Origin: Candidatus Woesearchaeota archaeon
Lineage (GTDB): Archaea; Nanobdellota; Nanobdellia; Pacearchaeales; GW2011-AR1
Reading direction: 5' to 3'
DNA: 64,000 nucleotides
Assembly: GCA_964545065.1 (NCBI GenBank)
Contig: CAZJEO010000002.1
Coordinates: 68,879 to 132,878, forward strand
Shown: one piece after another, positions 1 to 64,000 of the stretch
Layout of the letters: the number at the start of each line of letters is the position of its first letter
Position numbering within the stretch: the first letter of the stretch is position 1
Position numbers and translations under genes: made by a program
The notes under the pieces: generated by a model
Told to the model about the DNA's origin: nothing
What the model saw: only the letters and a program-made list of their open reading frames with translations
Database searches by the model: none

Positions 1-2
1 TA

Positions 3-458
3 TTGAAATATTCTGCAGGAGATGAAATTACTATAACTACAATTGTTGATGATGAAACAAAAATTTATGATGTTGTTCTTGACGCGCATCCAGCTAAAGA
101 AAATACTGCTTACTTAGGAATTGGATTTTCAAATCAAAAGGGTTCAGGTGTGATGGGAAGTATTATTGCTAAAATATCTTCTTTCAAGAAACCTAATGTA
201 TTATATAATGCCAAGTTTGGAGCTGGAGAATTTATTTATGATTTATTATGGTGGTTGGTTTTAGTTAGCTTTAGTATTGCCTTGGTGAATATGCTTCCAG
301 TAGGAATCTTTGACGGAGGAAGATTTTTCTTCTTAACGATTTTGGCAATCACAAAAAGCGAGAAAGTTGCAAAGAAAGCATTTTCAATAATAACTTACTT
401 GTTCTTATTATTGCTTTTTGTTATTATGGCTTTTTGGGCTATAAGTTTTTTTAAGTGA
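3..458 (+). CDS. Peptidase M50 (site-2 protease) family membrane protein, C-terminal part (5' end lies outside the window)
   Basis: ORF is open to the window edge. LVNMLPVGIFDGGRFF resembles the M50 NxxPxxxLDGG motif and is followed by a hydrophobic C-terminal segment. Confidence 0.55.
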   Translation: MKYSAGDEITITTIVDDETKIYDVVLDAHPAKENTAYLGIGFSNQKGSGVMGSIIAKISSFKKPNVLYNAKFGAGEFIYDLLWWLVLVSFSIALVNMLPVGIFDGGRFFFLTILAITKSEKVAKKAFSIITYLFLLLLFVIMAFWAISFFK

Positions 459-509
459 TTATTTTTTCAGTATACAAATACTTATAAGTTAAAATATTGA
501 GTAAGAGGT

Positions 510-719
510 ATGGCAACTTTAGTAACAAAGTTTGAAAAAGGATATCAAGGTATGCAAGAAGGGATTTCGATAGATAATGAAGATATGGAGGAAGTTGGAA
601 GATTTACTTCTGGGAAAACTGCAGAGGAAAGAGATAATTTGGTAAGACTTCTTGGTGGAGATCATTATTGGGAAGATGATAGATGGACTTATGCTGGTAA
701 GTTTGAACCAAAGAGATAA
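510..719 (+). CDS. Hypothetical small protein (69 aa)
   Basis: Intact ORF in a gene-dense context. No recognisable motif. Confidence 0.35.
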   Translation: MATLVTKFEKGYQGMQEGISIDNEDMEEVGRFTSGKTAEERDNLVRLLGGDHYWEDDRWTYAGKFEPKR

Positions 720-749
720 TTTTAAAACATAATTCTTATTTCTTTTTTT

Positions 750-1808
750 ATGATACCAGAGAAAGTTAAGAAAGTTTTGAAGAAACAACATTATGGACTT
801 GTTGGTCGGCATTCTGCTGTGCAGATTTGTAGATGGACGAAGAAGTCGATGCGAGACGAGGGTGTTTGTTATAAGGAGAAGTTTTATGGGATTAAATCGC
901 ATCAATGTTGCCAGATGACGCCTGCTGTGATGTGGTGTCCGAATAAGTGTTTGCATTGTTGGAGGGCTGTTGAATTGACAATTGGAGATAAGTTGGGGGA
1001 GGGAATTGATTCGCCTAAGGAGATTATTGATGGTTGCATTAAAGCTCAGAGAAAATTGTTGACTGGTTTTAAGAAATCAAAAGAGAAGAGAAATTTTAGC
1101 AGAGCTAATATGGAAAAATGGGAAGAAGCTCAGGAGCCTATGCAGTTTGCTATTTCACTTTCGGGTGAGCCATTTATTTATGATAAGATTGGAGAGTTGA
1201 TTGAAGAGTTGAGGAAAAGAGGCAAGACAAATTTTGTTGTGACTAACGGACTTTATCCTGAAAAAATTAAAGAGTTGGCTGAGAAAAAACAATTGCCAAC
1301 ACAACTTTATATTTCTGTTAATACTCCGAATAAAGAAATGTATGAGAAGTTTCATAGGAGTTCTATGAAAGATGCTTGGGAAAAATTGAATCAGAGTTTG
1401 GAGATAATGTCTGAGTTGACACCACAGGCGTATACCCAAAAAGGGCACGAGAACCTCTCCCAAGGCCCCGATAAATCTTCTGCAAAGATTTCTACTAGGG
1501 GCAAATGTCGTACGATATTCAGAATGAACCTTGTTAAGGGTTTGAATATGGAAAATAAGATGATTAAAGAATATGCTGAGTTGATTAAAAAGGCGAAGCC
1601 TATGTTTGTCGAGGTTAAAGGATTTATGAGTGTGGGATTTGCGCGAGATAGGTTAGGTTATGACAAGATGCCTACAGACAAAGAGATGCTTGAGTTTGTA
1701 AAAAAGTTAGGAAAAGAAACTGGGTTGAAACTTTTGGATAGCCATGAATTTTCAAGAGCATATATTTTGGGAAAGAGTGGAGAGGGGATGAAGATTAAGG
1801 GGAATTAA
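750..1808 (+). CDS. taw1: tRNA 4-demethylwyosine synthase (Taw1/TYW1-type radical SAM)
   Basis: Cys-rich N-terminal segment (CRWTKKS..GVCYKEKFYG..CCQMTP) plus CPNKCLHCWR (CxxxCxxC), typical of TYW1/Taw1. Carries a repeat-element insertion at 1420-1505. Confidence 0.75.
   Translation: MIPEKVKKVLKKQHYGLVGRHSAVQICRWTKKSMRDEGVCYKEKFYGIKSHQCCQMTPAVMWCPNKCLHCWRAVELTIGDKLGEGIDSPKEIIDGCIKAQRKLLTGFKKSKEKRNFSRANMEKWEEAQEPMQFAISLSGEPFIYDKIGELIEELRKRGKTNFVVTNGLYPEKIKELAEKKQLPTQLYISVNTPNKEMYEKFHRSSMKDAWEKLNQSLEIMSELTPQAYTQKGHENLSQGPDKSSAKISTRGKCRTIFRMNLVKGLNMENKMIKEYAELIKKAKPMFVEVKGFMSVGFARDRLGYDKMPTDKEMLEFVKKLGKETGLKLLDSHEFSRAYILGKSGEGMKIKGN
1420..1505 (+). repeat. In-frame palindromic mini-element, long form, diverged copy (inside taw1)
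   Basis: CACCACAGGCGTATACC...GGCCCCGATAAATCTTCTGCAAAGATTTCTACTAGGGGCAAA aligns with the copies at 17558 and 25138. Inner stem AAATCTT/AAGATTT; outer stem GCCCC/GGGGC. Confidence 0.7.
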
Positions 1809-2038
1809 CTTAAATTTGGGTCGTATGTTGATTCTCCAACTAAAACAGTTTTATCTTTTTTTATTACAACGGCACCATCATATCTAATTTCTCTTTCTCC
1901 AGAGGAATCTTTAGCAACAATATAATGACTGCCATTTCTTATTACTGGTAAAAATTTTATCAAACCAACTTCATTTGGAAATGCTACTAAATCTCCTAAA
2001 TCTACATTTACTCTACAAGGTCTGCTTAACTCTTTCAT
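1805..2038 (-). CDS. Hypothetical protein (77 aa)
   Basis: ORF starts directly after the stop codon of the upstream minus-strand ORF. No motif recognised. Confidence 0.3.
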   Translation of the reverse strand: MKELSRPCRVNVDLGDLVAFPNEVGLIKFLPVIRNGSHYIVAKDSSGEREIRYDGAVVIKKDKTVLVGESTYDPNLS

Positions 2039-2398
2039 CTACAAATCCACCACGCCTAACTTAGTCAATGCGGCGAATCTTATTCCCACAGGCAAGTTGA
2101 TGAGGGCTGAGATAAGCGCCATGTGTTCTTTGCCATTGCCAGAGGCAATTGTAACTGCAACTTCAACGCCTTTGATTTTTCCCTTGAGGTTTTTTAAAAA
2201 TTCATCCTTTAAATCAACTAATCTTTTGTCCAAGTTTACTTTAATGAATTCGATTATTTCTGTTTTTCCTTGAACACTAAATTGAGACGAAGATTCATCT
2301 CCGAGAATTATAACTTTGTCCCAGTCGCCTTGTTTAATCAAACCAGAAACTTGTTCCCAAGTTCCTTTCCCTGATGATAAAAGTGCTATTAATTCCAT
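2039..2398 (-). CDS. Hypothetical protein (119 aa)
   Basis: Intact ORF, minus strand. No motif recognised. Confidence 0.35.
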   Translation of the reverse strand: MELIALLSSGKGTWEQVSGLIKQGDWDKVIILGDESSSQFSVQGKTEIIEFIKVNLDKRLVDLKDEFLKNLKGKIKGVEVAVTIASGNGKEHMALISALINLPVGIRFAALTKLGVVDL

Positions 2399-2485
2399 AC
2401 GAGAAAGAAATCAGATTTGTTTTTAAGCATTATTGTGATTATGAATTACATAAATATATTTATATTTAAAAAATGAGATGAGTTA

Positions 2486-2986
2486 ATGAATGATAAAGAT
2501 TTCATGCGTATTGCTTTGGAAGAAGCTGAAAAAGCTTATCTAAATGGGGAACTACCTATTGGGGCTGCATTGGTGATAGGAGGAAATCTTATTGGTGGCA
2601 ACAGTAGTTCACAAGTTGAAAATGCAAATTACTTTAATCATGCAGAAAATATTCTTATACAAAGACATGGAAGAGAAATAAAAAAAGCACACAAGAGATC
2701 TTTGTCTATTGAATTATACACCACTATGGAACCCTGCCTTATGTGTTTAGGGGCTATTGTTCATAATAGGATTACTAGAATTATTTATGCTTGCCCAGAT
2801 CCTATCGCAGGATCCTCCCAGATAGATCCTCCTACTGGATGGTATAGGAGGAAATGGCCAAATATAGAGCAAGGCCCTCTTATTGAAGAGAGTTATGAAA
2901 TTTTCATGAAACATCTTGAAGAGAATCAAGAAACATGGAAAAATGTTCTTTCTACTTATAGAGATTTAAAAGAAGAACTTTTATAA
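2486..2986 (+). CDS. CMP/dCMP-type zinc deaminase (TadA / guanine deaminase-like)
   Basis: HAE and PCLMC (PCxxC) zinc-binding motifs at the spacing typical of the cytidine/deoxycytidylate deaminase fold. Confidence 0.7.
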   Translation: MNDKDFMRIALEEAEKAYLNGELPIGAALVIGGNLIGGNSSSQVENANYFNHAENILIQRHGREIKKAHKRSLSIELYTTMEPCLMCLGAIVHNRITRIIYACPDPIAGSSQIDPPTGWYRRKWPNIEQGPLIEESYEIFMKHLEENQETWKNVLSTYRDLKEELL

Positions 2987-3073
2987 ACCCAAAACTTCTC
3001 TGAACTTTACCGTTAACTACATCGTCGAAGTTCACAATTCTGAACACAGACGCATCATGTAGGAGGTATTAAG

Positions 3074-3145
3074 ATGGCATTAAAGGAAGACTTACAAAGA
3101 GTAAATCAAAGATTTTCACTAATCAATTTTTCAAAATGGAATTAA
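3074..3145 (+). CDS. Leader uORF upstream of rpl1 (MALKEDLQRVNQRFSLINFSKWN)
   Basis: ATG preceded by GGAGG at 8-nt spacing. Its first 15 nt (ATGGCATTAAAGGAA) nearly duplicate the rpl1 start (ATGGAATTAAAAGAA at 3136). The stop overlaps the rpl1 start. It shares the GTAAATCAA..AGATTTTCA core with the uORFs at 15739 and 24078. Confidence 0.45.
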   Translation: MALKEDLQRVNQRFSLINFSKWN

Positions 3146-3765
3146 AAGAAAAATTAATCAAAGCATTAACAGAGCTTAGAAAGGAAAAGGAAAGAAAGTT
3201 TGATCAGACAGTGGATTTGATTTTGAATCTGCAAAAGTTTGATCATAAAAGGAATTCTATTAATTTGTCTGTCAATGTTCCGTTTAAAATTAAAGATAAA
3301 AAGATTGCTGGATTTTTTGAAACAAAGAAAGAAGGTGTTGAAACAATTACAAAAGAAATGTTCAAGAAATATTCTGATAAAAATGAAATGAAGAAACTTG
3401 TTAAGAATTTTGATTTTTTTATGGCTGAGGGGAAATTAATGCCAGTTGTTGCTACGACTTTTGGAAGAGTTCTTGGTCCTGTTGGTAAAATGCCGTCTCC
3501 GCAATTGGGTATTTTGATGCATGTTGACGATAAGGAAATTGAAGAATTGAAAAAGAGAATTAATAATAGTGTTAAAATTCGGGCAAAAGAAAGCAGCATT
3601 AAATTGTCTATTGGGAAGCAGAGTATGAAGGATGAGGAAATTATTGAAAATGTTATGGTTGTTTATAATGCAGTTTTGAAAGCTTTGCCAAGAGATAAAG
3701 AGAATATTAAGAATGTTGAAGTTAAATTCACCATGACTAAACCTCAGAAGATAAAGATAAGATGA
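3136..3765 (+). CDS. rpl1: 50S ribosomal protein L1 (uL1)
   Basis: Length and sequence typical of archaeal uL1. Followed by P0 and P1 in the conserved stalk operon order. Confidence 0.9.
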   Translation: MELKEKLIKALTELRKEKERKFDQTVDLILNLQKFDHKRNSINLSVNVPFKIKDKKIAGFFETKKEGVETITKEMFKKYSDKNEMKKLVKNFDFFMAEGKLMPVVATTFGRVLGPVGKMPSPQLGILMHVDDKEIEELKKRINNSVKIRAKESSIKLSIGKQSMKDEEIIENVMVVYNAVLKALPRDKENIKNVEVKFTMTKPQKIKIR

Positions 3766-4937
3766 GCGAACAAAAACAAACACATGTTTCAGAAGCAAAG
3801 AAAGAGATAGTTGGAAACTTAACTGATTTGATAAAAAGTAAGAAAACTGTGTTGATTGCTTCGATAAAAAATATTCCTGCTTCGCAATTTCAAGAGATTG
3901 GTAAAAAGCTTAGAGGAAAAGCTGTTGTTAAAGTTCCAAAAAAGAATTTGATTTTTAGAGCGATTGATGAATCTGGAAATGAAACTGTGAAGAAACTTAA
4001 GGAAAAAATCACAGATAGTGTAGCTGTTTTATTTTCTGATGTTGATGCTTTTGAACTTGCTGCAGATTTATTGAAGAAAAAAAGTCCAGTTAAAGCAAAG
4101 GCTGGTCAAGAAGCTCCAGAAGATATTTCTGTTCCAGCTGGTCCAACTGAATTGCTTCCAGGGCCTGCAATAAGTGAGCTTGGTGCATTGGGAATTCAAG
4201 TTCAAATTGAAAACGGAAAAATAACTATTAGAGAACCAAGAGTGATTGCAAAGCGAGGTGAAGAAATTACTTCGGGTGCTGCAGATGTTATGAACAAGTT
4301 AGACATAAAACCATTCTCAGTAGGTTTTGTTCCTTTGGCTGCGTTTGATTCTCAAGAAAATAAATTATACACAGATATTAATATTGATCAAGAAAAAACA
4401 ATTGAAGAACTTAAAATTGCATTTGGAAAGGCCTTACCTTTTGCTGTAGAGATTGGTTATTCAACTAGTGAGACAATTAGCTTCATGATTGGTAAAGCTG
4501 GGATGCATGAAAAGGCTTTGGAGAAGTTTGCTGGAGTGGAAGAGAAGGAAGAGGAAAAAGTGGAAGAGAAGGAAGGGGAAGAAAAAAATGCTGAAGCTGA
4601 CGCTTCAGGAAATAAAGAAGTAGTTAATGAGGAAATGCAGAGTGAAAGTGGTGAGAGTGATAGTGAAGAGAAAGTTGAAGAAGTGAAGGAAGAAGTTAAT
4701 GAGAAAACGCTGAGTGAAGAGGAAAAGAAAGACGAGAAAGAAAGTGCTGGCGCGGATGAGGGGGAAGTAATTAATCCAGATTCGCAGGGTGATGAGGTTA
4801 AGGTTGAAAGTGAAGAAGTTAAAGATGAGAAACCAGAGGAAACTGAAAATCAAACTCAACAAGGAGAATCTAAAGAAGAATCAAATGACAATCAAACTCC
4901 TGAAGAAAATAAATCTGACGGGGAGGAAAATAAATAA
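3762..4937 (+). CDS. rplP0: Ribosomal stalk protein P0 (uL10) with a long acidic low-complexity C-terminal extension
   Basis: N-terminal uL10 domain and position between L1 and P1. The C-terminal ~130 aa are E/K/S-rich and lack the GLxxLFG tail. Confidence 0.85.
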
Positions 4938-5227
4938 TGGAAAACATATACGCGGCACTTTTGTTGCACAAAGCTGGAAAAGAAGTTAATGAAGAAAACT
5001 TGAAAGCTGTTGTAACTGCTGCTGGTGTGCAAGTGGAGGAATCTCAAATCAAATCACTTGTTGCTAGCTTAAAAGGTGTTGACATTGATAAAGAGCTTGA
5101 AAGCGCAAGTTTAGCTGTGGCTGCTGCTCCTGCTGGAGAGGCTAAAGCTGAAGAAAAACCTGCTGAAAAGCCTAAGGAAGAAAAGAAAGAAGCTGCAGCA
5201 GAAGGCTTATCTGCATTATTCGGTTAA
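4937..5227 (+). CDS. rpl12: Ribosomal stalk protein P1 (aP1/L12)
   Basis: [11 protein letters not shown] start, Ala/Glu/Lys hinge and conserved C-terminal [13 protein letters not shown] overlap with P0. Confidence 0.9.
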
Positions 5228-5328
5228 TTTTAATTTGAATGTGGATAAGTCCGAGCTTCTTTTAGATGTAACTGGGGTGCAATAATTCTCCATAATATTT
5301 ATAACTCTAGATAAATTTTCTTTAATTC

Positions 5329-7314
5329 ATGGTGTGGAGTTTATATGAAAAAGACGGTAAAGCTCTTGAACCTTTGAAGTTCTCAAATGGGAAATCCCAA
5401 TCAGATGTTGTTGATGAAGTTTTGAAAGCAATTGAAGAGGGAAACAAGATAATTTTTATTCATGGTGTTTGCGGGACTGGAAAGAGTGCGATTGCTTTGA
5501 ATATTGCTCGGAAGCTTGGGAAAAGTTCTATAATTGTTCCTGGGAAAAATCTTCAGGCACAATATCAAAAAGATTATGAGGTGAATAAATATCTTTTGAA
5601 AGAATCTAATTTAAAAAATATTGATTTGGAGAAATTTCCTAAATTAAAAGCTTTGCAAGGGCAGCAAGATAAATTAAAAATTAAAGTGATTACTGGCAGA
5701 GGCAATCATAAGTGCAAGTTTTTAGAGGATAATAAGAATGCTGTTCCTGTTGTGAAAAAAGAGGTTAATGCTTCTTTGCATGATATTTTTGAGGGCAAGA
5801 GAGAAGGAGTTAAAGAGTTGATTGCAAAAGATTTATCTGCGAATAATAAAAATCTACCGTGCAAGATTGAGATTAAAGAAAAAAATTGGAATAGGATTAA
5901 GACATATTTGAAACAGAATAAGAAAATGAATGTTGAAAACTTGAATGATATAAGGGATGTTGGGAGGGCTGCGGTTGCGCTTGCTTGCCCTTATTGGAGT
6001 CCTGTGCTGCCTGAAAAATATTCGCTGAAGGTTTTTGCAGATTCAAAAAAAAGAAGTTATCTTGGGTTGGAGGATACAAGGTTTGTTTGCCATGCAGGAA
6101 AAGAAGGATGTAAATTCTATGAACAATTTGATTCATTTGTTAATTCTGATGTAATTGTTTTTAATTCTATGAAATATGTTTTAGAGTCTGCTATGAATAG
6201 GAAGCCTAGCACCGAAGTTGAAATCATTGATGAGTGTGATGAATTTTTAGATAAATTTTCTAATCAAAGGAACATTAATATTGATAGATTGCAAAATTCT
6301 CTGGTGTATGTATTTGGTGAAGAAAAAGTTGAGATGGCTATTAAGGAAATTAGTGAGTTAATTAAAGAATTCAAAAGAAATGAGAGAATTAATCATGCGG
6401 TTGAAAGTGGAGAGATAATTCCTCTTAAAGAAACTGGCATCTATGATTTGTTTAAGATTTTCTTAGGCTCTAAGGAGTTTCTTGATGAAATAGATGATGA
6501 AAGTTATTTGTTTGATGTTGAAGAAACTGCGAAAATGTTTGAAGATTTTCTCGATGAATCATATGTTACAATTAACAAGTCTGACACAGGTATTATTGCT
6601 AATGTTGTGACTACAAATCTTGCTAAAAAATTTCAAGAAATGATAAACAAAAATAAAATTTTAGTTTTAATGTCTGGAACTCTTCATTCTGATAGTGTCT
6701 TGAAAAATATTTTTGGATTAGAAGATTATATTATTATTGATGCTGAAACAGAGGGGCAGGGAAAAATAGAAGTTGTTAGAACTGGATTGGAAAAGGATTT
6801 TAAATATTCCAATAGAGGTAAATTTTCTAGAGGAGATTATTTGGAAGCGTTGGGCAAGTGTGTTGAAGTGGCGAAGAGGCCTGTGCTCGTTCATGTGAAT
6901 GCTTATGCTGATTTGCCTTCTGAAAGTGAGTTGGAAGAATATGATATTGATAATTTAATTTCTAGAGAGAAATTAAGAGAGACTCAAGAAGAAGATAAAA
7001 CTGGTGAATTAATTGAGAGATTTAAGGTTGGGCAAAGTGATATTTTATTTTCTACGCGTAGTGCGAGAGGAATGGATTTTCCAGGAGAGCAATGCAATAG
7101 TATTATTTTTACAAAATATCCTAATCCGAATGTGAGAGATGCGTTTTGGCAAATCTTGAACAAGACAAAGCCACAATTTTATTGGGATTTTTACAAAGAT
7201 AAGGCACGGAGAGAATTGTGGCAGAAAGTTTATCGTGGATTAAGATTTAAAGAGGACCATGTTTATTTGTTAAGTCCTGATGTGAGGGTGTTGGATGGTT
7301 TTAGCAATCCTTAA
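5329..7314 (+). CDS. Superfamily-2 helicase, XPD/DinG (DEAD_2)-like, tentative
   Basis: Walker A GVCGTGKS, Walker B/DExD-like IIDECDEF, and several Cys between the motifs (KCKF, LPCK, ACPYW, CHAGKEGCKF) suggesting an Fe-S domain. Confidence 0.5.
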   Translation: MVWSLYEKDGKALEPLKFSNGKSQSDVVDEVLKAIEEGNKIIFIHGVCGTGKSAIALNIARKLGKSSIIVPGKNLQAQYQKDYEVNKYLLKESNLKNIDLEKFPKLKALQGQQDKLKIKVITGRGNHKCKFLEDNKNAVPVVKKEVNASLHDIFEGKREGVKELIAKDLSANNKNLPCKIEIKEKNWNRIKTYLKQNKKMNVENLNDIRDVGRAAVALACPYWSPVLPEKYSLKVFADSKKRSYLGLEDTRFVCHAGKEGCKFYEQFDSFVNSDVIVFNSMKYVLESAMNRKPSTEVEIIDECDEFLDKFSNQRNINIDRLQNSLVYVFGEEKVEMAIKEISELIKEFKRNERINHAVESGEIIPLKETGIYDLFKIFLGSKEFLDEIDDESYLFDVEETAKMFEDFLDESYVTINKSDTGIIANVVTTNLAKKFQEMINKNKILVLMSGTLHSDSVLKNIFGLEDYIIIDAETEGQGKIEVVRTGLEKDFKYSNRGKFSRGDYLEALGKCVEVAKRPVLVHVNAYADLPSESELEEYDIDNLISREKLRETQEEDKTGELIERFKVGQSDILFSTRSARGMDFPGEQCNSIIFTKYPNPNVRDAFWQILNKTKPQFYWDFYKDKARRELWQKVYRGLRFKEDHVYLLSPDVRVLDGFSNP

Positions 7315-7341
7315 AAACACTTAATTTTTATATAGAATATT

Positions 7342-7422
7342 GCCTCTGTCGCATAATGGTAGTGCACCGGCCTTGAGAGCCGGGCCCTTACGGGCTTCCA
7401 GGTTCGATTCCTGGCGGGGGCG
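7342..7422 (+). tRNA. tRNA-Ser (anticodon UGA)
   Basis: Hand-folded cloverleaf. Acceptor GCCTCTG/CGGGGGC with two G-U pairs; D arm GCAT-AATGGTA-GTGC; anticodon arm CCGGC-CTTGAGA-GCCGG. Long variable hairpin GCCC-TTAC-GGGC; T arm CCAGG-TTCGATT-CCTGG. No encoded CCA. Confidence 0.8.
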
Positions 7423-7425
7423 TTT

Positions 7426-8220
7426 ATGATAATGGACAAACTTAAAACAAGTGAATTTAAATTAGAAATTTTGAAATCTTATATCAATATGTTTGATGGG
7501 AAGTTTATTAGTGAAGTAAAAGAAACAGAAAATATTATTTATGCTTATAGCGAAGTAAACCCTGAAGACTGGTGGAATTTTGCTCTTCTAAAAAAACCAA
7601 TTAAAAAAGAAGAAATAACTCTGATTGAAGATTTTTTTAAAAAAAGAAAAAGAAAGTCTGCGATATATTTTCATGATGGTTCAGAATTTGAGAAGGTTAA
7701 ATTAATTTTGGGTTATAGGGATTATAATGTGAGCGCGAAAGATTATTGGATGTTTTGGGAGAATGGAATTCCTAAAATAGATGACCAAGGCATTAAAGAA
7801 GTTAAAACAGATGATGACTTTGATGTGTGGTTTGAAACATTTATTAAAAGTTATCAAAAAGATGACCCGCAAAACCCTTATGGAGAGCAAACAGACTTCG
7901 CCCTATTGTTAAAAAAGCTTTGGAGAGAAAGAAAAACAAGAGGGGAAAAATATTTCTTGGCATTTGATGAAGATAAACCTGTGGCAGTAGGAATATTGAT
8001 GAGCTATGATAAAAAAGGATATATTTATTCAATAGGGTCGATTCCCTCGGTGAGAGGAAAAGGATTTGGAAAAAAGATTAGTCTTTATTGCATTAAAGAA
8101 AGTTTCAGGCAAGGAAATAAATTTCACTTTCTTGCGACAGAGAAGGGAGGATATCCTTTTGCTTTTTATGAAAGAATAGGTTTTAATCCAGAATTTGTTT
8201 CTTATTTATACACAAAATAG
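7426..8220 (+). CDS. GNAT-family N-acetyltransferase
   Basis: C-terminal SVRGKGFGKK matches the acetyl-CoA binding R/QxxGxG/A motif. Confidence 0.55.
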   Translation: MIMDKLKTSEFKLEILKSYINMFDGKFISEVKETENIIYAYSEVNPEDWWNFALLKKPIKKEEITLIEDFFKKRKRKSAIYFHDGSEFEKVKLILGYRDYNVSAKDYWMFWENGIPKIDDQGIKEVKTDDDFDVWFETFIKSYQKDDPQNPYGEQTDFALLLKKLWRERKTRGEKYFLAFDEDKPVAVGILMSYDKKGYIYSIGSIPSVRGKGFGKKISLYCIKESFRQGNKFHFLATEKGGYPFAFYERIGFNPEFVSYLYTK

Positions 8221-8490
8221 TTATATATCAAACAGTCTTTTCAAAAAAGATTTTCTCATGCGAATAGGCCTATCATGTTCATCAATTATCTCATATTTTA
8301 TGACTGGTTTTGTTTTTAGAATTGGAGCTTTTTCTACAAGCTCTTGAGTGACTTTTATCAATGCTTTTTCAACTGCGACTTTAGAGTAACCTTGACTTAT
8401 CAATGCAAATTTAAGAGTGTTAATATCATAACCTTTTTTTAGATTCTTCTTGAGATATTCTACCATCTTTTCCATAGGATTTTCTGTCAT
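8221..8490 (-). CDS. Hypothetical protein (89 aa)
   Basis: Intact ORF, no motif recognised. Confidence 0.35.
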   Translation of the reverse strand: MTENPMEKMVEYLKKNLKKGYDINTLKFALISQGYSKVAVEKALIKVTQELVEKAPILKTKPVIKYEIIDEHDRPIRMRKSFLKRLFDI

Positions 8491-8529
8491 AAAAAAGAAA
8501 GAGGATTTGGATTTAAAAATATAATTGTG

Positions 8530-9756
8530 CTAATTTCTTAACATAAAATCTATTTGATTTAGAAGTTTACCTGCAACATGTATGTGATTATAATTATTAA
8601 GTACTGCTTCTTTATTTTTTTCTATAAGGCTTGAGGATTTTTCTATTCTTTTGTTTAGACCTAAGAGGGTTTGTAGTTGATCCATCTTTTCATTGTCAGA
8701 TAAAAAAGTCTTTACTTTACTCATTCTTTCTTCTGGATTCTTGCTATTATGTAAAACAGAATTATCGTATAAAGCACTTAGATCTATTCCTGCTTCTTCA
8801 AAATCTTTTGTAATTTCTGGAATATTCCTTCCAATCAGGGGTGTTCCTGAAACCCAAGGTTCTATAAAAGCAAATCCAAAACCTTCCTTGATGCTTGTTG
8901 AAATAACTAAATCTGAGATTGCAAATAAATCAGCTGTTGTGAACTCCCCTTTACCATAATCAAGAAATTTGTAAGCTTCTCCTATTGAGCAAGGGACATC
9001 ATGTTTTTTTGCTAGGGATTTTATTTCTTCTGCATAATCATCTTCATGGGGAACAGTTATAATGAGTCTATGGTTTCCTCCAAAATTATTGAGTAGCTTT
9101 GTTATTAAAATTGCCTCTTCAATATTTTTTCTTCTCAAGACTCGCACAGGATATGAGATTATTTTTTCCCCTGGTTTAACTATCCCTGACTCTTCAAATT
9201 TTTCTCTTAATTTCTTAGCGTTTTCTTCACTTGTATATAAATTAGATTCCACAATTGAATTTGGAATCACAGAAACATTTTTCAGACCTTTTTGCAAAAG
9301 CCTGCCTTTATCAAAAGATGTTAAAGTTAGAAAATGAACATTATCTGATTTGGGGTAAACATCATTTATATCCTTGAAGAACTTTCTGAATTCTTCTGAA
9401 AGATGAGGACGGTCATCAATGAAATCATGAATTCTGTAAATTATTTTTTTGCTTAGATTTTTTTCTGCAAATTCTTTGAATGCTAGTGTTGCTCTTGGGT
9501 AGATTCCAACTACCGGATTTTCTATGATTAGAACATCTGAATCCGATGAAACTTTTTCTATTTCTGAAACTAGGTCTTCCGCTTCCCAATTAATAATTCT
9601 TTTTTCAGCATAATCTGGTATTGCTTCATTAAAAGGATTGCCTACGAACACAAATTCAATATCTGGCGATTGCTCCCTTAATCCCCTCACATTGTTCAGA
9701 ACCGTTCTTGTCACTCCATCTTTTTTGAAGTAATAATGCAAAAAACAAATCTTCAT
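8530..9756 (-). CDS. Glycosyltransferase (GT-B/GT4-like), tentative
   Basis: Size and C-terminal STSIKEGFGFAFIEPWVSG resemble the GT4 EX7E region. Confidence 0.5.
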   Translation of the reverse strand: MKICFLHYYFKKDGVTRTVLNNVRGLREQSPDIEFVFVGNPFNEAIPDYAEKRIINWEAEDLVSEIEKVSSDSDVLIIENPVVGIYPRATLAFKEFAEKNLSKKIIYRIHDFIDDRPHLSEEFRKFFKDINDVYPKSDNVHFLTLTSFDKGRLLQKGLKNVSVIPNSIVESNLYTSEENAKKLREKFEESGIVKPGEKIISYPVRVLRRKNIEEAILITKLLNNFGGNHRLIITVPHEDDYAEEIKSLAKKHDVPCSIGEAYKFLDYGKGEFTTADLFAISDLVISTSIKEGFGFAFIEPWVSGTPLIGRNIPEITKDFEEAGIDLSALYDNSVLHNSKNPEERMSKVKTFLSDNEKMDQLQTLLGLNKRIEKSSSLIEKNKEAVLNNYNHIHVAGKLLNQIDFMLRN

Positions 9757-9797
9757 TTATTAAAAGAAGAATCAAAGTTTAAAAATATGATTGTGAA

Positions 9798-11279
9798 TCA
9801 TCTTATCTTTATTGGATTGTTATTTCTATAAAAATGAGTTGCTTTCTTAAGTCTGGATCTAGATTCTGAATAAATTGTCAATATTTTATCTCCTTTTTTT
9901 ATTTTGTCTTTTGTGGAAACATAAATATACAATCCTGAAAGCTTGTCTACCGGGCAACCAGCAACTCTTGCTAAGGAATTTATTTTTTTATTATGAATTT
10001 CTTTGATTGTTCCTGATTTTTTTGCATAAATTGTTTTTTTGAACTTTGCTAAAGTTATTTTTTTCAACGAACCTTTTTGTGCTTTGATTATTTCATCGAA
10101 TTTTTTGAATGCTTTTCCAGATGAAAGGATTTCTTTTGCCATTTCAATTCCTTTTGCTTTTTTTGCTTTGCCTGTCATTTCTAACAATTGTCCTGCGAGA
10201 AACAAAGATTTTTCTTCTAAATCTTTTGGACCTTTGGTATGGGGATTTAGAACATTGATAACATCCATTAATTCTAATGCAGGACCGACCCCGTTTCCCA
10301 TTGGCTCATTTGCTTCAATTAGAACTACTTTTAATTTTTTCTTGAAAACTTTTCCTAGGTATTCAAATTTCTTTTTTAATTTTAGGGCTTGTTGTTTATT
10401 GACTTTTGCTGTTTTTCCATAAGGAATATCTATCAAAATATATTTGCTTCCTGTTGCAAGTTTTTTTGACATTATTGAAGCTAATAACTGAGATGGTGGG
10501 TCTATTTTTAAAATTCTTTCAATCCTAATTATTTTTGAATCTGCTGGAACCATCCCTACAGAACCTCCCCAAATAATACAACCATTTGTTTTTTGAACTA
10601 TTTTTTTTAGCTCTTCTGCAGAGAATTCAACTTTTGCGATTGTTTCTATAACGTCTGCTGTTCCTGCTGCGCTTGTGATTGCTCTTGAAGAAGTCTTTGG
10701 CATTAATAATCCTGCAGAAGCGCATATCGCAACCACAATTGGAGTTGTTCTATTTCCAGGGATACCTCCTACTGAATGTTTATCTACAACAAATTTACTT
10801 TTGAAGGTTATCTGATTTCCTGTTTGGGATATTGCTTTAATTAAATAAATCGTCTCTTTCATATCCATACCATTTTCATACATTGCTGAAATGAAAAGTG
10901 CTATTTCTGCTTCAGATAAAGAATTGTTTACTATATCTTGGATAATTTTACTTATTTCTTTTTGAGTAAGCTTTTTTTTATTTAGTTTTTTCTTTATGTA
11001 AACTAAACTGCCTGTGACTTGGGACAACTCTACTCTAACTTTTTGTCCTTGTTTTAATCCAAGTTTATTTTTGAGTTCAGAAGAAATTGCTATTTCGTCT
11101 TTTGAGATTAATTTACTAATTGTATCAATTATTGTGTAAAAACTTTTTGGTTTTTTGGAAACTGTTGTAATACAAACGCGGTCTTTTGTATGGATTCCCA
11201 TTTTTTTTGCAGTTTCTTTATCGAGCATAGCTACTGGAAGTCCTGCAGACCAATCAAGAAGTTTAATTTTTAATTCCAT
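9798..11279 (-). CDS. deoA: AMP phosphorylase (archaeal thymidine phosphorylase family, DeoA)
   Basis: ~490 aa with the extra N-terminal domain typical of archaeal AMP phosphorylase. Also HSVGGIPGNRTTP and SSRAITSAAGTAD motifs of the family. Confidence 0.8.
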   Translation of the reverse strand: MELKIKLLDWSAGLPVAMLDKETAKKMGIHTKDRVCITTVSKKPKSFYTIIDTISKLISKDEIAISSELKNKLGLKQGQKVRVELSQVTGSLVYIKKKLNKKKLTQKEISKIIQDIVNNSLSEAEIALFISAMYENGMDMKETIYLIKAISQTGNQITFKSKFVVDKHSVGGIPGNRTTPIVVAICASAGLLMPKTSSRAITSAAGTADVIETIAKVEFSAEELKKIVQKTNGCIIWGGSVGMVPADSKIIRIERILKIDPPSQLLASIMSKKLATGSKYILIDIPYGKTAKVNKQQALKLKKKFEYLGKVFKKKLKVVLIEANEPMGNGVGPALELMDVINVLNPHTKGPKDLEEKSLFLAGQLLEMTGKAKKAKGIEMAKEILSSGKAFKKFDEIIKAQKGSLKKITLAKFKKTIYAKKSGTIKEIHNKKINSLARVAGCPVDKLSGLYIYVSTKDKIKKGDKILTIYSESRSRLKKATHFYRNNNPIKIR

Positions 11280-11323
11280 CTCTTTTCAATAATTAGAAAG
11301 ATTGATTTTTATATTTAACTAGA

Positions 11324-12415
11324 TTACTCTTTCTTATCTTTAATGAATTTCTGAACAAGTGAATTTTTACTTTCAGGGACTTCTTCTTGAATTAGAATTC
11401 CTTTTATTTTCTTGTCTCTATAAATTTCAAGAAATATTAGAAGATATGCGATTATTAGCGGTCCTAAAATAAATCCAAGGAATCCAAACATAAACAATCC
11501 TCCAATCATTCCAATTAAAAGAATTGCTGGGTGAATTTTTGATTTTCTTGCTACAATTATCGGTCGCAGAAAATTGTCGACAGTTGAAGAAATAAGTCCG
11601 AAGATTGCTACTCCTATTGCTGCAAAAATATTTCCGGTAATGAGAAGATATAATGCCACTGGTACCCAAATTATTACTGTGCCGATAATTGGGAATATAC
11701 CTGCTAAACCTGCCATGAACGTAAGTATAAGCGCATTTGGAACCTTAAATATAAAAAATCCTGCCCCAGCAATAACTCCTTGAATAAGGCCAACAATTAC
11801 TTGCCCATAAATAACTGAAATTGTGATTGCTTTTGTAGATTTGACTATTTTGTTTTCAACTTCTTTTGAAAAAGGCATTAAACTCCGAGCATAAGAAAAA
11901 AGTTGTTCTTTGTCTTTAAGTACAAAATAAAATGTGAATAATACCATTGCTAATTGGATTAAAATATTTGGAAGATTAAGAATCATTGCAGATAGAGAAT
12001 TTACCACTCCGTTTGTGATTTTTGTTGCGAAATTTGAAAGTACAGAGGATATTTCTTGTGTGAATTTTTCTGAAGAGAAAAGAGATGGAAAAATAGCTTT
12101 TATAGGTGCAATAAAATCAGTTTGTTGGGCAGATGCATAAAATTTAACTGCTTGATCTACAAAAATTGGTACTAAAAACCAAAAAGGCAGAATGATTAAT
12201 ACAATTAGTATAAGACATATTAGAATTGCGGAGAGGTTTTTTGATTTTACAATCTTGAGAAGTCTTTTGTAAATTGGTTCAAAAATAAAAGCAAGAATTA
12301 TTCCAACAATTACAGCTAGTAAGATTGGTCTTATTAGAAAAAAAGATAAAACTAGCAAGGCTATCAAAAGTATAGCTGCTGTAATTTTCTTAAAATAATT
12401 CTCAAGCATTTTCAT
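11324..12415 (-). CDS. AI-2E family transporter (PerM/UPF0118)
   Basis: Multi-TM protein with the characteristic C-terminal G-rich TM bundle (GLAGIFPIIGTVIIWVP, VDNFLRP). Confidence 0.7.
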   Translation of the reverse strand: MKMLENYFKKITAAILLIALLVLSFFLIRPILLAVIVGIILAFIFEPIYKRLLKIVKSKNLSAILICLILIVLIILPFWFLVPIFVDQAVKFYASAQQTDFIAPIKAIFPSLFSSEKFTQEISSVLSNFATKITNGVVNSLSAMILNLPNILIQLAMVLFTFYFVLKDKEQLFSYARSLMPFSKEVENKIVKSTKAITISVIYGQVIVGLIQGVIAGAGFFIFKVPNALILTFMAGLAGIFPIIGTVIIWVPVALYLLITGNIFAAIGVAIFGLISSTVDNFLRPIIVARKSKIHPAILLIGMIGGLFMFGFLGFILGPLIIAYLLIFLEIYRDKKIKGILIQEEVPESKNSLVQKFIKDKKE

Positions 12416-12457
12416 TTATTAAAGGTGGTTAAAATTTATAAAGGTTTGTGAATAAGT

Positions 12458-13168
12458 ATGAAAATGAATTTTATAAAAAAGATTTTTGATAATGAAATCG
12501 ACGAAGAAGTACATTTACAGTTCCAGAAATTTAGTAAAGGTGAATTTAGAAATCGGGCTATGATAAGAGTTAAATGTTCTGGGAAAAAGTGTACAATTTA
12601 TACTTCGGCTGAGTTTGCAAATGGGTTTGTGAGAATGGCTGCTGAAAAACTTGGTGAGGAGAAAACGCAAGTTACTGGGGCAATTGTTTCAACTTCTGAT
12701 TTAACAGAAGAGTTAGAGTTTAAAGAGAAAAAACAATTCCAAGGTGTTAAGAGATATCTTATTGATACTGAAATGTCTGGTACTGAAATTCTTGGGCTTT
12801 TGGATAAATTTCCAAAGACATTTTTTGCTTTGACTTTTAATGTTGGTGATGAAAAATTAAAGATTAAGCCAAAGGCTCCGAAATCTGGGAAACCTGGAAA
12901 GGGGGATGCAGAACCTAAAATTAATTTTTGTAAATTTGTGACAACCGATGCAAAGATTAAGAATAGTTTTGTTTTTGAAGATGCTAATTTTAAAGAGGCA
13001 ATTATTGACCACACGTTTGTGATTGAGGATATAGTTGTTCCAGATGAATTGAAAGATGAGAAAGATTTTTCTAAAGTTCGTGAAATGGCTAAGAGAAAGG
13101 GGAAAATTATCCGAGAAGCTAAAATTGACGAGCAAATTGTGAAAGAAGAGAAGGAATTTGAAGCTTAG
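12458..13168 (+). CDS. Hypothetical protein (236 aa)
   Basis: Intact ORF, no motif recognised. Confidence 0.4.
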   Translation: MKMNFIKKIFDNEIDEEVHLQFQKFSKGEFRNRAMIRVKCSGKKCTIYTSAEFANGFVRMAAEKLGEEKTQVTGAIVSTSDLTEELEFKEKKQFQGVKRYLIDTEMSGTEILGLLDKFPKTFFALTFNVGDEKLKIKPKAPKSGKPGKGDAEPKINFCKFVTTDAKIKNSFVFEDANFKEAIIDHTFVIEDIVVPDELKDEKDFSKVREMAKRKGKIIREAKIDEQIVKEEKEFEA

Positions 13169-13242
13169 TGTGGCGTGAGGGTTAGATAAAATAGTCTAAA
13201 GAGAACATATATATTTATTAAAGAAAAAGGATAAGAAAATTT

Positions 13243-13650
13243 ATGGAGTTAATAGATATCTTGAAGAGAAACCCAAATTTAACACTTAAAGATTTTCAGG
13301 AACTTCAAGGAACATATGATGGAAAATTTGTGGCTCAAAAATTTTCGGGTTTTGATAAAATAAGACATACTTATGCTCATATGGGTAAACTAATGGGGAG
13401 ATTGGCAGAATATATTCATGACATGGAAGAACAGGAAGAAGGAAATGTTTCTTCTGAGGACATAGAAATTAAAGTTATCCCTGATTTATTAGTTTATTCT
13501 GCTTGGCTTGCTGAAGAATTTAGCATAGATATCGAAGAAGCTGGCCTTAAAAGATTTGTAGGAAACTTGAGAAGACTTCATGCTGATAAAGTTCCTGTAG
13601 AAGAACTTGAAGAACTTGAGAGGTATGTGAAAGAAAGATTTGAGGTTTAG
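13243..13650 (+). CDS. Hypothetical protein (135 aa), possibly MazG-like all-alpha fold
   Basis: Intact ORF. The helical, acidic pattern is only weakly reminiscent of MazG-type proteins. Confidence 0.3.
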   Translation: MELIDILKRNPNLTLKDFQELQGTYDGKFVAQKFSGFDKIRHTYAHMGKLMGRLAEYIHDMEEQEEGNVSSEDIEIKVIPDLLVYSAWLAEEFSIDIEEAGLKRFVGNLRRLHADKVPVEELEELERYVKERFEV

Positions 13651-13865
13651 GGTTGCTTGAGAATAACTGAAATTATCTGAAGAACATAACCAAGGATAAT
13701 AAAAATCCAACCCAAATTTCTTAAAAGAGGATTTTCGTATTTTAGGGAAATTGCGGGCTTGCCACTCATAAAAATTCCACTCGCCTTTTGGGTTTGAAAA
13801 CCTTTAGCCAAGAAGAGCACTCCAAAGAAATTTAATATTAATCCGAATAATAAAATTGCCTCCAT
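13647..13865 (-). CDS. Small membrane protein (72 aa)
   Basis: Two hydrophobic segments. Convergent with the upstream gene. Confidence 0.35.
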   Translation of the reverse strand: MEAILLFGLILNFFGVLFLAKGFQTQKASGIFMSGKPAISLKYENPLLRNLGWIFIILGYVLQIISVILKQP

Positions 13866-13954
13866 CTTTATTTAATTGCTCTAAAATTTAACTAATTTCC
13901 CCCTTCCAAAACCCTTAAAAACTCCCTTTTTCTTTGTATTTTATCCAGGGTAGA

Positions 13955-13962
13955 AATAAAAT
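13955..13962 (+). promoter_or_regulatory. Candidate TATA box for the ribosomal supercluster (possibly a leaderless transcript)
   Basis: AAATAAAA centred about 27 nt upstream of the rpl3 ATG. No Shine-Dalgarno-like motif before rpl3. Confidence 0.25.
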
Positions 13963-13985
13963 GATAATTTCCGCTATATTGAGAA

Positions 13986-14954
13986 ATGCCTACAAGAAAA
14001 AGTCCAAGAAAAGGAAGTTTGCAGTATTGGCCACGGAAAAGGGTCAATAAATTTTTGCCTAGTGTGAACTGGGACGCGATTTCTGAAGGAAAAACAATCA
14101 AGGGATTTATAGCTTACAAAGCTGGAATGGTTTCTGCTTATGTTAAAGATAATACAGAAGATTCAATGACTAAAGGGAAGCACATTGCAATTCCTGCCAC
14201 AATAATTGAATGTCCACCAATGAAGATTTTTTCTGTTAGATTTTACAAAAATGGTTTGGCTGTGAAAGATGTTTTGGCTGAAAATTTAGATAAGGAACTT
14301 AAAAGAAAAGTTAAGCTTCCAAAAGTAAAGAGGAAATTTGAAGAGTTTGTGGCACCCAAGGGTGTACCCTCTAAAGAGGGCAAAGATTATGATAATATTC
14401 ATGTGATTTGTTATTCTGTTGTTAAGAATACTGGGATAAAGAAAACCCCTGATTTGATTGAGCTGGATATTTCTGGAAGCAATGAAGAAAAATTGAATTT
14501 CATTAAAGAAAATATTACTAAAGAAATTTCTGTTTTGGATGTTTTTGAGAAAGACCAACTTGTTGATGCTCGTGGATTGACTACTGGAAGAGGTTTACAA
14601 GGACCTGTTAAAAGATTTGGTATAACTTTGAAAGCAAGCAAATCTGAAAAAGGTAGAAGGCGACCAGGATCTCTTGGTCCGTGGCATCCAGCTCGTGTAA
14701 CATTTAGGGCTCCGCAAGCAGGACAATTAGGAATGTTCACAAGAATTATTTACAATAATAAAATAATTGAAATGGGAAAAAGCGCAGACAAGGAATTAAA
14801 GAACATCAAGAACTTTGGAGATATTAAAACAGATTATGTTATTGTTCAAGGTTCTATTATGGGCCCTTCAAAAAGACAGCTACTTCTTACATCACCATTA
14901 CGAGGAACTAAAAAACAACTCAAGAAAAATTATGAGTTGGTGGATTTAAGATGA
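13986..14954 (+). CDS. rpl3: 50S ribosomal protein L3 (uL3)
   Basis: MPTRKSPRKGSLQYWPRKR start typical of archaeal uL3. First gene of the conserved L3-L4-L23-L2 order. Short repeat insertion at 14352-14385. Confidence 0.95.
   Translation: MPTRKSPRKGSLQYWPRKRVNKFLPSVNWDAISEGKTIKGFIAYKAGMVSAYVKDNTEDSMTKGKHIAIPATIIECPPMKIFSVRFYKNGLAVKDVLAENLDKELKRKVKLPKVKRKFEEFVAPKGVPSKEGKDYDNIHVICYSVVKNTGIKKTPDLIELDISGSNEEKLNFIKENITKEISVLDVFEKDQLVDARGLTTGRGLQGPVKRFGITLKASKSEKGRRRPGSLGPWHPARVTFRAPQAGQLGMFTRIIYNNKIIEMGKSADKELKNIKNFGDIKTDYVIVQGSIMGPSKRQLLLTSPLRGTKKQLKKNYELVDLR
14352..14385 (+). repeat. In-frame palindromic mini-element, short form (inside rpl3; peptide APKGVPSKEGK)
   Basis: GCACCCAAGGGTGTACCCTCTAAAGAGGGCAAAG contains two hairpins, CACCC-AA-GGGTG and CCCTC-TAAA-GAGGG. 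Nearly identical to 19703-19736. Confidence 0.85.
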
Positions 14955-15742
14955 AAACAAAAATATTAGATATAACAGGGAAAGAAAAAGCAAGCATTGA
15001 ACTTGCAGATTGTTTTAGTCAGGCTGTGAGAGAAGATATTGTTCATAAGGTGTTGGAGGCTAAGAAAACTCAACAGCCGTATTCTCCGTCACCTGTAGCA
15101 GGAAAGCAACACGCTGCAAAAGGAAAGATGGTTCATAGAAGACATGTTTGGAGAAGTGGTTATGGTCGTGGAGCAAGTAGGGTGCCAAGAAAGATTTTCT
15201 CAAGACGTGGAAGTCAATTTAATTGGGAAGCTGCAGAAGTTCCATTTGCAAGAGGTGGTATGAGAGCTCATCCTCCAAAAGTTTTAGGACATATTAATAC
15301 TTCAAAAATAAATAAGAGAGAATTAAAGGTTGCATTTATTTCTGCATTGAGTGCAACAGCAAATGACAAATATGTTGTGAAAAAATATCATACTATTGAA
15401 GATGTTAAGAATTTGCCAATTATTATTGAAGGAAAAATAATGTCTTTGAAAACAAAAGATATTCTTGTTTTATTGAAAAATATTCTTGGAGAAAATTTAT
15501 TTAATGTTGCTGTTAGAAAAAAATCTGTGCGAGCGGGAAAAGGAAAAGCTCGAGGAAGAAAATATAAGACAACTGCAGGAATGCTTTTGGTTGTTGGAGA
15601 AAAAGAAGAATTAAAGACAAATGTATTTGATGTTAAAAAAGTAAATAGCCTTGGTGTGACTGATTTGGCTCAAGGTGGTTTAGGAAGATTGGTTGTTTAT
15701 ACTGAAGAAGCAATTAAAGAAATTGGGGAGAAGTTGAAATGA
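14951..15742 (+). CDS. rpl4: 50S ribosomal protein L4 (uL4)
   Basis: Conserved position and uL4-like sequence. ATGA overlap with rpl3. Confidence 0.95.
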   Translation: MKTKILDITGKEKASIELADCFSQAVREDIVHKVLEAKKTQQPYSPSPVAGKQHAAKGKMVHRRHVWRSGYGRGASRVPRKIFSRRGSQFNWEAAEVPFARGGMRAHPPKVLGHINTSKINKRELKVAFISALSATANDKYVVKKYHTIEDVKNLPIIIEGKIMSLKTKDILVLLKNILGENLFNVAVRKKSVRAGKGKARGRKYKTTAGMLLVVGEKEELKTNVFDVKKVNSLGVTDLAQGGLGRLVVYTEEAIKEIGEKLK

Positions 15743-15792
15743 AAGTAAATAGGAAATTTTCATTCATCCGCCATAAGAGGTATGTCGAATGA
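15739..15792 (+). CDS. Leader uORF upstream of rpl23 (MKVNRKFSFIRHKRYVE)
   Basis: Its ATG overlaps the rpl4 stop (ATGA) and its stop overlaps the rpl23 ATG (ATGA). AATGAAA is duplicated at 15738 and 15788. Contains the GTAAAT..AAATTTTCA core and a GAGG 8 nt before rpl23. Confidence 0.45.
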   Translation: MKVNRKFSFIRHKRYVE

Positions 15793-16025
15793 AACCAATA
15801 GTAACTGAAAAAGCTGTTATGATGATTGAAAGAGAAAATGTTTTGACTTTTGAAATTGAAAGAAGAAAAACCAAGACTGAAATTCAAAAAGAAATTGCAG
15901 AGATGTTTGGTGTGAAAATTGAGAAGACACGAACTTTTATCAAGAATGGAAAAAAATATGCTTATGTTAAATTAAATGAAAAGTCGCCTGCGATTGATGT
16001 TGCGACAAAGTTGGGGTTAATTTAA
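15789..16025 (+). CDS. rpl23: 50S ribosomal protein L23 (uL23)
   Basis: 78 aa, conserved position, uL23-like sequence. Confidence 0.9.
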   Translation: MKPIVTEKAVMMIERENVLTFEIERRKTKTEIQKEIAEMFGVKIEKTRTFIKNGKKYAYVKLNEKSPAIDVATKLGLI

Positions 16026-16026
16026 A

Positions 16027-16728
16027 ATGGGGAAACGAATAATTCAACAGGCGCGTGGAAAGGGAAGTAAGACTTACAGAGTTCGAAGAAAGGCTTTTAG
16101 ATTTAAAATAAAATACCCTAGCAAGTTAGAAGGCGAAGGAACTGTTATCAAGTTGCTTAATTCTCCTGGGCATACTGCTCCTTTGGCAAAAGTGAAATAC
16201 AACGAAGGAATTTTCTACATGCCTGCGTTTAAGGGAATGATTGAAGAACAAAAAATAAGTTTTGACAATAAAGAAATAAAAGAAGGAAACATTTTAGAAC
16301 TTAGAAATATTCCAATAAAAACTCGGATTTATAATGTTGAATCGCGACCTAGAGATGGTGGGGTTTTCGTAAGAGGTGCGGGAAATGTTGCAGAAGTTAA
16401 GAGAATTTCAGAAGAAGGAATTTTTGTTGCATTGCCTTCGAAAAAAGAAAGGAAATTTAACCCAAGTTGTAGAGCAACTGTTGGAGTTATTGCTGGTTCA
16501 GGAAGATTAGAAAAGCCAATTGTTAAAGCTGGGAAAAAGCACCACATGAAAAAGGCTAAGAACAAGTTGTGGCCTAGAACATCTGCGGTTAAGATGAATG
16601 CTATTGATCATCCATTTGGTTCTGGTAGAGGAAAAGTTCCAAAAAGCAAAGTTGCTAAGAGGAATGCACCACCAGGAAGAAAGGTTGGATTGATAAGACC
16701 TGCAAGAACAGGTAGGAGAAAAAGATAA
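16027..16728 (+). CDS. rpl2: 50S ribosomal protein L2 (uL2)
   Basis: MGKRIIQQARGKGS start, GHTAPLAKV and the conserved C-terminal basic region. Confidence 0.95.
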   Translation: MGKRIIQQARGKGSKTYRVRRKAFRFKIKYPSKLEGEGTVIKLLNSPGHTAPLAKVKYNEGIFYMPAFKGMIEEQKISFDNKEIKEGNILELRNIPIKTRIYNVESRPRDGGVFVRGAGNVAEVKRISEEGIFVALPSKKERKFNPSCRATVGVIAGSGRLEKPIVKAGKKHHMKKAKNKLWPRTSAVKMNAIDHPFGSGRGKVPKSKVAKRNAPPGRKVGLIRPARTGRRKR

Positions 16729-16958
16729 TGGAATATGGAAAAATGTCTGATGATGAATTGATGAAAGTATACGAAAGTAGATTGGAAAAAGTAAATGAAA
16801 TTAGAAAAAATCAAGGTTTAGGCGATGAAGAACGATTATCAGTAACAAGGGCATCAAGGAACAACTTAATTATTGAAACATTATCTTTAGATTGCGTAAT
16901 CCTGCGTCACCGAGCAGCAGAATCAATTAAATCATCCGCAGAATCATTAAAATATTAA
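16728..16958 (+). CDS. Small lineage-specific ORF (76 aa) intercalated between rpl2 and rps19
   Basis: TAATG overlap with rpl2, 1-nt spacer to rps19. No homology recognised. Confidence 0.5.
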   Translation: MEYGKMSDDELMKVYESRLEKVNEIRKNQGLGDEERLSVTRASRNNLIIETLSLDCVILRHRAAESIKSSAESLKY

Positions 16959-16959
16959 A

Positions 16960-17361
16960 ATGGCAACAGAATTAAAGAAAAAAGAAGCATTGTATAAGGG
17001 AAAGACAATCGAAGAATTGAAGAATTTAGAGACTCGGGAGTTTGCTAATCTTGTTCCTTCTAGATCAAGAAGAACTATTCTTCGACAGTTTAGAGAGATT
17101 GAGGATTTTGTTAATCGGGCAAAGGAAAAATTAGGAAAGAAAAAATCGATAAGAACTCACCAGAGAAACCTTGTTGTTGTTCCGAAGATGGTTGGAATGA
17201 GGATTCAGGTTTACAACGGAAAAGAGTTTGTGGCTATGGAAGTTACAATGGAAATGCTCGGACATAAATTCGGTGAATTTGCACCGACACGAGGAAAAAT
17301 AAAGCACGGAAGTGCAGGAGTGGGAGCTACTAAAGGTTCTAGAGCCAACGCTAAGAAATAA
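16960..17361 (+). CDS. rps19: 30S ribosomal protein S19 (uS19)
   Basis: GHKFGEFAPTR motif and conserved position. Confidence 0.95.
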   Translation: MATELKKKEALYKGKTIEELKNLETREFANLVPSRSRRTILRQFREIEDFVNRAKEKLGKKKSIRTHQRNLVVVPKMVGMRIQVYNGKEFVAMEVTMEMLGHKFGEFAPTRGKIKHGSAGVGATKGSRANAKK

Positions 17362-17362
17362 A

Positions 17363-18070
17363 ATGACAGAAAAAGATTATAATCCAGAACAGAAAAATAA
17401 AAAAGTGATGAACACGCAAAAGGTAGTTGGAAAAGTAAATGAATCTCCTGTAAAAAAGGAAACTGCAAAAATTGCGCCAGAGGAAAAGAAAATAGCTTCG
17501 CCTGGAGACGAAGGAGATAAAGAAGTAATTAATAACAAAGACAGCGGCGCTATTAAGACACCCAAGGGTGTACACCAAGGAGGTGCGAGTACCTCTTCGA
17601 GGCCTCGAGAAACTTCTGGAGAAGTTTCTACTAGGGGCAAAAAACAACCTGTAACTTCTAAAGTAAAAAAGAGTGAAGCAATTGTTAATGGAGTTGGTTT
17701 GCCTCTTTCAACAAAAACATCTGTTGCTATTTGTAAATTTATTCGTGGAAAAAGCATTCCAAAAGCAATTGCAAATTTAGAGCAAGTTATTGCTAAGAAA
17801 AAAGCTGTTCCAATGAAAGGCGAAATTCCTCATAGAAAAGGAAAAATTATGTCGGGAAGATTCCCAAAAAATGCTGCAGAATATTTTATTAAATTATTAA
17901 AGAATTTGCAAGCAAATGCAAACGCTAATGGTTTGGACGAGCCAGTTGTTGCTGAAGCTATGGCAAATATTGCGTCTCAACCTTATGGAAGATTTGGAAG
18001 AGTTCGAAGAAAGAGAACTCATGTTTTACTTAAGGCTAAAGACAAGAAAATGAAGGGAGGAAACAAATAA
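17363..18070 (+). CDS. rpl22: 50S ribosomal protein L22 (uL22) with a ~95-aa N-terminal extension
   Basis: ATG 1 nt after the rps19 stop. The conserved uL22 core starts near GLPLSTKTSVAICKFIRGK. The extension contains the long repeat element. Confidence 0.85.
   Translation: MTEKDYNPEQKNKKVMNTQKVVGKVNESPVKKETAKIAPEEKKIASPGDEGDKEVINNKDSGAIKTPKGVHQGGASTSSRPRETSGEVSTRGKKQPVTSKVKKSEAIVNGVGLPLSTKTSVAICKFIRGKSIPKAIANLEQVIAKKKAVPMKGEIPHRKGKIMSGRFPKNAAEYFIKLLKNLQANANANGLDEPVVAEAMANIASQPYGRFGRVRRKRTHVLLKAKDKKMKGGNK
17558..17641 (+). repeat. In-frame palindromic mini-element, long form (rpl22 N-terminal extension; TPKGVHQGGASTSSRPRETSGEVSTRGK)
   Basis: ACACCCAAGGGTGTACACCAAGGAGGTGCGAGTACCTCTTCGAGGCCTCGAGAAACTTCTGGAGAAGTTTCTACTAGGGGCAAA. 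Inner stem AGAAACTTCT/AGAAGTTTCT. Confidence 0.9.
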
Positions 18071-18834
18071 TGGAAGAAAGAAATACAGTTAAATTTAGAA
18101 AAGATGAATTTGCTATCAAGGAATATATTAAAAAGCAACTTGGAAAAGGTAAGGTTAGCAAAGTTAGGATTGAATACACTCCTATTGGGGAGAAGATAAT
18201 TGTTTCAACAAGCAAGCCTGGTTTGGTTATTGGGAGAAAAGGAGAGAGAATTGAAGAGTTGACAATTATTTTGAAAAAGAAGTTCAAGCTTGAGAATCCG
18301 ATAGTTGAGATTGATGAGATTTTAAACCCAGAGTTTGATGCTCAGATTATTGCTGATGAGATTGCGCTTGGGTTAGAGAGGAGTGGGCCGTTGAAGTTTA
18401 AAGTTATTGCTTATCGGACATTGCAGAAAATAATGGGTGCAGGAGCTCTTGGAGCTGAGATAGTTATTGGGGGAAAATTGCCAGGAGCAAGGGCAAAATC
18501 CTGGAGGTTTGCTCAAGGATATTTAAAGAAAACAGGAGATAGTGCAAAGATTGTTGACAGAGCGAAATCAACTGCGCAAACAAAACCAGGAACTGTTGGA
18601 ATTAAAGTTAGTATACTTTCACCAGATGCTGTCTTTAAGGATAAAATAAAGATTGATGATGAAGTTATTGCAAAATTAAAGAATGCTGCAGAGGAAGTTG
18701 CGCCCAAGGGTGTACCCCGAGATATTTCTAAAGAAATATCTACCGAGGGCAAAGAGCAACAGAAAAAGAAAATAGTAAAAACTAAACTGGTATCTAAAGG
18801 TGTACCTTCTAAGGAAGGCAAGGCGGCGAAATAA
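18070..18834 (+). CDS. rps3: 30S ribosomal protein S3 (uS3)
   Basis: KH domain (LVIGRKGERIEEL) and conserved position. The C-terminal tail holds two repeat copies. Confidence 0.95.
   Translation: MEERNTVKFRKDEFAIKEYIKKQLGKGKVSKVRIEYTPIGEKIIVSTSKPGLVIGRKGERIEELTIILKKKFKLENPIVEIDEILNPEFDAQIIADEIALGLERSGPLKFKVIAYRTLQKIMGAGALGAEIVIGGKLPGARAKSWRFAQGYLKKTGDSAKIVDRAKSTAQTKPGTVGIKVSILSPDAVFKDKIKIDDEVIAKLKNAAEEVAPKGVPRDISKEISTEGKEQQKKKIVKTKLVSKGVPSKEGKAAK
18700..18754 (+). repeat. In-frame palindromic mini-element, medium form (rps3 tail; APKGVPRDISKEISTEGK)
   Basis: GCGCCCAAGGGTGTACCCCGAGATATTTCTAAAGAAATATCTACCGAGGGCAAAG. Inner stem GATATTTCT/AGAAATATC. Confidence 0.85.
18793..18823 (+). repeat. 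In-frame palindromic mini-element, short form, diverged (rps3 tail; SKGVPSKEGK)
   Basis: TCTAAAGGTGTACCTTCTAAGGAAGGCAAGG. The stem is CCTTC/GAAGG instead of CCCTC/GAGGG, a paired compensatory change. Confidence 0.65.
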
Positions 18835-18835
18835 A

Positions 18836-19048
18836 ATGGCAATACTTAAAACAAAAGAAATTAGAAACATGAGCGTTGGAGATAGAGAAAAGAAAATGAA
18901 AGAATTGAAAATGGAATTGGTTAAATCTCGATCTGGAAATTCAAAGACAGGTAACAAAACAAAAGAGATTAAAAGGATTATTGCAAAAATACTTACACTC
19001 AACAAAGCCGAGGAGAAATCACCTCAGGAGGTTGAGAAAAACAAATAA
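18836..19048 (+). CDS. rpl29: 50S ribosomal protein L29 (uL29)
   Basis: MAILKTKEIRNMS..ELKMEL is typical uL29. ATG 1 nt after the rps3 stop. Confidence 0.9.
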   Translation: MAILKTKEIRNMSVGDREKKMKELKMELVKSRSGNSKTGNKTKEIKRIIAKILTLNKAEEKSPQEVEKNK

Positions 19049-19049
19049 C

Positions 19050-19346
19050 ATGGAAATATGTCCGAAATGTGGTTTGCCTGAGCAAGCCTGCGTGTGTGAG
19101 CAGATTGTGAAAAGTTCACAAAGGATAAAGGTAACAACAGACCGTAAAAGATACGGTAAGATCGTCACTGTTGTTTCTGGATTTGGAGAGGGGATAGACG
19201 TGAAGAAGATCGCAAAAGCTCTGAAAAACGAGCTTGCTTGTGGGGGAACCTCCAAGGACAATGTGATCGAGCTTCAAGGCGACCACAGGAAGAAGATGAC
19301 AGGCCTGTTGGTTGAGTTAGGGTTTGAAGAAAACTCCATCGATTGA
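19050..19346 (+). CDS. Translation initiation factor SUI1 (aIF1)
   Basis: N-terminal CPKCGLPEQACVC zinc knuckle and the SUI1 core (GKIVTVVSGF..ELACGGT). G+C visibly higher than neighbouring genes. Confidence 0.85.
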   Translation: MEICPKCGLPEQACVCEQIVKSSQRIKVTTDRKRYGKIVTVVSGFGEGIDVKKIAKALKNELACGGTSKDNVIELQGDHRKKMTGLLVELGFEENSID

Positions 19347-19363
19347 ACACACAAAGAAACAAA

Positions 19364-19756
19364 ATGGAAAAAATAGAAGAAAAGAAACAGATAGAGAAAG
19401 AAACAGCTAAGACAGCTGGAGCTGGATGTGAAGATAAGAATTGTCATGTTCATGGTAGCTTGAAAGTTCGTGGAAAAATCTTTGAAGGAGAAGTTATCAA
19501 GAAATTCCCTAAGAGAGTTGTTATTCAATTTGAAAGAATGATTTATGTTAGAAAATATGAAAGATACAAAAAAAGTAAGACAAAGATTCACGCAAGACTT
19601 CAAGATTGTATGAAGGATGATGTTCAAGTTGGAGATATGATTAGGATTCAAGAATGTCGACCTTTGAGTAAGATTATACATTTTATAGTGCTAGGGAAAA
19701 TCACACCCAAAGGTGTACCCTCTAAAGAGGGCAAAGCCAAGGAGGAAAAGAAATGA
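19364..19756 (+). CDS. rps17: 30S ribosomal protein S17 (uS17)
   Basis: CEDKNCHVHG and RIQECRPLSK motifs. First ATG in the ORF. The tail carries the short repeat. Confidence 0.9.
   Translation: MEKIEEKKQIEKETAKTAGAGCEDKNCHVHGSLKVRGKIFEGEVIKKFPKRVVIQFERMIYVRKYERYKKSKTKIHARLQDCMKDDVQVGDMIRIQECRPLSKIIHFIVLGKITPKGVPSKEGKAKEEKK
19703..19736 (+). repeat. In-frame palindromic mini-element, short form (rps17 tail; TPKGVPSKEGK)
   Basis: ACACCCAAAGGTGTACCCTCTAAAGAGGGCAAAG, near-identical to the rpl3 copy. Confidence 0.85.
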
Positions 19757-20154
19757 AAGCAATAAGTGCAAAGATAACACCAGGAGTGAGTATAGGCTCA
19801 ACATTAATTGCAGCCAGTAATAGTGGAGCAAAGATTGTGCGGTTGGTTGGAGTAAAGAGAGCTAAGGCCAAGAAGGGTCACCATGTTTCAGCGAAAGTGG
19901 CTGACTTGGTTAAAGTTTCTGTAAGAAAAGGTGTGCCAGATATGAAAGGTCATGTGTTTGACGCAATTGTTGTAAGACAGAGAAAATCATACAGAAGACT
20001 TAATGGAGAAAGAATTGCATTTGAAGATAATGCTGTTGCGATTTTGAAAGATGATAAAGGAAATCCCAAGGGAACTCAGATTAAAGGACCTGTTGCAAGG
20101 GAGGTGCAAGAGCGATGGCCGCAAGTTGCGAAGATTGCTAGTGTGGTAGTTTAA
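19753..20154 (+). CDS. rpl14: 50S ribosomal protein L14 (uL14)
   Basis: Typical uL14 sequence. ATGA overlap with rps17. Confidence 0.95.
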   Translation: MKAISAKITPGVSIGSTLIAASNSGAKIVRLVGVKRAKAKKGHHVSAKVADLVKVSVRKGVPDMKGHVFDAIVVRQRKSYRRLNGERIAFEDNAVAILKDDKGNPKGTQIKGPVAREVQERWPQVAKIASVVV

Positions 20155-20155
20155 G

Positions 20156-20401
20156 ATGAAAGATAGAAAGACAGTATTATTAGAAAGGGCAGCAGGAATT
20201 GATTTTCTTGCAAGCGTAATCGGTGCTTTTGTGGGGGGAGAATATTTAGAAAGAGCAAAAAACCTGTATGAAAAAATAACAATAAAATATGAGGAAGAAA
20301 TAGGGGAAAAATGGCCAATTCAGTGGAGATTAAATGAAATAAGAAAACTGGAAGCAGAAGAATTTCCTTACCCAATAGAAACACATTCAACACTTTTATA
20401 A
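20156..20401 (+). CDS. Small lineage-specific ORF (81 aa) intercalated between rpl14 and rpl24
   Basis: 1-nt spacers on both sides. No homology recognised. Confidence 0.5.
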   Translation: MKDRKTVLLERAAGIDFLASVIGAFVGGEYLERAKNLYEKITIKYEEEIGEKWPIQWRLNEIRKLEAEEFPYPIETHSTLL

Positions 20402-20402
20402 A

Positions 20403-20918
20403 ATGAAACAAAAATTTAGTAAAGCATGGAAAGCAAGTTCACAGCCTCGGAAGCAGAGGAAATATGCAGCGAATGCTCCGATACATTTGAAGCGAAAACT
20501 TTTGAGTGTTAATCTTGCGAAAGATTTGAGAACAAGACATAAAAAGAAAAATATTCCTGTGCGAAAAGGAGATACTATTTTAGTTATGCGTGGGAAATTC
20601 AAAGGGAAAAAAGGAAAAGTAAATGAAGTTAAAACAAAAATGGAGAAAATTTATGTTGAAGGTATTCAAGTGAAAAAGCGAGATGGTACAACAGTTAATG
20701 TTCCGTTGAAGGCATCGAATTTGCAGATTATTGAATTGTATATGGAAGATGGGAAAAGAATTAAAAGGATGCAGGAAGAAAAGAAAGAGAGCAAGGGAAA
20801 AAAGAATGCTGAATCTAAAGATTCAGAAGATAAAAAAGATAATAAGAAAGACAGCGGGGTGGTGGATAAAGTGAAAAAGCAAGATAATAAAAAGGAAAAT
20901 GCGGAGGTAAAGAAATAA
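20403..20918 (+). CDS. rpl24: 50S ribosomal protein L24 (uL24) with a K/E-rich C-terminal extension
   Basis: KOW motif VRKGDTILVMRGKFKGKKGKV and conserved position. Confidence 0.9.
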   Translation: MKQKFSKAWKASSQPRKQRKYAANAPIHLKRKLLSVNLAKDLRTRHKKKNIPVRKGDTILVMRGKFKGKKGKVNEVKTKMEKIYVEGIQVKKRDGTTVNVPLKASNLQIIELYMEDGKRIKRMQEEKKESKGKKNAESKDSEDKKDNKKDSGVVDKVKKQDNKKENAEVKK

Positions 20919-21145
20919 TGAAAACAGAAACAAGAAATTTAATTAGAAATTGTAGAAAACTAAAAAAAGTGCATAAAATAGCTAAAAAATGTGTTTCTTT
21001 AAATGATTTGCAATTTTCTTTAAAGATTTTCGAAACAAACTTGGATCGACTTGGAAAAAGAGTACCCGAAGATCCCAGAGCAGGTCGTGCATTTAGGAAA
21101 TATCAAGCATTTTATAATAGAAAATGTGCGGAGGTTTATCGATAA
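20918..21145 (+). CDS. Small lineage-specific ORF (75 aa) intercalated between rpl24 and rps4e
   Basis: TAATG overlaps at both ends. Basic helical protein, no homology recognised. Confidence 0.5.
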   Translation: MKTETRNLIRNCRKLKKVHKIAKKCVSLNDLQFSLKIFETNLDRLGKRVPEDPRAGRAFRKYQAFYNRKCAEVYR

Positions 21146-21789
21146 TGGCATACTTAAAACGACAAAAAGTTCCGAAGAATTGGCCTATTCATAGAAAAGG
21201 CACAACTTATGTAGTTAGGCCTGGTTTTAGTATTGGGAAGGGAATTCCTATTTTGATTATTTTGCGGGATATTTTGAAAGTTGCAGCAAATCGAAGAGAA
21301 GCTAAAAGAATAATTCACGCGAAACAAGTTTTATTGAATAATAAACCTGTAATGGATGACAAGCACAATGTTTTGTTACTTGATTGTATAAGTATTGTTC
21401 CATCAAATAAATTCTATAGAATGAATTTATCAGATAAAGGAAAATTCAAACTTGAAGAAGTTAAAGCTGAGGAAGCAGGAAGAAAAGTTTCTAAGATAGT
21501 AAATAAGAAAACTTTGAAAGGAAAAAAGACTCAATTGAATTTGAGTGATGGGAGAAATTTCTTGTCTGATTTGAAATGTAATGTTAATGATTCTGTTTTG
21601 ATTAATCTTTTAGAAAAGAAATTAGAAAAATGTATCCCATTACAAGAAAAAGCAAAGGTTCTTGTTTTTGAAGGAAAACACGCTGGTGAAAAAGGTGTAA
21701 TCGATAAGCTTAAAGACAAAACAGCAGAGATAAAGATGGAAGATAGAACAGTTGATATTTTAATTAAACAGTTGATGGTGGTTGAATAA
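21145..21789 (+). CDS. rps4e: 30S ribosomal protein S4e (eS4)
   Basis: MAYLKRQKVPKNWPIHRKGTTYVVRP is the typical eS4 N-terminus. Confidence 0.9.
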   Translation: MAYLKRQKVPKNWPIHRKGTTYVVRPGFSIGKGIPILIILRDILKVAANRREAKRIIHAKQVLLNNKPVMDDKHNVLLLDCISIVPSNKFYRMNLSDKGKFKLEEVKAEEAGRKVSKIVNKKTLKGKKTQLNLSDGRNFLSDLKCNVNDSVLINLLEKKLEKCIPLQEKAKVLVFEGKHAGEKGVIDKLKDKTAEIKMEDRTVDILIKQLMVVE

Positions 21790-22102
21790 AATGGATGAAA
21801 CAAAAATAAGAAGGCAATTGGGAGTAGAACAACAACTTGTTGATATGGCAAAGTCAGCAGCTGAAGCTAGTTGTTATCAAGAAACTGCAGAATTATTAGA
21901 TAAGGCGAAAAGGTGTAAGGATGTAGTTTATGGATTGTTGATGGAGGCTGAACCAGATGAAAACGGGCTTGCTAGGATGACATGTGAAGTTCCCTCAAAC
22001 ATGGAAAGGACAAGAAACCATCCTTTTGCTAAGGATACTCAAAGAATCTATTCAGAAGGAGAAAAATATTGTATGCATAAACTTCAAAGGATATGTAATT
22101 AA
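21782..22102 (+). CDS. Small lineage-specific ORF (106 aa, several Cys) intercalated between rps4e and rpl5
   Basis: 8-nt overlap with rps4e, 1-nt spacer to the rpl5 ORF. No homology recognised. Confidence 0.5.
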   Translation: MNKMDETKIRRQLGVEQQLVDMAKSAAEASCYQETAELLDKAKRCKDVVYGLLMEAEPDENGLARMTCEVPSNMERTRNHPFAKDTQRIYSEGEKYCMHKLQRICN

Positions 22103-22103
22103 A

Positions 22104-22769
22104 ATGACAGATAAAGAAGAAGAAACTAAAATGGCAGAAGAAACAGCACCCAAGGGTGTACACCAAGGAGGCGCGAGTACCTCTTCGCCAAGTAGGTCTG
22201 AAAGAAGGCCCCTAGACATTTCTCAAGAAATGTCTACTGAGGGCAAAGAAAAACAAATGGCATCCAAGGAGAATCCAATGCGAGAAATAAAAATCGAGAA
22301 GATTGTTCTTAGCATAGGTGGGATTGGAGAAGACTTGGAAAAGGGTGTTAAGCTTTTGAAACTTATTACTGGAAGAGTTCCTGCTAAAAAAAGATCAAAC
22401 AAAAGAATTCCAACTTTGAATGTTCGACCGAAACTTGAAATTGGAGCAATGGTTACAATCAGGCAAAACATAAAAGAGTTTTTGGAAAAAATGCTTGTTG
22501 CTATTGATAATACTTTGAAGAGAAAACAAATAAGTGAAAATAATTTTTCATTTGGAATCCATGAATATATTGAGATTCCAGGAGTAGAATATCAGAGAGA
22601 ACTTGGAATCATGGGATTTGATGTTACTGTTGTTTTCAAAAGAGCAGGACGAAGAGTTAAGTTGAGAAAAGTGAAGCGAGGAAAAGTTTCAAAGCGACAA
22701 GTTATAAGCAAAGAAGAAATAATTAAATTCATGGAAGAAAATTTTAATACGGAGTTTGTGGGGAAATGA
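22104..22769 (+). CDS. rpl5: 50S ribosomal protein L5 (uL5); alternative start at 22257
   Basis: The conserved uL5 core begins at MASKENPMREIKIEKIVLSIG (ATG 22257). The in-frame upstream 51 codons from ATG 22104 consist mostly of the long repeat element. Confidence 0.85.
   Translation: MTDKEEETKMAEETAPKGVHQGGASTSSPSRSERRPLDISQEMSTEGKEKQMASKENPMREIKIEKIVLSIGGIGEDLEKGVKLLKLITGRVPAKKRSNKRIPTLNVRPKLEIGAMVTIRQNIKEFLEKMLVAIDNTLKRKQISENNFSFGIHEYIEIPGVEYQRELGIMGFDVTVVFKRAGRRVKLRKVKRGKVSKRQVISKEEIIKFMEENFNTEFVGK
22146..22248 (+). repeat. In-frame palindromic mini-element, long form with an extra 18-nt module (5' of the rpl5 core)
   Basis: GCACCCAAGGGTGTACACCAAGGAGGCGCGAGTACCTCTTCG[CCAAGTAGGTCTGAAAGA]AGGCCCCTAGACATTTCTCAAGAAATGTCTACTGAGGGCAAAG. 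Inner stem TAGACATTTCT/AGAAATGTCTA. Confidence 0.9.
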
Positions 22770-23467
22770 TGATGAAGATTGCAGAAAAAATATTTGAGAA
22801 ATATCCTGAATTTGAAGTGGGGGTTATTATAGCGAGAGATTTGGATAATTCAAAATATAATGAAGAAATCCAAGGATTAATAAGGGGAATTGAAAAAGAA
22901 ACTAGGGAAAAAATAGATCCAGAAGAAGTTACTCAGAATCCAACTATTGCTAAGTGGAGAGAAATATATAAATCATTTGGAGCAAAGCCAAGCGATTATA
23001 GAAATTCTGTTGAAGCATTAATTAAAAGGGTCCTTAAAACAGAATTATATAAAATAAATCCTCTTGTGGATTTGTATAATTATATTTCTATAAAATATAT
23101 AATGACTGCTGGCGGAGAAGATATTGACAAAATAGAAGGTGACTTAATATTAGATTTTGCTAATGGAGATGAAGAGTTTATTCCGCTTGGAGAAGAAGAG
23201 AACAAATCTCCTTGGGAAGGAGAAGTTGTGTATAAAGATGATAAGGGCGCTATTTGTAGATGTTGGAATTGGAGAGAGGGCGATAGAACAAAACTTACAG
23301 AAGACACTAAAAATGCTGTGTTAGTTATTGAGAACATAATTCCAGAAGATAATGAAAAGTTAAAAGAAGCTTTAGAAGAACTTAAATCATTAATTGAAAA
23401 ATATTGTGGAGCAAAATGTGAAACTCATATTTTAAATAAAGAAAATTCAGAGGTGGATTTAAAATGA
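22766..23467 (+). CDS. Free-standing B3/B4 (PheRS-beta editing-like, tRNA-binding) domain protein
   Basis: NPLVDLYNYISIKYIMTAGGEDIDKIEG resembles the B3_4 domain signature. ATGA overlaps with rpl5 and rps14. Confidence 0.55.
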   Translation: MMMKIAEKIFEKYPEFEVGVIIARDLDNSKYNEEIQGLIRGIEKETREKIDPEEVTQNPTIAKWREIYKSFGAKPSDYRNSVEALIKRVLKTELYKINPLVDLYNYISIKYIMTAGGEDIDKIEGDLILDFANGDEEFIPLGEEENKSPWEGEVVYKDDKGAICRCWNWREGDRTKLTEDTKNAVLVIENIIPEDNEKLKEALEELKSLIEKYCGAKCETHILNKENSEVDLK

Positions 23468-23694
23468 CTGCAAGTGATTGGAAAAAGGTTTTGAAACAGA
23501 TACGGAACAAACCAGCGAAAGCTGCACGGTTTTTGAAACACAACAAGCCGAAAGAAAGGAAGATTGGAATCGCTGTGAATAAATGCGAGAGGTGTGGAAG
23601 ATTTGGCGCTCACATAAAATCATACGGATTAAATTTATGCCGACACTGTTTTCGAGAAATCGCGACAGAAATAGGTTTTCAAAAATATAGTTAA
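23464..23694 (+). CDS. rps14: 30S ribosomal protein S14 (uS14, zinc form)
   Basis: CERCGR...CRHCFRE zinc-ribbon motif and conserved position. Confidence 0.9.
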   Translation: MTASDWKKVLKQIRNKPAKAARFLKHNKPKERKIGIAVNKCERCGRFGAHIKSYGLNLCRHCFREIATEIGFQKYS

Positions 23695-23695
23695 A

Positions 23696-24076
23696 ATGAG
23701 TCAAGATATAGTCGCTGATGCGTTGAACATGTTACGAAATGCAAAGAAAGCTAGAAAGGATGTTGTTGAAATTAAGAAAATTTCAGATTTATTAATCGAG
23801 ATTTTAAAAATAATGAAACAGAAAGGCGCGATAAAGAAATACAAGATTGATGCTAAGAATAGAAGCATTGAAGTTACAATTGGAGACTTGTCAGAATGTA
23901 AAGCGATTAAGCCAAGGTTTACTGTTAAGAAAGAAGATGTTGAAAAGTACGTGAGACGATATTTGCCTGCGAGAAATTTGGGAACAATGGTTGTTTCTAC
24001 TAACAAAGGTTTGATGACTCACACAGAAGCTCAAGAAGAAAAAACGGGGGGATGCTTGATTGCATTTTTTTATTAA
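23696..24076 (+). CDS. rps8: 30S ribosomal protein S8 (uS8)
   Basis: DIVADALNMLRNA start, GGCLIAFFY end and conserved position. Confidence 0.95.
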   Translation: MSQDIVADALNMLRNAKKARKDVVEIKKISDLLIEILKIMKQKGAIKKYKIDAKNRSIEVTIGDLSECKAIKPRFTVKKEDVEKYVRRYLPARNLGTMVVSTNKGLMTHTEAQEEKTGGCLIAFFY

Positions 24077-24077
24077 A

Positions 24078-24152
24078 ATGAAAAAAGTAAATCAACCAAG
24101 TAGGTCTGAAGGAAGATTTTCATGTTTTCCTTTTTGGAGGAACCGAAAATGA
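24078..24152 (+). CDS. Leader uORF upstream of rpl6 (MKKVNQPSRSEGRFSCFPFWRNRK)
   Basis: ATG 1 nt after the rps8 stop. AAAATGAAAAAAG is duplicated at 24075-24087 and 24146-24158. Its stop overlaps the rpl6 ATG (ATGA), and GGAGG lies 8 nt before rpl6. Contains the GTAAATCAA..AGATTTTCA core plus the 18-nt module. Confidence 0.45.
   Translation: MKKVNQPSRSEGRFSCFPFWRNRK
24096..24115 (+). repeat. 18-nt module CCAAGTAGGTCTGAAGGA(AG), second copy (inside the rpl6 leader uORF)
   Basis: Matches 22188-22208 (CCAAGTAGGTCTGAAAGAAGG) with one mismatch. It is absent from the otherwise homologous leaders at 3101 and 15745. Confidence 0.7.
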
Positions 24153-24691
24153 AAAAAGAAATATTTCAAACAATAGAAATTCCTGAGGGAGTTGAAGCGA
24201 ATTTAGAAAAAGATATTCTTACTGTGAAGGGACCTGAAGGAGAGAATAAGAGAGAATTTGATATTACGAATCTTTCACTTGAGAAAAAAGATAATCAAAT
24301 AATTGTTGGGAATGCTAAGGCGACAAAAAAAGAAAAGAAAAGAATTGGAACTCTTGCTGCACATATTAAGAATATGATTAAAGGTGTTCAGGAAAAGTTT
24401 GAATACAAGTTGAAAATTTGTTTTAGCCATTTCCCTATGACTGCTGAGATGCAAGGAAAGGAAGTTATAATCAAGAATTTCTTAGGAGAAAAAATTCCTA
24501 GAAAGGTTGCGATTCGAGATGGCGCTGAAGTTAAGATAGAGAAAGATATTATTACTGTTACTTCTGTGGATAAAGAAATCGCTGGACAAGTTGCGGCTAA
24601 TTTTGAAACAGCTACAAAGGTTCCTTTGAAAGATAGAAGAGTTTTCCAAGATGGAATTTATATTACAAATAAAGCAGGGAGGGAAATGTAA
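24149..24691 (+). CDS. rpl6: 50S ribosomal protein L6 (uL6)
   Basis: MKKEIFQTIEIPEGV is the typical uL6 start. SD-like GGAGG upstream. The longer track ORF from 24122 is less likely. Confidence 0.9.
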   Translation: MKKEIFQTIEIPEGVEANLEKDILTVKGPEGENKREFDITNLSLEKKDNQIIVGNAKATKKEKKRIGTLAAHIKNMIKGVQEKFEYKLKICFSHFPMTAEMQGKEVIIKNFLGEKIPRKVAIRDGAEVKIEKDIITVTSVDKEIAGQVAANFETATKVPLKDRRVFQDGIYITNKAGREM

Positions 24692-25227
24692 TGGCTCCAA
24701 CATTTTTAAGACGAACAAGTTTTAGGTATTCAAAACTTGGAAAGGGTAGAAAGAAAAAACAAGTTTGGAGAAGACCGACTGGAAGAGATAATAAAATGCG
24801 GGAAAGAAGGAAAGGATATCCTGCTGTGGTTAGTGTTGGATACAAGACAAATAAAAAAGAACACAAAAATATTGTGAATGTTGAAAATTTAAAGGATTTG
24901 GCAAAAGTACAAAAAGGAGATGTTGTTGTTTTTGGAAATATTGGAAAAAAGAAAAAAATAGAACTTGCAAAAAAGGCAAAAGAAATGAAAATTGAAATCA
25001 GTAATTTAAATATTGAAAAGTTTTTAAAAAAGATTAAAGAGAAGGAAGAGAAGAAAGTTGAAGTTGAGACAAAAGGAAAAAAGATAGTTAAGAAAACTGG
25101 AGTGAAGAAGAAAGAAGAAACTAAATCAGATGGAGTCGCACCCAAGGGTGTACACCAAGAAGGTGCGAGTACCTCTTCGAGGCCCCGAAACATTTCCAAG
25201 GAAATGTCTACTGGGGGCAAAAAATGA
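24691..25227 (+). CDS. rpl32e: 50S ribosomal protein L32e (eL32) with a C-terminal extension
   Basis: FLRRTSFRYSKLG..WRRPTGRDNKMR is the eL32 core. The tail ends with the long repeat element. Confidence 0.9.
   Translation: MAPTFLRRTSFRYSKLGKGRKKKQVWRRPTGRDNKMRERRKGYPAVVSVGYKTNKKEHKNIVNVENLKDLAKVQKGDVVVFGNIGKKKKIELAKKAKEMKIEISNLNIEKFLKKIKEKEEKKVEVETKGKKIVKKTGVKKKEETKSDGVAPKGVHQEGASTSSRPRNISKEMSTGGKK
25138..25221 (+). repeat. In-frame palindromic mini-element, long form (rpl32e C-terminus, abutting the rpl19e start)
   Basis: GCACCCAAGGGTGTACACCAAGAAGGTGCGAGTACCTCTTCGAGGCCCCGAAACATTTCCAAGGAAATGTCTACTGGGGGCAAA. Inner stem ACATTTCC/GGAAATGT. Confidence 0.9.
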
Positions 25228-25631
25228 ATTTAGCAAAAAAGAAAAACTTAGCAGCAAGAACATTAGGAGTTGGAAGAAAGAGAATTGTTTTCTTAGCTCC
25301 GCGAATGGATGAAATCAAAGAAGCCATTACTAAACAAGATATTCGAGATTTGAAAGAAGAAGGAGCAATAATTATCAAAGATGTTAAAGGGAAGAAAAAA
25401 GTTGAGAAGAGAAACAGACGAAGAAGTACTGGGAAGATTCGAAAGAAAGTTAATATTCGAAAAAAGCAATATGTTATTATGACTAAAAAATTGAGAACTT
25501 ATGTTGTTGGTTTGGTTGAAGCAGGAAAAATAACTAAAGAAGATTCTGTGGATATGAGAAAGAAAATAAAGAATAAATTTTTCAGAAGTAAAGCTCACAT
25601 GAAAGAATATGTTGGAGGATTGGAGAAATGA
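25224..25631 (+). CDS. rpl19e: 50S ribosomal protein L19e (eL19)
   Basis: MNLAKKKNLAARTLGVGRKRI is the typical eL19 start. Confidence 0.95.
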   Translation: MNLAKKKNLAARTLGVGRKRIVFLAPRMDEIKEAITKQDIRDLKEEGAIIIKDVKGKKKVEKRNRRRSTGKIRKKVNIRKKQYVIMTKKLRTYVVGLVEAGKITKEDSVDMRKKIKNKFFRSKAHMKEYVGGLEK

Positions 25632-26137
25632 CAGTAAAAAAAATGCCGAAACGAAGAAGACGAGAAAATAAAACAGATTATGGTAAGAGACTTAAGTTGC
25701 TGAAGGCAGGAGTTCCGAGAATTGTTTTTAGAAAAAGTAACAAATATATTATTGCACAATATGTGACAAGCAAAGAAGCTCAAGACAAGATTGAATTCGG
25801 AGTGATTTCAAAAGATTTGGTGAACTTTGGTTGGCCAAAAGAAAACCAAGGAAGTTTGAAATCAATTCCTGCTGCGTATTTGATTGGATTGTTAATGGGT
25901 AAAAAAATTACAGAGAAAGGATTAGAAAACCCAATAATTGATTTTGGGATGAACAGAATGTTATATAAAACTAAAACTTATGCTTTCTTGAAGGGAGTTG
26001 TTGACGCTGGAATTCAAATTAATGCCAAAGATGAAATTTTCCCAGAACAAGATAGAATTCAAGGAAAACATATGAAAAAAGATTTTTCAAGTATGTTCGA
26101 ACAAATTAAATCAAATATTGATAAAAATGGAAAGTAA
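25628..26137 (+). CDS. rpl18: 50S ribosomal protein L18 (uL18)
   Basis: RRRRENKTDYGKRLKLL motif and conserved position. Confidence 0.95.
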   Translation: MTVKKMPKRRRRENKTDYGKRLKLLKAGVPRIVFRKSNKYIIAQYVTSKEAQDKIEFGVISKDLVNFGWPKENQGSLKSIPAAYLIGLLMGKKITEKGLENPIIDFGMNRMLYKTKTYAFLKGVVDAGIQINAKDEIFPEQDRIQGKHMKKDFSSMFEQIKSNIDKNGK

Positions 26138-27005
26138 AATTACAGAAAAAGCTAAACAAATAGATGCTGGAAATAGAAGAGCCTTTGGTGGTTCTCCAGA
26201 AGATAGAAAGAAAAGATTTCAGCAAAGAATTGAAGAAGAAGAAAGAGAAAGATTAGCTAGTTGGAAACCAAAAACAAAACTTGGAAGAGAAGTAAGAGAA
26301 GGGAAGATAAAAAATATTGATGAAATTCTTGATTCAGGAAGAAAAATTATGGAATCTGAAATTGTTGATTTGGTTGCAAATGTTAAATCTGATTTAATTT
26401 TCGTTGGACAATCAAAAGGAAAGTTCGGTGGTGGAAAGAGAAGAGTTTGGAGACAAACGCAGAGAAAAACTCGTGAAGGAAATGTTCCTACTTTTTCAAC
26501 AATGGCTGTTATAGGAGATGGGAATGGGCATATTGGAATTGGCGATGGGAAGTCTAAGGAAACTTTGCCTGCAAGAGATAAAGCAACAAAGAAAGCTAAG
26601 TTGAATATTTTTAGAATTACAAGAGCTTGTGCTGGTTTTGATTGTGCTTGTTCTGAATTACATTCTGTTCCATTCAAAGTTACTGGAAAATCTGGAAGTG
26701 TTAGAGTTACATTAATCCCTGCACCACAAGGAACTGGATTGGTTGTGGCAAATGAATTAAAGAAAATTTTGAAACTTGCTGGAATCAAAGATGTTTATAG
26801 TAGAACTTCGGGTAAACAGCGAACATCTTTTAACTTGATTAAGGCTTGTATTGAAGCTTTAAAGAAAACAAATGGTGATAAGCAAGTTGTTGCAAAACAA
26901 GTGATTAAAAAAGTTGAAAAGAAAGAAGAAGTTGTAGAAAAGAAACCTGTGAAAACTGACGAAAAGAAAACAGAATCAAAAGAAGTTAAGGAGGTTGGGA
27001 AATGA
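26127..27005 (+). CDS. rps5: 30S ribosomal protein S5 (uS5) with a K/E-rich C-terminal extension
   Basis: uS5 core (GDGNGHIGIGDGKSKE) and first ATG in the ORF. Confidence 0.9.
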   Translation: MESKITEKAKQIDAGNRRAFGGSPEDRKKRFQQRIEEEERERLASWKPKTKLGREVREGKIKNIDEILDSGRKIMESEIVDLVANVKSDLIFVGQSKGKFGGGKRRVWRQTQRKTREGNVPTFSTMAVIGDGNGHIGIGDGKSKETLPARDKATKKAKLNIFRITRACAGFDCACSELHSVPFKVTGKSGSVRVTLIPAPQGTGLVVANELKKILKLAGIKDVYSRTSGKQRTSFNLIKACIEALKKTNGDKQVVAKQVIKKVEKKEEVVEKKPVKTDEKKTESKEVKEVGK

Positions 27006-27229
27006 ATTTAGTTGAAACTGCAGTTGTAGCTTTGGAAAAGGTTGTTAATGTGTATTGTGATGATAAGTCCCGAAAAGGGATGGATGAAGTTAGAGATTAC
27101 TATGCTACTTATGAGAAAGTTCTTTCAAGTGAAGGAGAGGGTTTGCCAGAAGAAACTATTCTGGAACTTGAAGGGCGAGCTAAAACTGCTTATAAAACAT
27201 TTTGGGAGAATAAAACACCATGCTGGTAG
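27002..27229 (+). CDS. Small lineage-specific ORF (75 aa) intercalated between rps5 and rpl30
   Basis: ATGA overlap with rps5 and a 10-nt overlap with rpl30. No homology recognised. Confidence 0.5.
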   Translation: MNLVETAVVALEKVVNVYCDDKSRKGMDEVRDYYATYEKVLSSEGEGLPEETILELEGRAKTAYKTFWENKTPCW

Positions 27230-27567
27230 TAATTAGAATACGAGGACAAGTTGGATTGGATGAACACATAGTAAATACTTTGTACAGATTAAGACTTAGA
27301 AAAAAATACACTTGTATTGTTTTGGAAAATCCTGGTAAGGAACAACTTGGAATGATAGAGAAGGTAAAGAATTTTGTGGCTTATGGTGAAATAGATGAAG
27401 CTACTTACAAAAAACTTGTTGAAGCACGAGCAGGGAAAATAAAGAATTTCTTTAGATTGCATCCTCCGAGAAAAGGAATTGATAGTAAGAAACATTTTGG
27501 AGTTGCTAAAGGTGTTTTAGGAAATCATGGTAAGGAAATAAATAAATTAGTGGAGAGAATGTTATGA
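27220..27567 (+). CDS. rpl30: 50S ribosomal protein L30 (uL30)
   Basis: MLVVIRIRGQVG start and conserved position. Confidence 0.9.
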   Translation: MLVVIRIRGQVGLDEHIVNTLYRLRLRKKYTCIVLENPGKEQLGMIEKVKNFVAYGEIDEATYKKLVEARAGKIKNFFRLHPPRKGIDSKKHFGVAKGVLGNHGKEINKLVERML

Positions 27568-28118
27568 TAACTAAAAAACGAACAAAAGCATCTCGACAAC
27601 ATGGAAGAAACATGGGAACACACGGAGGCGGAGCTAGGAAAAAGCGAAAAGGTTCAGGGCATAGAGGAGGAAAAGGAATGTCTGGAAGTGGAAAGCGAGC
27701 AGACCAGAAGAAAACTCTTGTGATAAAACTTTATGGTCATGAGTATTTCGGTAAGCAGGGAATCACAAGCAGGGGAACAAAAAGAGATACAAGACAAAGA
27801 ATTAATCTTCAACAAATTGAAAATAATTTAGAGAAATATGGACACCAAGGGCGTACCCCGAAAGATTTTGATAAAAAATCTTTACAAGGGGCAAAGCAAG
27901 GAAAAGATGGTTGGGAAATTGAATTAGGAAAATATAAAATTCTTGGAAATGGCGAAGTTAAGAATAAATTAATTATTACAGCTATGGAAGCTTCTGCATC
28001 TGCGGTTGAGAAAGTGAAGAAAGCTGGCGGGGAGATAATTGTTAATGCTCACCGCTCGGTGTACCCCAAATTGCAGAATAAAGGGGCAAAAAAAGAGGAA
28101 AACATTGAAGAAAAATGA
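27564..28118 (+). CDS. rpl15: 50S ribosomal protein L15 (uL15)
   Basis: G/R/K-rich N-terminus (GGGARKKRKGSGHRGGKG) and conserved position. Holds two repeat copies. Confidence 0.9.
   Translation: MITKKRTKASRQHGRNMGTHGGGARKKRKGSGHRGGKGMSGSGKRADQKKTLVIKLYGHEYFGKQGITSRGTKRDTRQRINLQQIENNLEKYGHQGRTPKDFDKKSLQGAKQGKDGWEIELGKYKILGNGEVKNKLIITAMEASASAVEKVKKAGGEIIVNAHRSVYPKLQNKGAKKEENIEEK
27842..27896 (+). repeat. Palindromic mini-element, medium form, read in a different frame (inside rpl15; HQGRTPKDFDKKSLQGAK)
   Basis: ACACCAAGGGCGTACCCCGAAAGATTTTGATAAAAAATCTTTACAAGGGGCAAAG. Inner stem AAAGATTTT/AAAATCTTT; outer stem CCCC/GGGG. Confidence 0.75.
28050..28090 (+). repeat. Palindromic mini-element, short/diverged form, third reading frame at the 5' arm (rpl15 C-terminal region)
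   Basis: CACCGCTCGGTGTACCCCAAATTGCAGAATAAAGGGGCAAA retains the GGTGTACCCC and GGGGCAAA arms. Confidence 0.55.
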
Positions 28119-29554
28119 GCCTAAGAAAGATATTTAATTTTATTCCAGAAGTTAAGAGTCCAGATGAGAAGAAAGTTAGTTTCAAGGTTAAGGTAAAATG
28201 GACTTTGATAATTCTTGCGAGTTTTTTTGTACTTGCGAATATCCCGCTTTTTGGTCTTTCTAATAATGCACTCGAGAGATTCGAGTACCTTGCGATGATT
28301 ATGGGTACTGATTTCGGGAGTATTATCTCGCTGGGAATTGGGCCAATTGTAATGGCTTCGATTATTCTGCAGTTGCTGACTGGTTCAGGGATTGTGAATA
28401 TTGACCAGTCCACTACAGAAGGTAAGAAATTTTTTCAGGGAATTCAGAAACTTTTGGTTTTCTTTTTTATAATTCTCGAAGCAGTGATTTATGTTGTAAT
28501 GGAAGGTTTACAAGCGATGCCAGGTCTTGCTCCTCTTGTTATTCTGCAGTTAATACTCGGAGGTCTGGCAATTTTTTATATGGATGATGTTGTGACAAAG
28601 TGGGGATTTGGCTCTGGTGTTTCGTTATTTATTGGGGCAGGAGTTTCGTGGAGACTTATTACAAGTGCGTTCCAGTTCATAAATCAACAAGGAAAGAATT
28701 GTTTGTTTGATTTTTCTAATACAGCTTGTTCTGGTAAGGTTTTTGTGGTTGTTCAGTCAATAATTAATAAATATCCTTTAGAACTCGCATCTGCGCTGGG
28801 AGCAATTATTGCAACAGCTGTAATTTTCTTGGTTGTTGTTTGGGCGCAGTCTTTGAAAGTTGAGATTCCTCTTAGCTATGGGCGGGTAAGAGGCTATGGT
28901 GTTAAATGGCCGTTGTCGTTCTTTTATGCTTCTGTAATTCCTGTTATTTTGACTGCTGCATTGATTGCTAGTATGCAGTTGTTTGGCGGTATTTTGGAAA
29001 ATGCTGCTGCTCCGTGTTTGATTGAAGGAGCAGCGTGTACTGGGTTGGCTAAGTTTGCTTCTTATTTTGGATTTTTAGGGCATTTTATAGATGGTCAAGC
29101 TGTTTCTGGTTTGGCATTCTGGGTGGGTTCTACTAATTTATTGGAACTAGCTATTCGTGGAGGATTTATTCCAAAATATTTGCTTCAGGGTCTAGTGCAT
29201 GTTTTATTTTTTGTGGGGTTGTCAACTTTGTTTGCTGTGTTTTGGGTTAAAACATCTGGAATGGATGCTAAAGCGCAAGCACATAAAATTGCTTCATCTG
29301 GTTTACAAATAGCAGGTTTTAGACAGGACGAAAGGGTTTTGGAAAGTATTCTCAAAAGGTACATCATGCCTTTGACTGTGATGGGGGGTATGGCTATTGG
29401 ATTATTGGCTTCTATTACAGATTTGATGGGCGCTTTGGTTTCAGGAACAGCTATATTATTAGTAATTATGATATTTTTCCAATTCTACCAGAACATTGCT
29501 CAACAGCATATGACTGATATGAATCCTGCAATGAGGAAGTTTGTTGGAAGTTAA
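28115..29554 (+). CDS. secY: Preprotein translocase subunit SecY
   Basis: 10-TM protein at the canonical position after rpl15. SecY-like sequence. Confidence 0.95.
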   Translation: MSLRKIFNFIPEVKSPDEKKVSFKVKVKWTLIILASFFVLANIPLFGLSNNALERFEYLAMIMGTDFGSIISLGIGPIVMASIILQLLTGSGIVNIDQSTTEGKKFFQGIQKLLVFFFIILEAVIYVVMEGLQAMPGLAPLVILQLILGGLAIFYMDDVVTKWGFGSGVSLFIGAGVSWRLITSAFQFINQQGKNCLFDFSNTACSGKVFVVVQSIINKYPLELASALGAIIATAVIFLVVVWAQSLKVEIPLSYGRVRGYGVKWPLSFFYASVIPVILTAALIASMQLFGGILENAAAPCLIEGAACTGLAKFASYFGFLGHFIDGQAVSGLAFWVGSTNLLELAIRGGFIPKYLLQGLVHVLFFVGLSTLFAVFWVKTSGMDAKAQAHKIASSGLQIAGFRQDERVLESILKRYIMPLTVMGGMAIGLLASITDLMGALVSGTAILLVIMIFFQFYQNIAQQHMTDMNPAMRKFVGS

Positions 29555-29584
29555 TTTTAAAAACCAAGTTTTGTTGATTTTAAA

Positions 29585-30376
29585 ATGGAAGAAAGAAACG
29601 AGAAGAATGGAGAAGGGAATAATACTGAATCTGAAGGTTCAGATAATAGGGAAACTGATAATCTAGATTCTCAGAGTGATGAGAGCAAGGTAGAAATAAC
29701 TGATAACCCCGCGTCCCAAGATGAAAATTCTGAGCCGGCAGGCGAAGCTAATTCTGATGATAAACCAGAAGAAGTGAAAGAAGAACCAGTGAGTGAGCCA
29801 GAAGTGAAAGAAGAGGCTCCTGCAGTTCCAAAAAGTAAAAAAGGTAAGGAAGGAAGTTGGATGCCTATGATTATTGTTATGGGTTTGTCGCTTGTTATTG
29901 CATTTTCTTGGGATAAAGTTTCTTTTATTAGTGATACTGTTCATAAAGTTCTTGACCCGAGTGCAGGATGGTTATTGGATTGGAATACTACTGCGGGTAT
30001 GTTAATTATTGTTCTTGCTATTGGATTATTGACTACTCTTATTCAGAAATATGCAACAGATCAAGATGCTCTTAGGGAGTTGAAGAAAGAACAAAAGATT
30101 TTGCAGGCAGAAATGAAAAAGTACAAAGATGATCCTGGAAGAGTCGCTGAATTATCAAAAAAGCAGATGCAGTTTATTCCAAAGACAATGAAACTCACAA
30201 GCAGAGCGATTATGTTTACAGGTGTGCCGTTTATTTTATTCTTTAGATGGTTTAGTGACTATTTCCTTAAGATTCCAGATTTCAAGTTTTTTGGGTTCTT
30301 GAGTTGGTTTTGGTTTTACTTGATTTTCACAATGGTCTTTAGTGGCTTTTTGAGGAAGTGGATGAAGGTTGTTTAA
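29585..30376 (+). CDS. DUF106 / EMC3-TMCO1-like (Oxa1 superfamily) membrane protein with an acidic N-terminal extension
   Basis: TM-coiled coil-TM-TM layout (LRELKKEQKILQAEMKKYKDDP) and the conserved archaeal position near secY. Confidence 0.6.
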   Translation: MEERNEKNGEGNNTESEGSDNRETDNLDSQSDESKVEITDNPASQDENSEPAGEANSDDKPEEVKEEPVSEPEVKEEAPAVPKSKKGKEGSWMPMIIVMGLSLVIAFSWDKVSFISDTVHKVLDPSAGWLLDWNTTAGMLIIVLAIGLLTTLIQKYATDQDALRELKKEQKILQAEMKKYKDDPGRVAELSKKQMQFIPKTMKLTSRAIMFTGVPFILFFRWFSDYFLKIPDFKFFGFLSWFWFYLIFTMVFSGFLRKWMKVV

Positions 30377-30398
30377 TTAATAATTTTTATAAATTAAT

Positions 30399-30650
30399 TT
30401 AGAAACCTAAAAATTTTTTACATCTCTCATAAGATGCTATGGCTTTTGAATTTCCTTGTTGAATTAAATCTAAATAATTATGAATGCTCTTAACACCAAC
30501 CTCTTCAAGAGGATCATATCCCCCAAAAGTGCTATAACGAGTTATTGCAGTTCCTCTCAAGAAATTCGCTACATGTTCTATTGCAGGATGTTGCCTTTGA
30601 AAATCTTCATCTAAAAGAAGGGGACAATCGTATGTTAAACTATTAGCCAT
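30399..30650 (-). CDS. Hypothetical protein (83 aa)
   Basis: Intact ORF, no motif recognised. Confidence 0.35.
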   Translation of the reverse strand: MANSLTYDCPLLLDEDFQRQHPAIEHVANFLRGTAITRYSTFGGYDPLEEVGVKSIHNYLDLIQQGNSKAIASYERCKKFLGF

Positions 30651-30727
30651 ATAAAAAATTAGTAACCGAATATATAAGGATTTATGTAATCCAAAACTCT
30701 TAAAAACCCTTTATTTCTTTACCAAAC

Positions 30728-31228
30728 ATGGAAAACGAACAACAAGAAATGATGTTTAAGATGCAAATGTTTGATCAACAGATTAAGCAGTTGCAACAAC
30801 AATTACAAGCAATTGATCAAGGGATTTCAGAAATGACTGCTTTGAACGAAGGACTTAGTGAACTAGTTGGGAAAGAAGGGAAAGAAATTTACGCTCCAAT
30901 TGGTAGGGGCATATTTGCAAAAGCTAAACTTATTTCAGAAGATTTGAATGTTGATGTTGGTGGAGGAAACATGGTTAAGAAAACTATTCCTGAAACTAAA
31001 AAGATAATTGAAGACCAACTTAAGAAACTTGATGAAGTTAAGAAAGAGCTTGAAACTGGTATGGAAAAAATGGGCGAAGAATTTAAGGTCCTGATTGAAG
31101 ATGCTCAGGCTAAAGAAGCTGGGAATATTGGAAAGAAAGAGGAAGGGAAAGAAAAGAAACCAACAAAGACATCAAACATTTCCCAAGAAATGTCTACTAA
31201 AGGCAAGAAAATTGATGAGTTGGTTTAA
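30728..31228 (+). CDS. pfdA: Prefoldin alpha subunit
   Basis: Coiled coil, beta-hairpin region (IYAPIGRGIFAKAKL..VDVGGGNMV), coiled coil. The tail carries a partial repeat. Confidence 0.7.
   Translation: MENEQQEMMFKMQMFDQQIKQLQQQLQAIDQGISEMTALNEGLSELVGKEGKEIYAPIGRGIFAKAKLISEDLNVDVGGGNMVKKTIPETKKIIEDQLKKLDEVKKELETGMEKMGEEFKVLIEDAQAKEAGNIGKKEEGKEKKPTKTSNISQEMSTKGKKIDELV
31174..31207 (+). repeat. Palindromic mini-element, 3' half only (prefoldin tail; NISQEMSTKGK)
   Basis: AAACATTTCCCAAGAAATGTCTACTAAAGGCAAG. Stem ACATTTC/GAAATGT followed by CTACTA-AGGCAAG, as in the long copies. Confidence 0.6.
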
Positions 31229-31275
31229 AAAAAGAAAAATAAATATTTAAGTTTTTTGGGAATTGATATTCTCAA

Positions 31276-31485
31276 TTATTTCTTAATATATCCTCTATAC
31301 AAAGGTCTTGCAACAATTATTGCAAATGCTACAAAAAAATACCAAGGATTAACTGTATGAACCCAAGTCATTGCAGCAGGCCAAATCGTTATCACAAACA
31401 ATGTAAGTGCTGCAAAAGCAAACTTGATTAAACCAATATCCCAAATATCTAATTTTTTAAGTGCTCTTTTCCAAATTTTTATCAT
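31276..31485 (-). CDS. Small membrane protein (69 aa)
   Basis: Two hydrophobic helices. Intact ORF. Confidence 0.35.
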   Translation of the reverse strand: MIKIWKRALKKLDIWDIGLIKFAFAALTLFVITIWPAAMTWVHTVNPWYFFVAFAIIVARPLYRGYIKK

Positions 31486-31491
31486 CTATTT

Positions 31492-32268
31492 TCACCTCCT
31501 TTCATTTTCTGTTATCACTTTTGTGATATATTTTTTCTTAACAAATTCAAATGCAGGATTTTTGATCTTAATCCCCTTCGGAGCCTTGCCCCAAACTTCG
31601 TTCAACTTTCTATTTTCAAGTGGAATCTTTTTGGTGGTGAACTTCCAAGAATCTGCAATTACATAAACAGGTATCTTTTCTTGGCGAGCAATTCGGGCAA
31701 TGACTTCACTGCCAACTTTGTTGATAACGCCTTTTTTGAGAAGTGCGTCTGCGCCGAGAAAAACTTTTGTTGCTCTTTTTGTTCCCTGCTCTTTACTCAA
31801 TGCAATACCTAACGCAGAATCCACAAACATTGTAACTTTTATTCCTGCTTTTTTTAATTCTCTCGCTGTTTTCCTTCCTTGAAACATTGGACGAGTTTCT
31901 GTATTATAAATTTCGAACTTTTTTCCATTTTTCTTAGCATAAATTAAAGCATTAACAACATTTGTCGAATGACAATGAGTAAAAATCACATCTTTATTTT
32001 TGATTAGTTTTAAAACTTTTTTATTTATTTTATCTTGGGCTTCGTCAAAGTGTGCACGAATTTCTGTAAGGGATTTTTTGTCTGCCATGTCTAAAACATT
32101 TTCCATCATTGGCTCTGTGGGTCTAAGAGAAAGTAATTTCTTTTTTGTGGATTCAGAAGGAAAAAGCGAATAAGCTTCGAGTGCAGATTTTGCGATGTTT
32201 CTTGCTCCTTGAATTTTAAGATCTTTGATATCCTTCGCTATCTTATTGAACTTACCTCTTTTATTCAT
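31492..32268 (-). CDS. eIF-2B alpha/beta/delta-like family protein (candidate ribose-1,5-bisphosphate isomerase)
   Basis: IQGARNIAKSA near the N-terminus and a Rossmann-like C-terminal half with LGADALL, typical of the e2b2 family. Shorter than usual. Confidence 0.55.
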   Translation of the reverse strand: MNKRGKFNKIAKDIKDLKIQGARNIAKSALEAYSLFPSESTKKKLLSLRPTEPMMENVLDMADKKSLTEIRAHFDEAQDKINKKVLKLIKNKDVIFTHCHSTNVVNALIYAKKNGKKFEIYNTETRPMFQGRKTARELKKAGIKVTMFVDSALGIALSKEQGTKRATKVFLGADALLKKGVINKVGSEVIARIARQEKIPVYVIADSWKFTTKKIPLENRKLNEVWGKAPKGIKIKNPAFEFVKKKYITKVITENERR

Positions 32269-32531
32269 AATTGAGGTAAGAGGTTAAGATTTAAAAAATT
32301 ACCTGCTCCCAATCTCACTCGTATCAAGGACGATTTGGAAGACTCGTGAAATTGCTCGTGCTCACTACGTTCGCAGATTGATATAATTGATAATATGAAA
32401 ACGCGATAAATCAGAAACCTCTTGATAGAATTCCTAAGCGGAGCGCCTTGAACTTGTTTTGGTGCGGAGCGGTTTAACATCACCTTGCATTATGCAAATA
32501 ACTTTAAAAACAAATTTTCCCTCTACAAAAT

Positions 32532-33386
32532 ATGCTAGAGTCTTTGATTAATCCAAAAAGAGTTGAAAAAGGTCCATGGAAAATGTTTTTCATCGGGATG
32601 CTTTATGCGTCGCTTTCATTGTTACTTGTTCATTGGTTTTTTTCAGGAGATGCTGTTTTATCTAAATTTTCTGGAATGATTGTTGTGACTTTTTGTGTTA
32701 TGTTCTCTCTTCCTTTTATGTATTTTATAATTAAAACAGAAGAAAAACAAGATGAGACAACAGAAGGATTTCGAGGCGTTTGGAGAACCCATAAAGATGC
32801 TATCTATGCGTTTATGTGGCTCTTCATTGGATTTATTGTTGCTTTTTCATTTTGGTATATTCTCTTGGGAAATTCATTTTTGTTCAATGCTCAAATAGAG
32901 ACCTATTGTAGTATAAATAGTCCTGGAAGTGTTGAAGATTGTGTCTCTAGATATGATATAGGAAATGCAGCGACTGGCTCTGCTACAAGAGGGAAAAGAG
33001 TTCTATCAATTTTAACAAATAATATTTATGTTATGATTTTCACGCTTATTTTTTCATTAATCTTTGGTGCAGGGGCTATTTTTATCTTAGCTTGGAATGC
33101 AAGTGTAATCGCGGCAGCAATTGGTATTTTTACAAGATATAAATTAATTGACATCCCGCTGGGAATCGCGCGATACATGATTCACGGCTTCCCTGAAATA
33201 GCTGCTTATTTCATAACTGCGCTCGCTGGCGGGATATTCGGAGTGGGAATTTTAAGAAATGGGATTAGGGACAAGAAGTTTCTTCATGTTCTGGAGAATG
33301 TAATCTTGCTTCTTTTCATGGCAATAATTATCTTAATCATTGCTGCAGTAATAGAAGTATACTTTACTCCGCTTCTTTTCGGATAA
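32532..33386 (+). CDS. Integral membrane protein, DUF95/SpoIIM-like, tentative
   Basis: Multi-TM protein with TNNIYVMIFTLIFSLIFGAG and HGFPEIAAYF segments reminiscent of DUF95. Confidence 0.4.
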   Translation: MLESLINPKRVEKGPWKMFFIGMLYASLSLLLVHWFFSGDAVLSKFSGMIVVTFCVMFSLPFMYFIIKTEEKQDETTEGFRGVWRTHKDAIYAFMWLFIGFIVAFSFWYILLGNSFLFNAQIETYCSINSPGSVEDCVSRYDIGNAATGSATRGKRVLSILTNNIYVMIFTLIFSLIFGAGAIFILAWNASVIAAAIGIFTRYKLIDIPLGIARYMIHGFPEIAAYFITALAGGIFGVGILRNGIRDKKFLHVLENVILLLFMAIIILIIAAVIEVYFTPLLFG

Positions 33387-33435
33387 TAAATAAATATTTA
33401 AATAGGATTTATCTCTGGTTTTTACGAGGCTTTTA

Positions 33436-36294
33436 ATGGATGAAAAAATAAACGAGGACATTAGTGAAGAAATTCAAAGAACTCCTGAACCTGTTGTTAC
33501 AGAAGACATTGCAGAAAAAGAAGAAAAGATTGCAAAAAGTGTTGTGGAGGTTCCTGTTTCAAGAGATGATTTAGAAATAAGAAAAGAAAAATTAATTAAT
33601 TTCTTGAAGAAAAAGAAAGATTGGATTTATTACCTAATTCTATCATTTATTGTTTTTGTTGGGATGCTCATAAGAACAAGAAACATTCCAGGGCTGAAAG
33701 ACATAACAACTGGAACCTGGACCTTAGGACCGGATTTAGATCCTTTTTTATTTTTAAGGTGGGCAAAATATATTGCTGAACATGGGAAATTATTTTTATT
33801 TGATACTATGAGGTATGTCCCATTAACAGACATTTGTTCTGGAATTCAATGTAACCCAGTTAATACTGCTGGTGAAATGAACCTACTCTCTTATCTAATA
33901 GCGTGGCTGTATAAATTCTTAGCTATTTTCTCCAAAGATGTTACAGTTACATATGCTGCTATTATTTTTCCAGTAATTATGTTTGGTTTGACTACAGTTG
34001 CCTTTTTCCTTTTTGCAAGAAAGATATTTTACAAACAAAATAAAAAAATAAGAAACCTTATTGCTTTAGTTTCTACTGCATTTTTTGTAGTTATCCCCTC
34101 GTTGCTTCCGCGAACAATTGCAGGAATTCCAGAGAAAGAATCTGCAGCTTTCTTTTTTATATTTATTGCTTTTTATTTTTTCTTAGAGGCATTCACTTCT
34201 GAAAAATTAAAAAGAGGGTTAATATTCGGAACTTTGGCAGGAATATCAACAGGGTTGCTTGGATTAATATGGGGAGGAGTAACCTATGTTATCATGACAA
34301 TTGCAGGAGCTGTTTTATTTTCTTTCATACTGGGTAAGATTGACACAAAAAAGATGTGTTCATTTGGGTTGTGGATCATTAGTTTTGCGGTAATTTTAAT
34401 CTCTTTCTCCACAAGATATACCTTGACAAGTTTATTTACATCAGTTTCAACAGGTTTAGTATTTTTAGTTTTTTTCATTTTACTGTTTGATTTTTTGTTG
34501 TTTAAGAAAAAAATATTTAAGATAAGTGAAAAAATAAGAAGAAAGGTTCCGACACCAATTATCTCTTTGGTCCTTGCAGGAATCCTCTTGGTTATTTTGT
34601 CTAGCGTGGTATTTGGGATTTCATTTATTCCTGGACAAATATCCAATGTTATTGACCAAACAATTAATCCATTGGCACAAAGCAGATTTGGAGTTACTGT
34701 TGCAGAAAATAGACAGCCTTATTTTGTAAATGATTGGAAAAATAACTTTGGTCCTGTCTGGAAGGGTATTCCTGTTTTCTTTTGGTTATTTTTTATTGGT
34801 TCTGTTTTTCTTTTTAATTATATGGTGAAATCCTTAACCAAAAAAGAGCAGGGAATTTTAACATTTGGTTATATTCTTTTCTTATTGGGATTAGTGTTCA
34901 GTAAATATTCTTCAGGAAGTGTACTTAATGGAGATACTACTCTTAGTTTTGTTGTTTATTTTGGAGGAATTATTGCATTTCTGGGAATCTTTGGATATTT
35001 TTATTATAAAAGGCATAAAGAAGGAGGATTCTCTGATTTTAAGGGATTTGAATTTTCCCATATTTTATACTTTGTTGTTTTAACCATGGCAGCTATAGGT
35101 GCAAGAGGGGCTGTAAGATTAATTATGGTTCTTGGTGCTGTGAGCCCAATTGCTGTTGGATTCTTAATAGTTATGAGTTGCAAGAAATATCCAAGAAAAG
35201 GAGAAGACACGAAAAAGTTTTTTATTGGAATTGTTGTGCTATTAATATTACTCGCATCTATATTTACTGTGTGGACATACTATCAAAGTGACAAGAGGGT
35301 TGCAGAAAATTATGTTCCTGGAACATATCAATGGCAATGGCAAAAAGCCATGTCTTGGGTAAGAGAAAATACGCAAGAAGATGCTGTATTTGCTCACTGG
35401 TGGGATTATGGTTATTGGCTCCAATCTATAGGTGAAAGAGCTACTATTTTAGATGGAGGAAATGCTATTGGGTATTGGAACCATTTAATGGGGAGGCATG
35501 TGCTAACTGGAGAAGATGAGATAAAAGCCTTAGAATTTCTATATACTCATAATGGAACGCACCTCTTAATTGATTCTACTGAAATAGGAAAATATACTGC
35601 ATTTTCTAGTATTGGTTCTAATGAAGATTATGATAAGTTTTCATGGATTACGACTTTTTTGCTAGATGAATCACAAACGCAAGAAACAAAAGATGAAATA
35701 ATTTATTTCTACCCTGGAGGAACTATGACAGATGAAGATATTATCTGGGAAGAAAATGGAGAAGACATTATCTTACCTAGAAAAAATGCTGCTCTCGGGG
35801 GAATACTTTTGAGAAGAAAACCTAATGGAGAGATAATAGGTCTAGAAGGGGTATTTATGTACAATAATAATCGACATATTATACCCTTAAGATTTGCATA
35901 TTTAGGAGATACTTTGTATGACTTTGAAATTGGATTAGACGCCGGAGTATTTTTATTTCCAAAATTAGAACAAACTAGTGGAGGACTTAATATAAATGAG
36001 GTCGGAGCATTATTATATCTTAGTGAGAGAACCATTCATTCACAATTAGCAAGACTATATTTATTTGAAGAAGAGTCAAATTACTTCAAGATTGCCCATG
36101 TTGAAAGCAATTTTTTAATTGAAGATTTAAAAAACCAAGGCACAGATCTTGGAGAATTTGTATATTACCAAGGAATTCAAGGACCTATAAAGATATGGGA
36201 AATTGAATATCCAGAAGGAATGAAATTAAATGAAGAATTTTTAAGTACAGACTATCCAGAAGAACTAAGATTAATAAAACCTGGGGAATATTAA
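33436..36294 (+). CDS. aglB: Dolichyl-(mono/di)phosphooligosaccharide-protein glycosyltransferase AglB (STT3 family)
   Basis: ~13 TM N-terminal domain and the canonical WWDYGYW motif (AHWWDYGYWLQ). 952 aa. Confidence 0.9.
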   Translation: MDEKINEDISEEIQRTPEPVVTEDIAEKEEKIAKSVVEVPVSRDDLEIRKEKLINFLKKKKDWIYYLILSFIVFVGMLIRTRNIPGLKDITTGTWTLGPDLDPFLFLRWAKYIAEHGKLFLFDTMRYVPLTDICSGIQCNPVNTAGEMNLLSYLIAWLYKFLAIFSKDVTVTYAAIIFPVIMFGLTTVAFFLFARKIFYKQNKKIRNLIALVSTAFFVVIPSLLPRTIAGIPEKESAAFFFIFIAFYFFLEAFTSEKLKRGLIFGTLAGISTGLLGLIWGGVTYVIMTIAGAVLFSFILGKIDTKKMCSFGLWIISFAVILISFSTRYTLTSLFTSVSTGLVFLVFFILLFDFLLFKKKIFKISEKIRRKVPTPIISLVLAGILLVILSSVVFGISFIPGQISNVIDQTINPLAQSRFGVTVAENRQPYFVNDWKNNFGPVWKGIPVFFWLFFIGSVFLFNYMVKSLTKKEQGILTFGYILFLLGLVFSKYSSGSVLNGDTTLSFVVYFGGIIAFLGIFGYFYYKRHKEGGFSDFKGFEFSHILYFVVLTMAAIGARGAVRLIMVLGAVSPIAVGFLIVMSCKKYPRKGEDTKKFFIGIVVLLILLASIFTVWTYYQSDKRVAENYVPGTYQWQWQKAMSWVRENTQEDAVFAHWWDYGYWLQSIGERATILDGGNAIGYWNHLMGRHVLTGEDEIKALEFLYTHNGTHLLIDSTEIGKYTAFSSIGSNEDYDKFSWITTFLLDESQTQETKDEIIYFYPGGTMTDEDIIWEENGEDIILPRKNAALGGILLRRKPNGEIIGLEGVFMYNNNRHIIPLRFAYLGDTLYDFEIGLDAGVFLFPKLEQTSGGLNINEVGALLYLSERTIHSQLARLYLFEEESNYFKIAHVESNFLIEDLKNQGTDLGEFVYYQGIQGPIKIWEIEYPEGMKLNEEFLSTDYPEELRLIKPGEY

Positions 36295-36298
36295 TAAG

Positions 36299-37303
36299 AT
36301 GGAAATTATTTTAGCTCTTCCGATTCTTTTTGGTTTTTGCTTAACGTTTTTTTCTATTCCCTTGTGGATGACTCGTGCAAAGAGAGTGGGACTTTTCGGG
36401 GGAGATATGCACAAAACCGATAAGAAAAAAGTTGTAGAGGCTGGAGGAATTTGTGTTATGATGGGATTTATTTTTGGGGTATTAATTTATATTGCGATAA
36501 AAACATTTTATTTCAGTGCCAATCCAGATGATAAAATTGTTGAGATACTTGGATTGGTGAGTGTGATACTTATAACATCATTTATTGGTTTTACTGACGA
36601 TATTCTTGGGTGGAAAATAGGACTGAATAGAAAAGTTAGAATTCTGCTTTTGCTTTTTGCTGCCTTGCCTTTGATAGTTATAAATGCCGGGGAGTCAAGC
36701 AGGATGGGGATGAGTTTGGGATTATTTTATCCTTTGGTTTTAATTCCTCTTGGGATTATAGGTGCTTCTACAACATTTAATTTTCTTGCGGGGTATAATG
36801 GGCTGGAAGCAAGTCAAGGAATCATAATTTTGTTTGGTCTTTCAGTTGTAAATTTCTTTATAGGGAAAACATGGTTGAGCATGATTGGGTTGGTCATGAT
36901 GGCTTGTTTAGCGGCTTTTTATATCTTTAATAAAAATCCTGCTCAAATTTTTCCTGGAGATACTATGACTTATTCTGTGGGAGCTTTAATTGCTGGAATT
37001 GCCATTTTAGGGGGCACTGAAAAAATAGCTATTTTCTTTTTCATTCCTTATATCTTAGAAACTGGATTAAAATTAAGGGGTAAATTGAAAAAAGAGAGTT
37101 TTGCGAAATTAAATGAAGAAGGGGGATTGGAAATGCCCTATAAAAAAATCTATGGGCTTGAGCATTTGGCGATATATATTCTCAAGAAAATAAGACCAAA
37201 AAAGAATGTCTGTGAAAGAGATGTTGTTTATCTTATCAACTTTTTTCAGATTTTAATAATTATAGTTGGATTCATTTTATTTAGGAGTATGTTGTTTCAA
37301 TGA
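36299..37303 (+). CDS. UDP-GlcNAc:dolichyl-phosphate GlcNAc-1-phosphate transferase (MraY/WecA/AglH family)
   Basis: Polytopic protein with GFTDDILG and NFLAGYNGLEA motifs of the glycosyltransferase family 4 (MraY-like) enzymes. Confidence 0.75.
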   Translation: MEIILALPILFGFCLTFFSIPLWMTRAKRVGLFGGDMHKTDKKKVVEAGGICVMMGFIFGVLIYIAIKTFYFSANPDDKIVEILGLVSVILITSFIGFTDDILGWKIGLNRKVRILLLLFAALPLIVINAGESSRMGMSLGLFYPLVLIPLGIIGASTTFNFLAGYNGLEASQGIIILFGLSVVNFFIGKTWLSMIGLVMMACLAAFYIFNKNPAQIFPGDTMTYSVGALIAGIAILGGTEKIAIFFFIPYILETGLKLRGKLKKESFAKLNEEGGLEMPYKKIYGLEHLAIYILKKIRPKKNVCERDVVYLINFFQILIIIVGFILFRSMLFQ

Positions 37304-38223
37304 GAATTAAAAAATATCTTCCAATCATTGGAATTGGTTTGTTTATTTATATCTTGATAAAAGTTGGGATTTCTCAGATTTTTGATGAAGTAATTCAAGC
37401 AAATTTATTTTTCCTATTAGTCGCTATGTTTTTTGTTTTTGCTGCACTCATTACTGGAACATTAAAATGGTTTGTAATTGCCCACAAGCAAAAGATAAAA
37501 GTTCCATTTTGGAAGGCTTTTAGAATAAATTTAATTTGTTTCTTTTATGGATTTATAACTCCTTCAAAAGTAGGACATATTATGCGTGCGGGTTATTTAA
37601 AAAAATATAATAATCAGCATCTGGGCAAAGGTATTAGCAATTATGTTTTAGATAAAATTATGGATTTATTTTCTTTAGTTTTTCTTGCAATAGTATTTTC
37701 ATTTGTATTTAGAAATTTAATATCAATAAATTATCTTTATTATGCTCTTGGAGGATTAGCTTTGCTTATATCTCTCTTAATAATCTTTAGAAAAGAGGGT
37801 AGAAGCAGATCAATATTAAAAATATTTTATAGACTAATTCCAAAAAAAAGGAGAGACAAAGTAAAACACGAGTTCCATTTATTCTATAAAGATATGCCTA
37901 AGAAAAGATATTTTCTTTTATTCCTTTTATTTCATGTGATAAACTGGGTTGTTATATACACTATCACTTTTTTTGTAGGAATTTCCTTGGGAATAAATAT
38001 TTCTTTCTTTTATTTTTTAGCGATCCTCCCAATTGCAACCCTCATTGGGCAGATTCCTATTACAATAAGTGGGCTTGGAATAAGAGAAGCAACCATGATT
38101 AAGTTGTTTGGATTGTTGGGAATCGGTGCTACAAAAATATTTTCAATGTCAATAATAACCTTATTTCTTGCGGGGATAATTCCTGCTATTATTGGAAGTT
38201 TTTTGAGTTTCAAACATAAGTAA
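37300..38223 (+). CDS. UPF0104 / lysylphosphatidylglycerol-synthase-TM-like (flippase-like) membrane protein
   Basis: 8-TM protein. ATGA overlap with the upstream transferase, and GLGIREA near the C-terminus. Confidence 0.5.
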   Translation: MRIKKYLPIIGIGLFIYILIKVGISQIFDEVIQANLFFLLVAMFFVFAALITGTLKWFVIAHKQKIKVPFWKAFRINLICFFYGFITPSKVGHIMRAGYLKKYNNQHLGKGISNYVLDKIMDLFSLVFLAIVFSFVFRNLISINYLYYALGGLALLISLLIIFRKEGRSRSILKIFYRLIPKKRRDKVKHEFHLFYKDMPKKRYFLLFLLFHVINWVVIYTITFFVGISLGINISFFYFLAILPIATLIGQIPITISGLGIREATMIKLFGLLGIGATKIFSMSIITLFLAGIIPAIIGSFLSFKHK

Positions 38224-38268
38224 TTCCATTATAACAATGCTTTTAAGTTTTGATAAAAAAGATAATTT

Positions 38269-39039
38269 ATGCAAAAGGTGTCAATTATCATTCCTGCTTA
38301 TAATGAAGAAGGGAGGATTGGAAGAATTCTTGAAAAGTATTGTAAATTTTTTAGAGAGAGAAAAGAAATCATTGAGATCATTGTTGTGGTAAACAATACA
38401 AAAGACAAAACAGAGGAAATTGTCAAAGAATTTTCAGGAAGATATCCTGAAGTTAGATGTTTAAATTTTGGGCAAGGGGGCAAGGGTTTTGCAATAATAA
38501 AAGGATTTGAAGATGCGCTGAAAAGGGACGCAGAGTTCATTGGATTTGCTGATGCAGATATGGCAACTCCTCCAGAAGCTTTTTATGATTTGGTTAGGAA
38601 TATTCCTGGACATGATGGGATAATTGCAGATCGGTGGCACAAGAATAGTAAAATCATACCTAAGCAAAGCTTGTTTAGGAGATTTATTAGTAGGGCATAT
38701 AATTTAGTTGTTAGAACCTTGTTTTTATTTCCTTATAGAGACACACAATGTGGAGCGAAGTTATTTAAGAGGAAGATTATTGAAGAAAATTATAAAAAAT
38801 TGGTGACGAGTAATTGGGGCTTTGATGTTGCTTTATTATATTGCTTAAGGAGAGAGAGTCGTGCGAGGATAAAATCAATCCCAACTATTTGGCATGATCA
38901 AGAAGGGTCAAAAATAAATCTAAAGAAAACCCCGTTGAGGATGCTTGTGTCTTGCATCAGATTAAGGCTTATTCACTCTCCTTTCAAGGATTTTGTCAGA
39001 TTATATAGAAGATTGCCTGAGAAATTAAAAATTCATTGA
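38269..39039 (+). CDS. GT2 glycosyltransferase (dolichyl-phosphate hexose synthase-like)
   Basis: VSIIIPAYNEE start and DAD (FADADM) motif, typical GT-A GT2. Confidence 0.75.
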   Translation: MQKVSIIIPAYNEEGRIGRILEKYCKFFRERKEIIEIIVVVNNTKDKTEEIVKEFSGRYPEVRCLNFGQGGKGFAIIKGFEDALKRDAEFIGFADADMATPPEAFYDLVRNIPGHDGIIADRWHKNSKIIPKQSLFRRFISRAYNLVVRTLFLFPYRDTQCGAKLFKRKIIEENYKKLVTSNWGFDVALLYCLRRESRARIKSIPTIWHDQEGSKINLKKTPLRMLVSCIRLRLIHSPFKDFVRLYRRLPEKLKIH

Positions 39040-39088
39040 ATTTTTTGAGTATACAAAAACTTATAAAATAATTCTTCCATAAAAAATT

Positions 39089-39997
39089 ATGGGAATTGGA
39101 AACACTAAAACAGATCTGCAAATTGAAAACGTCAAGGCAGACTTGCATACACATGGATGGCCTGGACAAGAACCTGGGCCAGGACAAGTTGTATTGAAAA
39201 TGCTTGGAGAAACTGGAGAAAGAAACCTTCAATCAATTGCTGAAAGAGGATTTAGGGAAGGGCAGAACACATTAATTGCATTGGTTAATTTTAATGATAC
39301 AAGATATCAAAAAATAGTAAATACAAGAGGGGATGTTCCAAAAGGATTTGATATTTATGATGATCATGTAGAAAGATTTGTTGGTGTTTATGACAAGCAA
39401 AGAGAACTCTGGAACTTTGTTCTAAGAGGTCAGGAAGTTCCGACAGACCAGGGACATTTGTTAGTTTTAGGAGGAAATGAAGAAATTGAAAGAAGGGTGG
39501 TTGAAGATGTCTTGAAAGAAGCAGAGGATATGGGTGCTTTAATTGGTGGAGACCATGTTCTTGCAAAAGAGCCGGGGAAAATATTTAATAAAATAGGTTC
39601 TAAGGAAAGTGAGAGGTATTCTCTTGGGGAAGAAAACGTGAGGAAATATGGAAAGAGATTTGATTTTATTGAATATGGAAATTCAAATGTTTGGAAATTA
39701 ACTGAAGAAACAGAAAATTTTGGTGAGGAAACAGGAATTCCTGGTTTTTACAGTTCAGATTCTCATGACCTTAAAAGAATCTTTAGTTCTTATAGGGTTT
39801 TTCCAGAACTAGATTTTTCTGATTTTCAAACATTGAGACAAGGCATAATTGAATGCATAGAATCTGAAACAGTTTCACATTATTCTGGTGGAAATAGGAG
39901 ATTAGAAAATTTGTGGCATGGTTTAGCAGTTCTTTATAATATTGCAAGACAAAGAATAGGCATTGTTAAGAAACCTATTTATGAAATAGAGTACTAA
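39089..39997 (+). CDS. PHP-domain-like metal-dependent phosphoesterase, tentative
   Basis: ADLHTHGWPG (HxH) near the N-terminus, then GGDHV and SSDSHD. Confidence 0.4.
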   Translation: MGIGNTKTDLQIENVKADLHTHGWPGQEPGPGQVVLKMLGETGERNLQSIAERGFREGQNTLIALVNFNDTRYQKIVNTRGDVPKGFDIYDDHVERFVGVYDKQRELWNFVLRGQEVPTDQGHLLVLGGNEEIERRVVEDVLKEAEDMGALIGGDHVLAKEPGKIFNKIGSKESERYSLGEENVRKYGKRFDFIEYGNSNVWKLTEETENFGEETGIPGFYSSDSHDLKRIFSSYRVFPELDFSDFQTLRQGIIECIESETVSHYSGGNRRLENLWHGLAVLYNIARQRIGIVKKPIYEIEY

Positions 39998-40038
39998 AGC
40001 TCCAAAATCTTTAAAACCTAATTAATTCACTATGGAAT

Positions 40039-41493
40039 ATGAAAATCTTGGTTGGATATCCTCCGACAGAATCTGAGAAAGGGATTGCGACACTTGGGCA
40101 AAATAGGCAGTTCCAGTGGTTTAGTAATCCTTGTTTAATTTACCCAATTGTTCCTGCAACTGCTGCAACATTATTAAAGGAAAAATATGATGTGGGGTGG
40201 ATTGATTGTATTGCTGAAAATATTTCGTGGCAGGATTTTCTGAAAAAGATTGAAAAAGAAAAACCAGACCTATTTGCGTTTGAAACAAAAACTCCTGTGA
40301 TTAAACAGCATTGGAAAACAATTGACAAGTTGAAGGAAGAGTTTCCTGAAATGAAAATTGCGATTATGGGGGACCATGTAACTTCTTTTCCAGAAGAAAG
40401 TATGAAAAATTCAAAAGTTGATTTTGCTATTTGTGGGGGGGATTTTGATTTTGCTCTTAGTGATTTATGTGCTTGGCTTGAGAAAAAAGGGAAGGTTCCC
40501 ACAGGAATTTATTATAGGAAAAAAGGGGAGATTGTTGGTTCTGGGAAGTTTGAATTAAGGCATGATTTAGATGAGCTTCCTTTTATTGACCGCGAGTTGA
40601 CAAAATGGGATTTGTATCAGAAGGAGTATAATATTTCGCGGAAGCCGTATTTTTATATTATGTCTGGAAGAGATTGCTGGTGGGGAAAGTGTAAGTTTTG
40701 TTCTTGGCCGAGAATGTTTCCGAAATTTAGGGTTCGGAGTGTTGAGAATGTTTTGGATGAAATTGGAATGTTAATTGAGAAGTATAATGCTCGAGAGATT
40801 TTTGATGATTCTGGAACTTTGATGATAGGTGAGTGGTTGAAACAACTTTGTGAAGGATTGATAAGCAGAGGATATAATAAAAAAATAAGGTATTCGTGTA
40901 ATATGCGGTTCGGTGCTTTAGATCAAGAAGATTATGTTCTAATGAAAAAGGCGGGGTTTCGGTTGTTGAAATTTGGGCTGGAATCAGGAAATCAGGATAC
41001 GCTTAATAAATTGGATAAGGGAATAAAGGTGGGAGATATTGTTGAAGGTTGTAAGATGGCTCAGAAAGCTGGTTTGACTGTGCATTTGACTATGATTGTG
41101 GGTTATCCTTGGGAAACAAAAGAAGATGCTATGAAGACATTTAAACTTGCGAAGAAGTTGATGCAATCTGGAAAGGCTGATTTGTTGCAATCGACTGTTC
41201 TTATCCCATACCCTGGGACGCCACTATGGAAAGATGCGAAAAAGAGTGATTGGTTTTTGTTTGGCCCAGAAGATTATGAGAGATATGATCAAAAAGAACC
41301 TGTCTTAAAAACAAAAAATTCTGATCCAAAAGAAGTTGCTGCTGTTTGTGGAAAAATTTATACTATTTTTTTAAGTCCTCAATATATATTTGCAAGACTA
41401 AAATCTATAAAGAGTTGGGAAGATTTTAAATTTAATCTAAGGGGTGTTAAGGCTGTTTTTGGGCATCTCAAGGATTTTTTAATAAAAAAATGA
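40039..41493 (+). CDS. B12-binding-domain radical SAM protein (paralogue 1, atypical Cys spacing)
   Basis: N-terminal Rossmann-like B12-binding region, then CWWGKCKFC (Cx4Cx2C) in place of CxxxCxxC. Confidence 0.65.
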   Translation: MKILVGYPPTESEKGIATLGQNRQFQWFSNPCLIYPIVPATAATLLKEKYDVGWIDCIAENISWQDFLKKIEKEKPDLFAFETKTPVIKQHWKTIDKLKEEFPEMKIAIMGDHVTSFPEESMKNSKVDFAICGGDFDFALSDLCAWLEKKGKVPTGIYYRKKGEIVGSGKFELRHDLDELPFIDRELTKWDLYQKEYNISRKPYFYIMSGRDCWWGKCKFCSWPRMFPKFRVRSVENVLDEIGMLIEKYNAREIFDDSGTLMIGEWLKQLCEGLISRGYNKKIRYSCNMRFGALDQEDYVLMKKAGFRLLKFGLESGNQDTLNKLDKGIKVGDIVEGCKMAQKAGLTVHLTMIVGYPWETKEDAMKTFKLAKKLMQSGKADLLQSTVLIPYPGTPLWKDAKKSDWFLFGPEDYERYDQKEPVLKTKNSDPKEVAAVCGKIYTIFLSPQYIFARLKSIKSWEDFKFNLRGVKAVFGHLKDFLIKK

Positions 41494-42581
41494 GTAATTT
41501 AACTAAACATATGCTAAATTTTTTGCTGTTTTCTTTTGGAAAAACCAAACCAATTATAGGCCCGATAAGAGTCCATTGGGATATAACAGAATTATGCAAT
41601 TCAAGATGTAAACATTGCACACGATGGAAATTAAAAAATTCAAAAAACGACTTAAGTACTAAGGAAGCTATGAGGGTGATGAGAGAATTAAAAGAGGTTG
41701 GTGTCAGGTCGATATCCTTTTCGGGGAATGAGCCCTTGATGAGAAGAAATATTTATGATTTAGTAAAATATGCTAATAGCCTTAAAATTTTTACCTCTAT
41801 AAACACCAATGGAATATTATTAAACAAGAAAAATACAGAAACCTTGATAAGAAACGGTATTGGAACTTTTATTTTTTCCTTGGATAGCTCTAACAAAAAA
41901 GACCATGATTTTATAAGGGGAGTCTCTGGTTCTTTTGATAAAATTTTCGAATGTGTTAGTTTAATAAAGAAAATTAGAAAAGAAGATGGGAAAAAAGTAG
42001 ATATCCAAGTTACAACTGTTGCAAATAGAAAAAATGTAAAACAACTTTATGATATTGTAAAACTTTGCAAAGAAAAAGGATTTGATAAAATTATCATCCA
42101 GCCAATTCATCATATCAAAAAATATTTTGAATCAGAAGAATCTCTTTTATTGAGAAAAGAAGATGTTGCTGAAATGCAAAAACAAATTGACAAGATTAAA
42201 AAAGATTTTGAAGATTTTGTAGCTGTACCCAATCAATATTTGGATAATTTCAAAACTTTTATTGAAAATCCAAATGAAATGTATAAATACAGATGTACTG
42301 CATTTTTTATTACCGGCGATATAAGGTCCAACGGAGATGTTGTCCCATGCCCTGTGGGTTTTAGAAAATTAGGAAATTTAAAAGAAAAATCTTTTAAGGA
42401 AATTTGGTATTCAAAAGAAGCAACTAAATTAAGATTGGATATAAAAAATAATAAACATCCCATGTGCTGGTTTTCTTGTATACAACCCATAAATTTAATT
42501 GCAGATAATGTTAAAAGACTCAATATATTTGGGTTATTAAATATAAAATTTTTGAAACATGCATTTTCAAAAATAAAATGA
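41490..42581 (+). CDS. Radical SAM protein with a C-terminal SPASM/twitch-like domain
   Basis: CNSRCKHC (CxxxCxxC) near the N-terminus. C-terminal C-x12-G-x4-C (CTAFFITGDIRSNGDVVPC) and CWFSC. Confidence 0.7.
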   Translation: MSNLTKHMLNFLLFSFGKTKPIIGPIRVHWDITELCNSRCKHCTRWKLKNSKNDLSTKEAMRVMRELKEVGVRSISFSGNEPLMRRNIYDLVKYANSLKIFTSINTNGILLNKKNTETLIRNGIGTFIFSLDSSNKKDHDFIRGVSGSFDKIFECVSLIKKIRKEDGKKVDIQVTTVANRKNVKQLYDIVKLCKEKGFDKIIIQPIHHIKKYFESEESLLLRKEDVAEMQKQIDKIKKDFEDFVAVPNQYLDNFKTFIENPNEMYKYRCTAFFITGDIRSNGDVVPCPVGFRKLGNLKEKSFKEIWYSKEATKLRLDIKNNKHPMCWFSCIQPINLIADNVKRLNIFGLLNIKFLKHAFSKIK

Positions 42582-43864
42582 AACACAAATATACTAGATT
42601 TCCTGAAGCAGATGAATTGGTGCAAAGATATTTAGACATAATTGTTGGGGAAGTAAAGGAATCTGTTCATGGGTTAAAAGCAATAATTCTTTCTGGAGGT
42701 TATGGAAGAGGAGAAGGGGCAATAGAACTAATAAATAAAAAACCAAAACTGATAAATGATTTTGATATTTATTTGATAACAAAAAAACAATTATCAGATC
42801 ATTTTCTTGAGGGATTAGGTAAAAAATGTTCGAGATTAATTGGTAAGGGGGGATTGGAATATCCCGAGAATTGTAATATGAAGTTTGATTTCAATACTTT
42901 CTTTAATGTGGATTTAAGATGTATAACCTCTCGAAAATTAAAATATCTCTCTCCACTTGTGAGGTATTTTGAAATGAAAAATTCTACAACTCTGCTTTGG
43001 GGAGAAGATGTTAGAAAATTGATTCCAGATATGAAACCTTCGGATTTGCCTTTTTCTGAGGGTCTTCGTTTATTATCCAACAGGATGATGAATATGTTCT
43101 TATCTATGAAACCAGAATATTTAGAGAAAAAACCATCCCATGATGAAATTGGTATTGCGAATTATTACATATGCAAAGTATATCTTGCTTGTTGTGAAGC
43201 TTTATTGTTGTATTCGGGGGAATTTAGAGCAACTTATAATGGAAGAAAAGAAAGATTTTTAGAAGTTTATGAAAAAAAATTTCCTGATCTGTTCAAAATT
43301 CTTCCGACACTTGCAGAAAAAGTCAATTTTATGACTGAATACAAATTTAATCCGGATATTAAAAAATTTAATTATCAAACAGAATGGTTTATTGCAAGAA
43401 AACATGTTACAGAAATTTTCAAATATATAATTTTAAGAACTATAAAGAAAAAATTTACCAATTGGATTGGATTAAGCAAAGATATTAAAAGAGAATTGGA
43501 AAAATATTACTTTGAAGATTATGCGGGATTTATTCTTAAGAGATTTAAATTAAATTTCAAGCTTAATCGTCTTATTTTGGGCAAACTTATGGCAAGTGTC
43601 CTAAGTTTCTTATATTTTTTGAAGATAAAAGAAGAAACTGGAAAATTGTATTTTAAAGGTTTTTCTTTTAAGGACCCTGGGTTAAAAATTCTTAGTTTGA
43701 CTCCACTTGTTCTGTTCAGCATTGATCAAAATGAAAAATATAAAAATTACATTGAGAAAGAATTAAAAAAAGTTTATCCCATCAAAAAAATTGATTCTTG
43801 GAACTCTGTAAAAGAAAATTATCTCGACGTTTATAAATTATATTACCTAAGGAGATTTGTATGA
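42578..43864 (+). CDS. Nucleotidyltransferase-fold (Pol-beta-like) protein, tentative
   Basis: SGGYGRGEG...NDFDIYL matches the GS/G-x(n)-DxD minimal NTase motif. The rest is unrecognised. Confidence 0.4.
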   Translation: MKHKYTRFPEADELVQRYLDIIVGEVKESVHGLKAIILSGGYGRGEGAIELINKKPKLINDFDIYLITKKQLSDHFLEGLGKKCSRLIGKGGLEYPENCNMKFDFNTFFNVDLRCITSRKLKYLSPLVRYFEMKNSTTLLWGEDVRKLIPDMKPSDLPFSEGLRLLSNRMMNMFLSMKPEYLEKKPSHDEIGIANYYICKVYLACCEALLLYSGEFRATYNGRKERFLEVYEKKFPDLFKILPTLAEKVNFMTEYKFNPDIKKFNYQTEWFIARKHVTEIFKYIILRTIKKKFTNWIGLSKDIKRELEKYYFEDYAGFILKRFKLNFKLNRLILGKLMASVLSFLYFLKIKEETGKLYFKGFSFKDPGLKILSLTPLVLFSIDQNEKYKNYIEKELKKVYPIKKIDSWNSVKENYLDVYKLYYLRRFV

Positions 43865-45078
43865 AAACATTAATTCTCTTTCTTGATGCATTTAGTTTTT
43901 CTGATTTTAATGAAAGAAATTGTCCTTTTTTGTATAAACTTGCTAAGGAAGAAGTTTACGGACCTCTTGAAATAATCCCTGCAGGATATCATACAGAGTA
44001 TAGCATGCTTTCTGGATGTCTCCCAATAAAACATGGAGTTTGGACTTGGTATTATCTAAAAGCAAATTCTTCATTTTCAAAAATTAAACATATTTTTCCA
44101 TTAGTAAAAATTCTTGAAAAATTAAAACAAAATGAATTGAAAAAGAAAATAATAGATATTTACATTAGTTCTATTCGGTTATTGCAAGGAAAAACAAGAT
44201 TCTTAAGTGTAAATAAAATTCCCATTAATCTCATTAAGAAATTTGAAATTTCTGTTGATAAATCTTATGTTGATCACAATCCGATTTCTGTTCCAACTCT
44301 TTTTGATTTATTGAGAAAAAACAAAAAAAAATATATTGCAATGGACTATCCAACAATCTCAGATTATAAACGAACCTGGTTTTTTACTGGAAAAGATGAT
44401 TTCAAGCAGTTAAAAAAAGTAAATAAATTATTGAAAAAATATCCCTTGGTTTATGCCCATGTTTGGGAATTAGATGCTATTGAGCATAAATTTGGATTAC
44501 ATAGTAAACAAGCTTTAGAGCATATTAAAAAACTCGATGATGCTATTAAAAAAATTGTTCTTTCTCAAAAAGAAAAAACAAGGTTAGTTATTTTTTCAGA
44601 TCATGGGGGTTGTAGTATTGAAAGAACAAAAGATATTCAAAAGATATTCAAAAGATATGATGGGGATTATTTTATTGGTTCAACTAATGCTCATATGTGG
44701 TTAAAAAATCCTGATGAAAAAATTAAAGAGAAACTTAAAAAAGAATTGAAAGAACAGGGTTGTCTAATTTATGACGAAACTAATATTGAAAAAGAATTGA
44801 AAATCCCTTACAAAAGAGAATTTGTTGGAGATATTTTAGCTTTTGCAAAGCCTCATGAACAATTTTATCCTGACTTTTTTAGAGATACTGCAAAAGTGAA
44901 ATCAATGCATGGTTATACAAAAAAAGTTCCTGAATTGGACGGAATATTTATCATGAATGGTTTTGGATTAAAAAAGAAAAAAATTGAAGACATCAAACTC
45001 TATGATATTACACCAACCATCTTAAAAGCAATGGGAATGAAAATTCCTGAAATTTGCGACGGAAAAGCTAAAATATAA
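43861..45078 (+). CDS. Alkaline-phosphatase-superfamily protein (type I phosphodiesterase/nucleotide pyrophosphatase-like)
   Basis: LILFLDAFSF near the N-terminus and VIFSDHGG later, typical metal-ligand motifs of the superfamily. Confidence 0.55.
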   Translation: MKTLILFLDAFSFSDFNERNCPFLYKLAKEEVYGPLEIIPAGYHTEYSMLSGCLPIKHGVWTWYYLKANSSFSKIKHIFPLVKILEKLKQNELKKKIIDIYISSIRLLQGKTRFLSVNKIPINLIKKFEISVDKSYVDHNPISVPTLFDLLRKNKKKYIAMDYPTISDYKRTWFFTGKDDFKQLKKVNKLLKKYPLVYAHVWELDAIEHKFGLHSKQALEHIKKLDDAIKKIVLSQKEKTRLVIFSDHGGCSIERTKDIQKIFKRYDGDYFIGSTNAHMWLKNPDEKIKEKLKKELKEQGCLIYDETNIEKELKIPYKREFVGDILAFAKPHEQFYPDFFRDTAKVKSMHGYTKKVPELDGIFIMNGFGLKKKKIEDIKLYDITPTILKAMGMKIPEICDGKAKI

Positions 45079-45100
45079 AAATTAAAACAGGATATAAAAT

Positions 45101-45151
45101 TAGAATAAAATTTAAAAGCTTCTTTATTAATTTAATAAAATGAAAATAATG
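45101..45151 (+). repeat. Left arm of a 51-nt inverted repeat covering the promoter/5' end of a B12-radical SAM gene
   Basis: TAGAATAAAATTTAAAAGCTTCTTTATTAATTTAATAAAATGAAAATAATG is 50/51 identical to the reverse complement of 50039-50089. Confidence 0.85.
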
Positions 45152-46534
45152 TTAATTCAACCTAACTATAGAAGAATATATGCTTATGTTAAAAATAAAA
45201 ATATTACTCCCATTCATATTCCAATGGGAATTGCATATATTGCTGCTATTTTAGAGAAAAACAATATTGAAGTGGAAATTCTTGAAGCAAATGCCCATGA
45301 TTTAAATCATCAACAAATCAAAAAAGCCATAGAAAAATACAACCCCTCTATTGTGGGAATAACTTCAACAACTTCCTTGATTGAAGAAGCGAGCGAAATT
45401 GCGGAGCTGTGCGATAAAAAGATTTGTGTTGTAATTGGGGGAATACACGCAAGTTCCATGCCTGTTGACACCCTGAAGGAATTTGAAAGGTTTGATATTT
45501 TAACTCAGGGTGAAGGAGAATTTAGTTTTTTAGAAATTGCGCTGGGAAAACCTCTATCTAAAATTAAGGGGGTGTATTACAGAAAAAATAAAAAAATTAT
45601 TGCCAATGAACCAAGAGAACTAATAAAAGACTTAGATATTCTTCCTTTTCCTGCTAGGCATTTACTACCGATGGATAAATATTTTAGCGCAGGAGCAAAA
45701 GAAAAACCCATAGATTATATTTTAAGCTCAAGAGGATGCCCTTATGGTTGTTTATTTTGTGCAGATCATCTAGTTCATGGGAAGAAATTTAGGTATAGAA
45801 GTCCCGAAAATATAGTCAAGGAAATTGAAGAATTAAGAGATAGGGGGGTTAGAGATTTTAATTTTTTAGATGATAATTTTACTCTTTTAATTGATAGGGC
45901 TGATAAAATCTGTGACTTAATAATTAAAAAAGGGCTAAATAAAGATATGATTTGGAGGTGCACAAATGGTATAAGAGTTGATAAAGTTAGTTTAGAGCTT
46001 TTAAGGAAGATGAAAAAAGCAGGTTGTTATCTTATTGCTTTGGGAATTGAATCTGGAAATGAAGAAATTTTAAAGAAAATGAAAAAAAATATTGATCTTA
46101 AAAAGGTAAGAATGGCCGTGGAGTTTTGTAACAAAGTGGGAATAGAAACAAAAGGATTATTTATGCTGGGAAATCTTGGGGAAAATGAAAAGACGATGCA
46201 AGATACAATTGACTTCGCTAAAAGCCTAAATTTGGATACTGCAACATTTAGTATAACTACTCCTTATCCGAATACAGATTATTGGAAAATTATCAAACAG
46301 GAAGGAGAAATTTTCCCAAAAAAATTTAGAGATTATATCACGTATGGGAATGTGATTTTCAAACACGGTGAATTAAATGAAGATATCTTGGTTAAGATGC
46401 AAAAGAAAGCATATAGAGAATTTTATTTGCGTCCTACAATTTTTTTAAAAGCCGCAAAGAGAATGAAAAATCTAAAACAAACTAAACTATATGTTAGTGC
46501 TGTCCTTAGTTTTATGGGATTAAATAAAAAATGA
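45140..46534 (+). CDS. B12-binding-domain radical SAM protein (paralogue 2)
   Basis: MKIMLIQPN start, CPYGCLFC (CxxxCxxC) and ELIKDLDILPFPARHLL shared with paralogue 3. Confidence 0.75.
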   Translation: MKIMLIQPNYRRIYAYVKNKNITPIHIPMGIAYIAAILEKNNIEVEILEANAHDLNHQQIKKAIEKYNPSIVGITSTTSLIEEASEIAELCDKKICVVIGGIHASSMPVDTLKEFERFDILTQGEGEFSFLEIALGKPLSKIKGVYYRKNKKIIANEPRELIKDLDILPFPARHLLPMDKYFSAGAKEKPIDYILSSRGCPYGCLFCADHLVHGKKFRYRSPENIVKEIEELRDRGVRDFNFLDDNFTLLIDRADKICDLIIKKGLNKDMIWRCTNGIRVDKVSLELLRKMKKAGCYLIALGIESGNEEILKKMKKNIDLKKVRMAVEFCNKVGIETKGLFMLGNLGENEKTMQDTIDFAKSLNLDTATFSITTPYPNTDYWKIIKQEGEIFPKKFRDYITYGNVIFKHGELNEDILVKMQKKAYREFYLRPTIFLKAAKRMKNLKQTKLYVSAVLSFMGLNKK

Positions 46535-47064
46535 AATATGAAAGCAGTGCTTATCATACGGTGTTGCATAAAAATCCTTTAATAAAAACCTTTTTTAGAT
46601 TGAAATTTAAAGAGATTATTAAACTTGCAAATCTAAAAAAAACAGATCTTATATTAGATTTTGGGTGTGGGGATTGCTGGTTGAAACAAATTCTCCCAGA
46701 ATATAAAATCATTGGTTATGATTTAAATCCTAAACAGACAGAGATTGAGGATTATACTAAATTAAAACCAGATAAAATCTTTGTGATAGATGTTTTTGAA
46801 CACATTCCAAAAGAAGAAATAGAAAAAATTTTAAAAAATTTTAAAAAAATGAATCCTGATTTTGAATTAATAACTTCTATTCCTACTGAAAACCTGATTT
46901 CCAGAAAGGTGAGAAGACTGGTTGGAAAACGCGAGAGAGCCCCAGATCATATAACTCCCCTAAAACAAATATGGCCAATTCTAAAATCTGAATTAAAATT
47001 AATTAAAAAAATAAATTTTTTAACCATTGGCTGGCTTGCAAAATTTAAGAACATGCCCAACTAA
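46531..47064 (+). CDS. Class I SAM-dependent methyltransferase
   Basis: ILDFGCGDC motif I. ATGA overlap with the upstream radical SAM gene. Confidence 0.6.
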   Translation: MKYESSAYHTVLHKNPLIKTFFRLKFKEIIKLANLKKTDLILDFGCGDCWLKQILPEYKIIGYDLNPKQTEIEDYTKLKPDKIFVIDVFEHIPKEEIEKILKNFKKMNPDFELITSIPTENLISRKVRRLVGKRERAPDHITPLKQIWPILKSELKLIKKINFLTIGWLAKFKNMPN

Positions 47065-47157
47065 CTGGAATTATCAAATGAGTACGAATAATTTTATAAA
47101 GAATATTTCTATTGTAATTATCTTGATTAAACAATATATTGTTTATGAAAAGTTAAA

Positions 47158-48540
47158 ATGAAAATAATGTTAATTTCTCCACCAAATATTTTAAATGGGA
47201 ACACCCGAGAAGAATCTAATTTTGAAAATAGAATAACCCCGTTAGATTTAGCGATTATTGGTGCAGTTTTAGAAAAAAAACATCAAGTGGAAATTTTAGA
47301 TGCCCTAGCTTTAGGATTAAATAAGGAAGAAATATTAAAAAATATTGAGCGGTTTGATCCAGACTTAATTTGTTTAACTGCCTTCGATAGGTGCAGATGG
47401 GGGGTGGATATTGCGAACGAATTGAGTAAATATATTGAACATAGAAATAAAAAACTGGGATTAATTTGGAGTTATAAACCAGAATTTATGATATCTATGA
47501 TGGAGAATAATCGAAGTATTGATTTTTCAATTTATGGAGATCCTGAATACACCTTATTAGAATTAGCAGATAAAAATAGTTTTAAGGATATTGAAGGAGT
47601 AATTTACAGGGAAGGAGAGAACATAATTAAGAATAATCCCCGAGAATTAATTAAAGATTTAGATATATTACCCTTCCCTGCTCGGCACTTATTAAACCTA
47701 AATACTTACAAAAGACTTCCACATGAACTTATGAAAGAACCAAATTTTGATGTGTTGGCCAGTCGAGGATGCCCTTACAATTGTATTTTTTGTTTATTGA
47801 AGATAGTTGGGGGGAAGATATGGAGAACAAGAAGCCCAAATAAGGTAATCGAGGAAATAAAAATGTTGAAAGAACAAGGGGCAAGACAAATACATTTCCA
47901 TGATTTAACATTCACGTTAGACCGGGAATGGACAATCGAATTATGTAATTTATTGATTAAGGAGAATTTGGGATTGGTCTGGACCTGTCAGACGAGAGTA
48001 GACAAAGTTGATTCAGATTTATTAAAGCTTATGAAAAAAGCAGGGTGTCGTTCAATTTTGTATGGCATTGAATCCTTAGACCAAGAAGCTTTAGACAAAA
48101 TAAAGAAAGGTGTTAAAAGGTCGGATATAGAGAAAGCAATTACGATGACAAAAAAACAAGGGATAGAATCACGATGTAGTTTAATGATTGGATTACCCGG
48201 AGAAACTAAAGAATCTGTTTTTAAAACAATTGATTTATTAATTAAACTTAATCCTTCTTTTATTCAGGTCCATACTACAATGGCTTTTCCAGGAACAGAA
48301 CTTTATGAAAATAGCAGTGAATATGGAAAAATCATAGAAGGTAAAACAATAAAAAAATATGATTTAAGCGGCCATCCTTTTATTCCAAAAGCATATCAAA
48401 ATGAAGAAGAGATTTTAGAAATACAAAAAGCAGCTTATAAGAAATTTTATTTTAGACCAAAATATATTTTAGGAAAGGTGTTGAACATAAAACAATTATC
48501 CAGAAACTGGAGAGGGTTAAAGATCTTTTCCAAAATGTAG
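47158..48540 (+). CDS. B12-binding-domain radical SAM protein (paralogue 3)
   Basis: MKIMLISPPN start and CPYNCIFC motif. Confidence 0.75.
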   Translation: MKIMLISPPNILNGNTREESNFENRITPLDLAIIGAVLEKKHQVEILDALALGLNKEEILKNIERFDPDLICLTAFDRCRWGVDIANELSKYIEHRNKKLGLIWSYKPEFMISMMENNRSIDFSIYGDPEYTLLELADKNSFKDIEGVIYREGENIIKNNPRELIKDLDILPFPARHLLNLNTYKRLPHELMKEPNFDVLASRGCPYNCIFCLLKIVGGKIWRTRSPNKVIEEIKMLKEQGARQIHFHDLTFTLDREWTIELCNLLIKENLGLVWTCQTRVDKVDSDLLKLMKKAGCRSILYGIESLDQEALDKIKKGVKRSDIEKAITMTKKQGIESRCSLMIGLPGETKESVFKTIDLLIKLNPSFIQVHTTMAFPGTELYENSSEYGKIIEGKTIKKYDLSGHPFIPKAYQNEEEILEIQKAAYKKFYFRPKYILGKVLNIKQLSRNWRGLKIFSKM

Positions 48541-48556
48541 AAAGATTTACCTGTTT

Positions 48557-50050
48557 TTAGGAAGAATTAGGATTGATAATCCCCTTATCTGCAACGTTCT
48601 CTTTTTCCAGTTCCTTTGAAATTTTTTCCAAATTATATTTGTTTATTGTAAATCTCCAAACATGGTCAATCGTAAGCTTATACAATTGTTTGTAATATAA
48701 GAAGATAAGTAAATCCAAGATGAATCTGAGATGTTTCATTTTCCAACCCTTTAAAAAATATTTTTTTATTTGATACTTTCTTATTTTGTTTACAAACTTT
48801 TGTAGCTCCTTTCTTGAAATATATTTTGTTCTCACGACCGGTTTGCAAAACATATCCGAAAAGTTTTCAAAACTATCTTTTTCAATTAAATTTTCTTTCA
48901 CACACATCTTTCTAATATCTGTTTCTGGGAGGGGGACTAAGATAGGAAATAGGGTATATTCTGCGTCATGCTTTTTTGCCATAGCAAAACTTTCTTCCAT
49001 AGTCTCAATAGTATCATAAGGACTTCCCAAAATAAAAGTCAATCTTAACTGCAATCCATTCCTTTTTATTATATCAATCGCATTAGAAAGTTGTTCCTTT
49101 GTCAAATTTCTTTTATAAATTTCATTTCTTATATAATCATTTCCTGCTTCGTATCCCATTCGCACTTCGTAACACCCAGCATCCCTCATAGCTTTGATAA
49201 TTTCTTCTGTAACTAAGTCTGCTCTAACATTAACTTCCCATTTTATTTTTTTATCAAATCCTCTTTTTTTATATTCTTCACAGAATTTAAGAATAAATTT
49301 TCTATCAAGTATGAATGTATCATCGTAAAAGAATAAAAATCTAAATCCTTCTTTGTAATAAAGTTTTATGTTCAATTCTATTTCTTCCATGATATTCTCA
49401 ACGCTTCTAAACCGGACATATTTTCCATTTAATTTTTTCTTTAAAGCATGGTTACTGCAATAAGTACAATTATAAGGGCATCCTCTAGAAGCCATTATTG
49501 GAAGATGATTGTCATTGATTAAGAAATATTTTTTTAAATCAAAACTATCCCATTCTGGAAATGCACGACCATCCAAATCTTCTACTAGTTTTTTTTGAGG
49601 ATTTTTTATTATTTCCCCGTCTTTCTTATACCAAATTCCTTGTATGTTTTTACAGTTAAGAGAATTATCCATAAGTTTTTCCAATGTTTCTTCCCCTTCC
49701 CCAATACATACCATATCCACTTCTTTATTTTTGATAACTTCTTCTGGAGAAAGAATACAATGAATTCCCCCAAAAATGATTTTAATATCAAAATTATCTT
49801 TAATGAATTTTGCAATCGTTAGTGCTTGGGTGTAATTAAAACTTAAGACAGACATTCCAATCAAGGCAGGATTATACTTTTTGATCCTGTTCAACAAACT
49901 CTGTTTCCAATCTTTCTTGTGGAATGCCAAATCAACGATATCTGCTTCATGATTTGTCTTTTTATTTAAATATCCCTTTAAAACTCCCAAGGACATCGTA
50001 GGGAATATTGCATACCCTTCTATATTCGGCTCAATCAGCATTATTTTCAT
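48557..50050 (-). CDS. B12-binding-domain radical SAM protein (paralogue 4)
   Basis: MKIMLIEPN start and CPYNCTYC motif. Confidence 0.75.
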   Translation of the reverse strand: MKIMLIEPNIEGYAIFPTMSLGVLKGYLNKKTNHEADIVDLAFHKKDWKQSLLNRIKKYNPALIGMSVLSFNYTQALTIAKFIKDNFDIKIIFGGIHCILSPEEVIKNKEVDMVCIGEGEETLEKLMDNSLNCKNIQGIWYKKDGEIIKNPQKKLVEDLDGRAFPEWDSFDLKKYFLINDNHLPIMASRGCPYNCTYCSNHALKKKLNGKYVRFRSVENIMEEIELNIKLYYKEGFRFLFFYDDTFILDRKFILKFCEEYKKRGFDKKIKWEVNVRADLVTEEIIKAMRDAGCYEVRMGYEAGNDYIRNEIYKRNLTKEQLSNAIDIIKRNGLQLRLTFILGSPYDTIETMEESFAMAKKHDAEYTLFPILVPLPETDIRKMCVKENLIEKDSFENFSDMFCKPVVRTKYISRKELQKFVNKIRKYQIKKYFLKGWKMKHLRFILDLLIFLYYKQLYKLTIDHVWRFTINKYNLEKISKELEKENVADKGIINPNSS

Positions 50051-50089
50051 TTTATTAAATTAATAAGGAAGCTTTTAAATTTTATTCTA
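50039..50089 (-). repeat. Right arm of the 51-nt inverted repeat (promoter/5' end of paralogue 4)
   Basis: Its reverse complement matches 45101-45151 with one mismatch. Confidence 0.85.
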
Positions 50090-51644
50090 CTCTATTCCAA
50101 TCTTGATTTTCATATATGATTAATAGAGGCTGACCTTCTGGTGAAGGGTATACTTTAACAGGAACCCAAGTTTCATTATGTATTTGAGGATATTGTAATA
50201 GCCATGGTGGGTGAGGCTCAAACATTGATAAAACTAAGTATCTTGGTTCTAATTCTTTCAGTCCTTCTTCAAAAAAAGATTCATTTCCCCATAATCCATC
50301 AATATTTCTCTCGGCATAATAAACGAGCTGTGGTTGAGACCTACTTATAATCATATCTTCTGGATTGGAATTCTCTTTTAACCATAAGCCTGCTTGTTTT
50401 ACTTCTAAATAAGAAGATTTTTTCGATTCTATTAATTCGTTTGCCCACAAAATATTTGAAACAAGGAGCACAACCATCACAAGACAAAGTGCAAAAATTA
50501 AAAATTTCTTATTCAATTTCAATTGTTTAAACACAAAGGTTACTATTTTTAAAACGCCTGCAGATACTATTAAAAATAGAAATGGGAGTGTGGGCATAAT
50601 GTATCTCTGTTCAATATAACTATCAGCAGCCATATAGCTTAAAATTAAAAAAGGTATTACAATCCATAAAAAGACAAAGAATTTTTTTTGGATATTTTTA
50701 TTTTTGAAAATTTTATCAAAACCCAGAAAAAGATTAATAAAAAAACAAAAGACTCCGATTAAAAAGGCTACAAAAACAGACTTTGATAAAATATAAGGTA
50801 AATCACGAAAATAATCATCTAATTTGGGAAGAAATGGCTCCACTGCTCCTGCTTCTGATGTGCTTGCTGTACCTCCTATTTTAAAATAATATTGGCCTAT
50901 ATCAACTAGTGGATTGCCATAATGATTCCCATAACTAATAAAAAATGGCAACAACATTAATAAAAATATTCCAAGACAAATCCACAATTGTTTATTCTTA
51001 AAAAATTTGAATTTCTCTTTGATAAAGAAATAAATTAGAAATATTGGGGCGAACATCAAATACTGCATCCTTGTTAAACATGCTATGGCATAAAAGACAG
51101 CAAATAAATAGAGAAATTTATTCCCTTGCTTTAATTCATAACCTTTCCAAAAAAACAAAAGAGATAATAGAAGGAAAAAACTTGCAGGAATTGAATTCAT
51201 AGGTCTTCCAACAAAAAATAACATAATCCAAGAAAAGGTTACTCCGATGCTGGTTAATAATGCTAATTTTTTATTAAACATGTCTTTTATTAAAAAATAA
51301 GAAATAGCGACGGTTCCTGTTGCAAATAAAACTTCTGTAAATCTTATTGCAATCTCTCCTAGCCTTATCTTAAAAAAGAAGGCACTAAATACTGGCCAGA
51401 AAAATCCTCTTCTGTAATACCATATGTCGTTTAAATTTAGACCAAGTCCCCAGTTCTTTGCAGTAGCCAAATAATTTGCAGCATCTTGCCACACAGGTTG
51501 ATTCATTGTTTTTAAGAAAATAATAAAACGTAATATGAAAGCGATAATTAAAACCGCTATAAACACCTTGTCATAATTTCCTTTTACCCATCCAAAAAGC
51601 TTATCTTTAATCCAATCTTTTCTTTTTTTAATGTCCTCTTCCAT
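50082..51644 (-). CDS. GT-C fold glycosyltransferase (GT39/ArnT/PMT-like)
   Basis: ~12 TM N-terminal region plus a soluble C-terminal domain. General resemblance to dolichyl/undecaprenyl-phosphate-sugar dependent transferases. Confidence 0.5.
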   Translation of the reverse strand: MEEDIKKRKDWIKDKLFGWVKGNYDKVFIAVLIIAFILRFIIFLKTMNQPVWQDAANYLATAKNWGLGLNLNDIWYYRRGFFWPVFSAFFFKIRLGEIAIRFTEVLFATGTVAISYFLIKDMFNKKLALLTSIGVTFSWIMLFFVGRPMNSIPASFFLLLSLLFFWKGYELKQGNKFLYLFAVFYAIACLTRMQYLMFAPIFLIYFFIKEKFKFFKNKQLWICLGIFLLMLLPFFISYGNHYGNPLVDIGQYYFKIGGTASTSEAGAVEPFLPKLDDYFRDLPYILSKSVFVAFLIGVFCFFINLFLGFDKIFKNKNIQKKFFVFLWIVIPFLILSYMAADSYIEQRYIMPTLPFLFLIVSAGVLKIVTFVFKQLKLNKKFLIFALCLVMVVLLVSNILWANELIESKKSSYLEVKQAGLWLKENSNPEDMIISRSQPQLVYYAERNIDGLWGNESFFEEGLKELEPRYLVLSMFEPHPPWLLQYPQIHNETWVPVKVYPSPEGQPLLIIYENQDWNRVE

Positions 51645-51653
51645 AATTAATCA

Positions 51654-52226
51654 TTAGAATAATTGATTTTTATTTGTTTGTGTCTTTTTTATTATATAAC
51701 TTGCTGCTTCGATTAAATCTTTCGCCACAAAATCTGCTTCTTTCACAGGTTCCTTAAATTCTCCTGTTAAAACATGAATTGTTTTACATCCTGCAGAATT
51801 TCCTGCTTGAATGTCAGAAAGATTATCTCCAATCACCCAACTTTGAGATAGATCTAGATTAAAATCCTCTGCAGCTTGGTCTAACATTCCTGTTTTTGGT
51901 TTTCTGCAATTGCAATTTATTCTATATTCTCCAACCCCTTTTTCTGGATGATGGGGGCAAAAATATTCTCCTGTTATGAAAATTTCTTGTTGACCCAATC
52001 TTTTGTTCATCTCTTTTTTAAACGTAAAATAGTCTTCTGGGCCATACATCCCTCTGCCAATTCCTGCCTGATTTGTAATAATGACTAATTTATAATCTGT
52101 TCCTTGTAATTCTCTTAATCCTTCTACAGCTCCTTGAACAAACTCTAAATCTTCAATTCTATGTATATTATCTCCTGCCAAAGTAACAGTTCCATCTCTA
52201 TCTAAAAAAATTGCTCTATTTTTCAT
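51654..52226 (-). CDS. gmhB: D-glycero-D-manno-heptose 1,7-bisphosphate phosphatase (GmhB, HAD family)
   Basis: FLDRDGT (DxDxT) plus the Zn-binding CPHHP...CNCRKPKTGM signature of GmhB/histidinol-phosphatase-like HADs. Confidence 0.8.
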   Translation of the reverse strand: MKNRAIFLDRDGTVTLAGDNIHRIEDLEFVQGAVEGLRELQGTDYKLVIITNQAGIGRGMYGPEDYFTFKKEMNKRLGQQEIFITGEYFCPHHPEKGVGEYRINCNCRKPKTGMLDQAAEDFNLDLSQSWVIGDNLSDIQAGNSAGCKTIHVLTGEFKEPVKEADFVAKDLIEAASYIIKKTQTNKNQLF

Positions 52227-52329
52227 TGGAAAGATAAATTAAAAACGTTTATAAATTTAATTGCGAAAAATTGTATAATTAGAATCTTAACATACAAATC
52301 CTTAAAAGCATTCAGCTATCCGTTTTAAA

Positions 52330-53100
52330 ATGTCTGAAATACTTGAATTTGAAATAAATTATGCAAGAGCTTATAAAACTGGAGACAATCTTGTAGTTCA
52401 ACTCGTTTATCCTGCTGTAAAAAAACAGTTAACTCAAAGATTAGCTGCAAATCCTGAATTTGGTTCAAGGGTCTTAGATAATTTGATTGCAAAAGGCGAG
52501 GCAATCATTGCAGATAAAGACCACCCATTCAAACCTGCTGGAGGAGGTTCCTTGTATGTCACAAAGGATAATAAGGTAATTTGTCATAGAAGAGATGCGG
52601 GGGCAGGATTTCATCCAATGCATCATTCTGCTTATGGAGGTTTTCCTGATTCTGATGAGGGTGTTTCAAGTGCTCAAGGAATAAGAGATACAGCATTAAG
52701 AGAAACAGGGGAAGAATGTATTTTAATAACAAGAGAGAAACCCCATAGAATTTATGTTCCGAGAGACACAAAAGAATATACAGAACGGGCAGCTAAAAGG
52801 CTTGGATTGGATTTAAAACCAGAATATATAGACGTAGAAACTCTTCTTGGAACAGATACATTAGAAGTTTATAATGAAAAAGGGAGGCTTTTATTTAAAA
52901 CAAAAGCTCTTCTTGGTATGATTTGGGATTCTTCTACAACTTTTGACGCACTTTTTTTAAGACGATTGCCTCTTTTTTCAGAAGAAATTTTACCAATAGA
53001 TGCGGAAGGCATGACAAAAAATGATGGCAGATTCATACATTTTAACAGAGAATCTTATATAATTTCATTAGATGATTTAAGAGGGAAAAAAACCTTTTGA
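52330..53100 (+). CDS. Hypothetical protein with an atypical Nudix-like box
   Basis: GGFPDSDE-x13-RETGEEC resembles Gx5Ex7REUxEExGU, but with a longer spacer. Confidence 0.35.
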   Translation: MSEILEFEINYARAYKTGDNLVVQLVYPAVKKQLTQRLAANPEFGSRVLDNLIAKGEAIIADKDHPFKPAGGGSLYVTKDNKVICHRRDAGAGFHPMHHSAYGGFPDSDEGVSSAQGIRDTALRETGEECILITREKPHRIYVPRDTKEYTERAAKRLGLDLKPEYIDVETLLGTDTLEVYNEKGRLLFKTKALLGMIWDSSTTFDALFLRRLPLFSEEILPIDAEGMTKNDGRFIHFNRESYIISLDDLRGKKTF

Positions 53101-53116
53101 AAGTGTTCTTGAAAAT

Positions 53117-53392
53117 GTGGAAGTTTATCAAACAAGAATTGTTGAGGGAATTCCACAAGTGTTCACGCCAGAATATCATGCTCCTTTCGAAGGTCCGGAA
53201 ACAATCAAAGTAGAGAATCCTGTTCAAGTAATTCATCCGCATGTTTGGGCTCCTGAAACTCACCTAACTGTCTGTTTAGATGCTCTGGGGGTTGAAGGAT
53301 TCAAAGGAAGAAAACTTGAAATTCAATTGAAGAAAGAAAGATGTGTTCTTGAAGGAAGGAAACTTGTTCCAGAATCAATGATTTCTAAATAA
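53117..53392 (+). CDS. Hypothetical protein (91 aa); possibly the 3' part of the upstream gene
   Basis: GTG-start ORF. Its frame is open back to 53081, so it overlaps the end of 52330-53100 across an A7 run. Confidence 0.3.
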   Translation: MEVYQTRIVEGIPQVFTPEYHAPFEGPETIKVENPVQVIHPHVWAPETHLTVCLDALGVEGFKGRKLEIQLKKERCVLEGRKLVPESMISK

Positions 53393-53530
53393 TTTCTTTA
53401 GAACTATTTTGCTTCTCGGCTAAATCTTTCAAGAGAAAACATTTGAATGTTTCAAACCAAAATACATATTTAGGTTACATAATCTTTTTAAAGATTAGCT
53501 GATTTTGTCCATCATCTTCGAGGTATTAAA

Positions 53531-54484
53531 ATGAATGTTTTGATAACAGGAATTACTGGATTTGTGGGTTCTCATTTAGCTGAGTTTTTATTGAAAAAAG
53601 GCGGATATGAAATTTATGGTTTAAAAAGATGGAGAAGTCCCTTAAATAATATTCAGGAGATTAAAGACCAAGTTAATTTAGTGGATGGTGATTTACGGGA
53701 TGGGAAATCTATGTCTAGAATAATTAGTGACATTAGTCCGGATAGGATATTCCACTTGGCTGCCCAATCTTATGTTCCGACAAGTTTCACTGCTCCGACA
53801 GATACAATTGAAACCAATGTAAATGGAACTATAAATCTTTTGGAAGCTGTAATGGCTGCCAAGATAAATCCAAAAATCCATATTTGCTCCTCTTCTGAAG
53901 TATATGGGCAAGTGACTGAAGATGAGCTTCCAATTAAGGAGACTAATGCTTTCAGACCTCAGAGCCCTTATGCTGTTAGTAAAGTTGGGGAGGACCTAAT
54001 TTCCTTCCAATACTTTAAAAGCTATGGCTTACAGACTATAATGAGCAGAGCATTCACCCATACTGGTCCAAGAAGAGGGAGTGTTTTTGTTGTTTCAGCT
54101 TTTGCTAAACAAATTGCTGAAATAGAGGCTGGGAAGAAAGAACCTATCCTAAATGTTGGGAATTTAGAAAGTGTAAGAACTTTTTTAGATGTCAGAGATA
54201 TTGTGGGGGCCTATGATTTATTAATTGAAAAATGCGAACCAGGGCAAGCATATAATATCGGGGGCAATGCTTCTATGAAAATTGGTGAAATGCTTGATAA
54301 ACTTTTACAAATGAGTGATAAGCAAATTGAAGTGAGGGTGGATCCTAAATTATTGCGTTCTTCTGATGTAACATTACAAATCCCGGATGTTTCAAAATTT
54401 AAACAAGCGACAGGGTGGGAACCAAAAATCCCTTTTGAAAAAACCTTGAAAGATACCTTAGATTATTGGAGAGAAAATATTTAA
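53531..54484 (+). CDS. NAD(P)-dependent sugar-nucleotide epimerase/dehydratase (GDP-sugar 4,6-dehydratase/reductase-like SDR)
   Basis: ITGITGFVGSH Rossmann motif and YAVSK (YxxxK) catalytic motif. Confidence 0.7.
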   Translation: MNVLITGITGFVGSHLAEFLLKKGGYEIYGLKRWRSPLNNIQEIKDQVNLVDGDLRDGKSMSRIISDISPDRIFHLAAQSYVPTSFTAPTDTIETNVNGTINLLEAVMAAKINPKIHICSSSEVYGQVTEDELPIKETNAFRPQSPYAVSKVGEDLISFQYFKSYGLQTIMSRAFTHTGPRRGSVFVVSAFAKQIAEIEAGKKEPILNVGNLESVRTFLDVRDIVGAYDLLIEKCEPGQAYNIGGNASMKIGEMLDKLLQMSDKQIEVRVDPKLLRSSDVTLQIPDVSKFKQATGWEPKIPFEKTLKDTLDYWRENI

Positions 54485-54544
54485 GAAGATGGTAGTTGAT
54501 GTGTGGATTTTTACAAGATTAAAAAAAATTAAGATTTTTAAAAA

Positions 54545-56326
54545 ATGAAGGCATTAATTTTAGTTGGAGGGATTGGAACAAGACTAAGACCCCTCACCGA
54601 AAAAGTTCCTAAACCCATGGTGGAAATTAATGGCAAACCTTTCTTAGAATTTAATATTGAGAATTTAAAAAAACAAGGTATCACTGATATTGTTCTTTGT
54701 GTGGCATATTTAGGCCATATTGTCGAAGAATATTTTGGTAATGGTGAAAGATTCGGAGTTAATATCACTTATTCATATGAAAACCCGCCTTTAGGTACTG
54801 CAGGAGCGATTAAAAATGCCGAGCATTTAATTGATGATGATTTTATTGCCATGAACGGTGATACTTTTATGGATGTAGATATTAGTAAACTTTTAGACTT
54901 TCATAAAAACCACGATTCTCCGTTCACAATGGTGATTTGTGATGCAAATCATGCAAGAACTCAAGAAATTATTGAACTAGATGAAAAGAAATCTGTAAAA
55001 ATTTATAAAAGAGGCACTATTGAACATGAAAATCGTTTAATATCTAATCCAAAAGTTTTAGCGAATGGGGGATTATATGTTATGAGTAAGGAAATCCTAG
55101 AGAAGATTCCTGCTTTAAAAAAGACCTCTTTAGAAATAGATATTTTTCCACAAATTGTCGAAAATATGAGAGCATTTATCCACGAGGGGTATATGTTGGA
55201 TGTTGCTGATGAAGGAGATTTAAAAGAATTTAAAAAAGATGTCAGGAATGGATTAATAATGCCCAGTATTACCGGATATCAGAAGATAATAAGAAGCCGT
55301 GCTCCGGTTAGAATAACTTTTGGAGGAGGGGGAACAGATATTTCTCCATATGATAAAAGCCATGGCGGGATTTGTGTTAATGCCACTATCAATAGATATG
55401 TTTATTCTTCATTAAAACTAAGAGAAGATAAAAGAATACATATCAAATCAGATATTATTAATATCCACGGGGGATTTGAGACTCATGAAAGCAGTTTTGA
55501 AAATATTGGAGAAGTCGAAATGCTTGATGGTGACAAGCTTAATATCATAAGAGCGGTGATCCTTGAAATGAATCCAACCCATGGTTTTGATCTCTATGTA
55601 AGGAGCGAGGTTCCTCCCCATTCTGGTCTTGGGGCAAGTGCTTCATTATGTGTTTCAATTATTGGTGTTCTTAATCATCTAAGGAAAAAAAATAAACTGA
55701 CAAAGCATGAAATAGCAGAAACAGCTTTTGAAATTGAAAAAGAGCGATTGAAAAATAAAGGGGGGAAACAAGACCAATATGCTGCTGCTTTCGGAGGAAT
55801 AAATCTTTATGAATTTAAAAACGAAGAGGTAAGGGTAAATCCAGTAAATATGGCTAAAGATGATTTATTAGAATTTGAAAAAAATATTTTAGTGGTTTCT
55901 TTTGCGAGAAAAGTTAAATCCTCTGGGCAAATCCATAAATATGAATTTGAAAATAAATTTTTTGAAGACGATCAAAAAGTTAAAAGACTTCATGAAATAA
56001 AAAATATTGCGAGAGATATAGAGTTCAATCTCCGACGGGGAAATTTTAAGAAATTTGGGGAATTAATTGATATTGGCTGGGATAAAAAGAAAAAATTTAA
56101 TCCTTTAGTGACTAACACCTACGTTGATGCATTAATTGAAGAAGCTTTATTAAACGGTGCAATTGGAGCAAGATTAATGGGGGCTGGCGGAGGCGGACAT
56201 TTACTTCTCTATTGTAACCCAGATCAGGAACATAGAGTAAGAGAAATCTTGGCAGAAAGAGGGGCAAAATCAATTGATTTTAGTTTTGATTTTGAGGGAT
56301 TAAAAATCTGGGAGATTGAAGGATAA
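54545..56326 (+). CDS. Bifunctional sugar-1-phosphate nucleotidyltransferase / GHMP sugar kinase (HddC-HddA-like fusion)
   Basis: N-terminal LILVGGIGTRLRPLT..KPMV NTP-transferase motif. C-terminal GHMP motif PPHSGLGASASL and GAGGGGH. Confidence 0.75.
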   Translation: MKALILVGGIGTRLRPLTEKVPKPMVEINGKPFLEFNIENLKKQGITDIVLCVAYLGHIVEEYFGNGERFGVNITYSYENPPLGTAGAIKNAEHLIDDDFIAMNGDTFMDVDISKLLDFHKNHDSPFTMVICDANHARTQEIIELDEKKSVKIYKRGTIEHENRLISNPKVLANGGLYVMSKEILEKIPALKKTSLEIDIFPQIVENMRAFIHEGYMLDVADEGDLKEFKKDVRNGLIMPSITGYQKIIRSRAPVRITFGGGGTDISPYDKSHGGICVNATINRYVYSSLKLREDKRIHIKSDIINIHGGFETHESSFENIGEVEMLDGDKLNIIRAVILEMNPTHGFDLYVRSEVPPHSGLGASASLCVSIIGVLNHLRKKNKLTKHEIAETAFEIEKERLKNKGGKQDQYAAAFGGINLYEFKNEEVRVNPVNMAKDDLLEFEKNILVVSFARKVKSSGQIHKYEFENKFFEDDQKVKRLHEIKNIARDIEFNLRRGNFKKFGELIDIGWDKKKKFNPLVTNTYVDALIEEALLNGAIGARLMGAGGGGHLLLYCNPDQEHRVREILAERGAKSIDFSFDFEGLKIWEIEG

Positions 56327-56336
56327 AAAGATTTAA

Positions 56337-57236
56337 TCAGACTTTTGTACTTTCTACTCTTTCCCAATCATCCTTGTGATATTTTTTTTTAAAATAAACA
56401 TCTTCAAAAGCCTTAACCCACACATAAAGTCTTAAGAAAATTAATTGGAAACTCCAAAACATTTCTTTAATATTTTCTGGGTATTTGATAACATCCAAAA
56501 CCCCCTTTGTTTCTGCTTTAAATGTCTTGGCCCTTGGGAAGACTTTTGTATCTATGTACTTACTTAAGGTTTCATGGGCTCTAATTGTTCTTGTTTTTTG
56601 GGATATCCATTCTCTTAAGTTATTTACATTTTTGACATAAACTTTAGCATTTTCTGCATATTCCATTTGATATCCTTTTTCCCACAGATAATAAGGGATT
56701 ATCCCATCATCTGCTGTGTCTAAGGGAATTTTATTCACTTTATTTCCTTTAATGGCATATAAGTAACCGGTACAAAAAATAAAAGAGTTTTCCTTAGCAG
56801 CTTGTTTTCTTAGTTTGTGTGCTGCATCAAATAAAAAATTTGCCCAATAACCATATTTTGTTTTTTTATCTTCCTCTGGAATCGTCCTTCCAATTACGCA
56901 TCCCATCTTTTGATTTAGGAACATACTAGTAATTTCCTCAACTGCATTATCTGAAATCCAAACATCTCCATCAGTTAAAATTAAAATATCTGTTTTAATT
57001 TTGGGTAAAATTAAATTTAAGGCATTAGCTTTACCATTTCCTAAATCTTGGAAAAGTTTTATTCTTTTATCTTTCTTTGAATATTCTTTTGCTATGTCAA
57101 GAGTTTCTTTGTCTGAAGCGCAGATAATTATTTCATAATTAAGATTTGTTTTTTGATTTAATGCAGCTTCTATTGCCTTAGAAATTGTAGGTTCTTTGTG
57201 TGCTAACATCAGTAAAGTAATTTTTTTATTTTTCAT
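56337..57236 (-). CDS. GT2 glycosyltransferase
   Basis: GT-A N-terminal region with a TDGD (DxD) motif. Confidence 0.6.
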   Translation of the reverse strand: MKNKKITLLMLAHKEPTISKAIEAALNQKTNLNYEIIICASDKETLDIAKEYSKKDKRIKLFQDLGNGKANALNLILPKIKTDILILTDGDVWISDNAVEEITSMFLNQKMGCVIGRTIPEEDKKTKYGYWANFLFDAAHKLRKQAAKENSFIFCTGYLYAIKGNKVNKIPLDTADDGIIPYYLWEKGYQMEYAENAKVYVKNVNNLREWISQKTRTIRAHETLSKYIDTKVFPRAKTFKAETKGVLDVIKYPENIKEMFWSFQLIFLRLYVWVKAFEDVYFKKKYHKDDWERVESTKV

Positions 57237-57252
57237 TTTACTAAATTATTTG

Positions 57253-58608
57253 CTATAAATCCACCCCATATAATTCTTTATCTGCTTTTTTTCTAAAATC
57301 TTTATAGAGCTTAGTAAATTTTTCTTTTGTTACTTCATAAGGTAATTTTATGAGTTCTTGTAAGATTCCAGAAGAATATAATTCTGGATGTTTTACTACA
57401 ATTGCGAATAATTTTTGTAAATTTGCTATTTCATTTTTATTGGCTATATCAATTGGAGAAGTGTCAAAAAAATCACCTATATCTGAAAAATCTCCTGTAT
57501 AAACTTTTTCTTTCACGCATCTTTCTCCTAATTTTGTCCGGGGATAGGGTTGAAAAATAGCTGCCCAAGCATAATCGGGTTGGCATTCAATATTTAATTC
57601 TAAAGTCTCCAAATCATTTTTAAGAGAAGTGAAAGGTAATCCTAAAATGTTGTGGGCCATGACTTTAATATTAGATTCTTTTAGCAACGCTATGGCATCT
57701 TTAATTTGTTGGTTGGAAATATTTCTATTTAAGATATCCCTTCGGATATTCTCATGTCCAGATTCTATGCCTATGTTAACCCCGTAACATCCTGCGTTTT
57801 TTAAATCTTTTATAATCTCCTCCCTAACTAAATTTGGCCTAACATGGCAATAAAATGGAAGCTTTATTCTTTTGGGATACTTTCCTGAAAATTCTTTTAT
57901 CCAATCGGGTTTTAAAATAAAAGTATCATCTTGAAAACAAACTACTTTTGTTGGTGAAGAGGAGATCACTTGTTCAACTTCATCCAATAAATTATCTACA
58001 GAACGAAATCTTACCCTTTCTCCTTTTCCTTCATACAGTTTTGAATAAGATTCATTAAAACAAAAAGAACAATTATACGGGCAACCTCTTGAAGCAATAA
58101 AATGTTTTATTGGTCCTTCATCAATGTGGGGATATTTGAATACAAGATTCCTATCTGGGTAATGAATCTTATCTAAATCTTCCACAAGTGGTTGAACAGA
58201 ATTTTTGATTACCCCTCCTCCAATCTTAAACCAAAAATTAGGAATGCTTTGAGAATTCGGATGTTCCAAAAGATTTTTTATCGCTTTTTCTCCTTCTCCA
58301 ATGCAAATTGCATCAAAACTTGATTTACCTAACATTTCTGGGAAGAATGTTGGATGAGGTCCCCCTGCAATAGAGAAAAAATCAAATTTTTCTTTTAATT
58401 TTTTATTTATATTATCATAAAAATCTTGATCTCCTGTCATTATACTGTATCCAACAAAATCTGGCTTGTATTCAACAAATTTTTTTTCTAAGTTTTCTGA
58501 TGTTGTGATCAAATCCACCTCATGCCCTTCCTCCCTAATAGACGAAGCTAGGTACATTATCCCTAGTGGTTCAAGTAAAAACGGTTTATTAATAAATAAA
58601 AATTTCAT
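57253..58608 (-). CDS. B12-binding-domain radical SAM protein (paralogue 5)
   Basis: CPYNCSFC motif about 175 aa in, with a B12-binding-like N-terminus. Confidence 0.75.
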   Translation of the reverse strand: MKFLFINKPFLLEPLGIMYLASSIREEGHEVDLITTSENLEKKFVEYKPDFVGYSIMTGDQDFYDNINKKLKEKFDFFSIAGGPHPTFFPEMLGKSSFDAICIGEGEKAIKNLLEHPNSQSIPNFWFKIGGGVIKNSVQPLVEDLDKIHYPDRNLVFKYPHIDEGPIKHFIASRGCPYNCSFCFNESYSKLYEGKGERVRFRSVDNLLDEVEQVISSSPTKVVCFQDDTFILKPDWIKEFSGKYPKRIKLPFYCHVRPNLVREEIIKDLKNAGCYGVNIGIESGHENIRRDILNRNISNQQIKDAIALLKESNIKVMAHNILGLPFTSLKNDLETLELNIECQPDYAWAAIFQPYPRTKLGERCVKEKVYTGDFSDIGDFFDTSPIDIANKNEIANLQKLFAIVVKHPELYSSGILQELIKLPYEVTKEKFTKLYKDFRKKADKELYGVDL

Positions 58609-59771
58609 TTTTTAATCCTTAAAAGATTCTTATATTCACCCATATATTTTTTATAAATAATATCCCAATCAAAGTTCTTTGCTTTATTAAGATTGTTTTT
58701 TGAAATCTTTTTCCTTAAATCTGAATTATTTATTAGTTTTAATATGTTTTCCTTAAGTTTTTCTATATCCCCATAGTCTGCAAAAAAACCGTTTTCAGGT
58801 TCTTTCATTTCATAAGGAATTCCATTAACAGGTGAGGCAACAATGGGCAATCCCGAAGCCATGGCCTCAAATAGAGTTAATGGCAACCCTTCTCTATAAC
58901 TAGGCAATGCATAGATGTCCGCTGCCTGATACATTTCTGCTATTTTTTCCTTGCCTTTTATTGGCCCGAGATATTTCATATTTTTGTAAGGTTTTATCAG
59001 TTTTTTTACTTCTTGTGCTTTTCCTTCATCAGGACCAACCCAAACAAAAGCCACATCTTTTCTTTTTTTTGTTATATCTATTGCAGTTTGAGCCAGCATC
59101 TCTGGACCTTTTGTTGGATTTAATCTTCCAAAAAACAAAACAAGATATTTTTCTTTTATATTATTATTTTTCTTGAATTGGTTTTTCTCTACTTTTTTAA
59201 AAAGTATTTTGTCTGTTCCGTTAGGGATAACTTTAATTTTATTTTCATCTGTATATCTATTTAATGTATCTAATTCCCAGGGGGTTATTGATATTACTTT
59301 ATGAATCATTGAAAAAGAAATCTTATTAAAAATCAGGTCGTTCAAAAACAAAAATGGTCTTAAAATTTTTGGTCTAAACGAAGTATCTGTCCATGGACAG
59401 TGGGTTGTATGGAGATGTTTGAATCCATAAATCTTTGATAATAAACCTGTAAAAAGAATATATGCATGCCCTGAAACGTGAGTATGAAGTATGTCAAATT
59501 TTCCAGCCTTGTTGAATTTTCCAAATCTCCATAATAAAGAGGGCCATATAAAAGTATTAAAAGATAATCTGAACCAATAAGGAAAGCGATGAATATGAAC
59601 CCCCTTAATTATTTCCTCTTTAACTTCTAGTCTTGCATTTTTGTCAGAATCGCAACAGAACACATGGACTTCATGTCCTTCGATTACTTGCCGTTCTGCC
59701 AATTCTACTATAACTCTTCCAACCCCTCCAAAAGTTGGTAGGTAAAACATATTTATGTGGGCTATTTTCAT
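58605..59771 (-). CDS. GT4 glycosyltransferase
   Basis: MKIAHINMFYLPTFGGV start and EGLPLTLFEAMASGLPIVAS (EX7E). The upstream 67 codons of the track ORF are Phe-rich read-through of AT-rich intergenic DNA. Confidence 0.8.
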   Translation of the reverse strand: MKIAHINMFYLPTFGGVGRVIVELAERQVIEGHEVHVFCCDSDKNARLEVKEEIIKGVHIHRFPYWFRLSFNTFIWPSLLWRFGKFNKAGKFDILHTHVSGHAYILFTGLLSKIYGFKHLHTTHCPWTDTSFRPKILRPFLFLNDLIFNKISFSMIHKVISITPWELDTLNRYTDENKIKVIPNGTDKILFKKVEKNQFKKNNNIKEKYLVLFFGRLNPTKGPEMLAQTAIDITKKRKDVAFVWVGPDEGKAQEVKKLIKPYKNMKYLGPIKGKEKIAEMYQAADIYALPSYREGLPLTLFEAMASGLPIVASPVNGIPYEMKEPENGFFADYGDIEKLKENILKLINNSDLRKKISKNNLNKAKNFDWDIIYKKYMGEYKNLLRIKK

Positions 59772-59885
59772 GAAGTTGAAATAAAAGGCAAGTTTATAAA
59801 AACATACAAGGAAAAATATATGTTTAAAGATTGTTATAAAATTAAGTATAGTAAAATTTAAAAAGATTAAAGAATGATAAGAAAA

Positions 59886-59990
59886 ATGGAAGAAAAAGAA
59901 CAAGAAGAAAACAAAGAGGAAGAAATTATGAACAAGAAAGATGAAGAAGTGCTTAAAAGTAGGCTTAAGCAATTAGGTTATCTGGACTAG
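59886..59990 (+). CDS. Small acidic ORF (34 aa) ending in RLKQLGYLD
   Basis: Below the ORF-track cutoff. Ends 1 nt before the sulfatase-like gene. Its C-terminal motif resembles the end of the 61205 ORF (RRLENLGY). Confidence 0.35.
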   Translation: MEEKEQEENKEEEIMNKKDEEVLKSRLKQLGYLD

Positions 59991-59991
59991 G

Positions 59992-61182
59992 ATGAAAAAT
60001 GTGGTAATAATCATTGTAGACGCCCTTAGACCAAAAAACCTTAGTTTATTTGGATACAAGAAGGAGAATGATACAAATTTAAAGATTCTTTCTAAGGAAA
60101 GTTTATTATTCATACAACATTTCTCTTCTTCTAATTCCACATTTCCTTCATTAACCTCTTTATTTACTGGCAAATATCCCAATAATCATGGGATAATTCA
60201 TCAATTCCCCTACACACAACAATCAGAAATTGAAAAATTTAAGAAAAACAAATTTTGGCTTCCCTCCTATCTTCAAAATAGAGGCTATAACACAATTGCA
60301 ATAGACTGGATTGGTATGTGGCTTAAAAATGGTTTTAACTATTATGAAGAAAAAGAAGATCAACCAAAGAAATTTTTGAATTATCCATTTGTTAAAAAAA
60401 TTCTCCTTAATTTACCTAGTTGTTTATATAAATTAGGTAAGAAAGTTGTAAAGGTTCGAACTTCTACCCCTTTTTCTTCTGCTGAGAAGAGTACAGATTT
60501 AGCTATCTCTAAAATCAAAACAACGAAGATGCCTTTTTTCTTATTTATTCATTTTTGGGACACTCATTTTCCTTTTCCGACAATTAAAAAACCGAAAGAT
60601 ATTGGAATTATTTCAAGAAAAAATATATTAGGAAAAATAGAGAATAATTCTCAGAGAGACTATGTTCGGAAAAGATTTGATGATATTTCTTTAAACTACT
60701 TAGAACCTATTGAAGAAAAATATGATTTGGCTATTAAAAAAGTGGACGAACAAATTGGAAGACTTATTAGTTTTTTAAAAAGACAAAATTTATGGGAAGA
60801 TATAATTTTTATTGTCCTTGGAGACCATGGCGAAAGTCTAAAAGAAAATGGAATTTATTTTAGCCACTCTGGACTTTATGAAGAATCTATCCATGTTCCA
60901 TTAATTATGAAATTTCCTGGACAAAAGAGTAGAAAGATAAAAGAATTCGCACAAAATACAGATGTTGTTCCCACCTTGTTAGATTATTTTAAAGATAAAA
61001 CAATAAAGGAAAAGTTTGATGGTGCATCTTTACTTCAAAAATCCAAAAGGAAAAAAATATTTGCAATTGATGGACTTGCAGAAGATGTTCAATTAATGAT
61101 GACAAAAAATAAGAAGATTATAACTGCTAAATCTCCAAAATGCCATTTATGCAAATCAATTCACCATACAGAAAATTTATAA
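59992..61182 (+). CDS. Sulfatase-like / alkaline-phosphatase-superfamily hydrolase or phosphotransferase
   Basis: VIIIVDALRP, SSNSTFPSLTSLFTG (no Cys-x-Pro-x-Arg formylglycine motif) and LGDHGES. Confidence 0.6.
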   Translation: MKNVVIIIVDALRPKNLSLFGYKKENDTNLKILSKESLLFIQHFSSSNSTFPSLTSLFTGKYPNNHGIIHQFPYTQQSEIEKFKKNKFWLPSYLQNRGYNTIAIDWIGMWLKNGFNYYEEKEDQPKKFLNYPFVKKILLNLPSCLYKLGKKVVKVRTSTPFSSAEKSTDLAISKIKTTKMPFFLFIHFWDTHFPFPTIKKPKDIGIISRKNILGKIENNSQRDYVRKRFDDISLNYLEPIEEKYDLAIKKVDEQIGRLISFLKRQNLWEDIIFIVLGDHGESLKENGIYFSHSGLYEESIHVPLIMKFPGQKSRKIKEFAQNTDVVPTLLDYFKDKTIKEKFDGASLLQKSKRKKIFAIDGLAEDVQLMMTKNKKIITAKSPKCHLCKSIHHTENL

Positions 61183-61204
61183 ATTTAGTAAGTTATACTG
61201 GATT

Positions 61205-61441
61205 ATGAAAATAGCAAAAAAGAAACAAGATAACAAAGTCGAATATGGAACTATCTCATTACCCCTCCCATTAATTGAATTAATTAAAAAAAGAATTAAG
61301 GGTACTGGTATTACTTCTGTATCGGCTTATATTTCATTTATTTTAAGGCAGATACTTTCATCTTCTGCAGATAAATCAGAAGTTATAAGTAAGGAAGCTG
61401 AAGAAGAAACTAGGAGAAGATTGGAGAATCTGGGATATTAA
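61205..61441 (+). CDS. Ribbon-helix-helix (CopG-like) protein, tentative
   Basis: ISLPLPLIELIKKRIKGTGITSVSAYISFILRQ fits a beta-strand-helix-helix pattern. Ends in RRLENLGY. Confidence 0.4.
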   Translation: MKIAKKKQDNKVEYGTISLPLPLIELIKKRIKGTGITSVSAYISFILRQILSSSADKSEVISKEAEEETRRRLENLGY

Positions 61442-61509
61442 TCTGTATTCTTATAACTTATTAGTACTAAATAAGATTTAAATACTGTAATTATATATAA
61501 TTATATATA

Positions 61510-63399
61510 ATGACAAATAAAAAAGGGTATAATGTGGTTATGGTTACTCTCGATGGTGCACGTCTTGATAGAATCAAACAATTTGAAAATTTTAATAAAT
61601 TTGTGAACAAAGGTACTTTTTTTTCAAAAACAATAACTTATGGGCCCCAAACAGTTACTTCATTGTATGCTATTTTTACGGGGATTTATGGAAATAAAAC
61701 TAAAGCAAATAATTATTTTGGAAGCATTAAATTTAGAAAAGATTGTTTTAAAACACTTCCACAATATCTTCAAGAAGCAGGGTTTTATACAGAGGGAGAC
61801 ATAATAAATAAAATAGTTCTTCCAGACCAGGGATTTGACAAATTAAGGATTCATGATGAGCATAAAGATAATCTCACGCAAAGACACATAGATATGATTA
61901 AAGAGATTAGTAAATTGCGGGATCAAAATAAAAACTTTTTTTTATATTTGCATTATAGCAATATTCATACAGGCGTAATTCAATCAGTTGTAAAAAAATA
62001 TGGTGATTTTGATGAAGTTTATTTTAATAATAGAGAAAAAAATATTGAAAACTATGATAAATATGTTAAAAAAGCAGATGAATATCTTGGAGAATTACTT
62101 AAGGTTTGTGAAGAATTGGATTTATTTAAAGATACTATTTTTGTTGTTTTTTCTGATCATGGAGCAAGCGTTGGTGAAAAAAAAGGAGAAAAAGGATATG
62201 GAAGATATTGTTATGATTATACTTTGAAAACTTTTGTTAGTTTTATTCAACCAGATATTTTTCCAATAAAACAGATAGACAAATTAAATAGAACAATAGA
62301 TATAATGCCAACAATTTTAGATGTTTTAGAAATCCCTGAAGATAGTAATTATGAAAAAATACAAGGAAAGTCGTTAATACCCCTCATGAATGATGAACCT
62401 GATGAAAGAGTAGCATTTTCCGAATCTGCGGGAATTGAAGAAGAACCTTCCAATACTGACCCTTCTATTAAATGTATCAGAACAAAAAATTGGAAATTAA
62501 TTTATAATATTGATACAAAAGAAAAAGAACTTTATAATTTAATAGAGGATCCTGAAGAAATTAATAATCTTTCAGAGAAGAATCTTAAAAAAACAGATGA
62601 ACTATTTGATAAATTAGTTGATTTAAGTCCAGAAATAGGGAAAATAAAAAAAGCCGTAATTCTTGCAGGAGGCTTAAGCTTAAGAATGGGGGAATCAACG
62701 AATGGTACTATCAAATGTTTGCTTCCAATAGATGAAGAAGAATCAATCATTAAGAGAGTAATAAGATTATTAAAAAAGAATGGGATTGAAGATATTGTTT
62801 TAGTTACAGGTTATAAAAGTAAGGAACTAGAAAAGGTGTTTGGAAATTCTGTTAGATATATAGAAGAGCCACTCTACAAAAAAGAGGGGATGTTAGATTC
62901 TTTATGTTATGCAATGGAAGAATTCAATGAGCCATTTTTATTTATGTATGCAGATTCTGTTTTTTCTGAAAGAGCCCTTAAAAAAATCGTCAATAGTAAT
63001 GCGGGAGAAATTACCTGTTTGATCAGCGATAAAGATGTTGATGATGAATCTGAAAAAATAAAATTTGAAAATGGTAGGATTATTCAATGCAATAAAGAAC
63101 TCTCAAATGAAGAAGCAGACGGAGAATTTACGGGGATGATCAAAAATAATTTTGAAGGTGTAAAAGAGTTTAAACATTCTTTAAAAAAAATGAGAGATTT
63201 AAATATTATAGAAGGTAAAAATGTGAGAGATCTTATAGAATTCATGGTTGGGCAAGGTACAGAAATCGGGGCGGAAAAGGTTTCTGGAGAGGATTGGATG
63301 GAAATAGATTTTGAAGGAGAATATGAGTTGGCTAAAAATAGTTTTATTCATCAAATAAAAAAAATGGATTTAGAAAATGACAAGAATAATATTAATTGA
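61510..63399 (+). CDS. Fusion of a sulfatase-like (alkaline phosphatase superfamily) domain and a LicC/MobA-like nucleotidyltransferase domain
   Basis: N-terminal VVMVTLDGARLD and FSDHGAS. C-terminal KAVILAGGLSLRMG nucleotidyltransferase P-loop-like motif. Confidence 0.6.
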   Translation: MTNKKGYNVVMVTLDGARLDRIKQFENFNKFVNKGTFFSKTITYGPQTVTSLYAIFTGIYGNKTKANNYFGSIKFRKDCFKTLPQYLQEAGFYTEGDIINKIVLPDQGFDKLRIHDEHKDNLTQRHIDMIKEISKLRDQNKNFFLYLHYSNIHTGVIQSVVKKYGDFDEVYFNNREKNIENYDKYVKKADEYLGELLKVCEELDLFKDTIFVVFSDHGASVGEKKGEKGYGRYCYDYTLKTFVSFIQPDIFPIKQIDKLNRTIDIMPTILDVLEIPEDSNYEKIQGKSLIPLMNDEPDERVAFSESAGIEEEPSNTDPSIKCIRTKNWKLIYNIDTKEKELYNLIEDPEEINNLSEKNLKKTDELFDKLVDLSPEIGKIKKAVILAGGLSLRMGESTNGTIKCLLPIDEEESIIKRVIRLLKKNGIEDIVLVTGYKSKELEKVFGNSVRYIEEPLYKKEGMLDSLCYAMEEFNEPFLFMYADSVFSERALKKIVNSNAGEITCLISDKDVDDESEKIKFENGRIIQCNKELSNEEADGEFTGMIKNNFEGVKEFKHSLKKMRDLNIIEGKNVRDLIEFMVGQGTEIGAEKVSGEDWMEIDFEGEYELAKNSFIHQIKKMDLENDKNNIN

Positions 63400-63417
63400 A
63401 AGGGGGTACAAAAATAG

Positions 63418-64000
63418 ATGAAAAAAGGAATACTTATTTTAATTGGATTGGTAGCTATTCTATTAGTTAATGGCCTTATTTTTGGTTGGTTTAATGGTAG
63501 TATGACTGGTCAAACTGTTTCACCAAATGGAAAAATTGAGGTTTTAAAAATGGGGCTTATACCAGCAGATGATGCTGATGAAATGTTAAGAAATTACGAG
63601 CCAATTAAAGAATATTTATCTAATGAACTTGGAATTCCTGTGGAAATACAAGTAACCTCAGATTATACAGCTGCAATTGAAGCTATGCGAGCTGAACACA
63701 TTGATATGGCTTGGTTTGGTCCATTTTCGTATATTATTGCTGCAAATGTTGCTAATGCTGAAGCCATTGTTAATGGTGTGAAAGCCAGTACTGGACGTGC
63801 TACATACAAATCAGTAATCATTGTTAATGCGGATAGTGGTATCGAAAGTCTTGAAGATTTAAAAGGAAAAAGCTTTGCTTTTGTTGATCCAGCTTCTACT
63901 TCTGGTAATCTTATTCCACGAAAAATGTTAATTGAAAATCAGATAGATCCAGATAATGATTTTAGTGCAAGTTATTATGCAGGAACACACAATGCTGTGC
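63418..64000 (+). CDS. phnD: Phosphonate/phosphite ABC transporter substrate-binding protein PhnD (3' end outside the window)
   Basis: Not in the ORF track because no stop lies in the window. ATG after AGGGGG. Signal-anchor, then LKMGLIPADDA..YTAAIEAMRAEHIDMAWFGPFSY..DPASTSG, typical of PhnD. Confidence 0.7.
   Translation, partial: MKKGILILIGLVAILLVNGLIFGWFNGSMTGQTVSPNGKIEVLKMGLIPADDADEMLRNYEPIKEYLSNELGIPVEIQVTSDYTAAIEAMRAEHIDMAWFGPFSYIIAANVANAEAIVNGVKASTGRATYKSVIIVNADSGIESLEDLKGKSFAFVDPASTSGNLIPRKMLIENQIDPDNDFSASYYAGTHNAV

Follow-up and report, generated by a model that had tools for sequence, protein, structure and literature searches.

A family of small, nested hairpin repeats inserted in-frame in conserved genes of DPANN archaea

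How do near-identical GC-rich segments come to lie within unrelated conserved genes of a Woesearchaeota archaeon while leaving their reading frames open? The window considered here, which is the whole 64,000-nucleotide stretch of DNA that was analysed, had been read from its sequence alone as carrying eleven copies of a palindromic mini-element in at least nine genes. The motif is present at all 11 sites. Its 5' arm CACCCAAGGGTGTAC, with up to 3 mismatches, has 6 matches in the window, all on the + strand, where shuffles lead one to expect 0.17, a 35-fold enrichment. A covariance model trained on 32 copies, most of them taken from other genomes, and run over the whole window with its filters off returns exactly the same 11 sites on the + strand, its minus-strand matches being only the palindromic inner hairpin of these copies. 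The E-values range from 1e-18 to 2e-6 for 8 of the 11; a half-copy in the prefoldin gene gives 1e-4, and two degenerate copies score weakly (the second copy of L15, E = 0.019, and that of S3, E = 0.83). The same scan finds no credible match in the 32-64 kb glycan region, where none had been seen before. The other claims on composition and hosts also hold: GC is 0.45-0.54 in the element and 0.28-0.38 in the window, Pfam upholds all nine host identities (Taw1/TYW1, L3, L22, S3, S17, L5, L32e, L15 and prefoldin), and the host frame is open at 11/11 copies.

The element is built of hairpins, two or three in a string, and its two arms are not inverted repeats of one another. Hairpin 1 (RCACC-CAAG-GGTGT) is followed by GTAC, by a CCC(C)...GGG(G) stem and by a CAAA tail, and the stem encloses a variable inner hairpin in which compensatory changes are strong. 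Both sides have changed in 8 of the 10 pairs of the inner helix and 95% of the cells are paired; covariation scores 0.304, whereas shuffles give 0.140 (0/500 reach 0.304) and slid partners do not exceed 0.10. Larger hairpins hold smaller hairpin modules, of 18 and 30 nt, in their loops, which generates the size series 33/51/54/84/102 nt. Other genomes have the 18-nt module in hairpin loops of at least 5 different contexts, and element-in-element nesting is seen at two further loci (L027 and L021). A search of Rfam with the element gave no family match, and in 70 inspected copies neither terminal inverted repeats nor a target-site duplication nor a clear target consensus could be seen.

Taw1 is one of the hosts that show the element to be an insertion. 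The long copy at 1419..1505 (+), with the variant 5' arm ACACCACAGGCGTAT and the peptide TPQAY...STRGK (E = 1e-8), is internal and occupies residues 224/225-252. The solved TYW1 structures of P. horikoshii and M. jannaschii (PDB 2yx0, 2z2u) align on both flanks and leave a clean insertion of 28 residues, which in 2yx0 numbering falls between 236 and 237. AlphaFold models residues 225-251 as coil with pLDDT <50, flanked by a helix and a strand that are both predicted with confidence. Taw1 orthologues have other element forms or nothing at this site, one of them (L147) keeping a remnant, and most of the 120 among the matches listed are 322-330 aa long and apparently lack the insert.

At the remaining sites the window can be compared with two related operons, L007 and L003, where a copy is present, absent or of another form in L3, L22, S3, S17, L24, L5, L32e, L15 and prefoldin; L003 has none in L3, S3, S17, L5, L32e and L15. 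The short copy of L3 (33 nt, 14352..14384, +; APKGVPSKEGK, E = 6e-8) is internal; L007 retains only the remnant GCACCCGAGGGC and L003 shows no trace. L22 has a long copy (84 nt, 17558..17641, +) in its N-terminal extension, where both operons have a 54-nt form devoid of the 30-nt module. The C-terminal tail of S3 contains the medium copy APKGVPRDISKEISTEGK (54 nt, 18700..18753, +; 75 bits, E = 1e-18), of which L007 has the long form, and, at the extreme C-terminus, a degenerate short copy (18790..18822, +; SKGVPSKEGK; family D3, 76% identity) whose hairpin 2 is preserved by the compensatory change CCTTC/GAAGG. The short copy in the tail of S17 (33 nt, 19703..19735, +; TPKGVPSKEGK, E = 2e-6) is 97% identical to that of L3 and has a long counterpart in L007. 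The longest copy, in the N-terminal extension of L5 (102 nt, 22146..22247, +), consists of the long form plus an 18-nt sub-module CCAAGTAGGTCTGAAAGA (22188..22205, +; PSRSER) nested in its hairpin loop; L007 is left with GCACCCAAGG...AGGGCAA only. The ENA scaffold of the source genome ends about 13 nt beyond this copy. The long copy that constitutes the C-terminus of L32e (84 nt, 25138..25221, +), with a stop codon overlapping the L19e start, matches that of L007 at 51 of 52 shared bases, and the two differ by exactly one 30-nt module.

In L15, the internal medium copy (54 nt, 27842..27895, +; HQGRTPKDFDKKSLQGAK; 61 bits, E = 1e-14) has lost 1 nt from hairpin 1 and gained 1 nt in the inner loop, and is matched by a 17-aa gap in both operons; the degenerate copy in the C-terminal tail (28050..28090, +) has hairpin 1 as CACCG/CGGTG and retains GTAC and GGGGCAAA, the inner hairpin being gone. 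Both are read in a frame, relative to the element, that differs from that of the other window copies. The prefoldin tail ends the series with a 3' half-copy made of the inner hairpin and AAGGCAAG (31174..31207, +), for which L007 holds the complementary 5' remnant ACACCCAAGG. In addition, a solo 18-nt sub-module CCAAGTAGGTCTGAAGGA (24096..24113, +) lies between the complementary flanks AAATC/GATTT within a 24-codon mini-ORF (24078-24152) of the S8-L6 gap, and the same module-bearing mini-ORF occurs upstream of the genes for L10 (L083) and S4 (L120) on other contigs. Only the copies of Taw1, L3 and L15 (the medium one) are internal, the rest being placed in tails or extensions. The alternative that the peptides are ancestral fails, since the TYW1 structures and, in the six genes named above, L003 lack them, as most of the listed Taw1 orthologues apparently do.

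The family comprises 57 loci in 24 MAGs, of which 23 are labelled Woese-, Pace- or Nanoarchaeota or simply archaeon and one Patescibacteria. The covariance model yields 92 matches in 60 related loci; the ORFs that host the element in-frame match 85 Pfam families, among them GyrA, PolD, aaRS and ribosomal proteins, and the element peptide is also met in a GTPase, ScpB, S3Ae, L24, LeuRS and a tRNA-binding protein. About a third of the copies are within 35 codons of a C-terminus. These independent assemblies come from many studies and habitats, and in them the family varies in sequence and is always in-frame. Such consistency, together with the 35-fold excess over shuffles and the strong covariation, refutes an assembly artefact or an ordinary low-complexity similarity, to which we attach practically no credence, even though one public scaffold terminates just past a copy and the repeat therefore does disturb assembly. 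Codon bias is likewise discarded by the arm excess, by the compensated pairs and by the different frames used across hosts. That the insert is a functional peptide motif (PKGV...GK), favoured by selection on the protein and copied from gene to gene, could be argued from the single frame shared by 58 of 87 copies and from the start (T/A-P) and end (G-K) frames, often regained after internal indels. The frame data largely refute it and make it very improbable: conservation falls on the nucleotides and the structure, not on the peptide. Identical bases yield HENLS in the window Taw1 but VREPLR in the orthologue L145, and the 18-nt module gives PSRSER 29 times and QVGLK 26 times, so that two or three frames of the same nucleotides produce unrelated peptides. 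At synonymous positions the arms do not change, whereas the peptide varies, the compensatory changes alter it freely (the variant hairpin-1 arms stay paired yet encode TPKGV, TTLKSV, STLRVY or TPQAY), and some copies lie outside ORFs. The frame in use is the most hydrophilic (GRAVY -0.8 to -1.3), the antisense frames being hydrophobic; this and the share of copies near a C-terminus make a tolerance filter on the encoded peptide plausible.

Orientation and conservation bring in two further explanations. The single orientation noted in the window has little weight there, because all the host genes are on the + strand, but it holds in other genomes, where practically every copy runs in the sense of the transcript. 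Outside long ORFs at least 10 of 11 are sense, and the 18-nt module follows the same rule with all three of its antisense frames open, a strictness for which peptide tolerance alone does not fully account. Moreover, orthologous copies are alike at 51/52 bases, compared with a third codon position identity of 0.59-0.65 in neighbouring essential genes; the arms are too conserved for pure neutrality, which points to purifying selection, gene conversion or re-insertion. Both features would suit hairpins acting in cis, in the mRNA or the sense DNA, to the benefit of the host, by stabilising or segmenting polycistronic transcripts, pausing ribosomes or binding a factor, their coding placement being due only to the want of intergenic space. 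The clustering at gene junctions of a highly expressed ribosomal-protein operon (in 8 of 11 window copies the distance to a gene end is about 100 nt or less), the glycan region free of copies and the comparable roles of REPs in bacteria (PMC3733652) agree with this proposal. We nonetheless judge it unlikely, as many copies lie hundreds of codons from the gene ends in large enzymes (602/591 codons in L067, 270/796 in L028), close relatives freely gain, lose and degrade copies, Rfam offers no match, and the G.U versus A.C counts show no bias toward an RNA-strand structure. The sense-only orientation could also reflect RNA-level modules, either intron-like or retro-inserted into the hairpin loops of transcripts and copied back to DNA, and perhaps removed from some mRNAs. 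The mutual nesting recalls twintrons, units go down to 18 nt, a size comparable to that of the shortest archaeal tRNA introns, insertion favours hairpin loops, and target-site duplications and terminal inverted repeats are lacking. Splicing, however, has no need for coding copies that are all in-frame, stop-free and a multiple of three in length. No bulge-helix-bulge could be drawn by inspection around the 18-nt module or the element ends in four contexts, the protein collection has no 100%-identical Taw1 isoform missing the insert, and no reverse transcriptase was seen, all of which renders this origin improbable.

The comparison with RPE is borne out as an analogy, since these are multi-copy palindromic repeats lying in-frame in conserved genes, without extending to strict membership: the element fails the tests for RPE, REP and MITE alike. 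RPE, as outlined in the sources citing Ogata et al. 2000 (PMC2229807, PMC10969869), are multi-copy palindromes in-frame in unrelated housekeeping genes, and the likeness includes the unbroken ORFs, the copies outside genes, the reduced genome and the want of an own transposase; Wolbachia has similar coding palindromes. RPE are however 105-146 bp long, with one long stem-loop, terminal inverted repeats of about 12 bp and a CGTC end (PMC2229807, PMC3733652), whereas the DPANN element, from a different domain of life and without sequence similarity to them, has 33-102 nt, two or three short hairpins, GTAC...CAAA tags, nested modules and a strictly sense orientation. Nor is it the first such archaeal case, because the MJRE of Methanocaldococcus jannaschii precede it; these are palindromic repeats of which some lie within protein-coding genes with the coding potential intact (Suyama, Lathe & Bork 2005, as cited in PMC2229807, PMC2996958). 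MJRE reportedly number 141 and are mostly extragenic, with only three in coding regions, whereas coding copies are the rule here. With REP/BIME the element shares imperfect hairpins of 20-40 nt, a conserved tetranucleotide tag at one end, frequent mosaics, co-transcription with upstream genes and occasional intragenic positions, in replication and repair genes; REPs are recognised as single-stranded hairpins, their RAYT being IS200-like Y1 transposases (PMC3733652). The tag is GTAC in the DPANN element and GTAG or CGTC in REP, and REPs are mainly extragenic and often in inverted pairs, unlike the mainly coding copies in one orientation. MITEs and the archaeal IS200/IS605-derived PATEs, the latter with subterminal hairpins and no target-site duplication, are likewise small, non-autonomous, structured and polymorphic in presence, but MITEs measure about 100-200 bp (PMC2229807), far above the 18-nt units. 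The element also differs from both in having no terminal inverted repeats, duplication or conserved target, and no related autonomous IS was seen. In the AT-rich, compact genomes of fungal mitochondria, GC-rich hairpin clusters, double-hairpin and byp elements are mobile, sometimes lie in coding sequence and nest in each other, and byp elements are skipped by the ribosome. That is an organelle system, to which the DPANN element shows no sequence relation, and there is no sign of ribosome skipping.

In these repeated, structured, in-frame and sense-oriented sequences, polymorphic by insertion over a wide range of hosts, we thus probably see a translated RPE/REP-like family that spread by insertion in DPANN archaea of the Woesearchaeota/Pacearchaeota type. 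Very small, non-autonomous hairpin elements would have inserted through these genomes and, given that almost no intergenic space is available, would survive mainly within genes. A surviving copy would need a length that is a multiple of three, a stop-free frame and a hydrophilic peptide accommodated in a tail or a surface loop; it would be transcribed, then translated as part of the host protein, and later decay through internal deletion. Individual copies would bring the host no benefit, being neutral or selfish. The conserved arms may be the sites that a strand-specific machinery recognises in trans. The leading, though tentative, candidate for this machinery is an HUH/Y1 transposase of the IS200/RAYT type, able to recognise hairpins, and K07491 (RAYT) is reportedly the sole transposase KO with strict matches in 256 Nanobdellota proteomes (bioRxiv 10.64898/2026.05.13.725050). 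An approximate IS608 TnpA query, run crudely against about 0.6 Mb of loci, gave no match, and no RAYT was found adjoining a copy. The 18-nt unit is, to our knowledge, below the reach of any known transposase. If this reading is right, the selfish DNA that Rickettsia carries within its coding genes would have a counterpart in ultra-small archaea, where the modules are smaller, nested and always in the sense of the gene.

The element is built of two or three separate hairpins, a layout that we derived from the folding and the alignment of its copies. Its 5' part is hairpin 1, R-CACC / CAAG / GGTG-T, followed by GTAC, which the layout treats as invariant and which flanks hairpin 2 on its 5' side, then by a CCC(C)...GGG(G) stem with an inner hairpin inside it and finally by a CAAA 3' tail; among the aligned copies, GTAC and GGGCAA are almost invariant. 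In the short class (33 nt) the second stem is just CCCTC-TAAA-GAGGG, and in the medium class (54 nt) the stem holds a 9-10-bp inner hairpin. The long class (84 nt) has a 30-nt hairpin module added after GTAC, and the longest (102 nt, in L5) has an 18-nt module added in a loop of the 30-nt module. Other genomes contain further centre types, namely a 49-nt class encoding PSVEGDVNTEGK and 53-55-nt variants. Covariation marks the inner helix: in 32 copies, both sides change at 8 of the 10 pairs and 95% of the cells are paired, with a score of 0.304 against 0.140 for shuffles (0 of 500 reaching the observed value) and at most 0.10 for slid partners.

A search for the 15-nt 5' arm CACCCAAGGGTGTAC that tolerated as many as 3 mismatches found it at six places in the window, always on the + strand, against 0.17 expected from shuffles. 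A covariance model built from 32 aligned copies of medium size, of which other genomes contributed 30, was run over all 64 kb with the filters off; it returned exactly the 11 sites, on the + strand, that the sequence-only reading had listed, and nothing credible beyond them. The arms can be read at all 11. Eight copies have E values of 1e-18 to 2e-6 and the prefoldin half-copy 1e-4; L15b and S3b, the degenerate second copies in the L15 and S3 tails, reach 0.019 and 0.83. One correction to the first description is that the arms do not form inverted repeats of each other: the 5' arm CACCCAAGGGTGTAC shows no complementarity to the 3' arm GGGCAAA.

The hosts are Taw1/TYW1, L3, L22, S3, S17, L5, L32e, L15 and prefoldin, Pfam agreeing with all nine identities proposed by eye. 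Nine copies are concentrated in one operon, over eight ribosomal-protein genes, and the remaining two, one in Taw1 and one in prefoldin, are found at other places in the window. Most copies lie in N- or C-terminal extensions (L22, L5, S3, S17, L32e, L15 and prefoldin, the position being judged by alignment), and only those of Taw1, L3 and L15a, the first L15 copy, are internal. The expectation that the host frame stays open at each copy held in every case, the copies being in-frame and free of stops. A shared reading of the copies holds for their being in-frame and fails for the two L15 copies, which use another reading frame of the element. The single orientation is likewise real, all copies lying on the + strand, but it is uninformative within the window since every host gene there is also on that strand.

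Three side observations concern the window itself. A tRNA-Ser (anticodon TGA) at 7341-7423 is its sole Rfam/ARAGORN RNA gene. GATC occurs 74 times against 182 expected under a second-order model, a ratio of 0.41 to which no other 4-nt palindrome falls, suggesting that the lineage has a restriction system specific for GATC. An ENA scaffold of the same genome (ERZ23499938 scaffold_162, 77.8 kb) stops about 13 nt past the L5 copy, near window position 22260; short-read assemblies seem to be interrupted by the repeat.

The ribosomal-protein operons of two relatives were reached through proteins containing the element peptide, with the concatenated element peptides as the query: L007, of TARA marine origin (80-89% amino-acid identity to the window), and L003, from GCA_964604105.1 (54-71%). 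L003 has no copies in L3, S3, S17, L5, L32e and L15, and L007 is missing L15a and has two copies in L24 and one extra in L32e. At the S17 tail the window copy is short, that of L007 is long and L003 has none; at the S3 tail the corresponding states are medium, long and none; the L22 extension is long in the window and medium in both relatives. The L32e tail copy of the window agrees with that of L007 at 51 of 52 shared bases (98%), the difference between them being exactly one 30-nt module. The L3 and L5 sites of L007 hold remnants, GCACCCGAGGGC and GCACCCAAGG...AGGGCAA respectively, against full copies in the window, and at the prefoldin site L007 has the 5' remnant ACACCCAAGG and the window the 3' half. 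Judged from these alignments, the element is inserted DNA and not ancestral sequence. The lineage-specific insertion for which the sequence-only reading proposed a check is seen on aligning the host proteins with their orthologues, copies being absent or variable in L003 and L007 and the Taw1 structures showing a gap. Orthologous sites show both gain and loss of this structured repeat, which is kept in-frame and sense-oriented in tails and loops and decays by deletion.

The same operons also differ in ORFs of 60-125 aa between the ribosomal-protein genes: 16728-16958, 20156-20401, 20918-21145, 21791-22102 and 27002-27229 in the window, 4452-4790, 5937-6311 and 15358-15696 in L003, and 8645-8830, 9196-9555, 11121-11420 and 13133-13339 in L007. 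Four of those in the window are absent from L007 and the reverse is also seen, so that the most conserved operon of the genome also gains and loses whole small genes. One of the small ORFs of L007 is a response-regulator receiver domain; a Pfam scan of the five window ORFs and two of those of L003 gave no credible match.

In Taw1, the TYW1 structures 2yx0 and 2z2u align to query residues 2-224 and 253-340, and residues 236 and 237 of the structure chain are contiguous, which makes the element a clean 28-residue insertion. In an AlphaFold model computed from an alignment of 17 orthologues, which is mediocre overall (mean pLDDT 64.5), residues 225-251 come out as coil (pLDDT below 50) flanked by a helix (209-222) and a strand (254-261), both of them confident; the insert is predicted to sit in a loop and to fit the host fold. 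Most of the 120 Taw1 orthologues among those listed are 322-330 aa long, a length that fits the absence of the insert. About 12 are longer, and in those aligned this site is occupied by inserts derived from the element in other forms. No identical Taw1 isoform without the insert was found in the protein collection; the closest named homologues, among the matches listed, are from 'Candidatus Pacearchaeota'. One seemingly 'empty' orthologue, L147, keeps the 3' half of a medium copy. In L146 and L147, compared with window positions 1506-1520, the (S)TRG of the element 3' arm stands directly in place of the host K-CRT before the conserved IFR strand; by this comparison, the element-coded TRG residues have become part of the conserved Taw1 core in one lineage.

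The copies further indicate on which level the element is constrained. Variant arms of hairpin 1 keep their pairing and change the peptide: CACCC/GGGTG encodes TPKGV, CACTC/AGTG encodes TTLKSV, CACAC/GTGTG encodes STLRVY and CACCACAGGCGTAC encodes TPQAY. The 30-nt module reads HENLS in the window Taw1 and VREPLR in the orthologue L145 from nearly the same bases, internal indels shifting the frame, and copies with a 53- or 54-nt core use the other two sense frames within long ORFs. From these sequences, conservation is seen to fall on the nucleic acid and not on the peptide. Moreover, the 98% identity of the L32e copies contrasts with the 0.59-0.65 identity at third codon positions of the neighbouring genes between the window and L007, which implies that the arms are held by nucleotide selection, gene conversion or re-insertion.

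The element is not confined to this operon or this genome. Scanning one genome of each GTDB species for the exact pattern yielded 62 loci, 57 of them from 24 MAGs; 23 of these MAGs bear the label Woesearchaeota, Pacearchaeota, Nanoarchaeota or just archaeon, and one Patescibacteria. The remaining five loci are single bacterial matches without the hairpins and are taken to be chance. The MAG labelled 'Patescibacteria group bacterium' contains a true copy of the 49-nt class (L046, JAHJTR010000176.1), most likely on a mis-binned archaeal contig; were it not mis-binned, the element would cross domains of life. Viral contigs gave no real copy, their single match being judged a chance one that is GC-rich, lacks the hairpin and is antisense to its ORF. 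The covariance model finds 92 matches in 60 of the scanned loci. The 62 host ORFs match 85 Pfam families, including GyrA, PolD DP2, class I aminoacyl-tRNA synthetases, TsaD/Kae1, TRM5/TYW2, diphthamide synthase, deoxyhypusine synthase, GatB/E, P-type ATPase and ribosomal proteins, and some copies lie hundreds of codons away from both ends of the ORF.

This wider sample is informative on orientation. The 5' arm is intact in 87 copies; the PKGV frame is used by 58 of these and another sense frame by 15, so that about 73 lie in sense ORFs. The few 'antisense ORF' calls are shadows or chance matches, and at least 10 of the 11 copies located outside long ORFs point the same way as the genes next to them. 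In the loci L014 and L024, copies lie on opposite DNA strands within a few kb, each sense to its own gene, and orientation therefore tracks transcription and not replication. Stop codons do not account for this bias, since two of the three antisense frames of the element are stop-free. A partial explanation may lie in hydropathy: antisense frames encode hydrophobic peptides, and the frame in use encodes the most hydrophilic one (GRAVY -0.8 to -1.3).

The modules are themselves found nested. The 18-mer CCAAGTAGGTCTGAAAGA is in the L5 copy and a one-base variant, CCAAGTAGGTCTGAAGGA, stands alone in the S8/L6 spacer of the window; scanning metagenomes for it yielded 70 loci for the 18-mer, some 50 of which are AT-rich and DPANN-like. 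Small hairpins of many kinds accommodate the 18-nt module in a loop or internal loop, between CACCCA and AGGGTG, CCTCTTCG and AGG, TACCCTA and AAGGGCA, CCCGAA and AAATC, or AAATCAA and AGATTT. It is read in sense ORFs as PSRSER (29 times) or QVGLK (26 times), the third frame containing a stop. All three of its antisense frames are open and no real antisense case was found; the antisense ORFs that overlap it have a purine fraction of 0.32-0.42 against about 0.6 in sense genes and are shadows of these. Whole elements are nested in the inner loop of others in the loci L027 and L021. At window positions 24078-24152, the 18-nt module between AAATC/GATTT flanks belongs to a mini-ORF of 24-25 codons, MK(K)(V/A)NQPSRSE(R/G)RF..., whose start directly follows the S8 stop and whose TGA overlaps the L6 ATG. 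Near-identical mini-ORFs occur in L083 (about 1083-1163) and L120 (about 6941-7018), upstream of L10 and S4 in other contigs. The mini-ORF looks like a portable leader or upstream ORF preceding ribosomal-protein genes.

Coding palindromic repeats are known from Rickettsia and Wolbachia (PMC2229807, PMC2996958, PMC10969869), and the archaeal MJRE of M. jannaschii is of the same broad kind (PMC2229807, PMC2996958). The analogy with Rickettsia palindromic elements (RPE) drawn at first sight holds for this broad kind: the element is a multi-copy repeat foldable as a hairpin, inserted in-frame in unrelated conserved genes and absent from orthologues, in loops or tails. It does not extend to RPE proper (RPE-1 to RPE-8, Rickettsia lineage), which are single long stem-loops of 105-146 bp with terminal inverted repeats and a CGTC end, whereas the element measures 33-102 nt and has two or three hairpins, non-complementary arms and GTAC/CAAA tags. 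REPs are tetranucleotide-tagged hairpins cleaved as single strands by RAYTs (PMC3733652), an analogous architecture with a different tag: REPs have GTAG or CGTC at one end of a short imperfect palindrome, the element GTAC on the 5' side of hairpin 2. REPs are also mostly extragenic, the element mostly coding. The terminal inverted repeats of a MITE are absent; a target-site duplication was sought and a matching 3-mer occurs in at most 3 of 70 copies at any register, with no clear target consensus, and no transposase adjoins any copy in the 8-kb genome pieces covered. IS200/IS605-derived PATEs insert 3' of a fixed tetra- or pentanucleotide target, whereas the upstream flank of the element shows only a weak Y at -3 and an R at -1, the latter being paired as part of hairpin 1. 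A BHB intron would require two 3-nt bulges 4 bp apart spanning both boundaries; by inspection, no such motif can be drawn at the element ends or in four contexts of the 18-nt module, the host stem abutting the insert by 1-2 nt and leaving no central 4-bp helix.

No Rfam model matches the elements, whether at the gathering score, which the tRNA-Ser alone passes, or with E values up to 10, and K-turn, C/D-box, H/ACA and sarcin-ricin-like readings, considered by eye, lack G.A pairs or boxes conserved between copies. GTAC as a restriction-modification target was discarded, being not avoided in the window (observed/expected 0.98; 12 of 56 sites in elements). 'Solo' 5' arms as target sites were also discarded: 81 full copies compare with five lacking the canonical GTGTAC continuation, all variants or remnants. 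The asymmetry of G.U versus A.C, as a guide to RNA or DNA structure and strand choice, was uninformative. The element fails the strict definitions of RPE, REP, MITE, PATE and BHB intron and has no Rfam family. Our literature search found no such elements described for DPANN, Woese-, Pace- or Nanoarchaeota, and a 2024 review of prokaryotic MITEs contains no DPANN case. Five traits are new: constant arms with a covarying centre, modules of 18 and 30 nt nested like Russian dolls, an orientation that is strictly sense, core genes very densely populated with copies, and a spread over a whole archaeal radiation.

As to what mobilises the element, a crude transposase search with an IS608 TnpA query sequence gave no match in about 0.6 Mb of loci; K07491 has been reported as the only transposase KO with strict matches in Nanobdellota proteomes (bioRxiv 10.64898/2026.05.13.725050). 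The locus L014 contains two identical medium copies in inverted orientation, 3.1 kb apart, at 3307-3364 (-) and 6461-6518 (+). A REPtron or composite transposon was rejected for this pair, as no enclosed gene looks by eye like a transposase; the translations resemble toxin-antitoxin-type genes, in HEPN/nucleotidyltransferase and RHH/toxin-type pairs, and a zinc-ribbon protein, beside the host gene itself. The ORFs near both copies end in the same ...NYSQDKK, which suggests a segmental duplication.

In the model we propose, the element would be transcribed and translated together with its host, as part of the host protein, and the survival of copies would be filtered by frame, lack of stops and hydrophilicity of the peptide. 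The arms would be recognition sites for something acting in trans, for which a hairpin-recognising HUH/Y1 transposase of the IS200/RAYT type would be the best candidate, tentative as it is and in our estimate rather unlikely. The 18-nt unit is, to our knowledge, too small for any known transposase. Rival readings, which we hold less probable than this model, are an mRNA structure of use to the host, a process at the RNA level or akin to introns, a peptide motif, and an artefact. A transcript-strand-specific insertion process, previously undescribed, might instead place small structured modules, down to a fixed 18-nt unit, into the loops of hairpins already present, so that the repeats would not be common transposon relics, a proposal that we consider quite improbable; it would act via RNA (by a reverse-splicing-like reaction or by repair templated on a plentiful small RNA) or on the non-template DNA strand where this is exposed. 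Under such an insertion process, conservation of the arms would reflect their being read by it or by a host factor, and 'expansion segments' would grow in DPANN mRNAs and proteins.

In conclusion, palindromic DNA in coding genes, so far known mainly from Rickettsia and Wolbachia, is pervasive in a major and poorly known archaeal radiation. Its sense orientation, loop nesting, 18-nt unit and arm conservation above that of synonymous sites are not explained by known transposition, and the mechanism is directly testable with existing complete Nanobdellota genomes and metatranscriptomes. The inserts lengthen and diversify core proteins, seem to break assemblies and can mislead alignments and phylogenies based on DPANN ribosomal proteins. 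They also provide natural examples of nucleotide-driven growth of protein loops, such as the TRG that replaces host residues in Taw1.

Follow-up and report, generated by a model that had tools for sequence, protein, structure and literature searches.

Results and Discussion

Three Short ORFs at Ribosomal Protein Gene Starts

The window, a 64-kb stretch of archaeal DNA, carries a short ORF in the leader of the ribosomal protein (r-protein) gene L1 and one each between L4 and L23 and between S8 and L6, two junctions that are tight in most relatives. The question is what these ORFs are and how they came to stand at gene starts. Re-reading of the sequence bore out everything that the initial annotation had stated about the letters at the three sites, and the gene identities there were confirmed with Pfam (Table 1). 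At site 1, uORF1 starts 7 nt past a GGAGGT Shine-Dalgarno motif (SD), is made up of nine former L1 codons followed by a degenerate core, and ends with a TAA (3143-3145) 10 nt inside L1, whose present start has no SD of its own. Mini-ORF 2 has ATGA overlaps at both ends, with the L4 stop and with the L23 start. Mini-ORF 3 starts 1 nt past the S8 stop, and its own stop forms an ATGA with the L6 start (24149). Relatives of copy 3, a long variant, were found in genomes L011, L052, L032, and L027. The optional 18-nt module in its head occurs again at 22188-22205, within an unrelated repeat.

Table 1. Coordinates of the cassette copies and associated signals in the window
Feature	Position	Strand	Remarks
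Site 1 SD, GGAGGT	3062..3067	+	SD of the original L1 start, now serving uORF1
Cassette copy 1 (uORF1), peptide MALKEDLQRVNQRFSLINFSKWN, 23 codons, then stop	3074..3145	+	DNA profile, E = 0.002-0.016
Upstream copy of the duplicated L1 start, ATGGCATTAAAGGAAGACTTACAAAGAG	3074..3101	+	Equals the L1 start of L205/L206 (MALKEDLQK)
Site 1 core head, GTAAATCAAAGATTTTCACTAATC	3101..3124	+	Motif scan and DNA profile
Downstream copy of the duplicated start, the present L1 start (ATG at 3136)	3136..3163	+	20/28 nt match 3074-3101
Cassette copy 2 (mini-ORF 2, L4-L23), peptide MKVNRKFSFIRHKRYVE, 17 codons, then stop	15739..15792	+	Peptide profile, E = 4e-11
SD-like AGAGGT inside mini-ORF 2	15776..15781	+	7 nt before the L23 ATG (15789)
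Cassette copy 3 (mini-ORF 3, S8-L6), peptide MKKVNQPSRSEGRFSCFPFWRNRK, 24 codons, then stop	24078..24152	+	Long variant
Optional 18-nt module in the head of copy 3, CCAAGTAGGTCTGAAGGA	24096..24113	+	Peptide PSRSEG
SD GGAGGA inside mini-ORF 3	24136..24141	+	7 nt before the L6 ATG

The motif GTAAATN{2,32}ATTTTCA was found in the window at the three sites only. The chance expectation is 0.76, and three hits were reached in 1 of 100 shuffles; by itself, this count is only marginally significant. The decisive support for treating the three sites as one family is comparative. A DNA profile built from relatives recovered site 1 independently (Table 1) and found no further cassette copy in the window.

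A Family of Copies in Related Genomes and Metagenomes

A search of relatives for the core, as had been proposed in the initial annotation, revealed a family beside gene starts: of 80 related Woesearchaeota/Pacearchaeota genomes, roughly 35 carry the element, in about 52 copies altogether. Metagenomes scanned with a pattern yielded at least 120 further stretches; their head is fixed by the search pattern, and this set is therefore uninformative on head variation. With a peptide profile built from relatives, about 48 short ORFs were matched at E < 0.06, all on the gene strand, and the best opposite-strand match had an E value of 0.26. These comparisons confirmed that the three sites are copies of one element family. 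The host organisms are uncultivated.

The insertion polarity is uniform, every copy pointing in the same direction as the gene downstream. The core is strictly associated with start codons and is not scattered at random, and the upstream ATGs are not the real starts of longer proteins, since the tblastn alignments of L23 and L6 start from residue 1 in almost every relative. The insert had originally been tied to rpl1, rpl23, and rpl6, a restriction that has to be given up: the cassette is specific neither to these genes nor to ribosomal genes. Copies were located at no fewer than 13 different r-protein operon junctions and in the L1 leader, and altogether before more than 25 different genes, unrelated ones included. 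Non-ribosomal hosts include phosphoglycerate mutase, ERCC4, PolD, and PIG-L, and about half of the metagenome copies lie at r-protein genes. No record of the element was found in Rfam, Pfam, NCBIfam, or the literature, and the cassette is apparently undescribed.

Anatomy and Nucleotide-Level Conservation

The cassette is typically about 50-75 nt long (48-90 nt in the metagenome copies and up to 108 nt with the genome copies). It consists, in order, of a start codon in its host context, a 31-nt head (ATGAAAGCAAAT-NNN-ARA-TTTTCATTCATYC, peptide MKANQRFSFI), a variable spacer, an SD such as GGAGGT, and a stop overlapping the host gene ATG as ATGA. An SD-like 4-mer, spaced 8-10 nt from the host ATG, was present in 90% and 84% of tails, compared with 18% of random windows. 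The last 6-9 residues of the peptide are variable and stem from either of two frames with respect to the SD. The tail peptide types GGYFE and RHRRYVE are the same GGAGGT read in two frames, and the tail is therefore conserved as nucleotides.

The head is also under nucleotide-level constraint, synonymous sites included. M1, N4, F7, and I10 hardly vary, if at all, among copies, and the third codon positions 9, 12, 18, 21, 24, and 27 hold 1.6-1.8 bits, above the first positions 7, 22, and 25. At codons 3, 8, and 9, the amino acids vary with the third base kept, and the synonymous alternatives GCT, TCT, AGT, and TTT do not occur. As to the shared uORF peptide noted at the outset, the constraint on its head also acts on nucleotides, and the common tail peptides are the SD in two frames. 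Orthologous copies are 94% identical, compared with 73-77% at third codon positions of the adjacent gene, and they appear from this comparison to be under short-term purifying selection. A simple coupler would need no head conserved at synonymous sites; something else constrains the head.

One candidate is a cis-acting nucleic-acid signal to which the ORF would be secondary, for example, a start-masking RNA hairpin, a site bound by a protein or small RNA, or a site of DNA recombination. The conservation of the head as nucleotides, down to its synonymous sites, would fit such a signal, as would the complementarity of AAUGAAAG to UUUUCAUU in 87% of alignment cells (32-59% in slid controls) and of block B to the downstream start region (77%). 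However, RNAalifold returned zero consensus pairs, covariation was not in excess (0 and 2 double changes in the two helices, no more than in shuffles), single-sequence folds were no better than shuffles (z of +1.2 to -1.5), and Rfam gave no match. The helix is also broken by the S-to-P variants and by site 1, and an incidental ORF would not hold its frame and the ATGA in 93% of copies over nine lengths. We consider this explanation improbable.

A regulon-wide leader peptide is an unlikely explanation as well, albeit one that is compatible with the main reading set out below and can coexist with it. Here, the mini-ORF would sense a signal by way of its nascent peptide or of specific codons and would in response tune reinitiation on ribosomal and other housekeeping genes, via stalling or altered termination kinetics at the overlapping stop. 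The four (nearly) invariant residues, the enrichment of r-protein genes among the metagenome hosts, and the purifying selection on orthologous copies are consistent with such a sensor, and all four differences between the window and L002 in uORF1 codons 1-9 are synonymous. On the other hand, third codon positions are conserved at least as strongly as first positions, presence is patchy, and the targets are as heterogeneous as phosphoglycerate mutase, ERCC4, PolD, and PIG-L. Moreover, the C-terminal residues, which would lie by the peptidyl-transferase centre at termination, vary and are read in two frames. Known arrest peptides are conserved at their C-terminal end. The conservation pattern, with conserved N-terminal residues, nucleotide-level constraint, and a variable C-terminus, does not favor a classical C-terminal arrest peptide.

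It is highly improbable that the mini-ORFs encode a functional micro-protein, such as a small basic ribosome-associated peptide acting in trans. Their N-terminal decapeptide is conserved, and the peptides are basic and would be co-expressed with r-proteins. However, an operon may have from 0 to 4 or more copies, many related genomes have none in the operon, the tails are not uniform in sequence, frame, or length (15-35 aa), it is the nucleotides that are constrained, and no Pfam or NCBIfam match was obtained.

Other candidates did not fit the data. An r-protein autoregulatory rRNA mimic is at odds with the empty Rfam and RNAalifold results and with an element standing before more than 25 genes. 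For an archaeal bulge-helix-bulge intron, general folds contained no such helix, folding energies were no better than those of shuffles, and there was no consensus structure. In the case of a bypass of the T4 gene 60 type, the take-off (CAA AGA/GTA) and landing (ATC AAA/GCA) at site 1 are unmatched in frame and no stop follows the take-off; at sites 2 and 3, the product would equal that of normal initiation.

Insertion, Start Duplication, and Turnover

The proposal of an insertion with target duplication gained support from relatives lacking the insert before L1, six in number (L205/L206, L207, L208, L209, and L003). In L205/L206, the same GGAGGT SD and 5' UTR stand directly before the L1 ATG, and L1 begins with ATGGCACTTAAAGAAGATTTACAAAAA, the head of uORF1 in the window. 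Judged from these genomes, the ancestral 5' end of L1 survives as the upstream copy of the duplicated start. Copy 1 is also found in L002, in which L1 is 87% identical. The duplications originally described proved real at site 1 (Table 1) and at site 3 (13 nt identical), but at site 2 the 7-nt repeat AATGAAA carries little weight, as 11 of the 63 long ORFs in the window start in this way.

Across the family, the 5' end of the mini-ORF fits its own downstream gene better than the genes of other copies (mean shared prefix 7.0 vs. 5.9 nt), a value reached in none of 5,000 permutations. For example, the L6 start is matched by the copies in the window and in L052, and MEEN... in L020 mirrors the MEER with which S3 begins. 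The apparent length of the duplication is greatest at L1 (27-28 nt), intermediate at L14, L4, and L6 (10-15 nt), and least at L23 (approximately 6-7 nt). No mobilizing enzyme, terminal inverted repeats, or fixed-length target duplication was identified; the sole inverted repeat lies inside the head (AAATGAAAG / TTTTCATT), and the 3' end of the cassette is the SD plus spacer.

The distribution among relatives is patchy, some sites being filled and others empty, and the element is multi-copy. The closest relative, L005, shares the L4-L23 copy (51/54 nt identical) and has a different ORF at S8-L6. The long variant occurs at four different junctions, and tandem copies were found in L014, L033, and L126. 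Copies at different junctions within one genome are more similar than copies from different genomes (0.713 vs. 0.657; permutation p = 0.001), a modest excess of 0.06. These patterns lead us to propose that the spread of copies involves transposition-like insertion, microhomology, or gene conversion.

The L4-L23 junction also bears on the idea that the spacers are decayed relics of larger inserted genes, such as an RNase_T-like exonuclease between L4 and L23. A 480-912-nt insert is present there in 16 of 68 relatives, the inserts examined (L003, L091, and L100/L161) encode an RNase_T-like gene, and L080 (157 nt) and L041 (117 nt) look like internally deleted forms of it. However, one conserved head at more than 25 different gene starts, with no detectable similarity to the ends of the RNase_T gene, is difficult to reconcile with decay. 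In L091, an intact RNase_T gene is flanked by copies on both sides, and in L028, L100, and L161, one copy separates RNase_T from L23. The relic idea is already contradicted by these flanking copies, and its probability is close to negligible.

Translation Signals and Proposed Mechanism

The mini-ORF keeps its frame into the host gene start. The ATGA overlap with the downstream start was present in 93 of 100 distinct metagenome copies with lengths of 48-90 nt (binomial against 1/3, 4e-36) and in 43 of 51 genome copies. The mini-ORF start overlapped the upstream stop as ATGA in 35 of the 48 genome copies having a detected upstream gene. Of the lone copies, 60% have a TATA-like hexamer with its centre 22-34 nt ahead of the mini-ORF ATG, compared with 11% of coupled copies, and an upstream SD-like motif was found in 21% vs. 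56% (metagenome); these signals of the lone copies fit leaderless 5'-terminal cistrons. The uORF stop in L002 lies 5 nt before the L1 ATG without overlap, and site 1 has no SD before the L1 ATG; coupling at these sites would thus rest on reinitiation alone.

We therefore put at roughly two in three the probability that the three ORFs belong to a start-site mini-cistron cassette of Woesearchaeota/Pacearchaeota (DPANN), mobile or gene-converting, which couples its host gene by termination-reinitiation. The cassette would sit in the first codons of the host gene with the start duplicated along (ATG plus 1-9 codons). The upstream start copy would retain the native initiation context, whether an SD, an ATGA overlap, or the 5' end of a leaderless mRNA, and would now open a mini-ORF of 15-25 codons. 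This mini-ORF would pass through the conserved head and the variable spacer, cross a new SD 8-10 nt ahead of the host ATG, and terminate at the stop overlapping that ATG. Ribosomes finishing the mini-ORF would then reinitiate on the host gene with the aid of the SD, as in known termination-reinitiation coupling and in synthetic bicistronic design. The cassette would be tolerated because translation is coupled to the host gene in this way. Of the dispersed leader cassette acting by termination-reinitiation that was first suggested, the dispersal and the ATGA/SD architecture were observed, and translation of the mini-ORF and coupling are deduced from that architecture. The evidence supports both readings offered at the start, target duplication and coupled leader, which are two aspects of one element.

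More tentatively, and at somewhat less than even odds, the cassette may represent a new class of miniature mobile element that homes to translation starts and brings its own coupler, its head possibly being a handle for a trans-acting factor. The start duplication together with the coupler (mini-ORF, SD, and ATGA) would let essential genes, such as those of r-proteins, survive the insertion. The factor could be a lineage-specific mobilizing enzyme or a global translational regulator; if a global regulator reads the head, the cassette would define a regulon of dozens of genes in DPANN archaea.

Significance

If the main reading is true, a repeat element can colonize tight, coupled operons, even the universally conserved S10/spc ribosomal operon, and would avoid harm because it carries its own translation-coupling module. 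It would be a natural counterpart to the engineered bicistronic design and a candidate portable expression part for archaeal synthetic biology. For annotation, the cassette is a marker for hundreds of unannotated, putatively translated short ORFs in DPANN genomes, and it accounts for the 40-70-nt "spacers" that recur in their r-protein operons and for gene starts mis-called there. It also raises the questions of how efficient archaeal termination-reinitiation is, what recognizes the 31-nt sequence, and how start-duplicating insertions originate.

Comparison With Known Systems

L1, S8, and L4 are classical translational repressors, and autoregulatory mRNA leaders are rRNA mimics. The cassette resembles such leaders in lying in r-protein operons beside the L1, S8, and L4 genes. 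Unlike them, it has no conserved structure or Rfam match and occurs at 13 or more junctions and at non-ribosomal genes.

Leader and arrest peptides, among them the trpL/pheL attenuators, ErmCL, SecM, and TnaC, are specific to one operon or gene family, act by attenuation or stalling, and are conserved at regulatory codons or at a C-terminal arrest motif. The cassette shares with them a short ORF just upstream of a gene, of a length that fits the ribosomal exit tunnel, but one cassette sequence serves dozens of unrelated genes and its C-terminus is variable. For lone copies, the comparison system is the 5'-terminal uAUG, which they resemble in having a 5'-terminal AUG followed by an SD-led gene (PMC4965119).

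Like miniature dispersed repeats, the cassette is short, non-autonomous, multi-copy, and patchy, and its copies within a genome are alike. Such repeats, which lie in or between genes, include Rickettsia palindromic elements, REP/BIME, Correia elements, and MITEs; they are tolerated because host gene expression is undisturbed, as would hold for the cassette. The cassette differs from them in its strict gene orientation and start-codon targeting and in lacking terminal inverted repeats or a palindromic body. It also provides an ORF of its own, complete with SD and stop-start overlap, whereas those repeats are read in frame or are untranslated.

Experiments in archaea and bacteria have demonstrated the coupling of adjacent cistrons through the 4-nt ATGA overlap (Huber et al., 2019, PMC6728339; PMC10666635). 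Most cassette copies use ATGA at both ends and have an SD before the downstream start, as in this termination-reinitiation coupling. In ordinary ATGA-coupled genes, however, the upstream cistron is not a portable stretch of 15-25 codons repeated before unrelated genes, and for the cassette, coupling is predicted from the arrangement.

In architecture, the cassette also resembles the leader cistrons of synthetic bicistronic design (BCD), which are said to come from Mutalik et al. in 2013. This design is described in PMC5995908. Both systems have their own initiation signal, a target SD inside the leader coding sequence, and a stop overlapping the target start, and both are portable. A feature of BCD, an SD in the 3' coding part of the leader, is found in most copies, site 1 of the window being an exception. 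Whereas BCD was engineered as a part for bacteria, the cassette is a repeat family that occurs naturally in archaea, has a head conserved as nucleotides, and shows signs of mobility.

Cassette sites in the ribosomal operons

The ribosomal-protein region of the window is archaeal, with a G + C content of approximately 33%, and nearly all gene junctions of its operons are overlaps or 1-nt spacers. The three exceptions are the cassette sites before L1, L23, and L6, and sequence inspection found these spacers as the initial annotation had described them. In the 64-kb window, the motif GTAAAT..ATTTTCA occurred only at these three sites, where 0.76 occurrences would be expected; this count alone is a pointer and no proof, suggestive but not decisive.

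The coordinates of the cassettes and of other features are listed in the table. No Rfam match was obtained at any of the three sites, Pfam and NCBIfam had no match for the mini-ORF peptides, and an exact-protein look-up returned no record of the window L23 protein.

Features of the window and related loci, with coordinates (window positions unless a locus is named)
Feature	Position	Remarks
TATA-like box (TTTATAAACCC) and L1 5′ UTR	2975-3073	Conserved UTR of ~85 nt
uORF1	3074-3145	MALKEDLQRVNQRFSLINFSKWN, then stop; GGAGGT 7 nt ahead; ends 10 nt inside L1
L1-P0-P1	3136-5227	
tRNA gene	7342-7422	Rfam, 55 bits; between helicase-like ORF and next gene
S10/spc-type operon	L3 (13986) to SecY (29554)	
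uORF2	15739-15792	MKVNRKFSFIRHKRYVE, then stop; ATGA overlap with L4 stop and with L23 start
uORF3	24078-24152	MKKVNQPSRSEGRFSCFPFWRNRK, then stop; starts 1 nt past S8 stop; ATGA overlap with L6 start
Small interleaved ORFs, S10/spc operon	16728-16958; 20156-20401; 20918-21145; 21782-22102	76, 81, 75, and 106 aa
SUI1/eIF1-looking ORF	18981-19346	Between L29 and S17; judged by eye
B3_4-domain protein	22766-23467	233 aa; between L5 and S14
Second repeat family, in frame	17547-17649; 22135-22255; 25127-25229; 18692-18759; 1418-1505	Inside r-protein genes
Second repeat family, shorter units	14353-14385; 18791-18823; 19704-19736; 27864-27895; 31176-31211	
18-nt module	22188-22205; 24096-24113; L011 10500; L032 1900, 5538	CCAAGTAGGTCTGAA(A/G)GA; peptide PSRSE-G/R
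RNase_T-like gene	L003 18529-19149	ATGA overlap at both ends
Tandem cassette pairs	L014 5186-5313; L033 2120-2235; L126 6452-6560 / L164 1468-1580	
Probably over-long L1 call	L207 401-1066	Protein P0012, 221 aa

The 5′ UTR of L1 is found in two sequence variants common to relatives (L002, L205-L209, and L003) and may be an L1 autoregulatory site, which is known from methanogens. Public calls of 219-222 aa, including that of L207, extend L1 by approximately 12 codons, from an in-frame ATG within this conserved 5′ UTR; the true L1 start is likely the SD-preceded ATGGCT further downstream.

Several readings of the three sites were rejected. The upstream ATGs do not start longer conserved proteins, because the alignments with L23, L6, and L1 homologues start at residue 1 and the junctions of relatives are tight. 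A frameshift fusion of uORF and gene was dismissed by inspection, as stops lie in the gene frame across the cassette consensus and a slippery site is absent, and translational bypass by the absence of matched codons. Spliceosome-like GT..AG splicing is incompatible with the boundaries of a 62-nt excision, and no BHB helix was present in the folds for BHB splicing.

Insertion with duplication of the host gene start

L1 homologues were plentiful in a homologue search, and six relatives lack the insert: L205/L206 (85% identical), L207, L208, L209, and L003 (78-88% identical). The 5′ UTR of L205/L206 is near-identical to that of the window, and their L1 starts ATGGCACTTAAAGAAGATTTACAAAAA (MALKEDLQK), which is the beginning of the window uORF1. 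The window and L002 have thus gained a cassette core of approximately 35 nt together with a second copy of the first nine L1 codons. Judged from these sequence comparisons, the polarity of the insertion is clear, and its presence or absence differs among relatives.

Throughout the family, a mini-ORF opens with codons that fit its own downstream gene better than the downstream genes of other copies, with a mean shared prefix of 7.0 vs. 5.9 nt; none of 5000 permutations reached the own-gene value. For example, the L020 copy begins MEEN and its S3 begins MEER, the window and L052 copies begin ATGAAAAAAG as L6 does, and 15 nt are shared between the L014 copy and L4. The insertion with start duplication proposed in the initial annotation was thus borne out at L1 by the insert-free relatives and in the family by the own-gene prefix match. 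Of its individual duplications, those at L1 and L6 held, but AATGAAA at site 2 is unconvincing alone because 17% of the long ORFs in the window start in this way. The apparent duplication varies from approximately 6 to 28 nt, and the left junction is recurrently AAAG|(C/T)AAAT; spread by microhomology-mediated template switching or gene conversion would therefore fit better than a classical transposase.

Distribution of the cassette in related genomes

A scan of species-representative genomes with L14 yielded 80 loci from Woesearchaeota, Pacearchaeota, and ‘Nanoarchaeota’ MAGs. Both L4 and L23 were present in 68 relatives, with a tight junction (-11 to +14 nt) in 40 and spacers of 38-70, 117-157, and 480-912 nt in 9, 3, and 16, respectively. 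Both S8 and L6 were likewise present in 68 relatives, where the junction was tight by the same limits in 49, 42-69 nt in 10, and 207-623 nt in 9, several of the last class carrying other ORFs. The mid-size spacers hold a mini-ORF of the window type, such as MKANRKFPFIRHRRYVE (L005, L4>L23), MKVNQPSRSEGRFSFIQKKCGGYFE (L032, L4>L23), and MKANQPSRSERRFSFIRHRRHVK (L011, S8>L6).

When all 17,691 ATG-initiated short ORFs of both strands were searched with a peptide profile, approximately 48 matches were obtained at E < 0.06, every one on the gene strand, and the best opposite-strand match had an E value of 0.26. With looser members included, there were approximately 52 copies in approximately 35 genomes. 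S17>L14 accounted for 17 copies, including three with an upstream ORF that was not identified, and further copies were located at L4>L23, L5>S14, L24>S4e, L3>L4, S8>L6, L19e>L18, S5>L30, S3>L29, L22>S3, S4e>L5, and L18>S5.

An exact-pattern scan of metagenome contigs found at least 120 stretches, and the pattern had no match among the viral contigs of IMG/VR. A Pfam scan of 49 unidentified downstream ORFs assigned them to phosphoglycerate mutase (6), nucleotidyl transferases (3), ERCC4 (3), L35Ae (3), S8e (2), class II aminoacyl-tRNA synthetases (2), PolD DP2, ScpB, and others, so the cassette is not confined to ribosomal genes. Cassettes lie on both flanks of a PIG-L gene in L170 and of an RNase_T gene in L091; since the RNase_T genes so flanked are intact, it is excluded that the cassette is a decayed relic of the RNase_T insert.

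Anatomy and constraint of the cassette

The consensus is aaaATGAAAGCAAAT-NNN-ARA-TTTTCATTCATYC-(0-12 nt)-GGAGGT-(7-9 nt)-ATGA. In its 3′ part, the tail, an SD-like 4-mer lies 8-10 nt from the host ATG; among the matches listed, its frequency is 90% in genome copies and 84% in metagenome copies, compared to 18% in random windows. GGYFE and RHRRYVE, the two types of tail peptide, are one GGAGGT in two reading frames, which indicates that the tail is conserved as nucleotides.

Nucleotide-level constraint is likewise evident in the 31-nt 5′ part, the head (peptide MKANQRFSFI). The information content at third codon positions 9, 12, 18, 21, 24, and 27 is 1.6-1.8 bits, which exceeds that at first positions 7, 22, and 25. 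Codon 9 encodes F, L, C, I, Y, or V but retains C as its third base, and the common synonyms GCT, TCT, AGT, and TTT were never found at codons 3, 8, and 9. A regulon-wide regulatory leader peptide is a less probable alternative; the variable C-terminus and the nucleotide-level constraint are unlike known arrest peptides. A trans-acting micro-protein is unlikely given the variation in copy number and tails.

A conserved RNA structure was not detected: single-sequence folds were no better than shuffles, RNAalifold predicted 0 pairs on the cassette, and two hand-drawn helices were complementary but had no excess covariation. In one of these, between start and anti-start, 87% of cells were paired, with covariation absent.

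Translation signals and proposed coupling to the host gene

Among the matches listed, metagenome cassettes were 48-90 nt long; a downstream gene was recognisable for 100 distinct copies, and 93 of these had the ATGA overlap at the 3′ end (binomial 4e-36 against 1/3). At the 5′ end, an upstream gene was detected for 48 genome copies, of which 35 had an ATGA overlap with its stop. In the sequences compared, frame, overlaps, and SD are maintained across the family; the maintained frame and overlap contradict the view that the cassette acts purely as a nucleic-acid signal and that its ORF is incidental.

The mini-ORF ATG stands where the start of the host gene itself would be, whether operon-internal, leaderless, or, at L1, SD-led. 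Among the matches listed, 60% of lone copies, which have no upstream gene within 12 nt, had a TATA-like hexamer with its centre 22-34 nt ahead of the mini-ORF ATG, vs. 11% of copies coupled to an upstream gene; an upstream SD-like motif was present in 21% vs. 56%. The hexamer of lone copies peaks at -28 to -25, a spacing that fits the distance to an archaeal transcription start, so that lone mini-ORFs resemble first cistrons without a leader. By inspection, no conserved TATA-like element of an internal promoter lies at a steady distance inside the cassette consensus.

We infer that ribosomes would use the native initiation signal of the host gene to start on the mini-ORF, read 15-25 codons, and stop at the UGA overlapping the host AUG, after which the embedded SD would aid reinitiation on the host gene. 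For gene pairs with an ATGA overlap, termination-reinitiation has been shown experimentally in both archaea and bacteria (PMC6728339).

Dispersal and turnover

The closest relative, L005, also has an L4>L23 copy, which is identical to that of the window at 51 of 54 nt and at 18 of 18 third positions, vs. 73% at L23 third positions; at S8>L6, it has a different ORF. In the close pair L017 and L051, cassette identity is 94% vs. 77% at third positions of the adjacent genes. L084 and L046, with L14 proteins at 91% identity, carry different cassette variants at the same junction. Similarity is higher among copies at different junctions of one genome than among copies of different genomes (0.713 vs. 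0.657; permutation p = 0.001), and even same-junction copies between genomes reach only 0.680. Tandem pairs, that of L014 encoding identical peptides, show local duplication via the direct repeats at the cassette ends.

Other insertions in the operons

In this lineage, operon junctions are open to many insertions. An RNase_T-like (DEDD) 3′-5′ exonuclease gene lies between L4 and L23 in L003, L091, L100, L161, and L028, overlapping its neighbours by ATGA at both ends, and was seen in the loci examined of the 480-912-nt class (L003, L091, and L100/L161). The gaps of L080 (157 nt) and L041 (117 nt) retain the N-terminal IVVDIERSGL and the C-terminal LTAECFSRIVYGK and appear to be internally deleted RNase_T-like relics. 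L003 also has a 75-aa ORF between L3 and L4, and the four small interleaved ORFs of the window operon had no Pfam match.

A second, G + C-rich repeat family is built of small palindromes (CACCCAAGGGTG; CCCTCTAAAGAGGG; GACATTTCTCAAGAAATGTC), in which the copies show compensatory changes. The extensions encoded by this family, ..APKGVHQGGASTSS..EISTEGK.., are mostly of the upstream gene C-terminus or the downstream gene N-terminus just ahead of the next start, and its 3′ end, GGGGCAAA, is SD-like in look. This family, which resembles the Rickettsia palindromic elements, is nearly absent from relatives: the window has five matches, L030 and L060 have a single match each, and L005 has none.

A long variant of the cassette, found at four different junctions, has an extra 18-nt module (CCAAGTAGGTCTGAAGGA), which also occurs in one copy of the unrelated G + C-rich repeat (the L5 N-terminal extension); 0.01 would be expected by chance for two matches. 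Its presence in both repeat families points to an even smaller unit of insertion, or to an insertion process that the two have in common.

Comparison with known systems

To survive insertion where an essential gene under translational coupling begins, an element needs the architecture that the cassette has; this architecture fits a coupler that is beneficial and a selfish element that is well adapted alike. A full-text literature search found no published description of the element, and we know of none that combines a dispersed miniature repeat with a coupled leader cistron. The probability that the cassette belongs to a new class of mobile element, one that targets start sites, is substantial. 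Each of the two things that it joins, dispersed miniature repeats and coupled leader cistrons, is known, and the coupling proposed here follows the same logic as synthetic bicistronic-design leaders (PMC5995908).

Follow-up and report, generated by a model that had tools for sequence, protein, structure and literature searches.

The L3-to-SecY ribosomal-protein superoperon is a textbook example of frozen gene order and a common anchor for phylogenetics and binning. In a tiny, Pacearchaeota-like DPANN archaeon, whose genome is a MAG (85% complete, 27 contigs), we analysed a stretch of 64,000 nucleotides, hereafter the window, in which five small ORFs (o1–o5) are lodged between the genes of this operon. 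An earlier note on this DNA offered two explanations for them, namely lineage-specific ribosome-associated proteins or selfish insertions. We asked what these ORFs are, and how they come to lie in such an operon. We conclude, with a probability of roughly three in four, that o1–o5 and a sixth gene carrying a B3/4 domain are genuine coding passenger genes whose products are dispensable accessories rather than parts of the ribosome; we read them this way because the closest relatives hold other genes, or none, at the same junctions.

Results

Five probable coding frames fill and rebuild operon junctions

All five ORFs reported in the earlier note can be read from the sequence on the forward strand, four of them with the boundaries originally given. 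The exception is o4, whose proposed start, a TTG at 21782, overlaps eS4; a better start is ATG 21791, which lies one base past the eS4 stop and is used in the public gene call and in the ortholog. Each insert is a single-gene unit on the operon strand at an exact stop/start junction of the superoperon, and every gap is filled, with TAATG, ATGA, 1-nt or 10-nt contacts to both neighbours, much as had been described. The junction signal (TAATG, ATGA or TAA-N-ATG) is recreated at both ends of each insert, and the last codons of some contain a Shine-Dalgarno-like sequence for the ribosomal gene downstream. The proposal that the ORFs are co-translated with the ribosomal genes fits this anatomy of shared strand, filled gaps and stop/start overlaps or 1-nt gaps, which points to probable coupling and co-transcription.

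When the bases of each insert were shuffled, no more than 0.17% of trials left the frame open (P<0.002 each). Codon-usage scores were 0.14–0.43 bits per codon; among 520 spurious open ORFs lying within long genes, 0–3.5% scored as high, and the composition and GC3 of the inserts are in line with the genome. For o1, o2 and o5, it is frame openness and codon usage that argue for coding, and strand composition could partly mimic the latter. The earlier note saw no resemblance of the ORFs to one another or to any known family, and our searches agree: o1–o5 had no match in Pfam (E<0.01), PHROGs or PADLOC, and none in NCBIfam apart from a sub-threshold, unrelated one for o3; an all-against-all comparison revealed no mutual similarity, and no paralogues were found in their own genome. 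Viral contigs and PHROGs likewise yielded no relatives of the inserts. Among 15 billion proteins, all five are singletons at 90% identity, and by that clustering the window's contig is the sole record of o1, o2, o3 and o5.

Three orphans

For comparison we used the sister genome L027, whose uL14 is 98.5% identical to that of the window, and the same-genus genome G001. The tree groups the window with L027 (support 100/99), and G001 branches next. In the uL2/uS19 junction of the window, o1 (16728–16958, forward strand) encodes an acidic protein of 76 aa (pI 5.8). Its ATG shares an A with the uL2 stop (TAATG), and its TAA is separated by one base from the uS19 ATG at 16960. Its codon score is 0.24, and no homologs were found in a word-indexed search of 5.8 billion clusters, in viral contigs, in 1.6 Mb of related loci or in its own genome. 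The same junction holds an unrelated 79-aa ORF in L027 (z=1.2 against o1) and is empty in G001.

The second orphan, o2 (20156–20401, forward strand; 81 aa, acidic, pI 5.2, codon score 0.34), lies between uL14 and uL24 with a 1-nt gap on either side (uL14 stop at 20154, uL24 ATG at 20403). Every one of the six genomes in the genus carries an ORF at this junction, and these ORFs are dissimilar; those of L027 and G001 show no similarity to o2. Across 150 genomes of the family, the best E-value for o2 was 0.004, within unrelated larger ORFs, and no relatives were found in metagenome contigs, viral contigs or the ESM Atlas. The third, o5 (27002–27229, forward strand; 75 aa, acidic, pI 4.7), occupies the uS5/uL30 junction, where it overlaps the uS5 stop through ATGA and extends 10 nt into uL30, which begins at the ATG at 27220. 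In all relatives assessed this junction is a plain ATGA or, in one case, a 1-nt gap. Searches that included viral contigs and 1.6 Mb of related loci returned no homologs of o5, whose codon score of 0.43 is the highest of the five and exceeds those of all 520 spurious ORFs. Helical periodicity was not significant in o1, o2 or o5 (p 0.62, 0.58 and 0.11).

o4 and o3 have relatives

In the eS4/uL5 junction, o4 (21791–22102, forward strand) encodes 103 aa (pI 5.7, 5 Cys) and ends in a TAA at 22102, one base before the uL5 ATG at 22104. Its ortholog in the sister genome (P0007) is 74% identical, equal in length and likewise located between eS4 and uL5, as two independent assemblies show. Codon-level purifying selection, a check that the earlier note had named, was detected here: o4 is under purifying selection, with dN 0.157, dS 0.82 and dN/dS 0.19 against the sister ortholog, within the range of the neighbouring ribosomal-protein genes (0.00–0.25). 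In G012, a genome of another genus, a distant relative of o4 occupies the L14/L24 junction instead. The gene is absent from G001 and beyond, and the tree places its gain on the stem of the window and L027. The best AF2 model of o4 is a helical bundle with a pLDDT of 86.8 (52–61 for the remaining four models), and its amphipathic helical periodicity is significant (p 0.0035).

The uL24/eS4 junction holds o3 (20918–21145, forward strand), a strongly basic protein of 75 aa (pI 10.4, net charge +14) that forms TAATG overlaps with the uL24 stop and with the eS4 ATG at 21145. The element GCGGAGGT encodes the conserved C-terminal AEVY of o3 and is Shine-Dalgarno-like, 10 nt upstream of that ATG. When 1.8 billion representatives were searched exhaustively with HMMER, for o3 only, two homologs were recovered, both of 75 aa (45% and 39% identity) and both on metagenome contigs, again at the uL24/eS4 junction; the uL24 adjoining one of them is 67% identical to that of the window. 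Across this divergence the family keeps its length and 21 invariant residues. Thus o3 is a member of a small family fixed to the L24/S4e junction. AF2 predicts a bundle of three helices (mean pLDDT 85.3; helices 3–22, 28–48 and 53–73), and o3 shows amphipathic helical periodicity (p 0.02). No copy of o3 was found in L027, in the four other members of the genus or in the remainder of the 20 relatives.

A basic protein that keeps its junction beside a diverged uL24 is also what one would expect of a lineage-specific ribosome-binding protein. We therefore considered whether some of the ORFs, chiefly o3 and possibly o4, could be ribosome- or translation-associated proteins of this lineage (extra ribosomal proteins, assembly factors or regulators) whose place in the operon reflects co-regulated function. 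The charge of o3 equals that of uS14, its length and junction are constant in three lineages, the purifying selection on o4 matches that on uL24, uL15 and eL32, and coupling would yield near-stoichiometric synthesis; bS20-type three-helix proteins also appear among the fold matches, weakly and without significance. However, o3 is missing from the sister genome and o4 from G001 onward, the distant relative of o4 lies at another junction, and four of the five ORFs (all except o3) are acidic. In addition, none of the five matched any ribosomal-protein family in Pfam and NCBIfam profile searches, and the structural matches are helical bundles of a generic kind (Foldseek E no lower than 0.36), with VIA Z values of 9.9–11, below the ~13 expected for unrelated helical bundles. 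We consider a ribosomal role unlikely, and o3 a weak candidate for a ribosome-binding protein.

A probable sixth passenger

Between uL5 and uS14 lies a free-standing B3/4-domain gene (22766–23467, forward strand; 233 aa; Pfam B3_4, E 4e-33) with an ATGA overlap at either end. It is a singleton, with no counterpart in the ribosomal-protein clusters of the relatives examined, and is a sixth passenger of the same kind as o1–o5. The cluster also contains SUI1, SecY and an EMC3-like gene. An in-frame hairpin repeat that resembles the Rickettsia palindromic element, with the core CCCAAGGGTGTAC, occurs in seven copies in the window, within uL3, uL22, uS3 (two), uS17, uL5 and eL32, and in none of o1–o5.

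Inserts turn over between close relatives

Synteny in related genomes, which the earlier note had suggested examining, separated o4 from the rest. While o4 is kept in L027, the other four have no counterpart in L027 or G001, the two closest genomes, and the B3/4 gene is likewise confined to the window. As described above, the slot of o1 in L027 and that of o2 in both genomes are filled by unrelated ORFs. Conversely, L027 and G001 share an ORF in the S14/S8 junction, which is clean in the window. At all five insertion sites, relatives with an empty junction (TAATG, ATGA or a 1–2-nt gap) were seen. Of the two explanations in the earlier note, selfish or accessory insertion fits this pattern, and lineage-specific ribosome-associated proteins mostly do not, given the absence of four ORFs from the closest genomes, an outcome that the earlier note had named as refuting, the acidity of four, and the unrelated enzymes that fill such slots in relatives.

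The pattern extends across the family. Junctions were occupied in 55 of 299 cases, compared with 2 of 107 in six genomes of the order's other families, consistent with the claim that these junctions are normally uninterrupted; per genome, occupancy reached 6–10 of 20 junctions. In ~100 loci we counted 209 occupied gaps; in 201 of them the longest ORF shares the strand of the operon, and a single ORF spans at least 85% of the gap in 164 of 186. Stop-to-start spacing was −4 in 64 cases and +1 in 56. The 234 inserted ORFs fell into 166 clusters, including 130 singletons, and several families occur at more than one junction. Recognisable passengers in relatives have no connection with the ribosome and include an RNase_T-type exonuclease, a nucleoside 2-deoxyribosyltransferase, MazG, a metallo-beta-lactamase fold and DUF5680; such enzymes are few, and most inserted ORFs are singletons. 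These data show that the passengers come from a very large pool of small genes, most of them unrelated to one another, and that in this family their gain, loss, replacement and occasional relocation to other junctions outpace species divergence.

Immediately outside the cluster, too, there are small ORFs specific to single strains. The operon may thus not be specially targeted, and may simply be where turnover is most visible.

Because the genome is a MAG and o1, o2, o3 and o5 are recorded on a single contig, the inserts could in principle come from chimeric assembly, or be ORFs open by chance within non-coding spacers or within RNA elements. Such an artefact is extremely improbable: the junction signals are intact base for base around the inserts, the frames are open and their composition matches the genome, the o4 ortholog has an identical context, the architecture recurs in ~100 independent assemblies, and an Rfam search gave no match.

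A different possibility is that the inserts are functionless filler, in which selection sees only an open frame that keeps the downstream essential genes coupled and free of polarity, and the peptides are idle. The orphan status of o1, o2 and o5 in every search, their lack of significant helical periodicity, the extreme turnover and the evident maintenance of junction signals by selection would all suit such filler. In contrast, the dN/dS of o4 is far from ~1, the o3 family conserves residues as well as length, all five ORFs have the codon usage of real genes, and recognisable enzymes fill equivalent slots in relatives. Filler should also be purged from a strongly reduced genome, and loss can evidently be precise, as at S14/S8. 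We therefore regard idle filler as quite improbable.

Discussion

Our preferred reading is that o1–o5 and the B3/4 gene are passengers. From the anatomy of the junctions, the operon promoter would transcribe each passenger, and coupling would translate it and leave the downstream essential gene undisturbed. The products would be accessory and dispensable, and would not be stoichiometric in the ribosome. Recombination may drive both spread and loss, acting on the highly conserved flanking ribosomal genes or on short direct repeats derived from the junctions. In L027, the o4 ortholog and uL5 are identical over their first 14 nt; across the data set, shared start prefixes measured 4.27 against 3.91 in a permuted null (p<0.0005), a small signal with few long cases. 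Such sites may be favourable to a passenger, which would be strongly expressed without a promoter of its own and shielded by essential neighbours that imprecise deletions would also damage. We speculate further, as a rather doubtful extension, that the core-operon junctions of this family form a recombinase-free platform for cassette exchange, with swaps through junction microhomology or conserved-flank recombination, that gives hundreds of orphans ribosomal-level expression. Because MazG, metallo-beta-lactamase-fold and deoxyribosyltransferase passengers are found in relatives, the orphan pool of such a platform could hold host-interaction or anti-defence factors.

We found no published description of this phenomenon, and the known systems resemble it in part. 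Phage morons are additional genes that separate neighbours found side by side in related phages. Like morons, the inserts are diverse and patchy single-gene presence/absence units, mostly of unknown function, between conserved co-directional neighbours; classical morons, however, carry their own promoter and terminator and reside in phage genomes, whereas these inserts sit in a cellular essential operon, with boundaries too tight to accommodate such signals. Integron cassettes, too, are promoterless single genes in one orientation that are read from a promoter upstream, turn over rapidly and mostly lack a known function, but the inserts are scattered over many junctions rather than gathered in one array. 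Among the inserts and their own genome no attC-type shared site was found, the inserts' DNA being alike only in the stop/start signal and short chance matches. The non-ribosomal residents of archaeal S10-spc clusters (aIF1/SUI1, RNase P Rpp29, SecY, DUF106/EMC3-like) are also co-oriented and tightly packed; unlike the five, which are orphans or near-orphans of one or two genomes, they are ancient, archaea-wide and fixed in position.

The closest parallel in the literature concerns operon evolution. Price, Arkin & Alm (2006, 'The Life-Cycle of Operons', PMC1480536) described a lone ORFan within sdhCDAB-b0725-sucABCD, found that E. coli ORFans lie preferentially downstream of a native gene, and noted non-homologous replacement of operon genes by a mechanism they called unclear. 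In both cases a gene without homologs outside close relatives sits beside native genes, probably on the native promoter. Here too the flanking genes are adjacent in relatives, homologs are restricted to a narrow group, and the inserts lie on the operon strand with coupling signals. The differences are that the inserts are internal, with translational coupling exactly preserved, that no known operon is more conserved than the one targeted, and that turnover is visible between sister genomes.

One DPANN family thus tolerates dense, fast-turnover insertion of orphans at the junctions of this superoperon, and even such an operon can admit new genes if translational coupling is kept. For annotation, position alone is no ground for naming such ORFs ribosomal. 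The family offers a natural system for the birth, acquisition and expression of orphan genes in extremely reduced genomes, and its passenger pool is a defined list of unknown proteins, probably highly expressed, in host-dependent organisms.

Genes wedged into the ribosomal-protein superoperon

The window lies on a 198-kb contig of a DPANN archaeal MAG (782 kb in 27 contigs, 85% complete; ~33% G+C). Its archaeal superoperon (13986-29554, + strand) reads uL3-uL4-uL23-uL2-[o1]-uS19-uL22-uS3-uL29-SUI1-uS17-uL14-[o2]-uL24-[o3]-eS4-[o4]-uL5-[B3/4]-uS14-uS8-uL6-eL32-eL19-uL18-uS5-[o5]-uL30-uL15-SecY, and an EMC3/DUF106-like gene comes next after SecY. Brackets mark what we call passengers, ORFs wedged at a stop/start junction between ribosomal-protein genes. 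The window sequence confirmed the positions given in an earlier note for the five small ORFs o1 (16728-16958), o2 (20156-20401), o3 (20918-21145), o4 (21791-22102; 21782-22102 in that note) and o5 (27002-27229), all on the + strand, and each touches its neighbours as described there, by a TAATG or ATGA overlap or with a single base separating stop and start; o5 overlaps the start region of uL30 by 10 nt. The placement of o4 held, with one correction: the start proposed at 21782 is a TTG, and the ATG at 21791 is the more likely start, because the public protein collection has that form and the ortholog aligns from there.

A sixth passenger, at the uL5/uS14 junction (22766-23467, + strand), encodes a free-standing B3/4-domain protein (Pfam E 4e-33) and has ATGA overlaps at both ends. 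This gene is a singleton at 90% identity, has no counterpart in any related cluster examined, and is the only passenger in the window with a recognisable (tRNA-related) domain.

The small ORFs are real genes

When the inserts were shuffled, no more than 0.17% of trials left the frame open for each of o1-o5. On a log-odds measure of codon usage, for which 341 long ORFs from the same genome were the training set, o1-o5 scored 0.14-0.43 bits per codon, compared with -0.26 +/- 0.26 for 520 spurious ORFs (60-130 aa, open, nested in long genes), 0-3.5% of which match the o1-o5 values. The five also agree with the genome in G+C, GC3 and purine excess, and no Rfam family was found in 13-31 kb of the window. 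We conclude that all five are genuine genes; the evidence is strong in the case of o3 and o4 and good in that of o1, o2 and o5.

The earlier note had seen no likeness among the ORFs or to known families, and this was borne out: profile libraries (Pfam, PHROGs, PADLOC, NCBIfam) returned nothing usable for any of them, and mutual comparison revealed no similarity. Their own genome holds no paralogues at the protein or DNA level, and among ~230 passengers of relatives, similarity was found for o4 only. Each of the five is a singleton at 90% identity, on one contig, among ~15 billion proteins. Word-indexed searching of 5.8 billion clusters yielded no relative of o1 or o5; o2 had none in 150 genomes of the family or in the ESM Atlas; and pattern scans of genome and metagenome contigs were empty for o2 and for the o3 family. 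Related loci and the own genome held nothing for o1, o2 or o5. A viral origin is unsupported, because IMG/VR viral contigs yielded nothing related to o1, o2 or o5, nor to the families of o3 and o4.

Homologs and predicted folds of o3 and o4

Two homologs of o3 (45% and 39% identity) emerged when 1.8 billion representatives were searched exhaustively with HMMER; both are exactly 75 aa long, and both sit at the uL24|eS4 junction and overlap their neighbours there. The family alignment has 21 invariant columns, and the uL24 adjoining one homolog is 67% identical to the window uL24, roughly the inter-genus distance in the family. The conserved C-terminal AEVY of o3 is encoded at both loci by GCGGAGGT, ~10 nt upstream of the eS4 ATG, so that the Shine-Dalgarno-like motif of eS4 lies within the passenger. 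The best AF2 model of o3, built from three sequences, is a three-helix bundle (pLDDT 85.3). The protein is strongly basic (pI 10.4, net +14), like uS14, and o1, o2, o4 and o5 are acidic (pI 4.7-5.8). Among the five, o3 is the sole, weak candidate for RNA or ribosome binding.

The one ortholog of o4, P0007, is 74% identical, has the same length (103 aa) and likewise occupies eS4|uL5, as seen in two independent assemblies (L027, the locus of the sister genome, and L028). Codon-level purifying selection, which the earlier note had named as a point to check, is seen for o4: relative to L027, dN is 0.157 and dS 0.82, giving a dN/dS of 0.19, inside the 0.00-0.25 range of the surrounding ribosomal genes (uL24 0.245, uL15 0.24, eL32 0.19). 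Iterated searching of 113 related loci (7,713 ORFs) also uncovered one distant member at another junction, uL14|uL24 of the relative G012. AF2 predicts a helical bundle for o4, with a pLDDT of 86.8 in one model only and 52-61 in the other four, so that the predicted fold of o4 is less secure than that of o3.

Amphipathic helical periodicity is significant only for o3 and o4. No function was drawn from fold matches to their models, because Foldseek (E at least 0.36) and VIA-align (Z 9.9-11, under the tool's own level for unrelated helical bundles) found nothing more specific than generic helical bundles (designed proteins, BAG, MIT, syntaxin Habc, PTS IIA). Membership of the passengers in a TPR-like helical-hairpin superfamily, suspected by eye, was supported by no search.

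Rapid turnover among close relatives

We compared the cluster in 20 species representatives and then in 80 more loci reached via SecY; o1-o5 and the B3/4 gene have no counterpart in these relatives save o4 in L027. A tree of 13 concatenated ribosomal proteins joins the window genome with L027 (100/99), then with G001, a genome of the same genus, and then with the other three genus members. In L027, uL14 and uS14 are 98.5% and 100% identical to those of the window. The synteny check suggested in the earlier note found o1, o2, o3 and o5 absent from L027. The B3/4 gene is likewise absent, and in L027 itself ten junctions are occupied.

At uL2|uS19 and uL14|uL24, L027 carries ORFs similar in size to o1 and o2 and unlike them in sequence. 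The reading of ORFs at shared junctions as rapidly diverged orthologs was rejected: o1 paired with its L027 counterpart in position, and o2 paired with those of L027 and G001, scored like shuffled sequences (z at most 1.2), whereas o4 at the same divergence gave z=72. At the nucleotide level o1 and the L027 ORF do match weakly, but neither in register nor in frame, and this was taken as chance. The uL14|uL24 junction carries an ORF of 81 to 162 aa in 6/6 genus genomes; direct comparison of those of the window, L027 and G001 gave shuffled-like scores, and all-against-all BLAST found no link among those of the window and four genus genomes. Conversely, an ORF at uS14|uS8 is common to L027 and G001 and missing from the window, where the clean junction points to a precise loss.

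The earlier note had offered two readings, ribosome-associated proteins or selfish insertions. Turnover relative to L027 and G001 speaks mostly against the former and for the latter: judged from these genome comparisons, o1-o5 appear to be passengers that are dispensable and turn over quickly, rather than parts of the ribosome.

Two genes lie at the uL15/SecY junction of L027 (14368-15178): a Cys-rich ORF of 72 aa and a gene for a 196-aa protein of metallo-beta-lactamase fold, the latter with a weak precomputed match to Anti-Pycsar Apyc1.

Passengers across the family

Counting a junction as occupied when it held at least 150 nt of extra DNA, we found 55/299 assessed junctions occupied in the Pacearchaeota-like family of the window genome versus 2/107 across six genomes from the order's other families, a contrast that is descriptive and not a statistical test, as the genomes are interrelated. 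Approximately 100 loci contained 209 occupied gaps, with the longest ORF on the operon strand in 201/209, and one ORF spanned at least 85% of the gap in 164/186. The 234 same-strand ORFs fell into 166 clusters, 130 of them singletons, and several families occurred at more than one junction. From passenger stop to next start the commonest distances were -4 (64 cases) and +1 (56 cases), and the commonest slots were uL30|uL15, uL14|uL24, uS17|uL14, uS8|uL6 and uL15|SecY. Those passengers that could be named are non-ribosomal: an RNase_T-type exonuclease, nucleoside 2-deoxyribosyltransferase, MazG, a metallo-beta-lactamase fold, DUF5680 and, in the window, the B3/4 domain.

A gene for a ~200-aa RNase_T/DEDD-type exonuclease is conserved at uL4|uL23 in at least six relatives (L003 7362-7961, - strand; L005; L009-L012); the window has a 46-nt spacer there, without this gene. 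SUI1|uS17, the normal place of RNase P Rpp29, is gene-free in the window (19346-19364) and in the family, and holds a 92-93-aa ORF in the order-level relatives L018 and L020.

The closest published concept is ORFan insertion into native operons (PMC1480536). Phage morons are a looser analogy, as are integron cassettes, outside which o1-o5 fall by the attC criterion. A literature search returned no published description of such passengers in DPANN ribosomal operons.

Possible routes of insertion, excision and recombination

Every insert has the stop/start signal at both ends, and an empty junction has the same signal once. In L027, the o4 ortholog and uL5 share their first 14 nt; for uS19 and the passenger at uL2|uS19 in the relative G014 (locus L006) the shared stretch is 11 nt. 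Shared prefixes at 145 junctions exceeded those of permuted pairs slightly but significantly (4.27 nt versus 3.91, p<0.0005). Insertion may duplicate the beginning of the downstream gene, or exploit microhomology there, and the resulting short direct repeats would allow exact excision. Conserved flanks could also move passengers across lineages via homologous recombination. Between the window and L027 (13986-30376), dS is uneven along the cluster, from 0.25 to 2.2: it is 0.25-0.45 for uL23, uL14, uS14, uS5, uL4 and uL6 and 1.0-2.2 for uS3, SUI1, uL24, eS4, uS8, eL19, uL18 and the EMC3-like gene. This pattern could reflect a mosaic (recombination) history, with which it is compatible and of which it is not proof.

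The same operon holds a second, different kind of insertion, a hairpin repeat with the core CCCAAGGGTGTAC, present in seven copies versus 0.83 expected by chance and encoding in-frame PKGV... peptides. A link of o1-o5 to this repeat was rejected; its copies (+ strand) lie inside uL3 (14355), uL22 (17561), uS3 (18703 and 18793), uS17 (19706), uL5 (22149) and eL32 (25141).

Small-gene turnover beyond the operon

Elsewhere in the own genome (G000), two ORFs with PD40 beta-propeller repeats, overlapping each other (230 and 182 aa; L119 7302-8385, - strand, which is G000:C2 about 63300-64385) occupy the SecE / Spt5/NusG-uL11 gap of a normally tight cluster; they are perhaps one frameshifted gene. 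The genes after uL11 are L37ae and prefoldin instead of uL1-uL10-P1. No insertion breaks up the uS13-uS4-uS11-RpoD run. RpoD is usually followed by L18e-uL13-uS9; in this genome a 113-aa ORF without a Pfam match (L117 4908-5249, - strand, or G000:C2 about 167900-168250) comes after it, then SecF and a NUDIX gene.

In 13.5 kb of flanking DNA that shares synteny with G001, four or five ORFs are particular to the window. Those at 8530-9756 (-), 13243-13650 (+), 13647-13865 (-) and 30399-30650 (-), close to the borders of the ribosomal cluster, have no G001 counterpart. Therefore, small-gene turnover in this organism is not limited to the operon, and the ribosomal operon is probably not its exclusive target.
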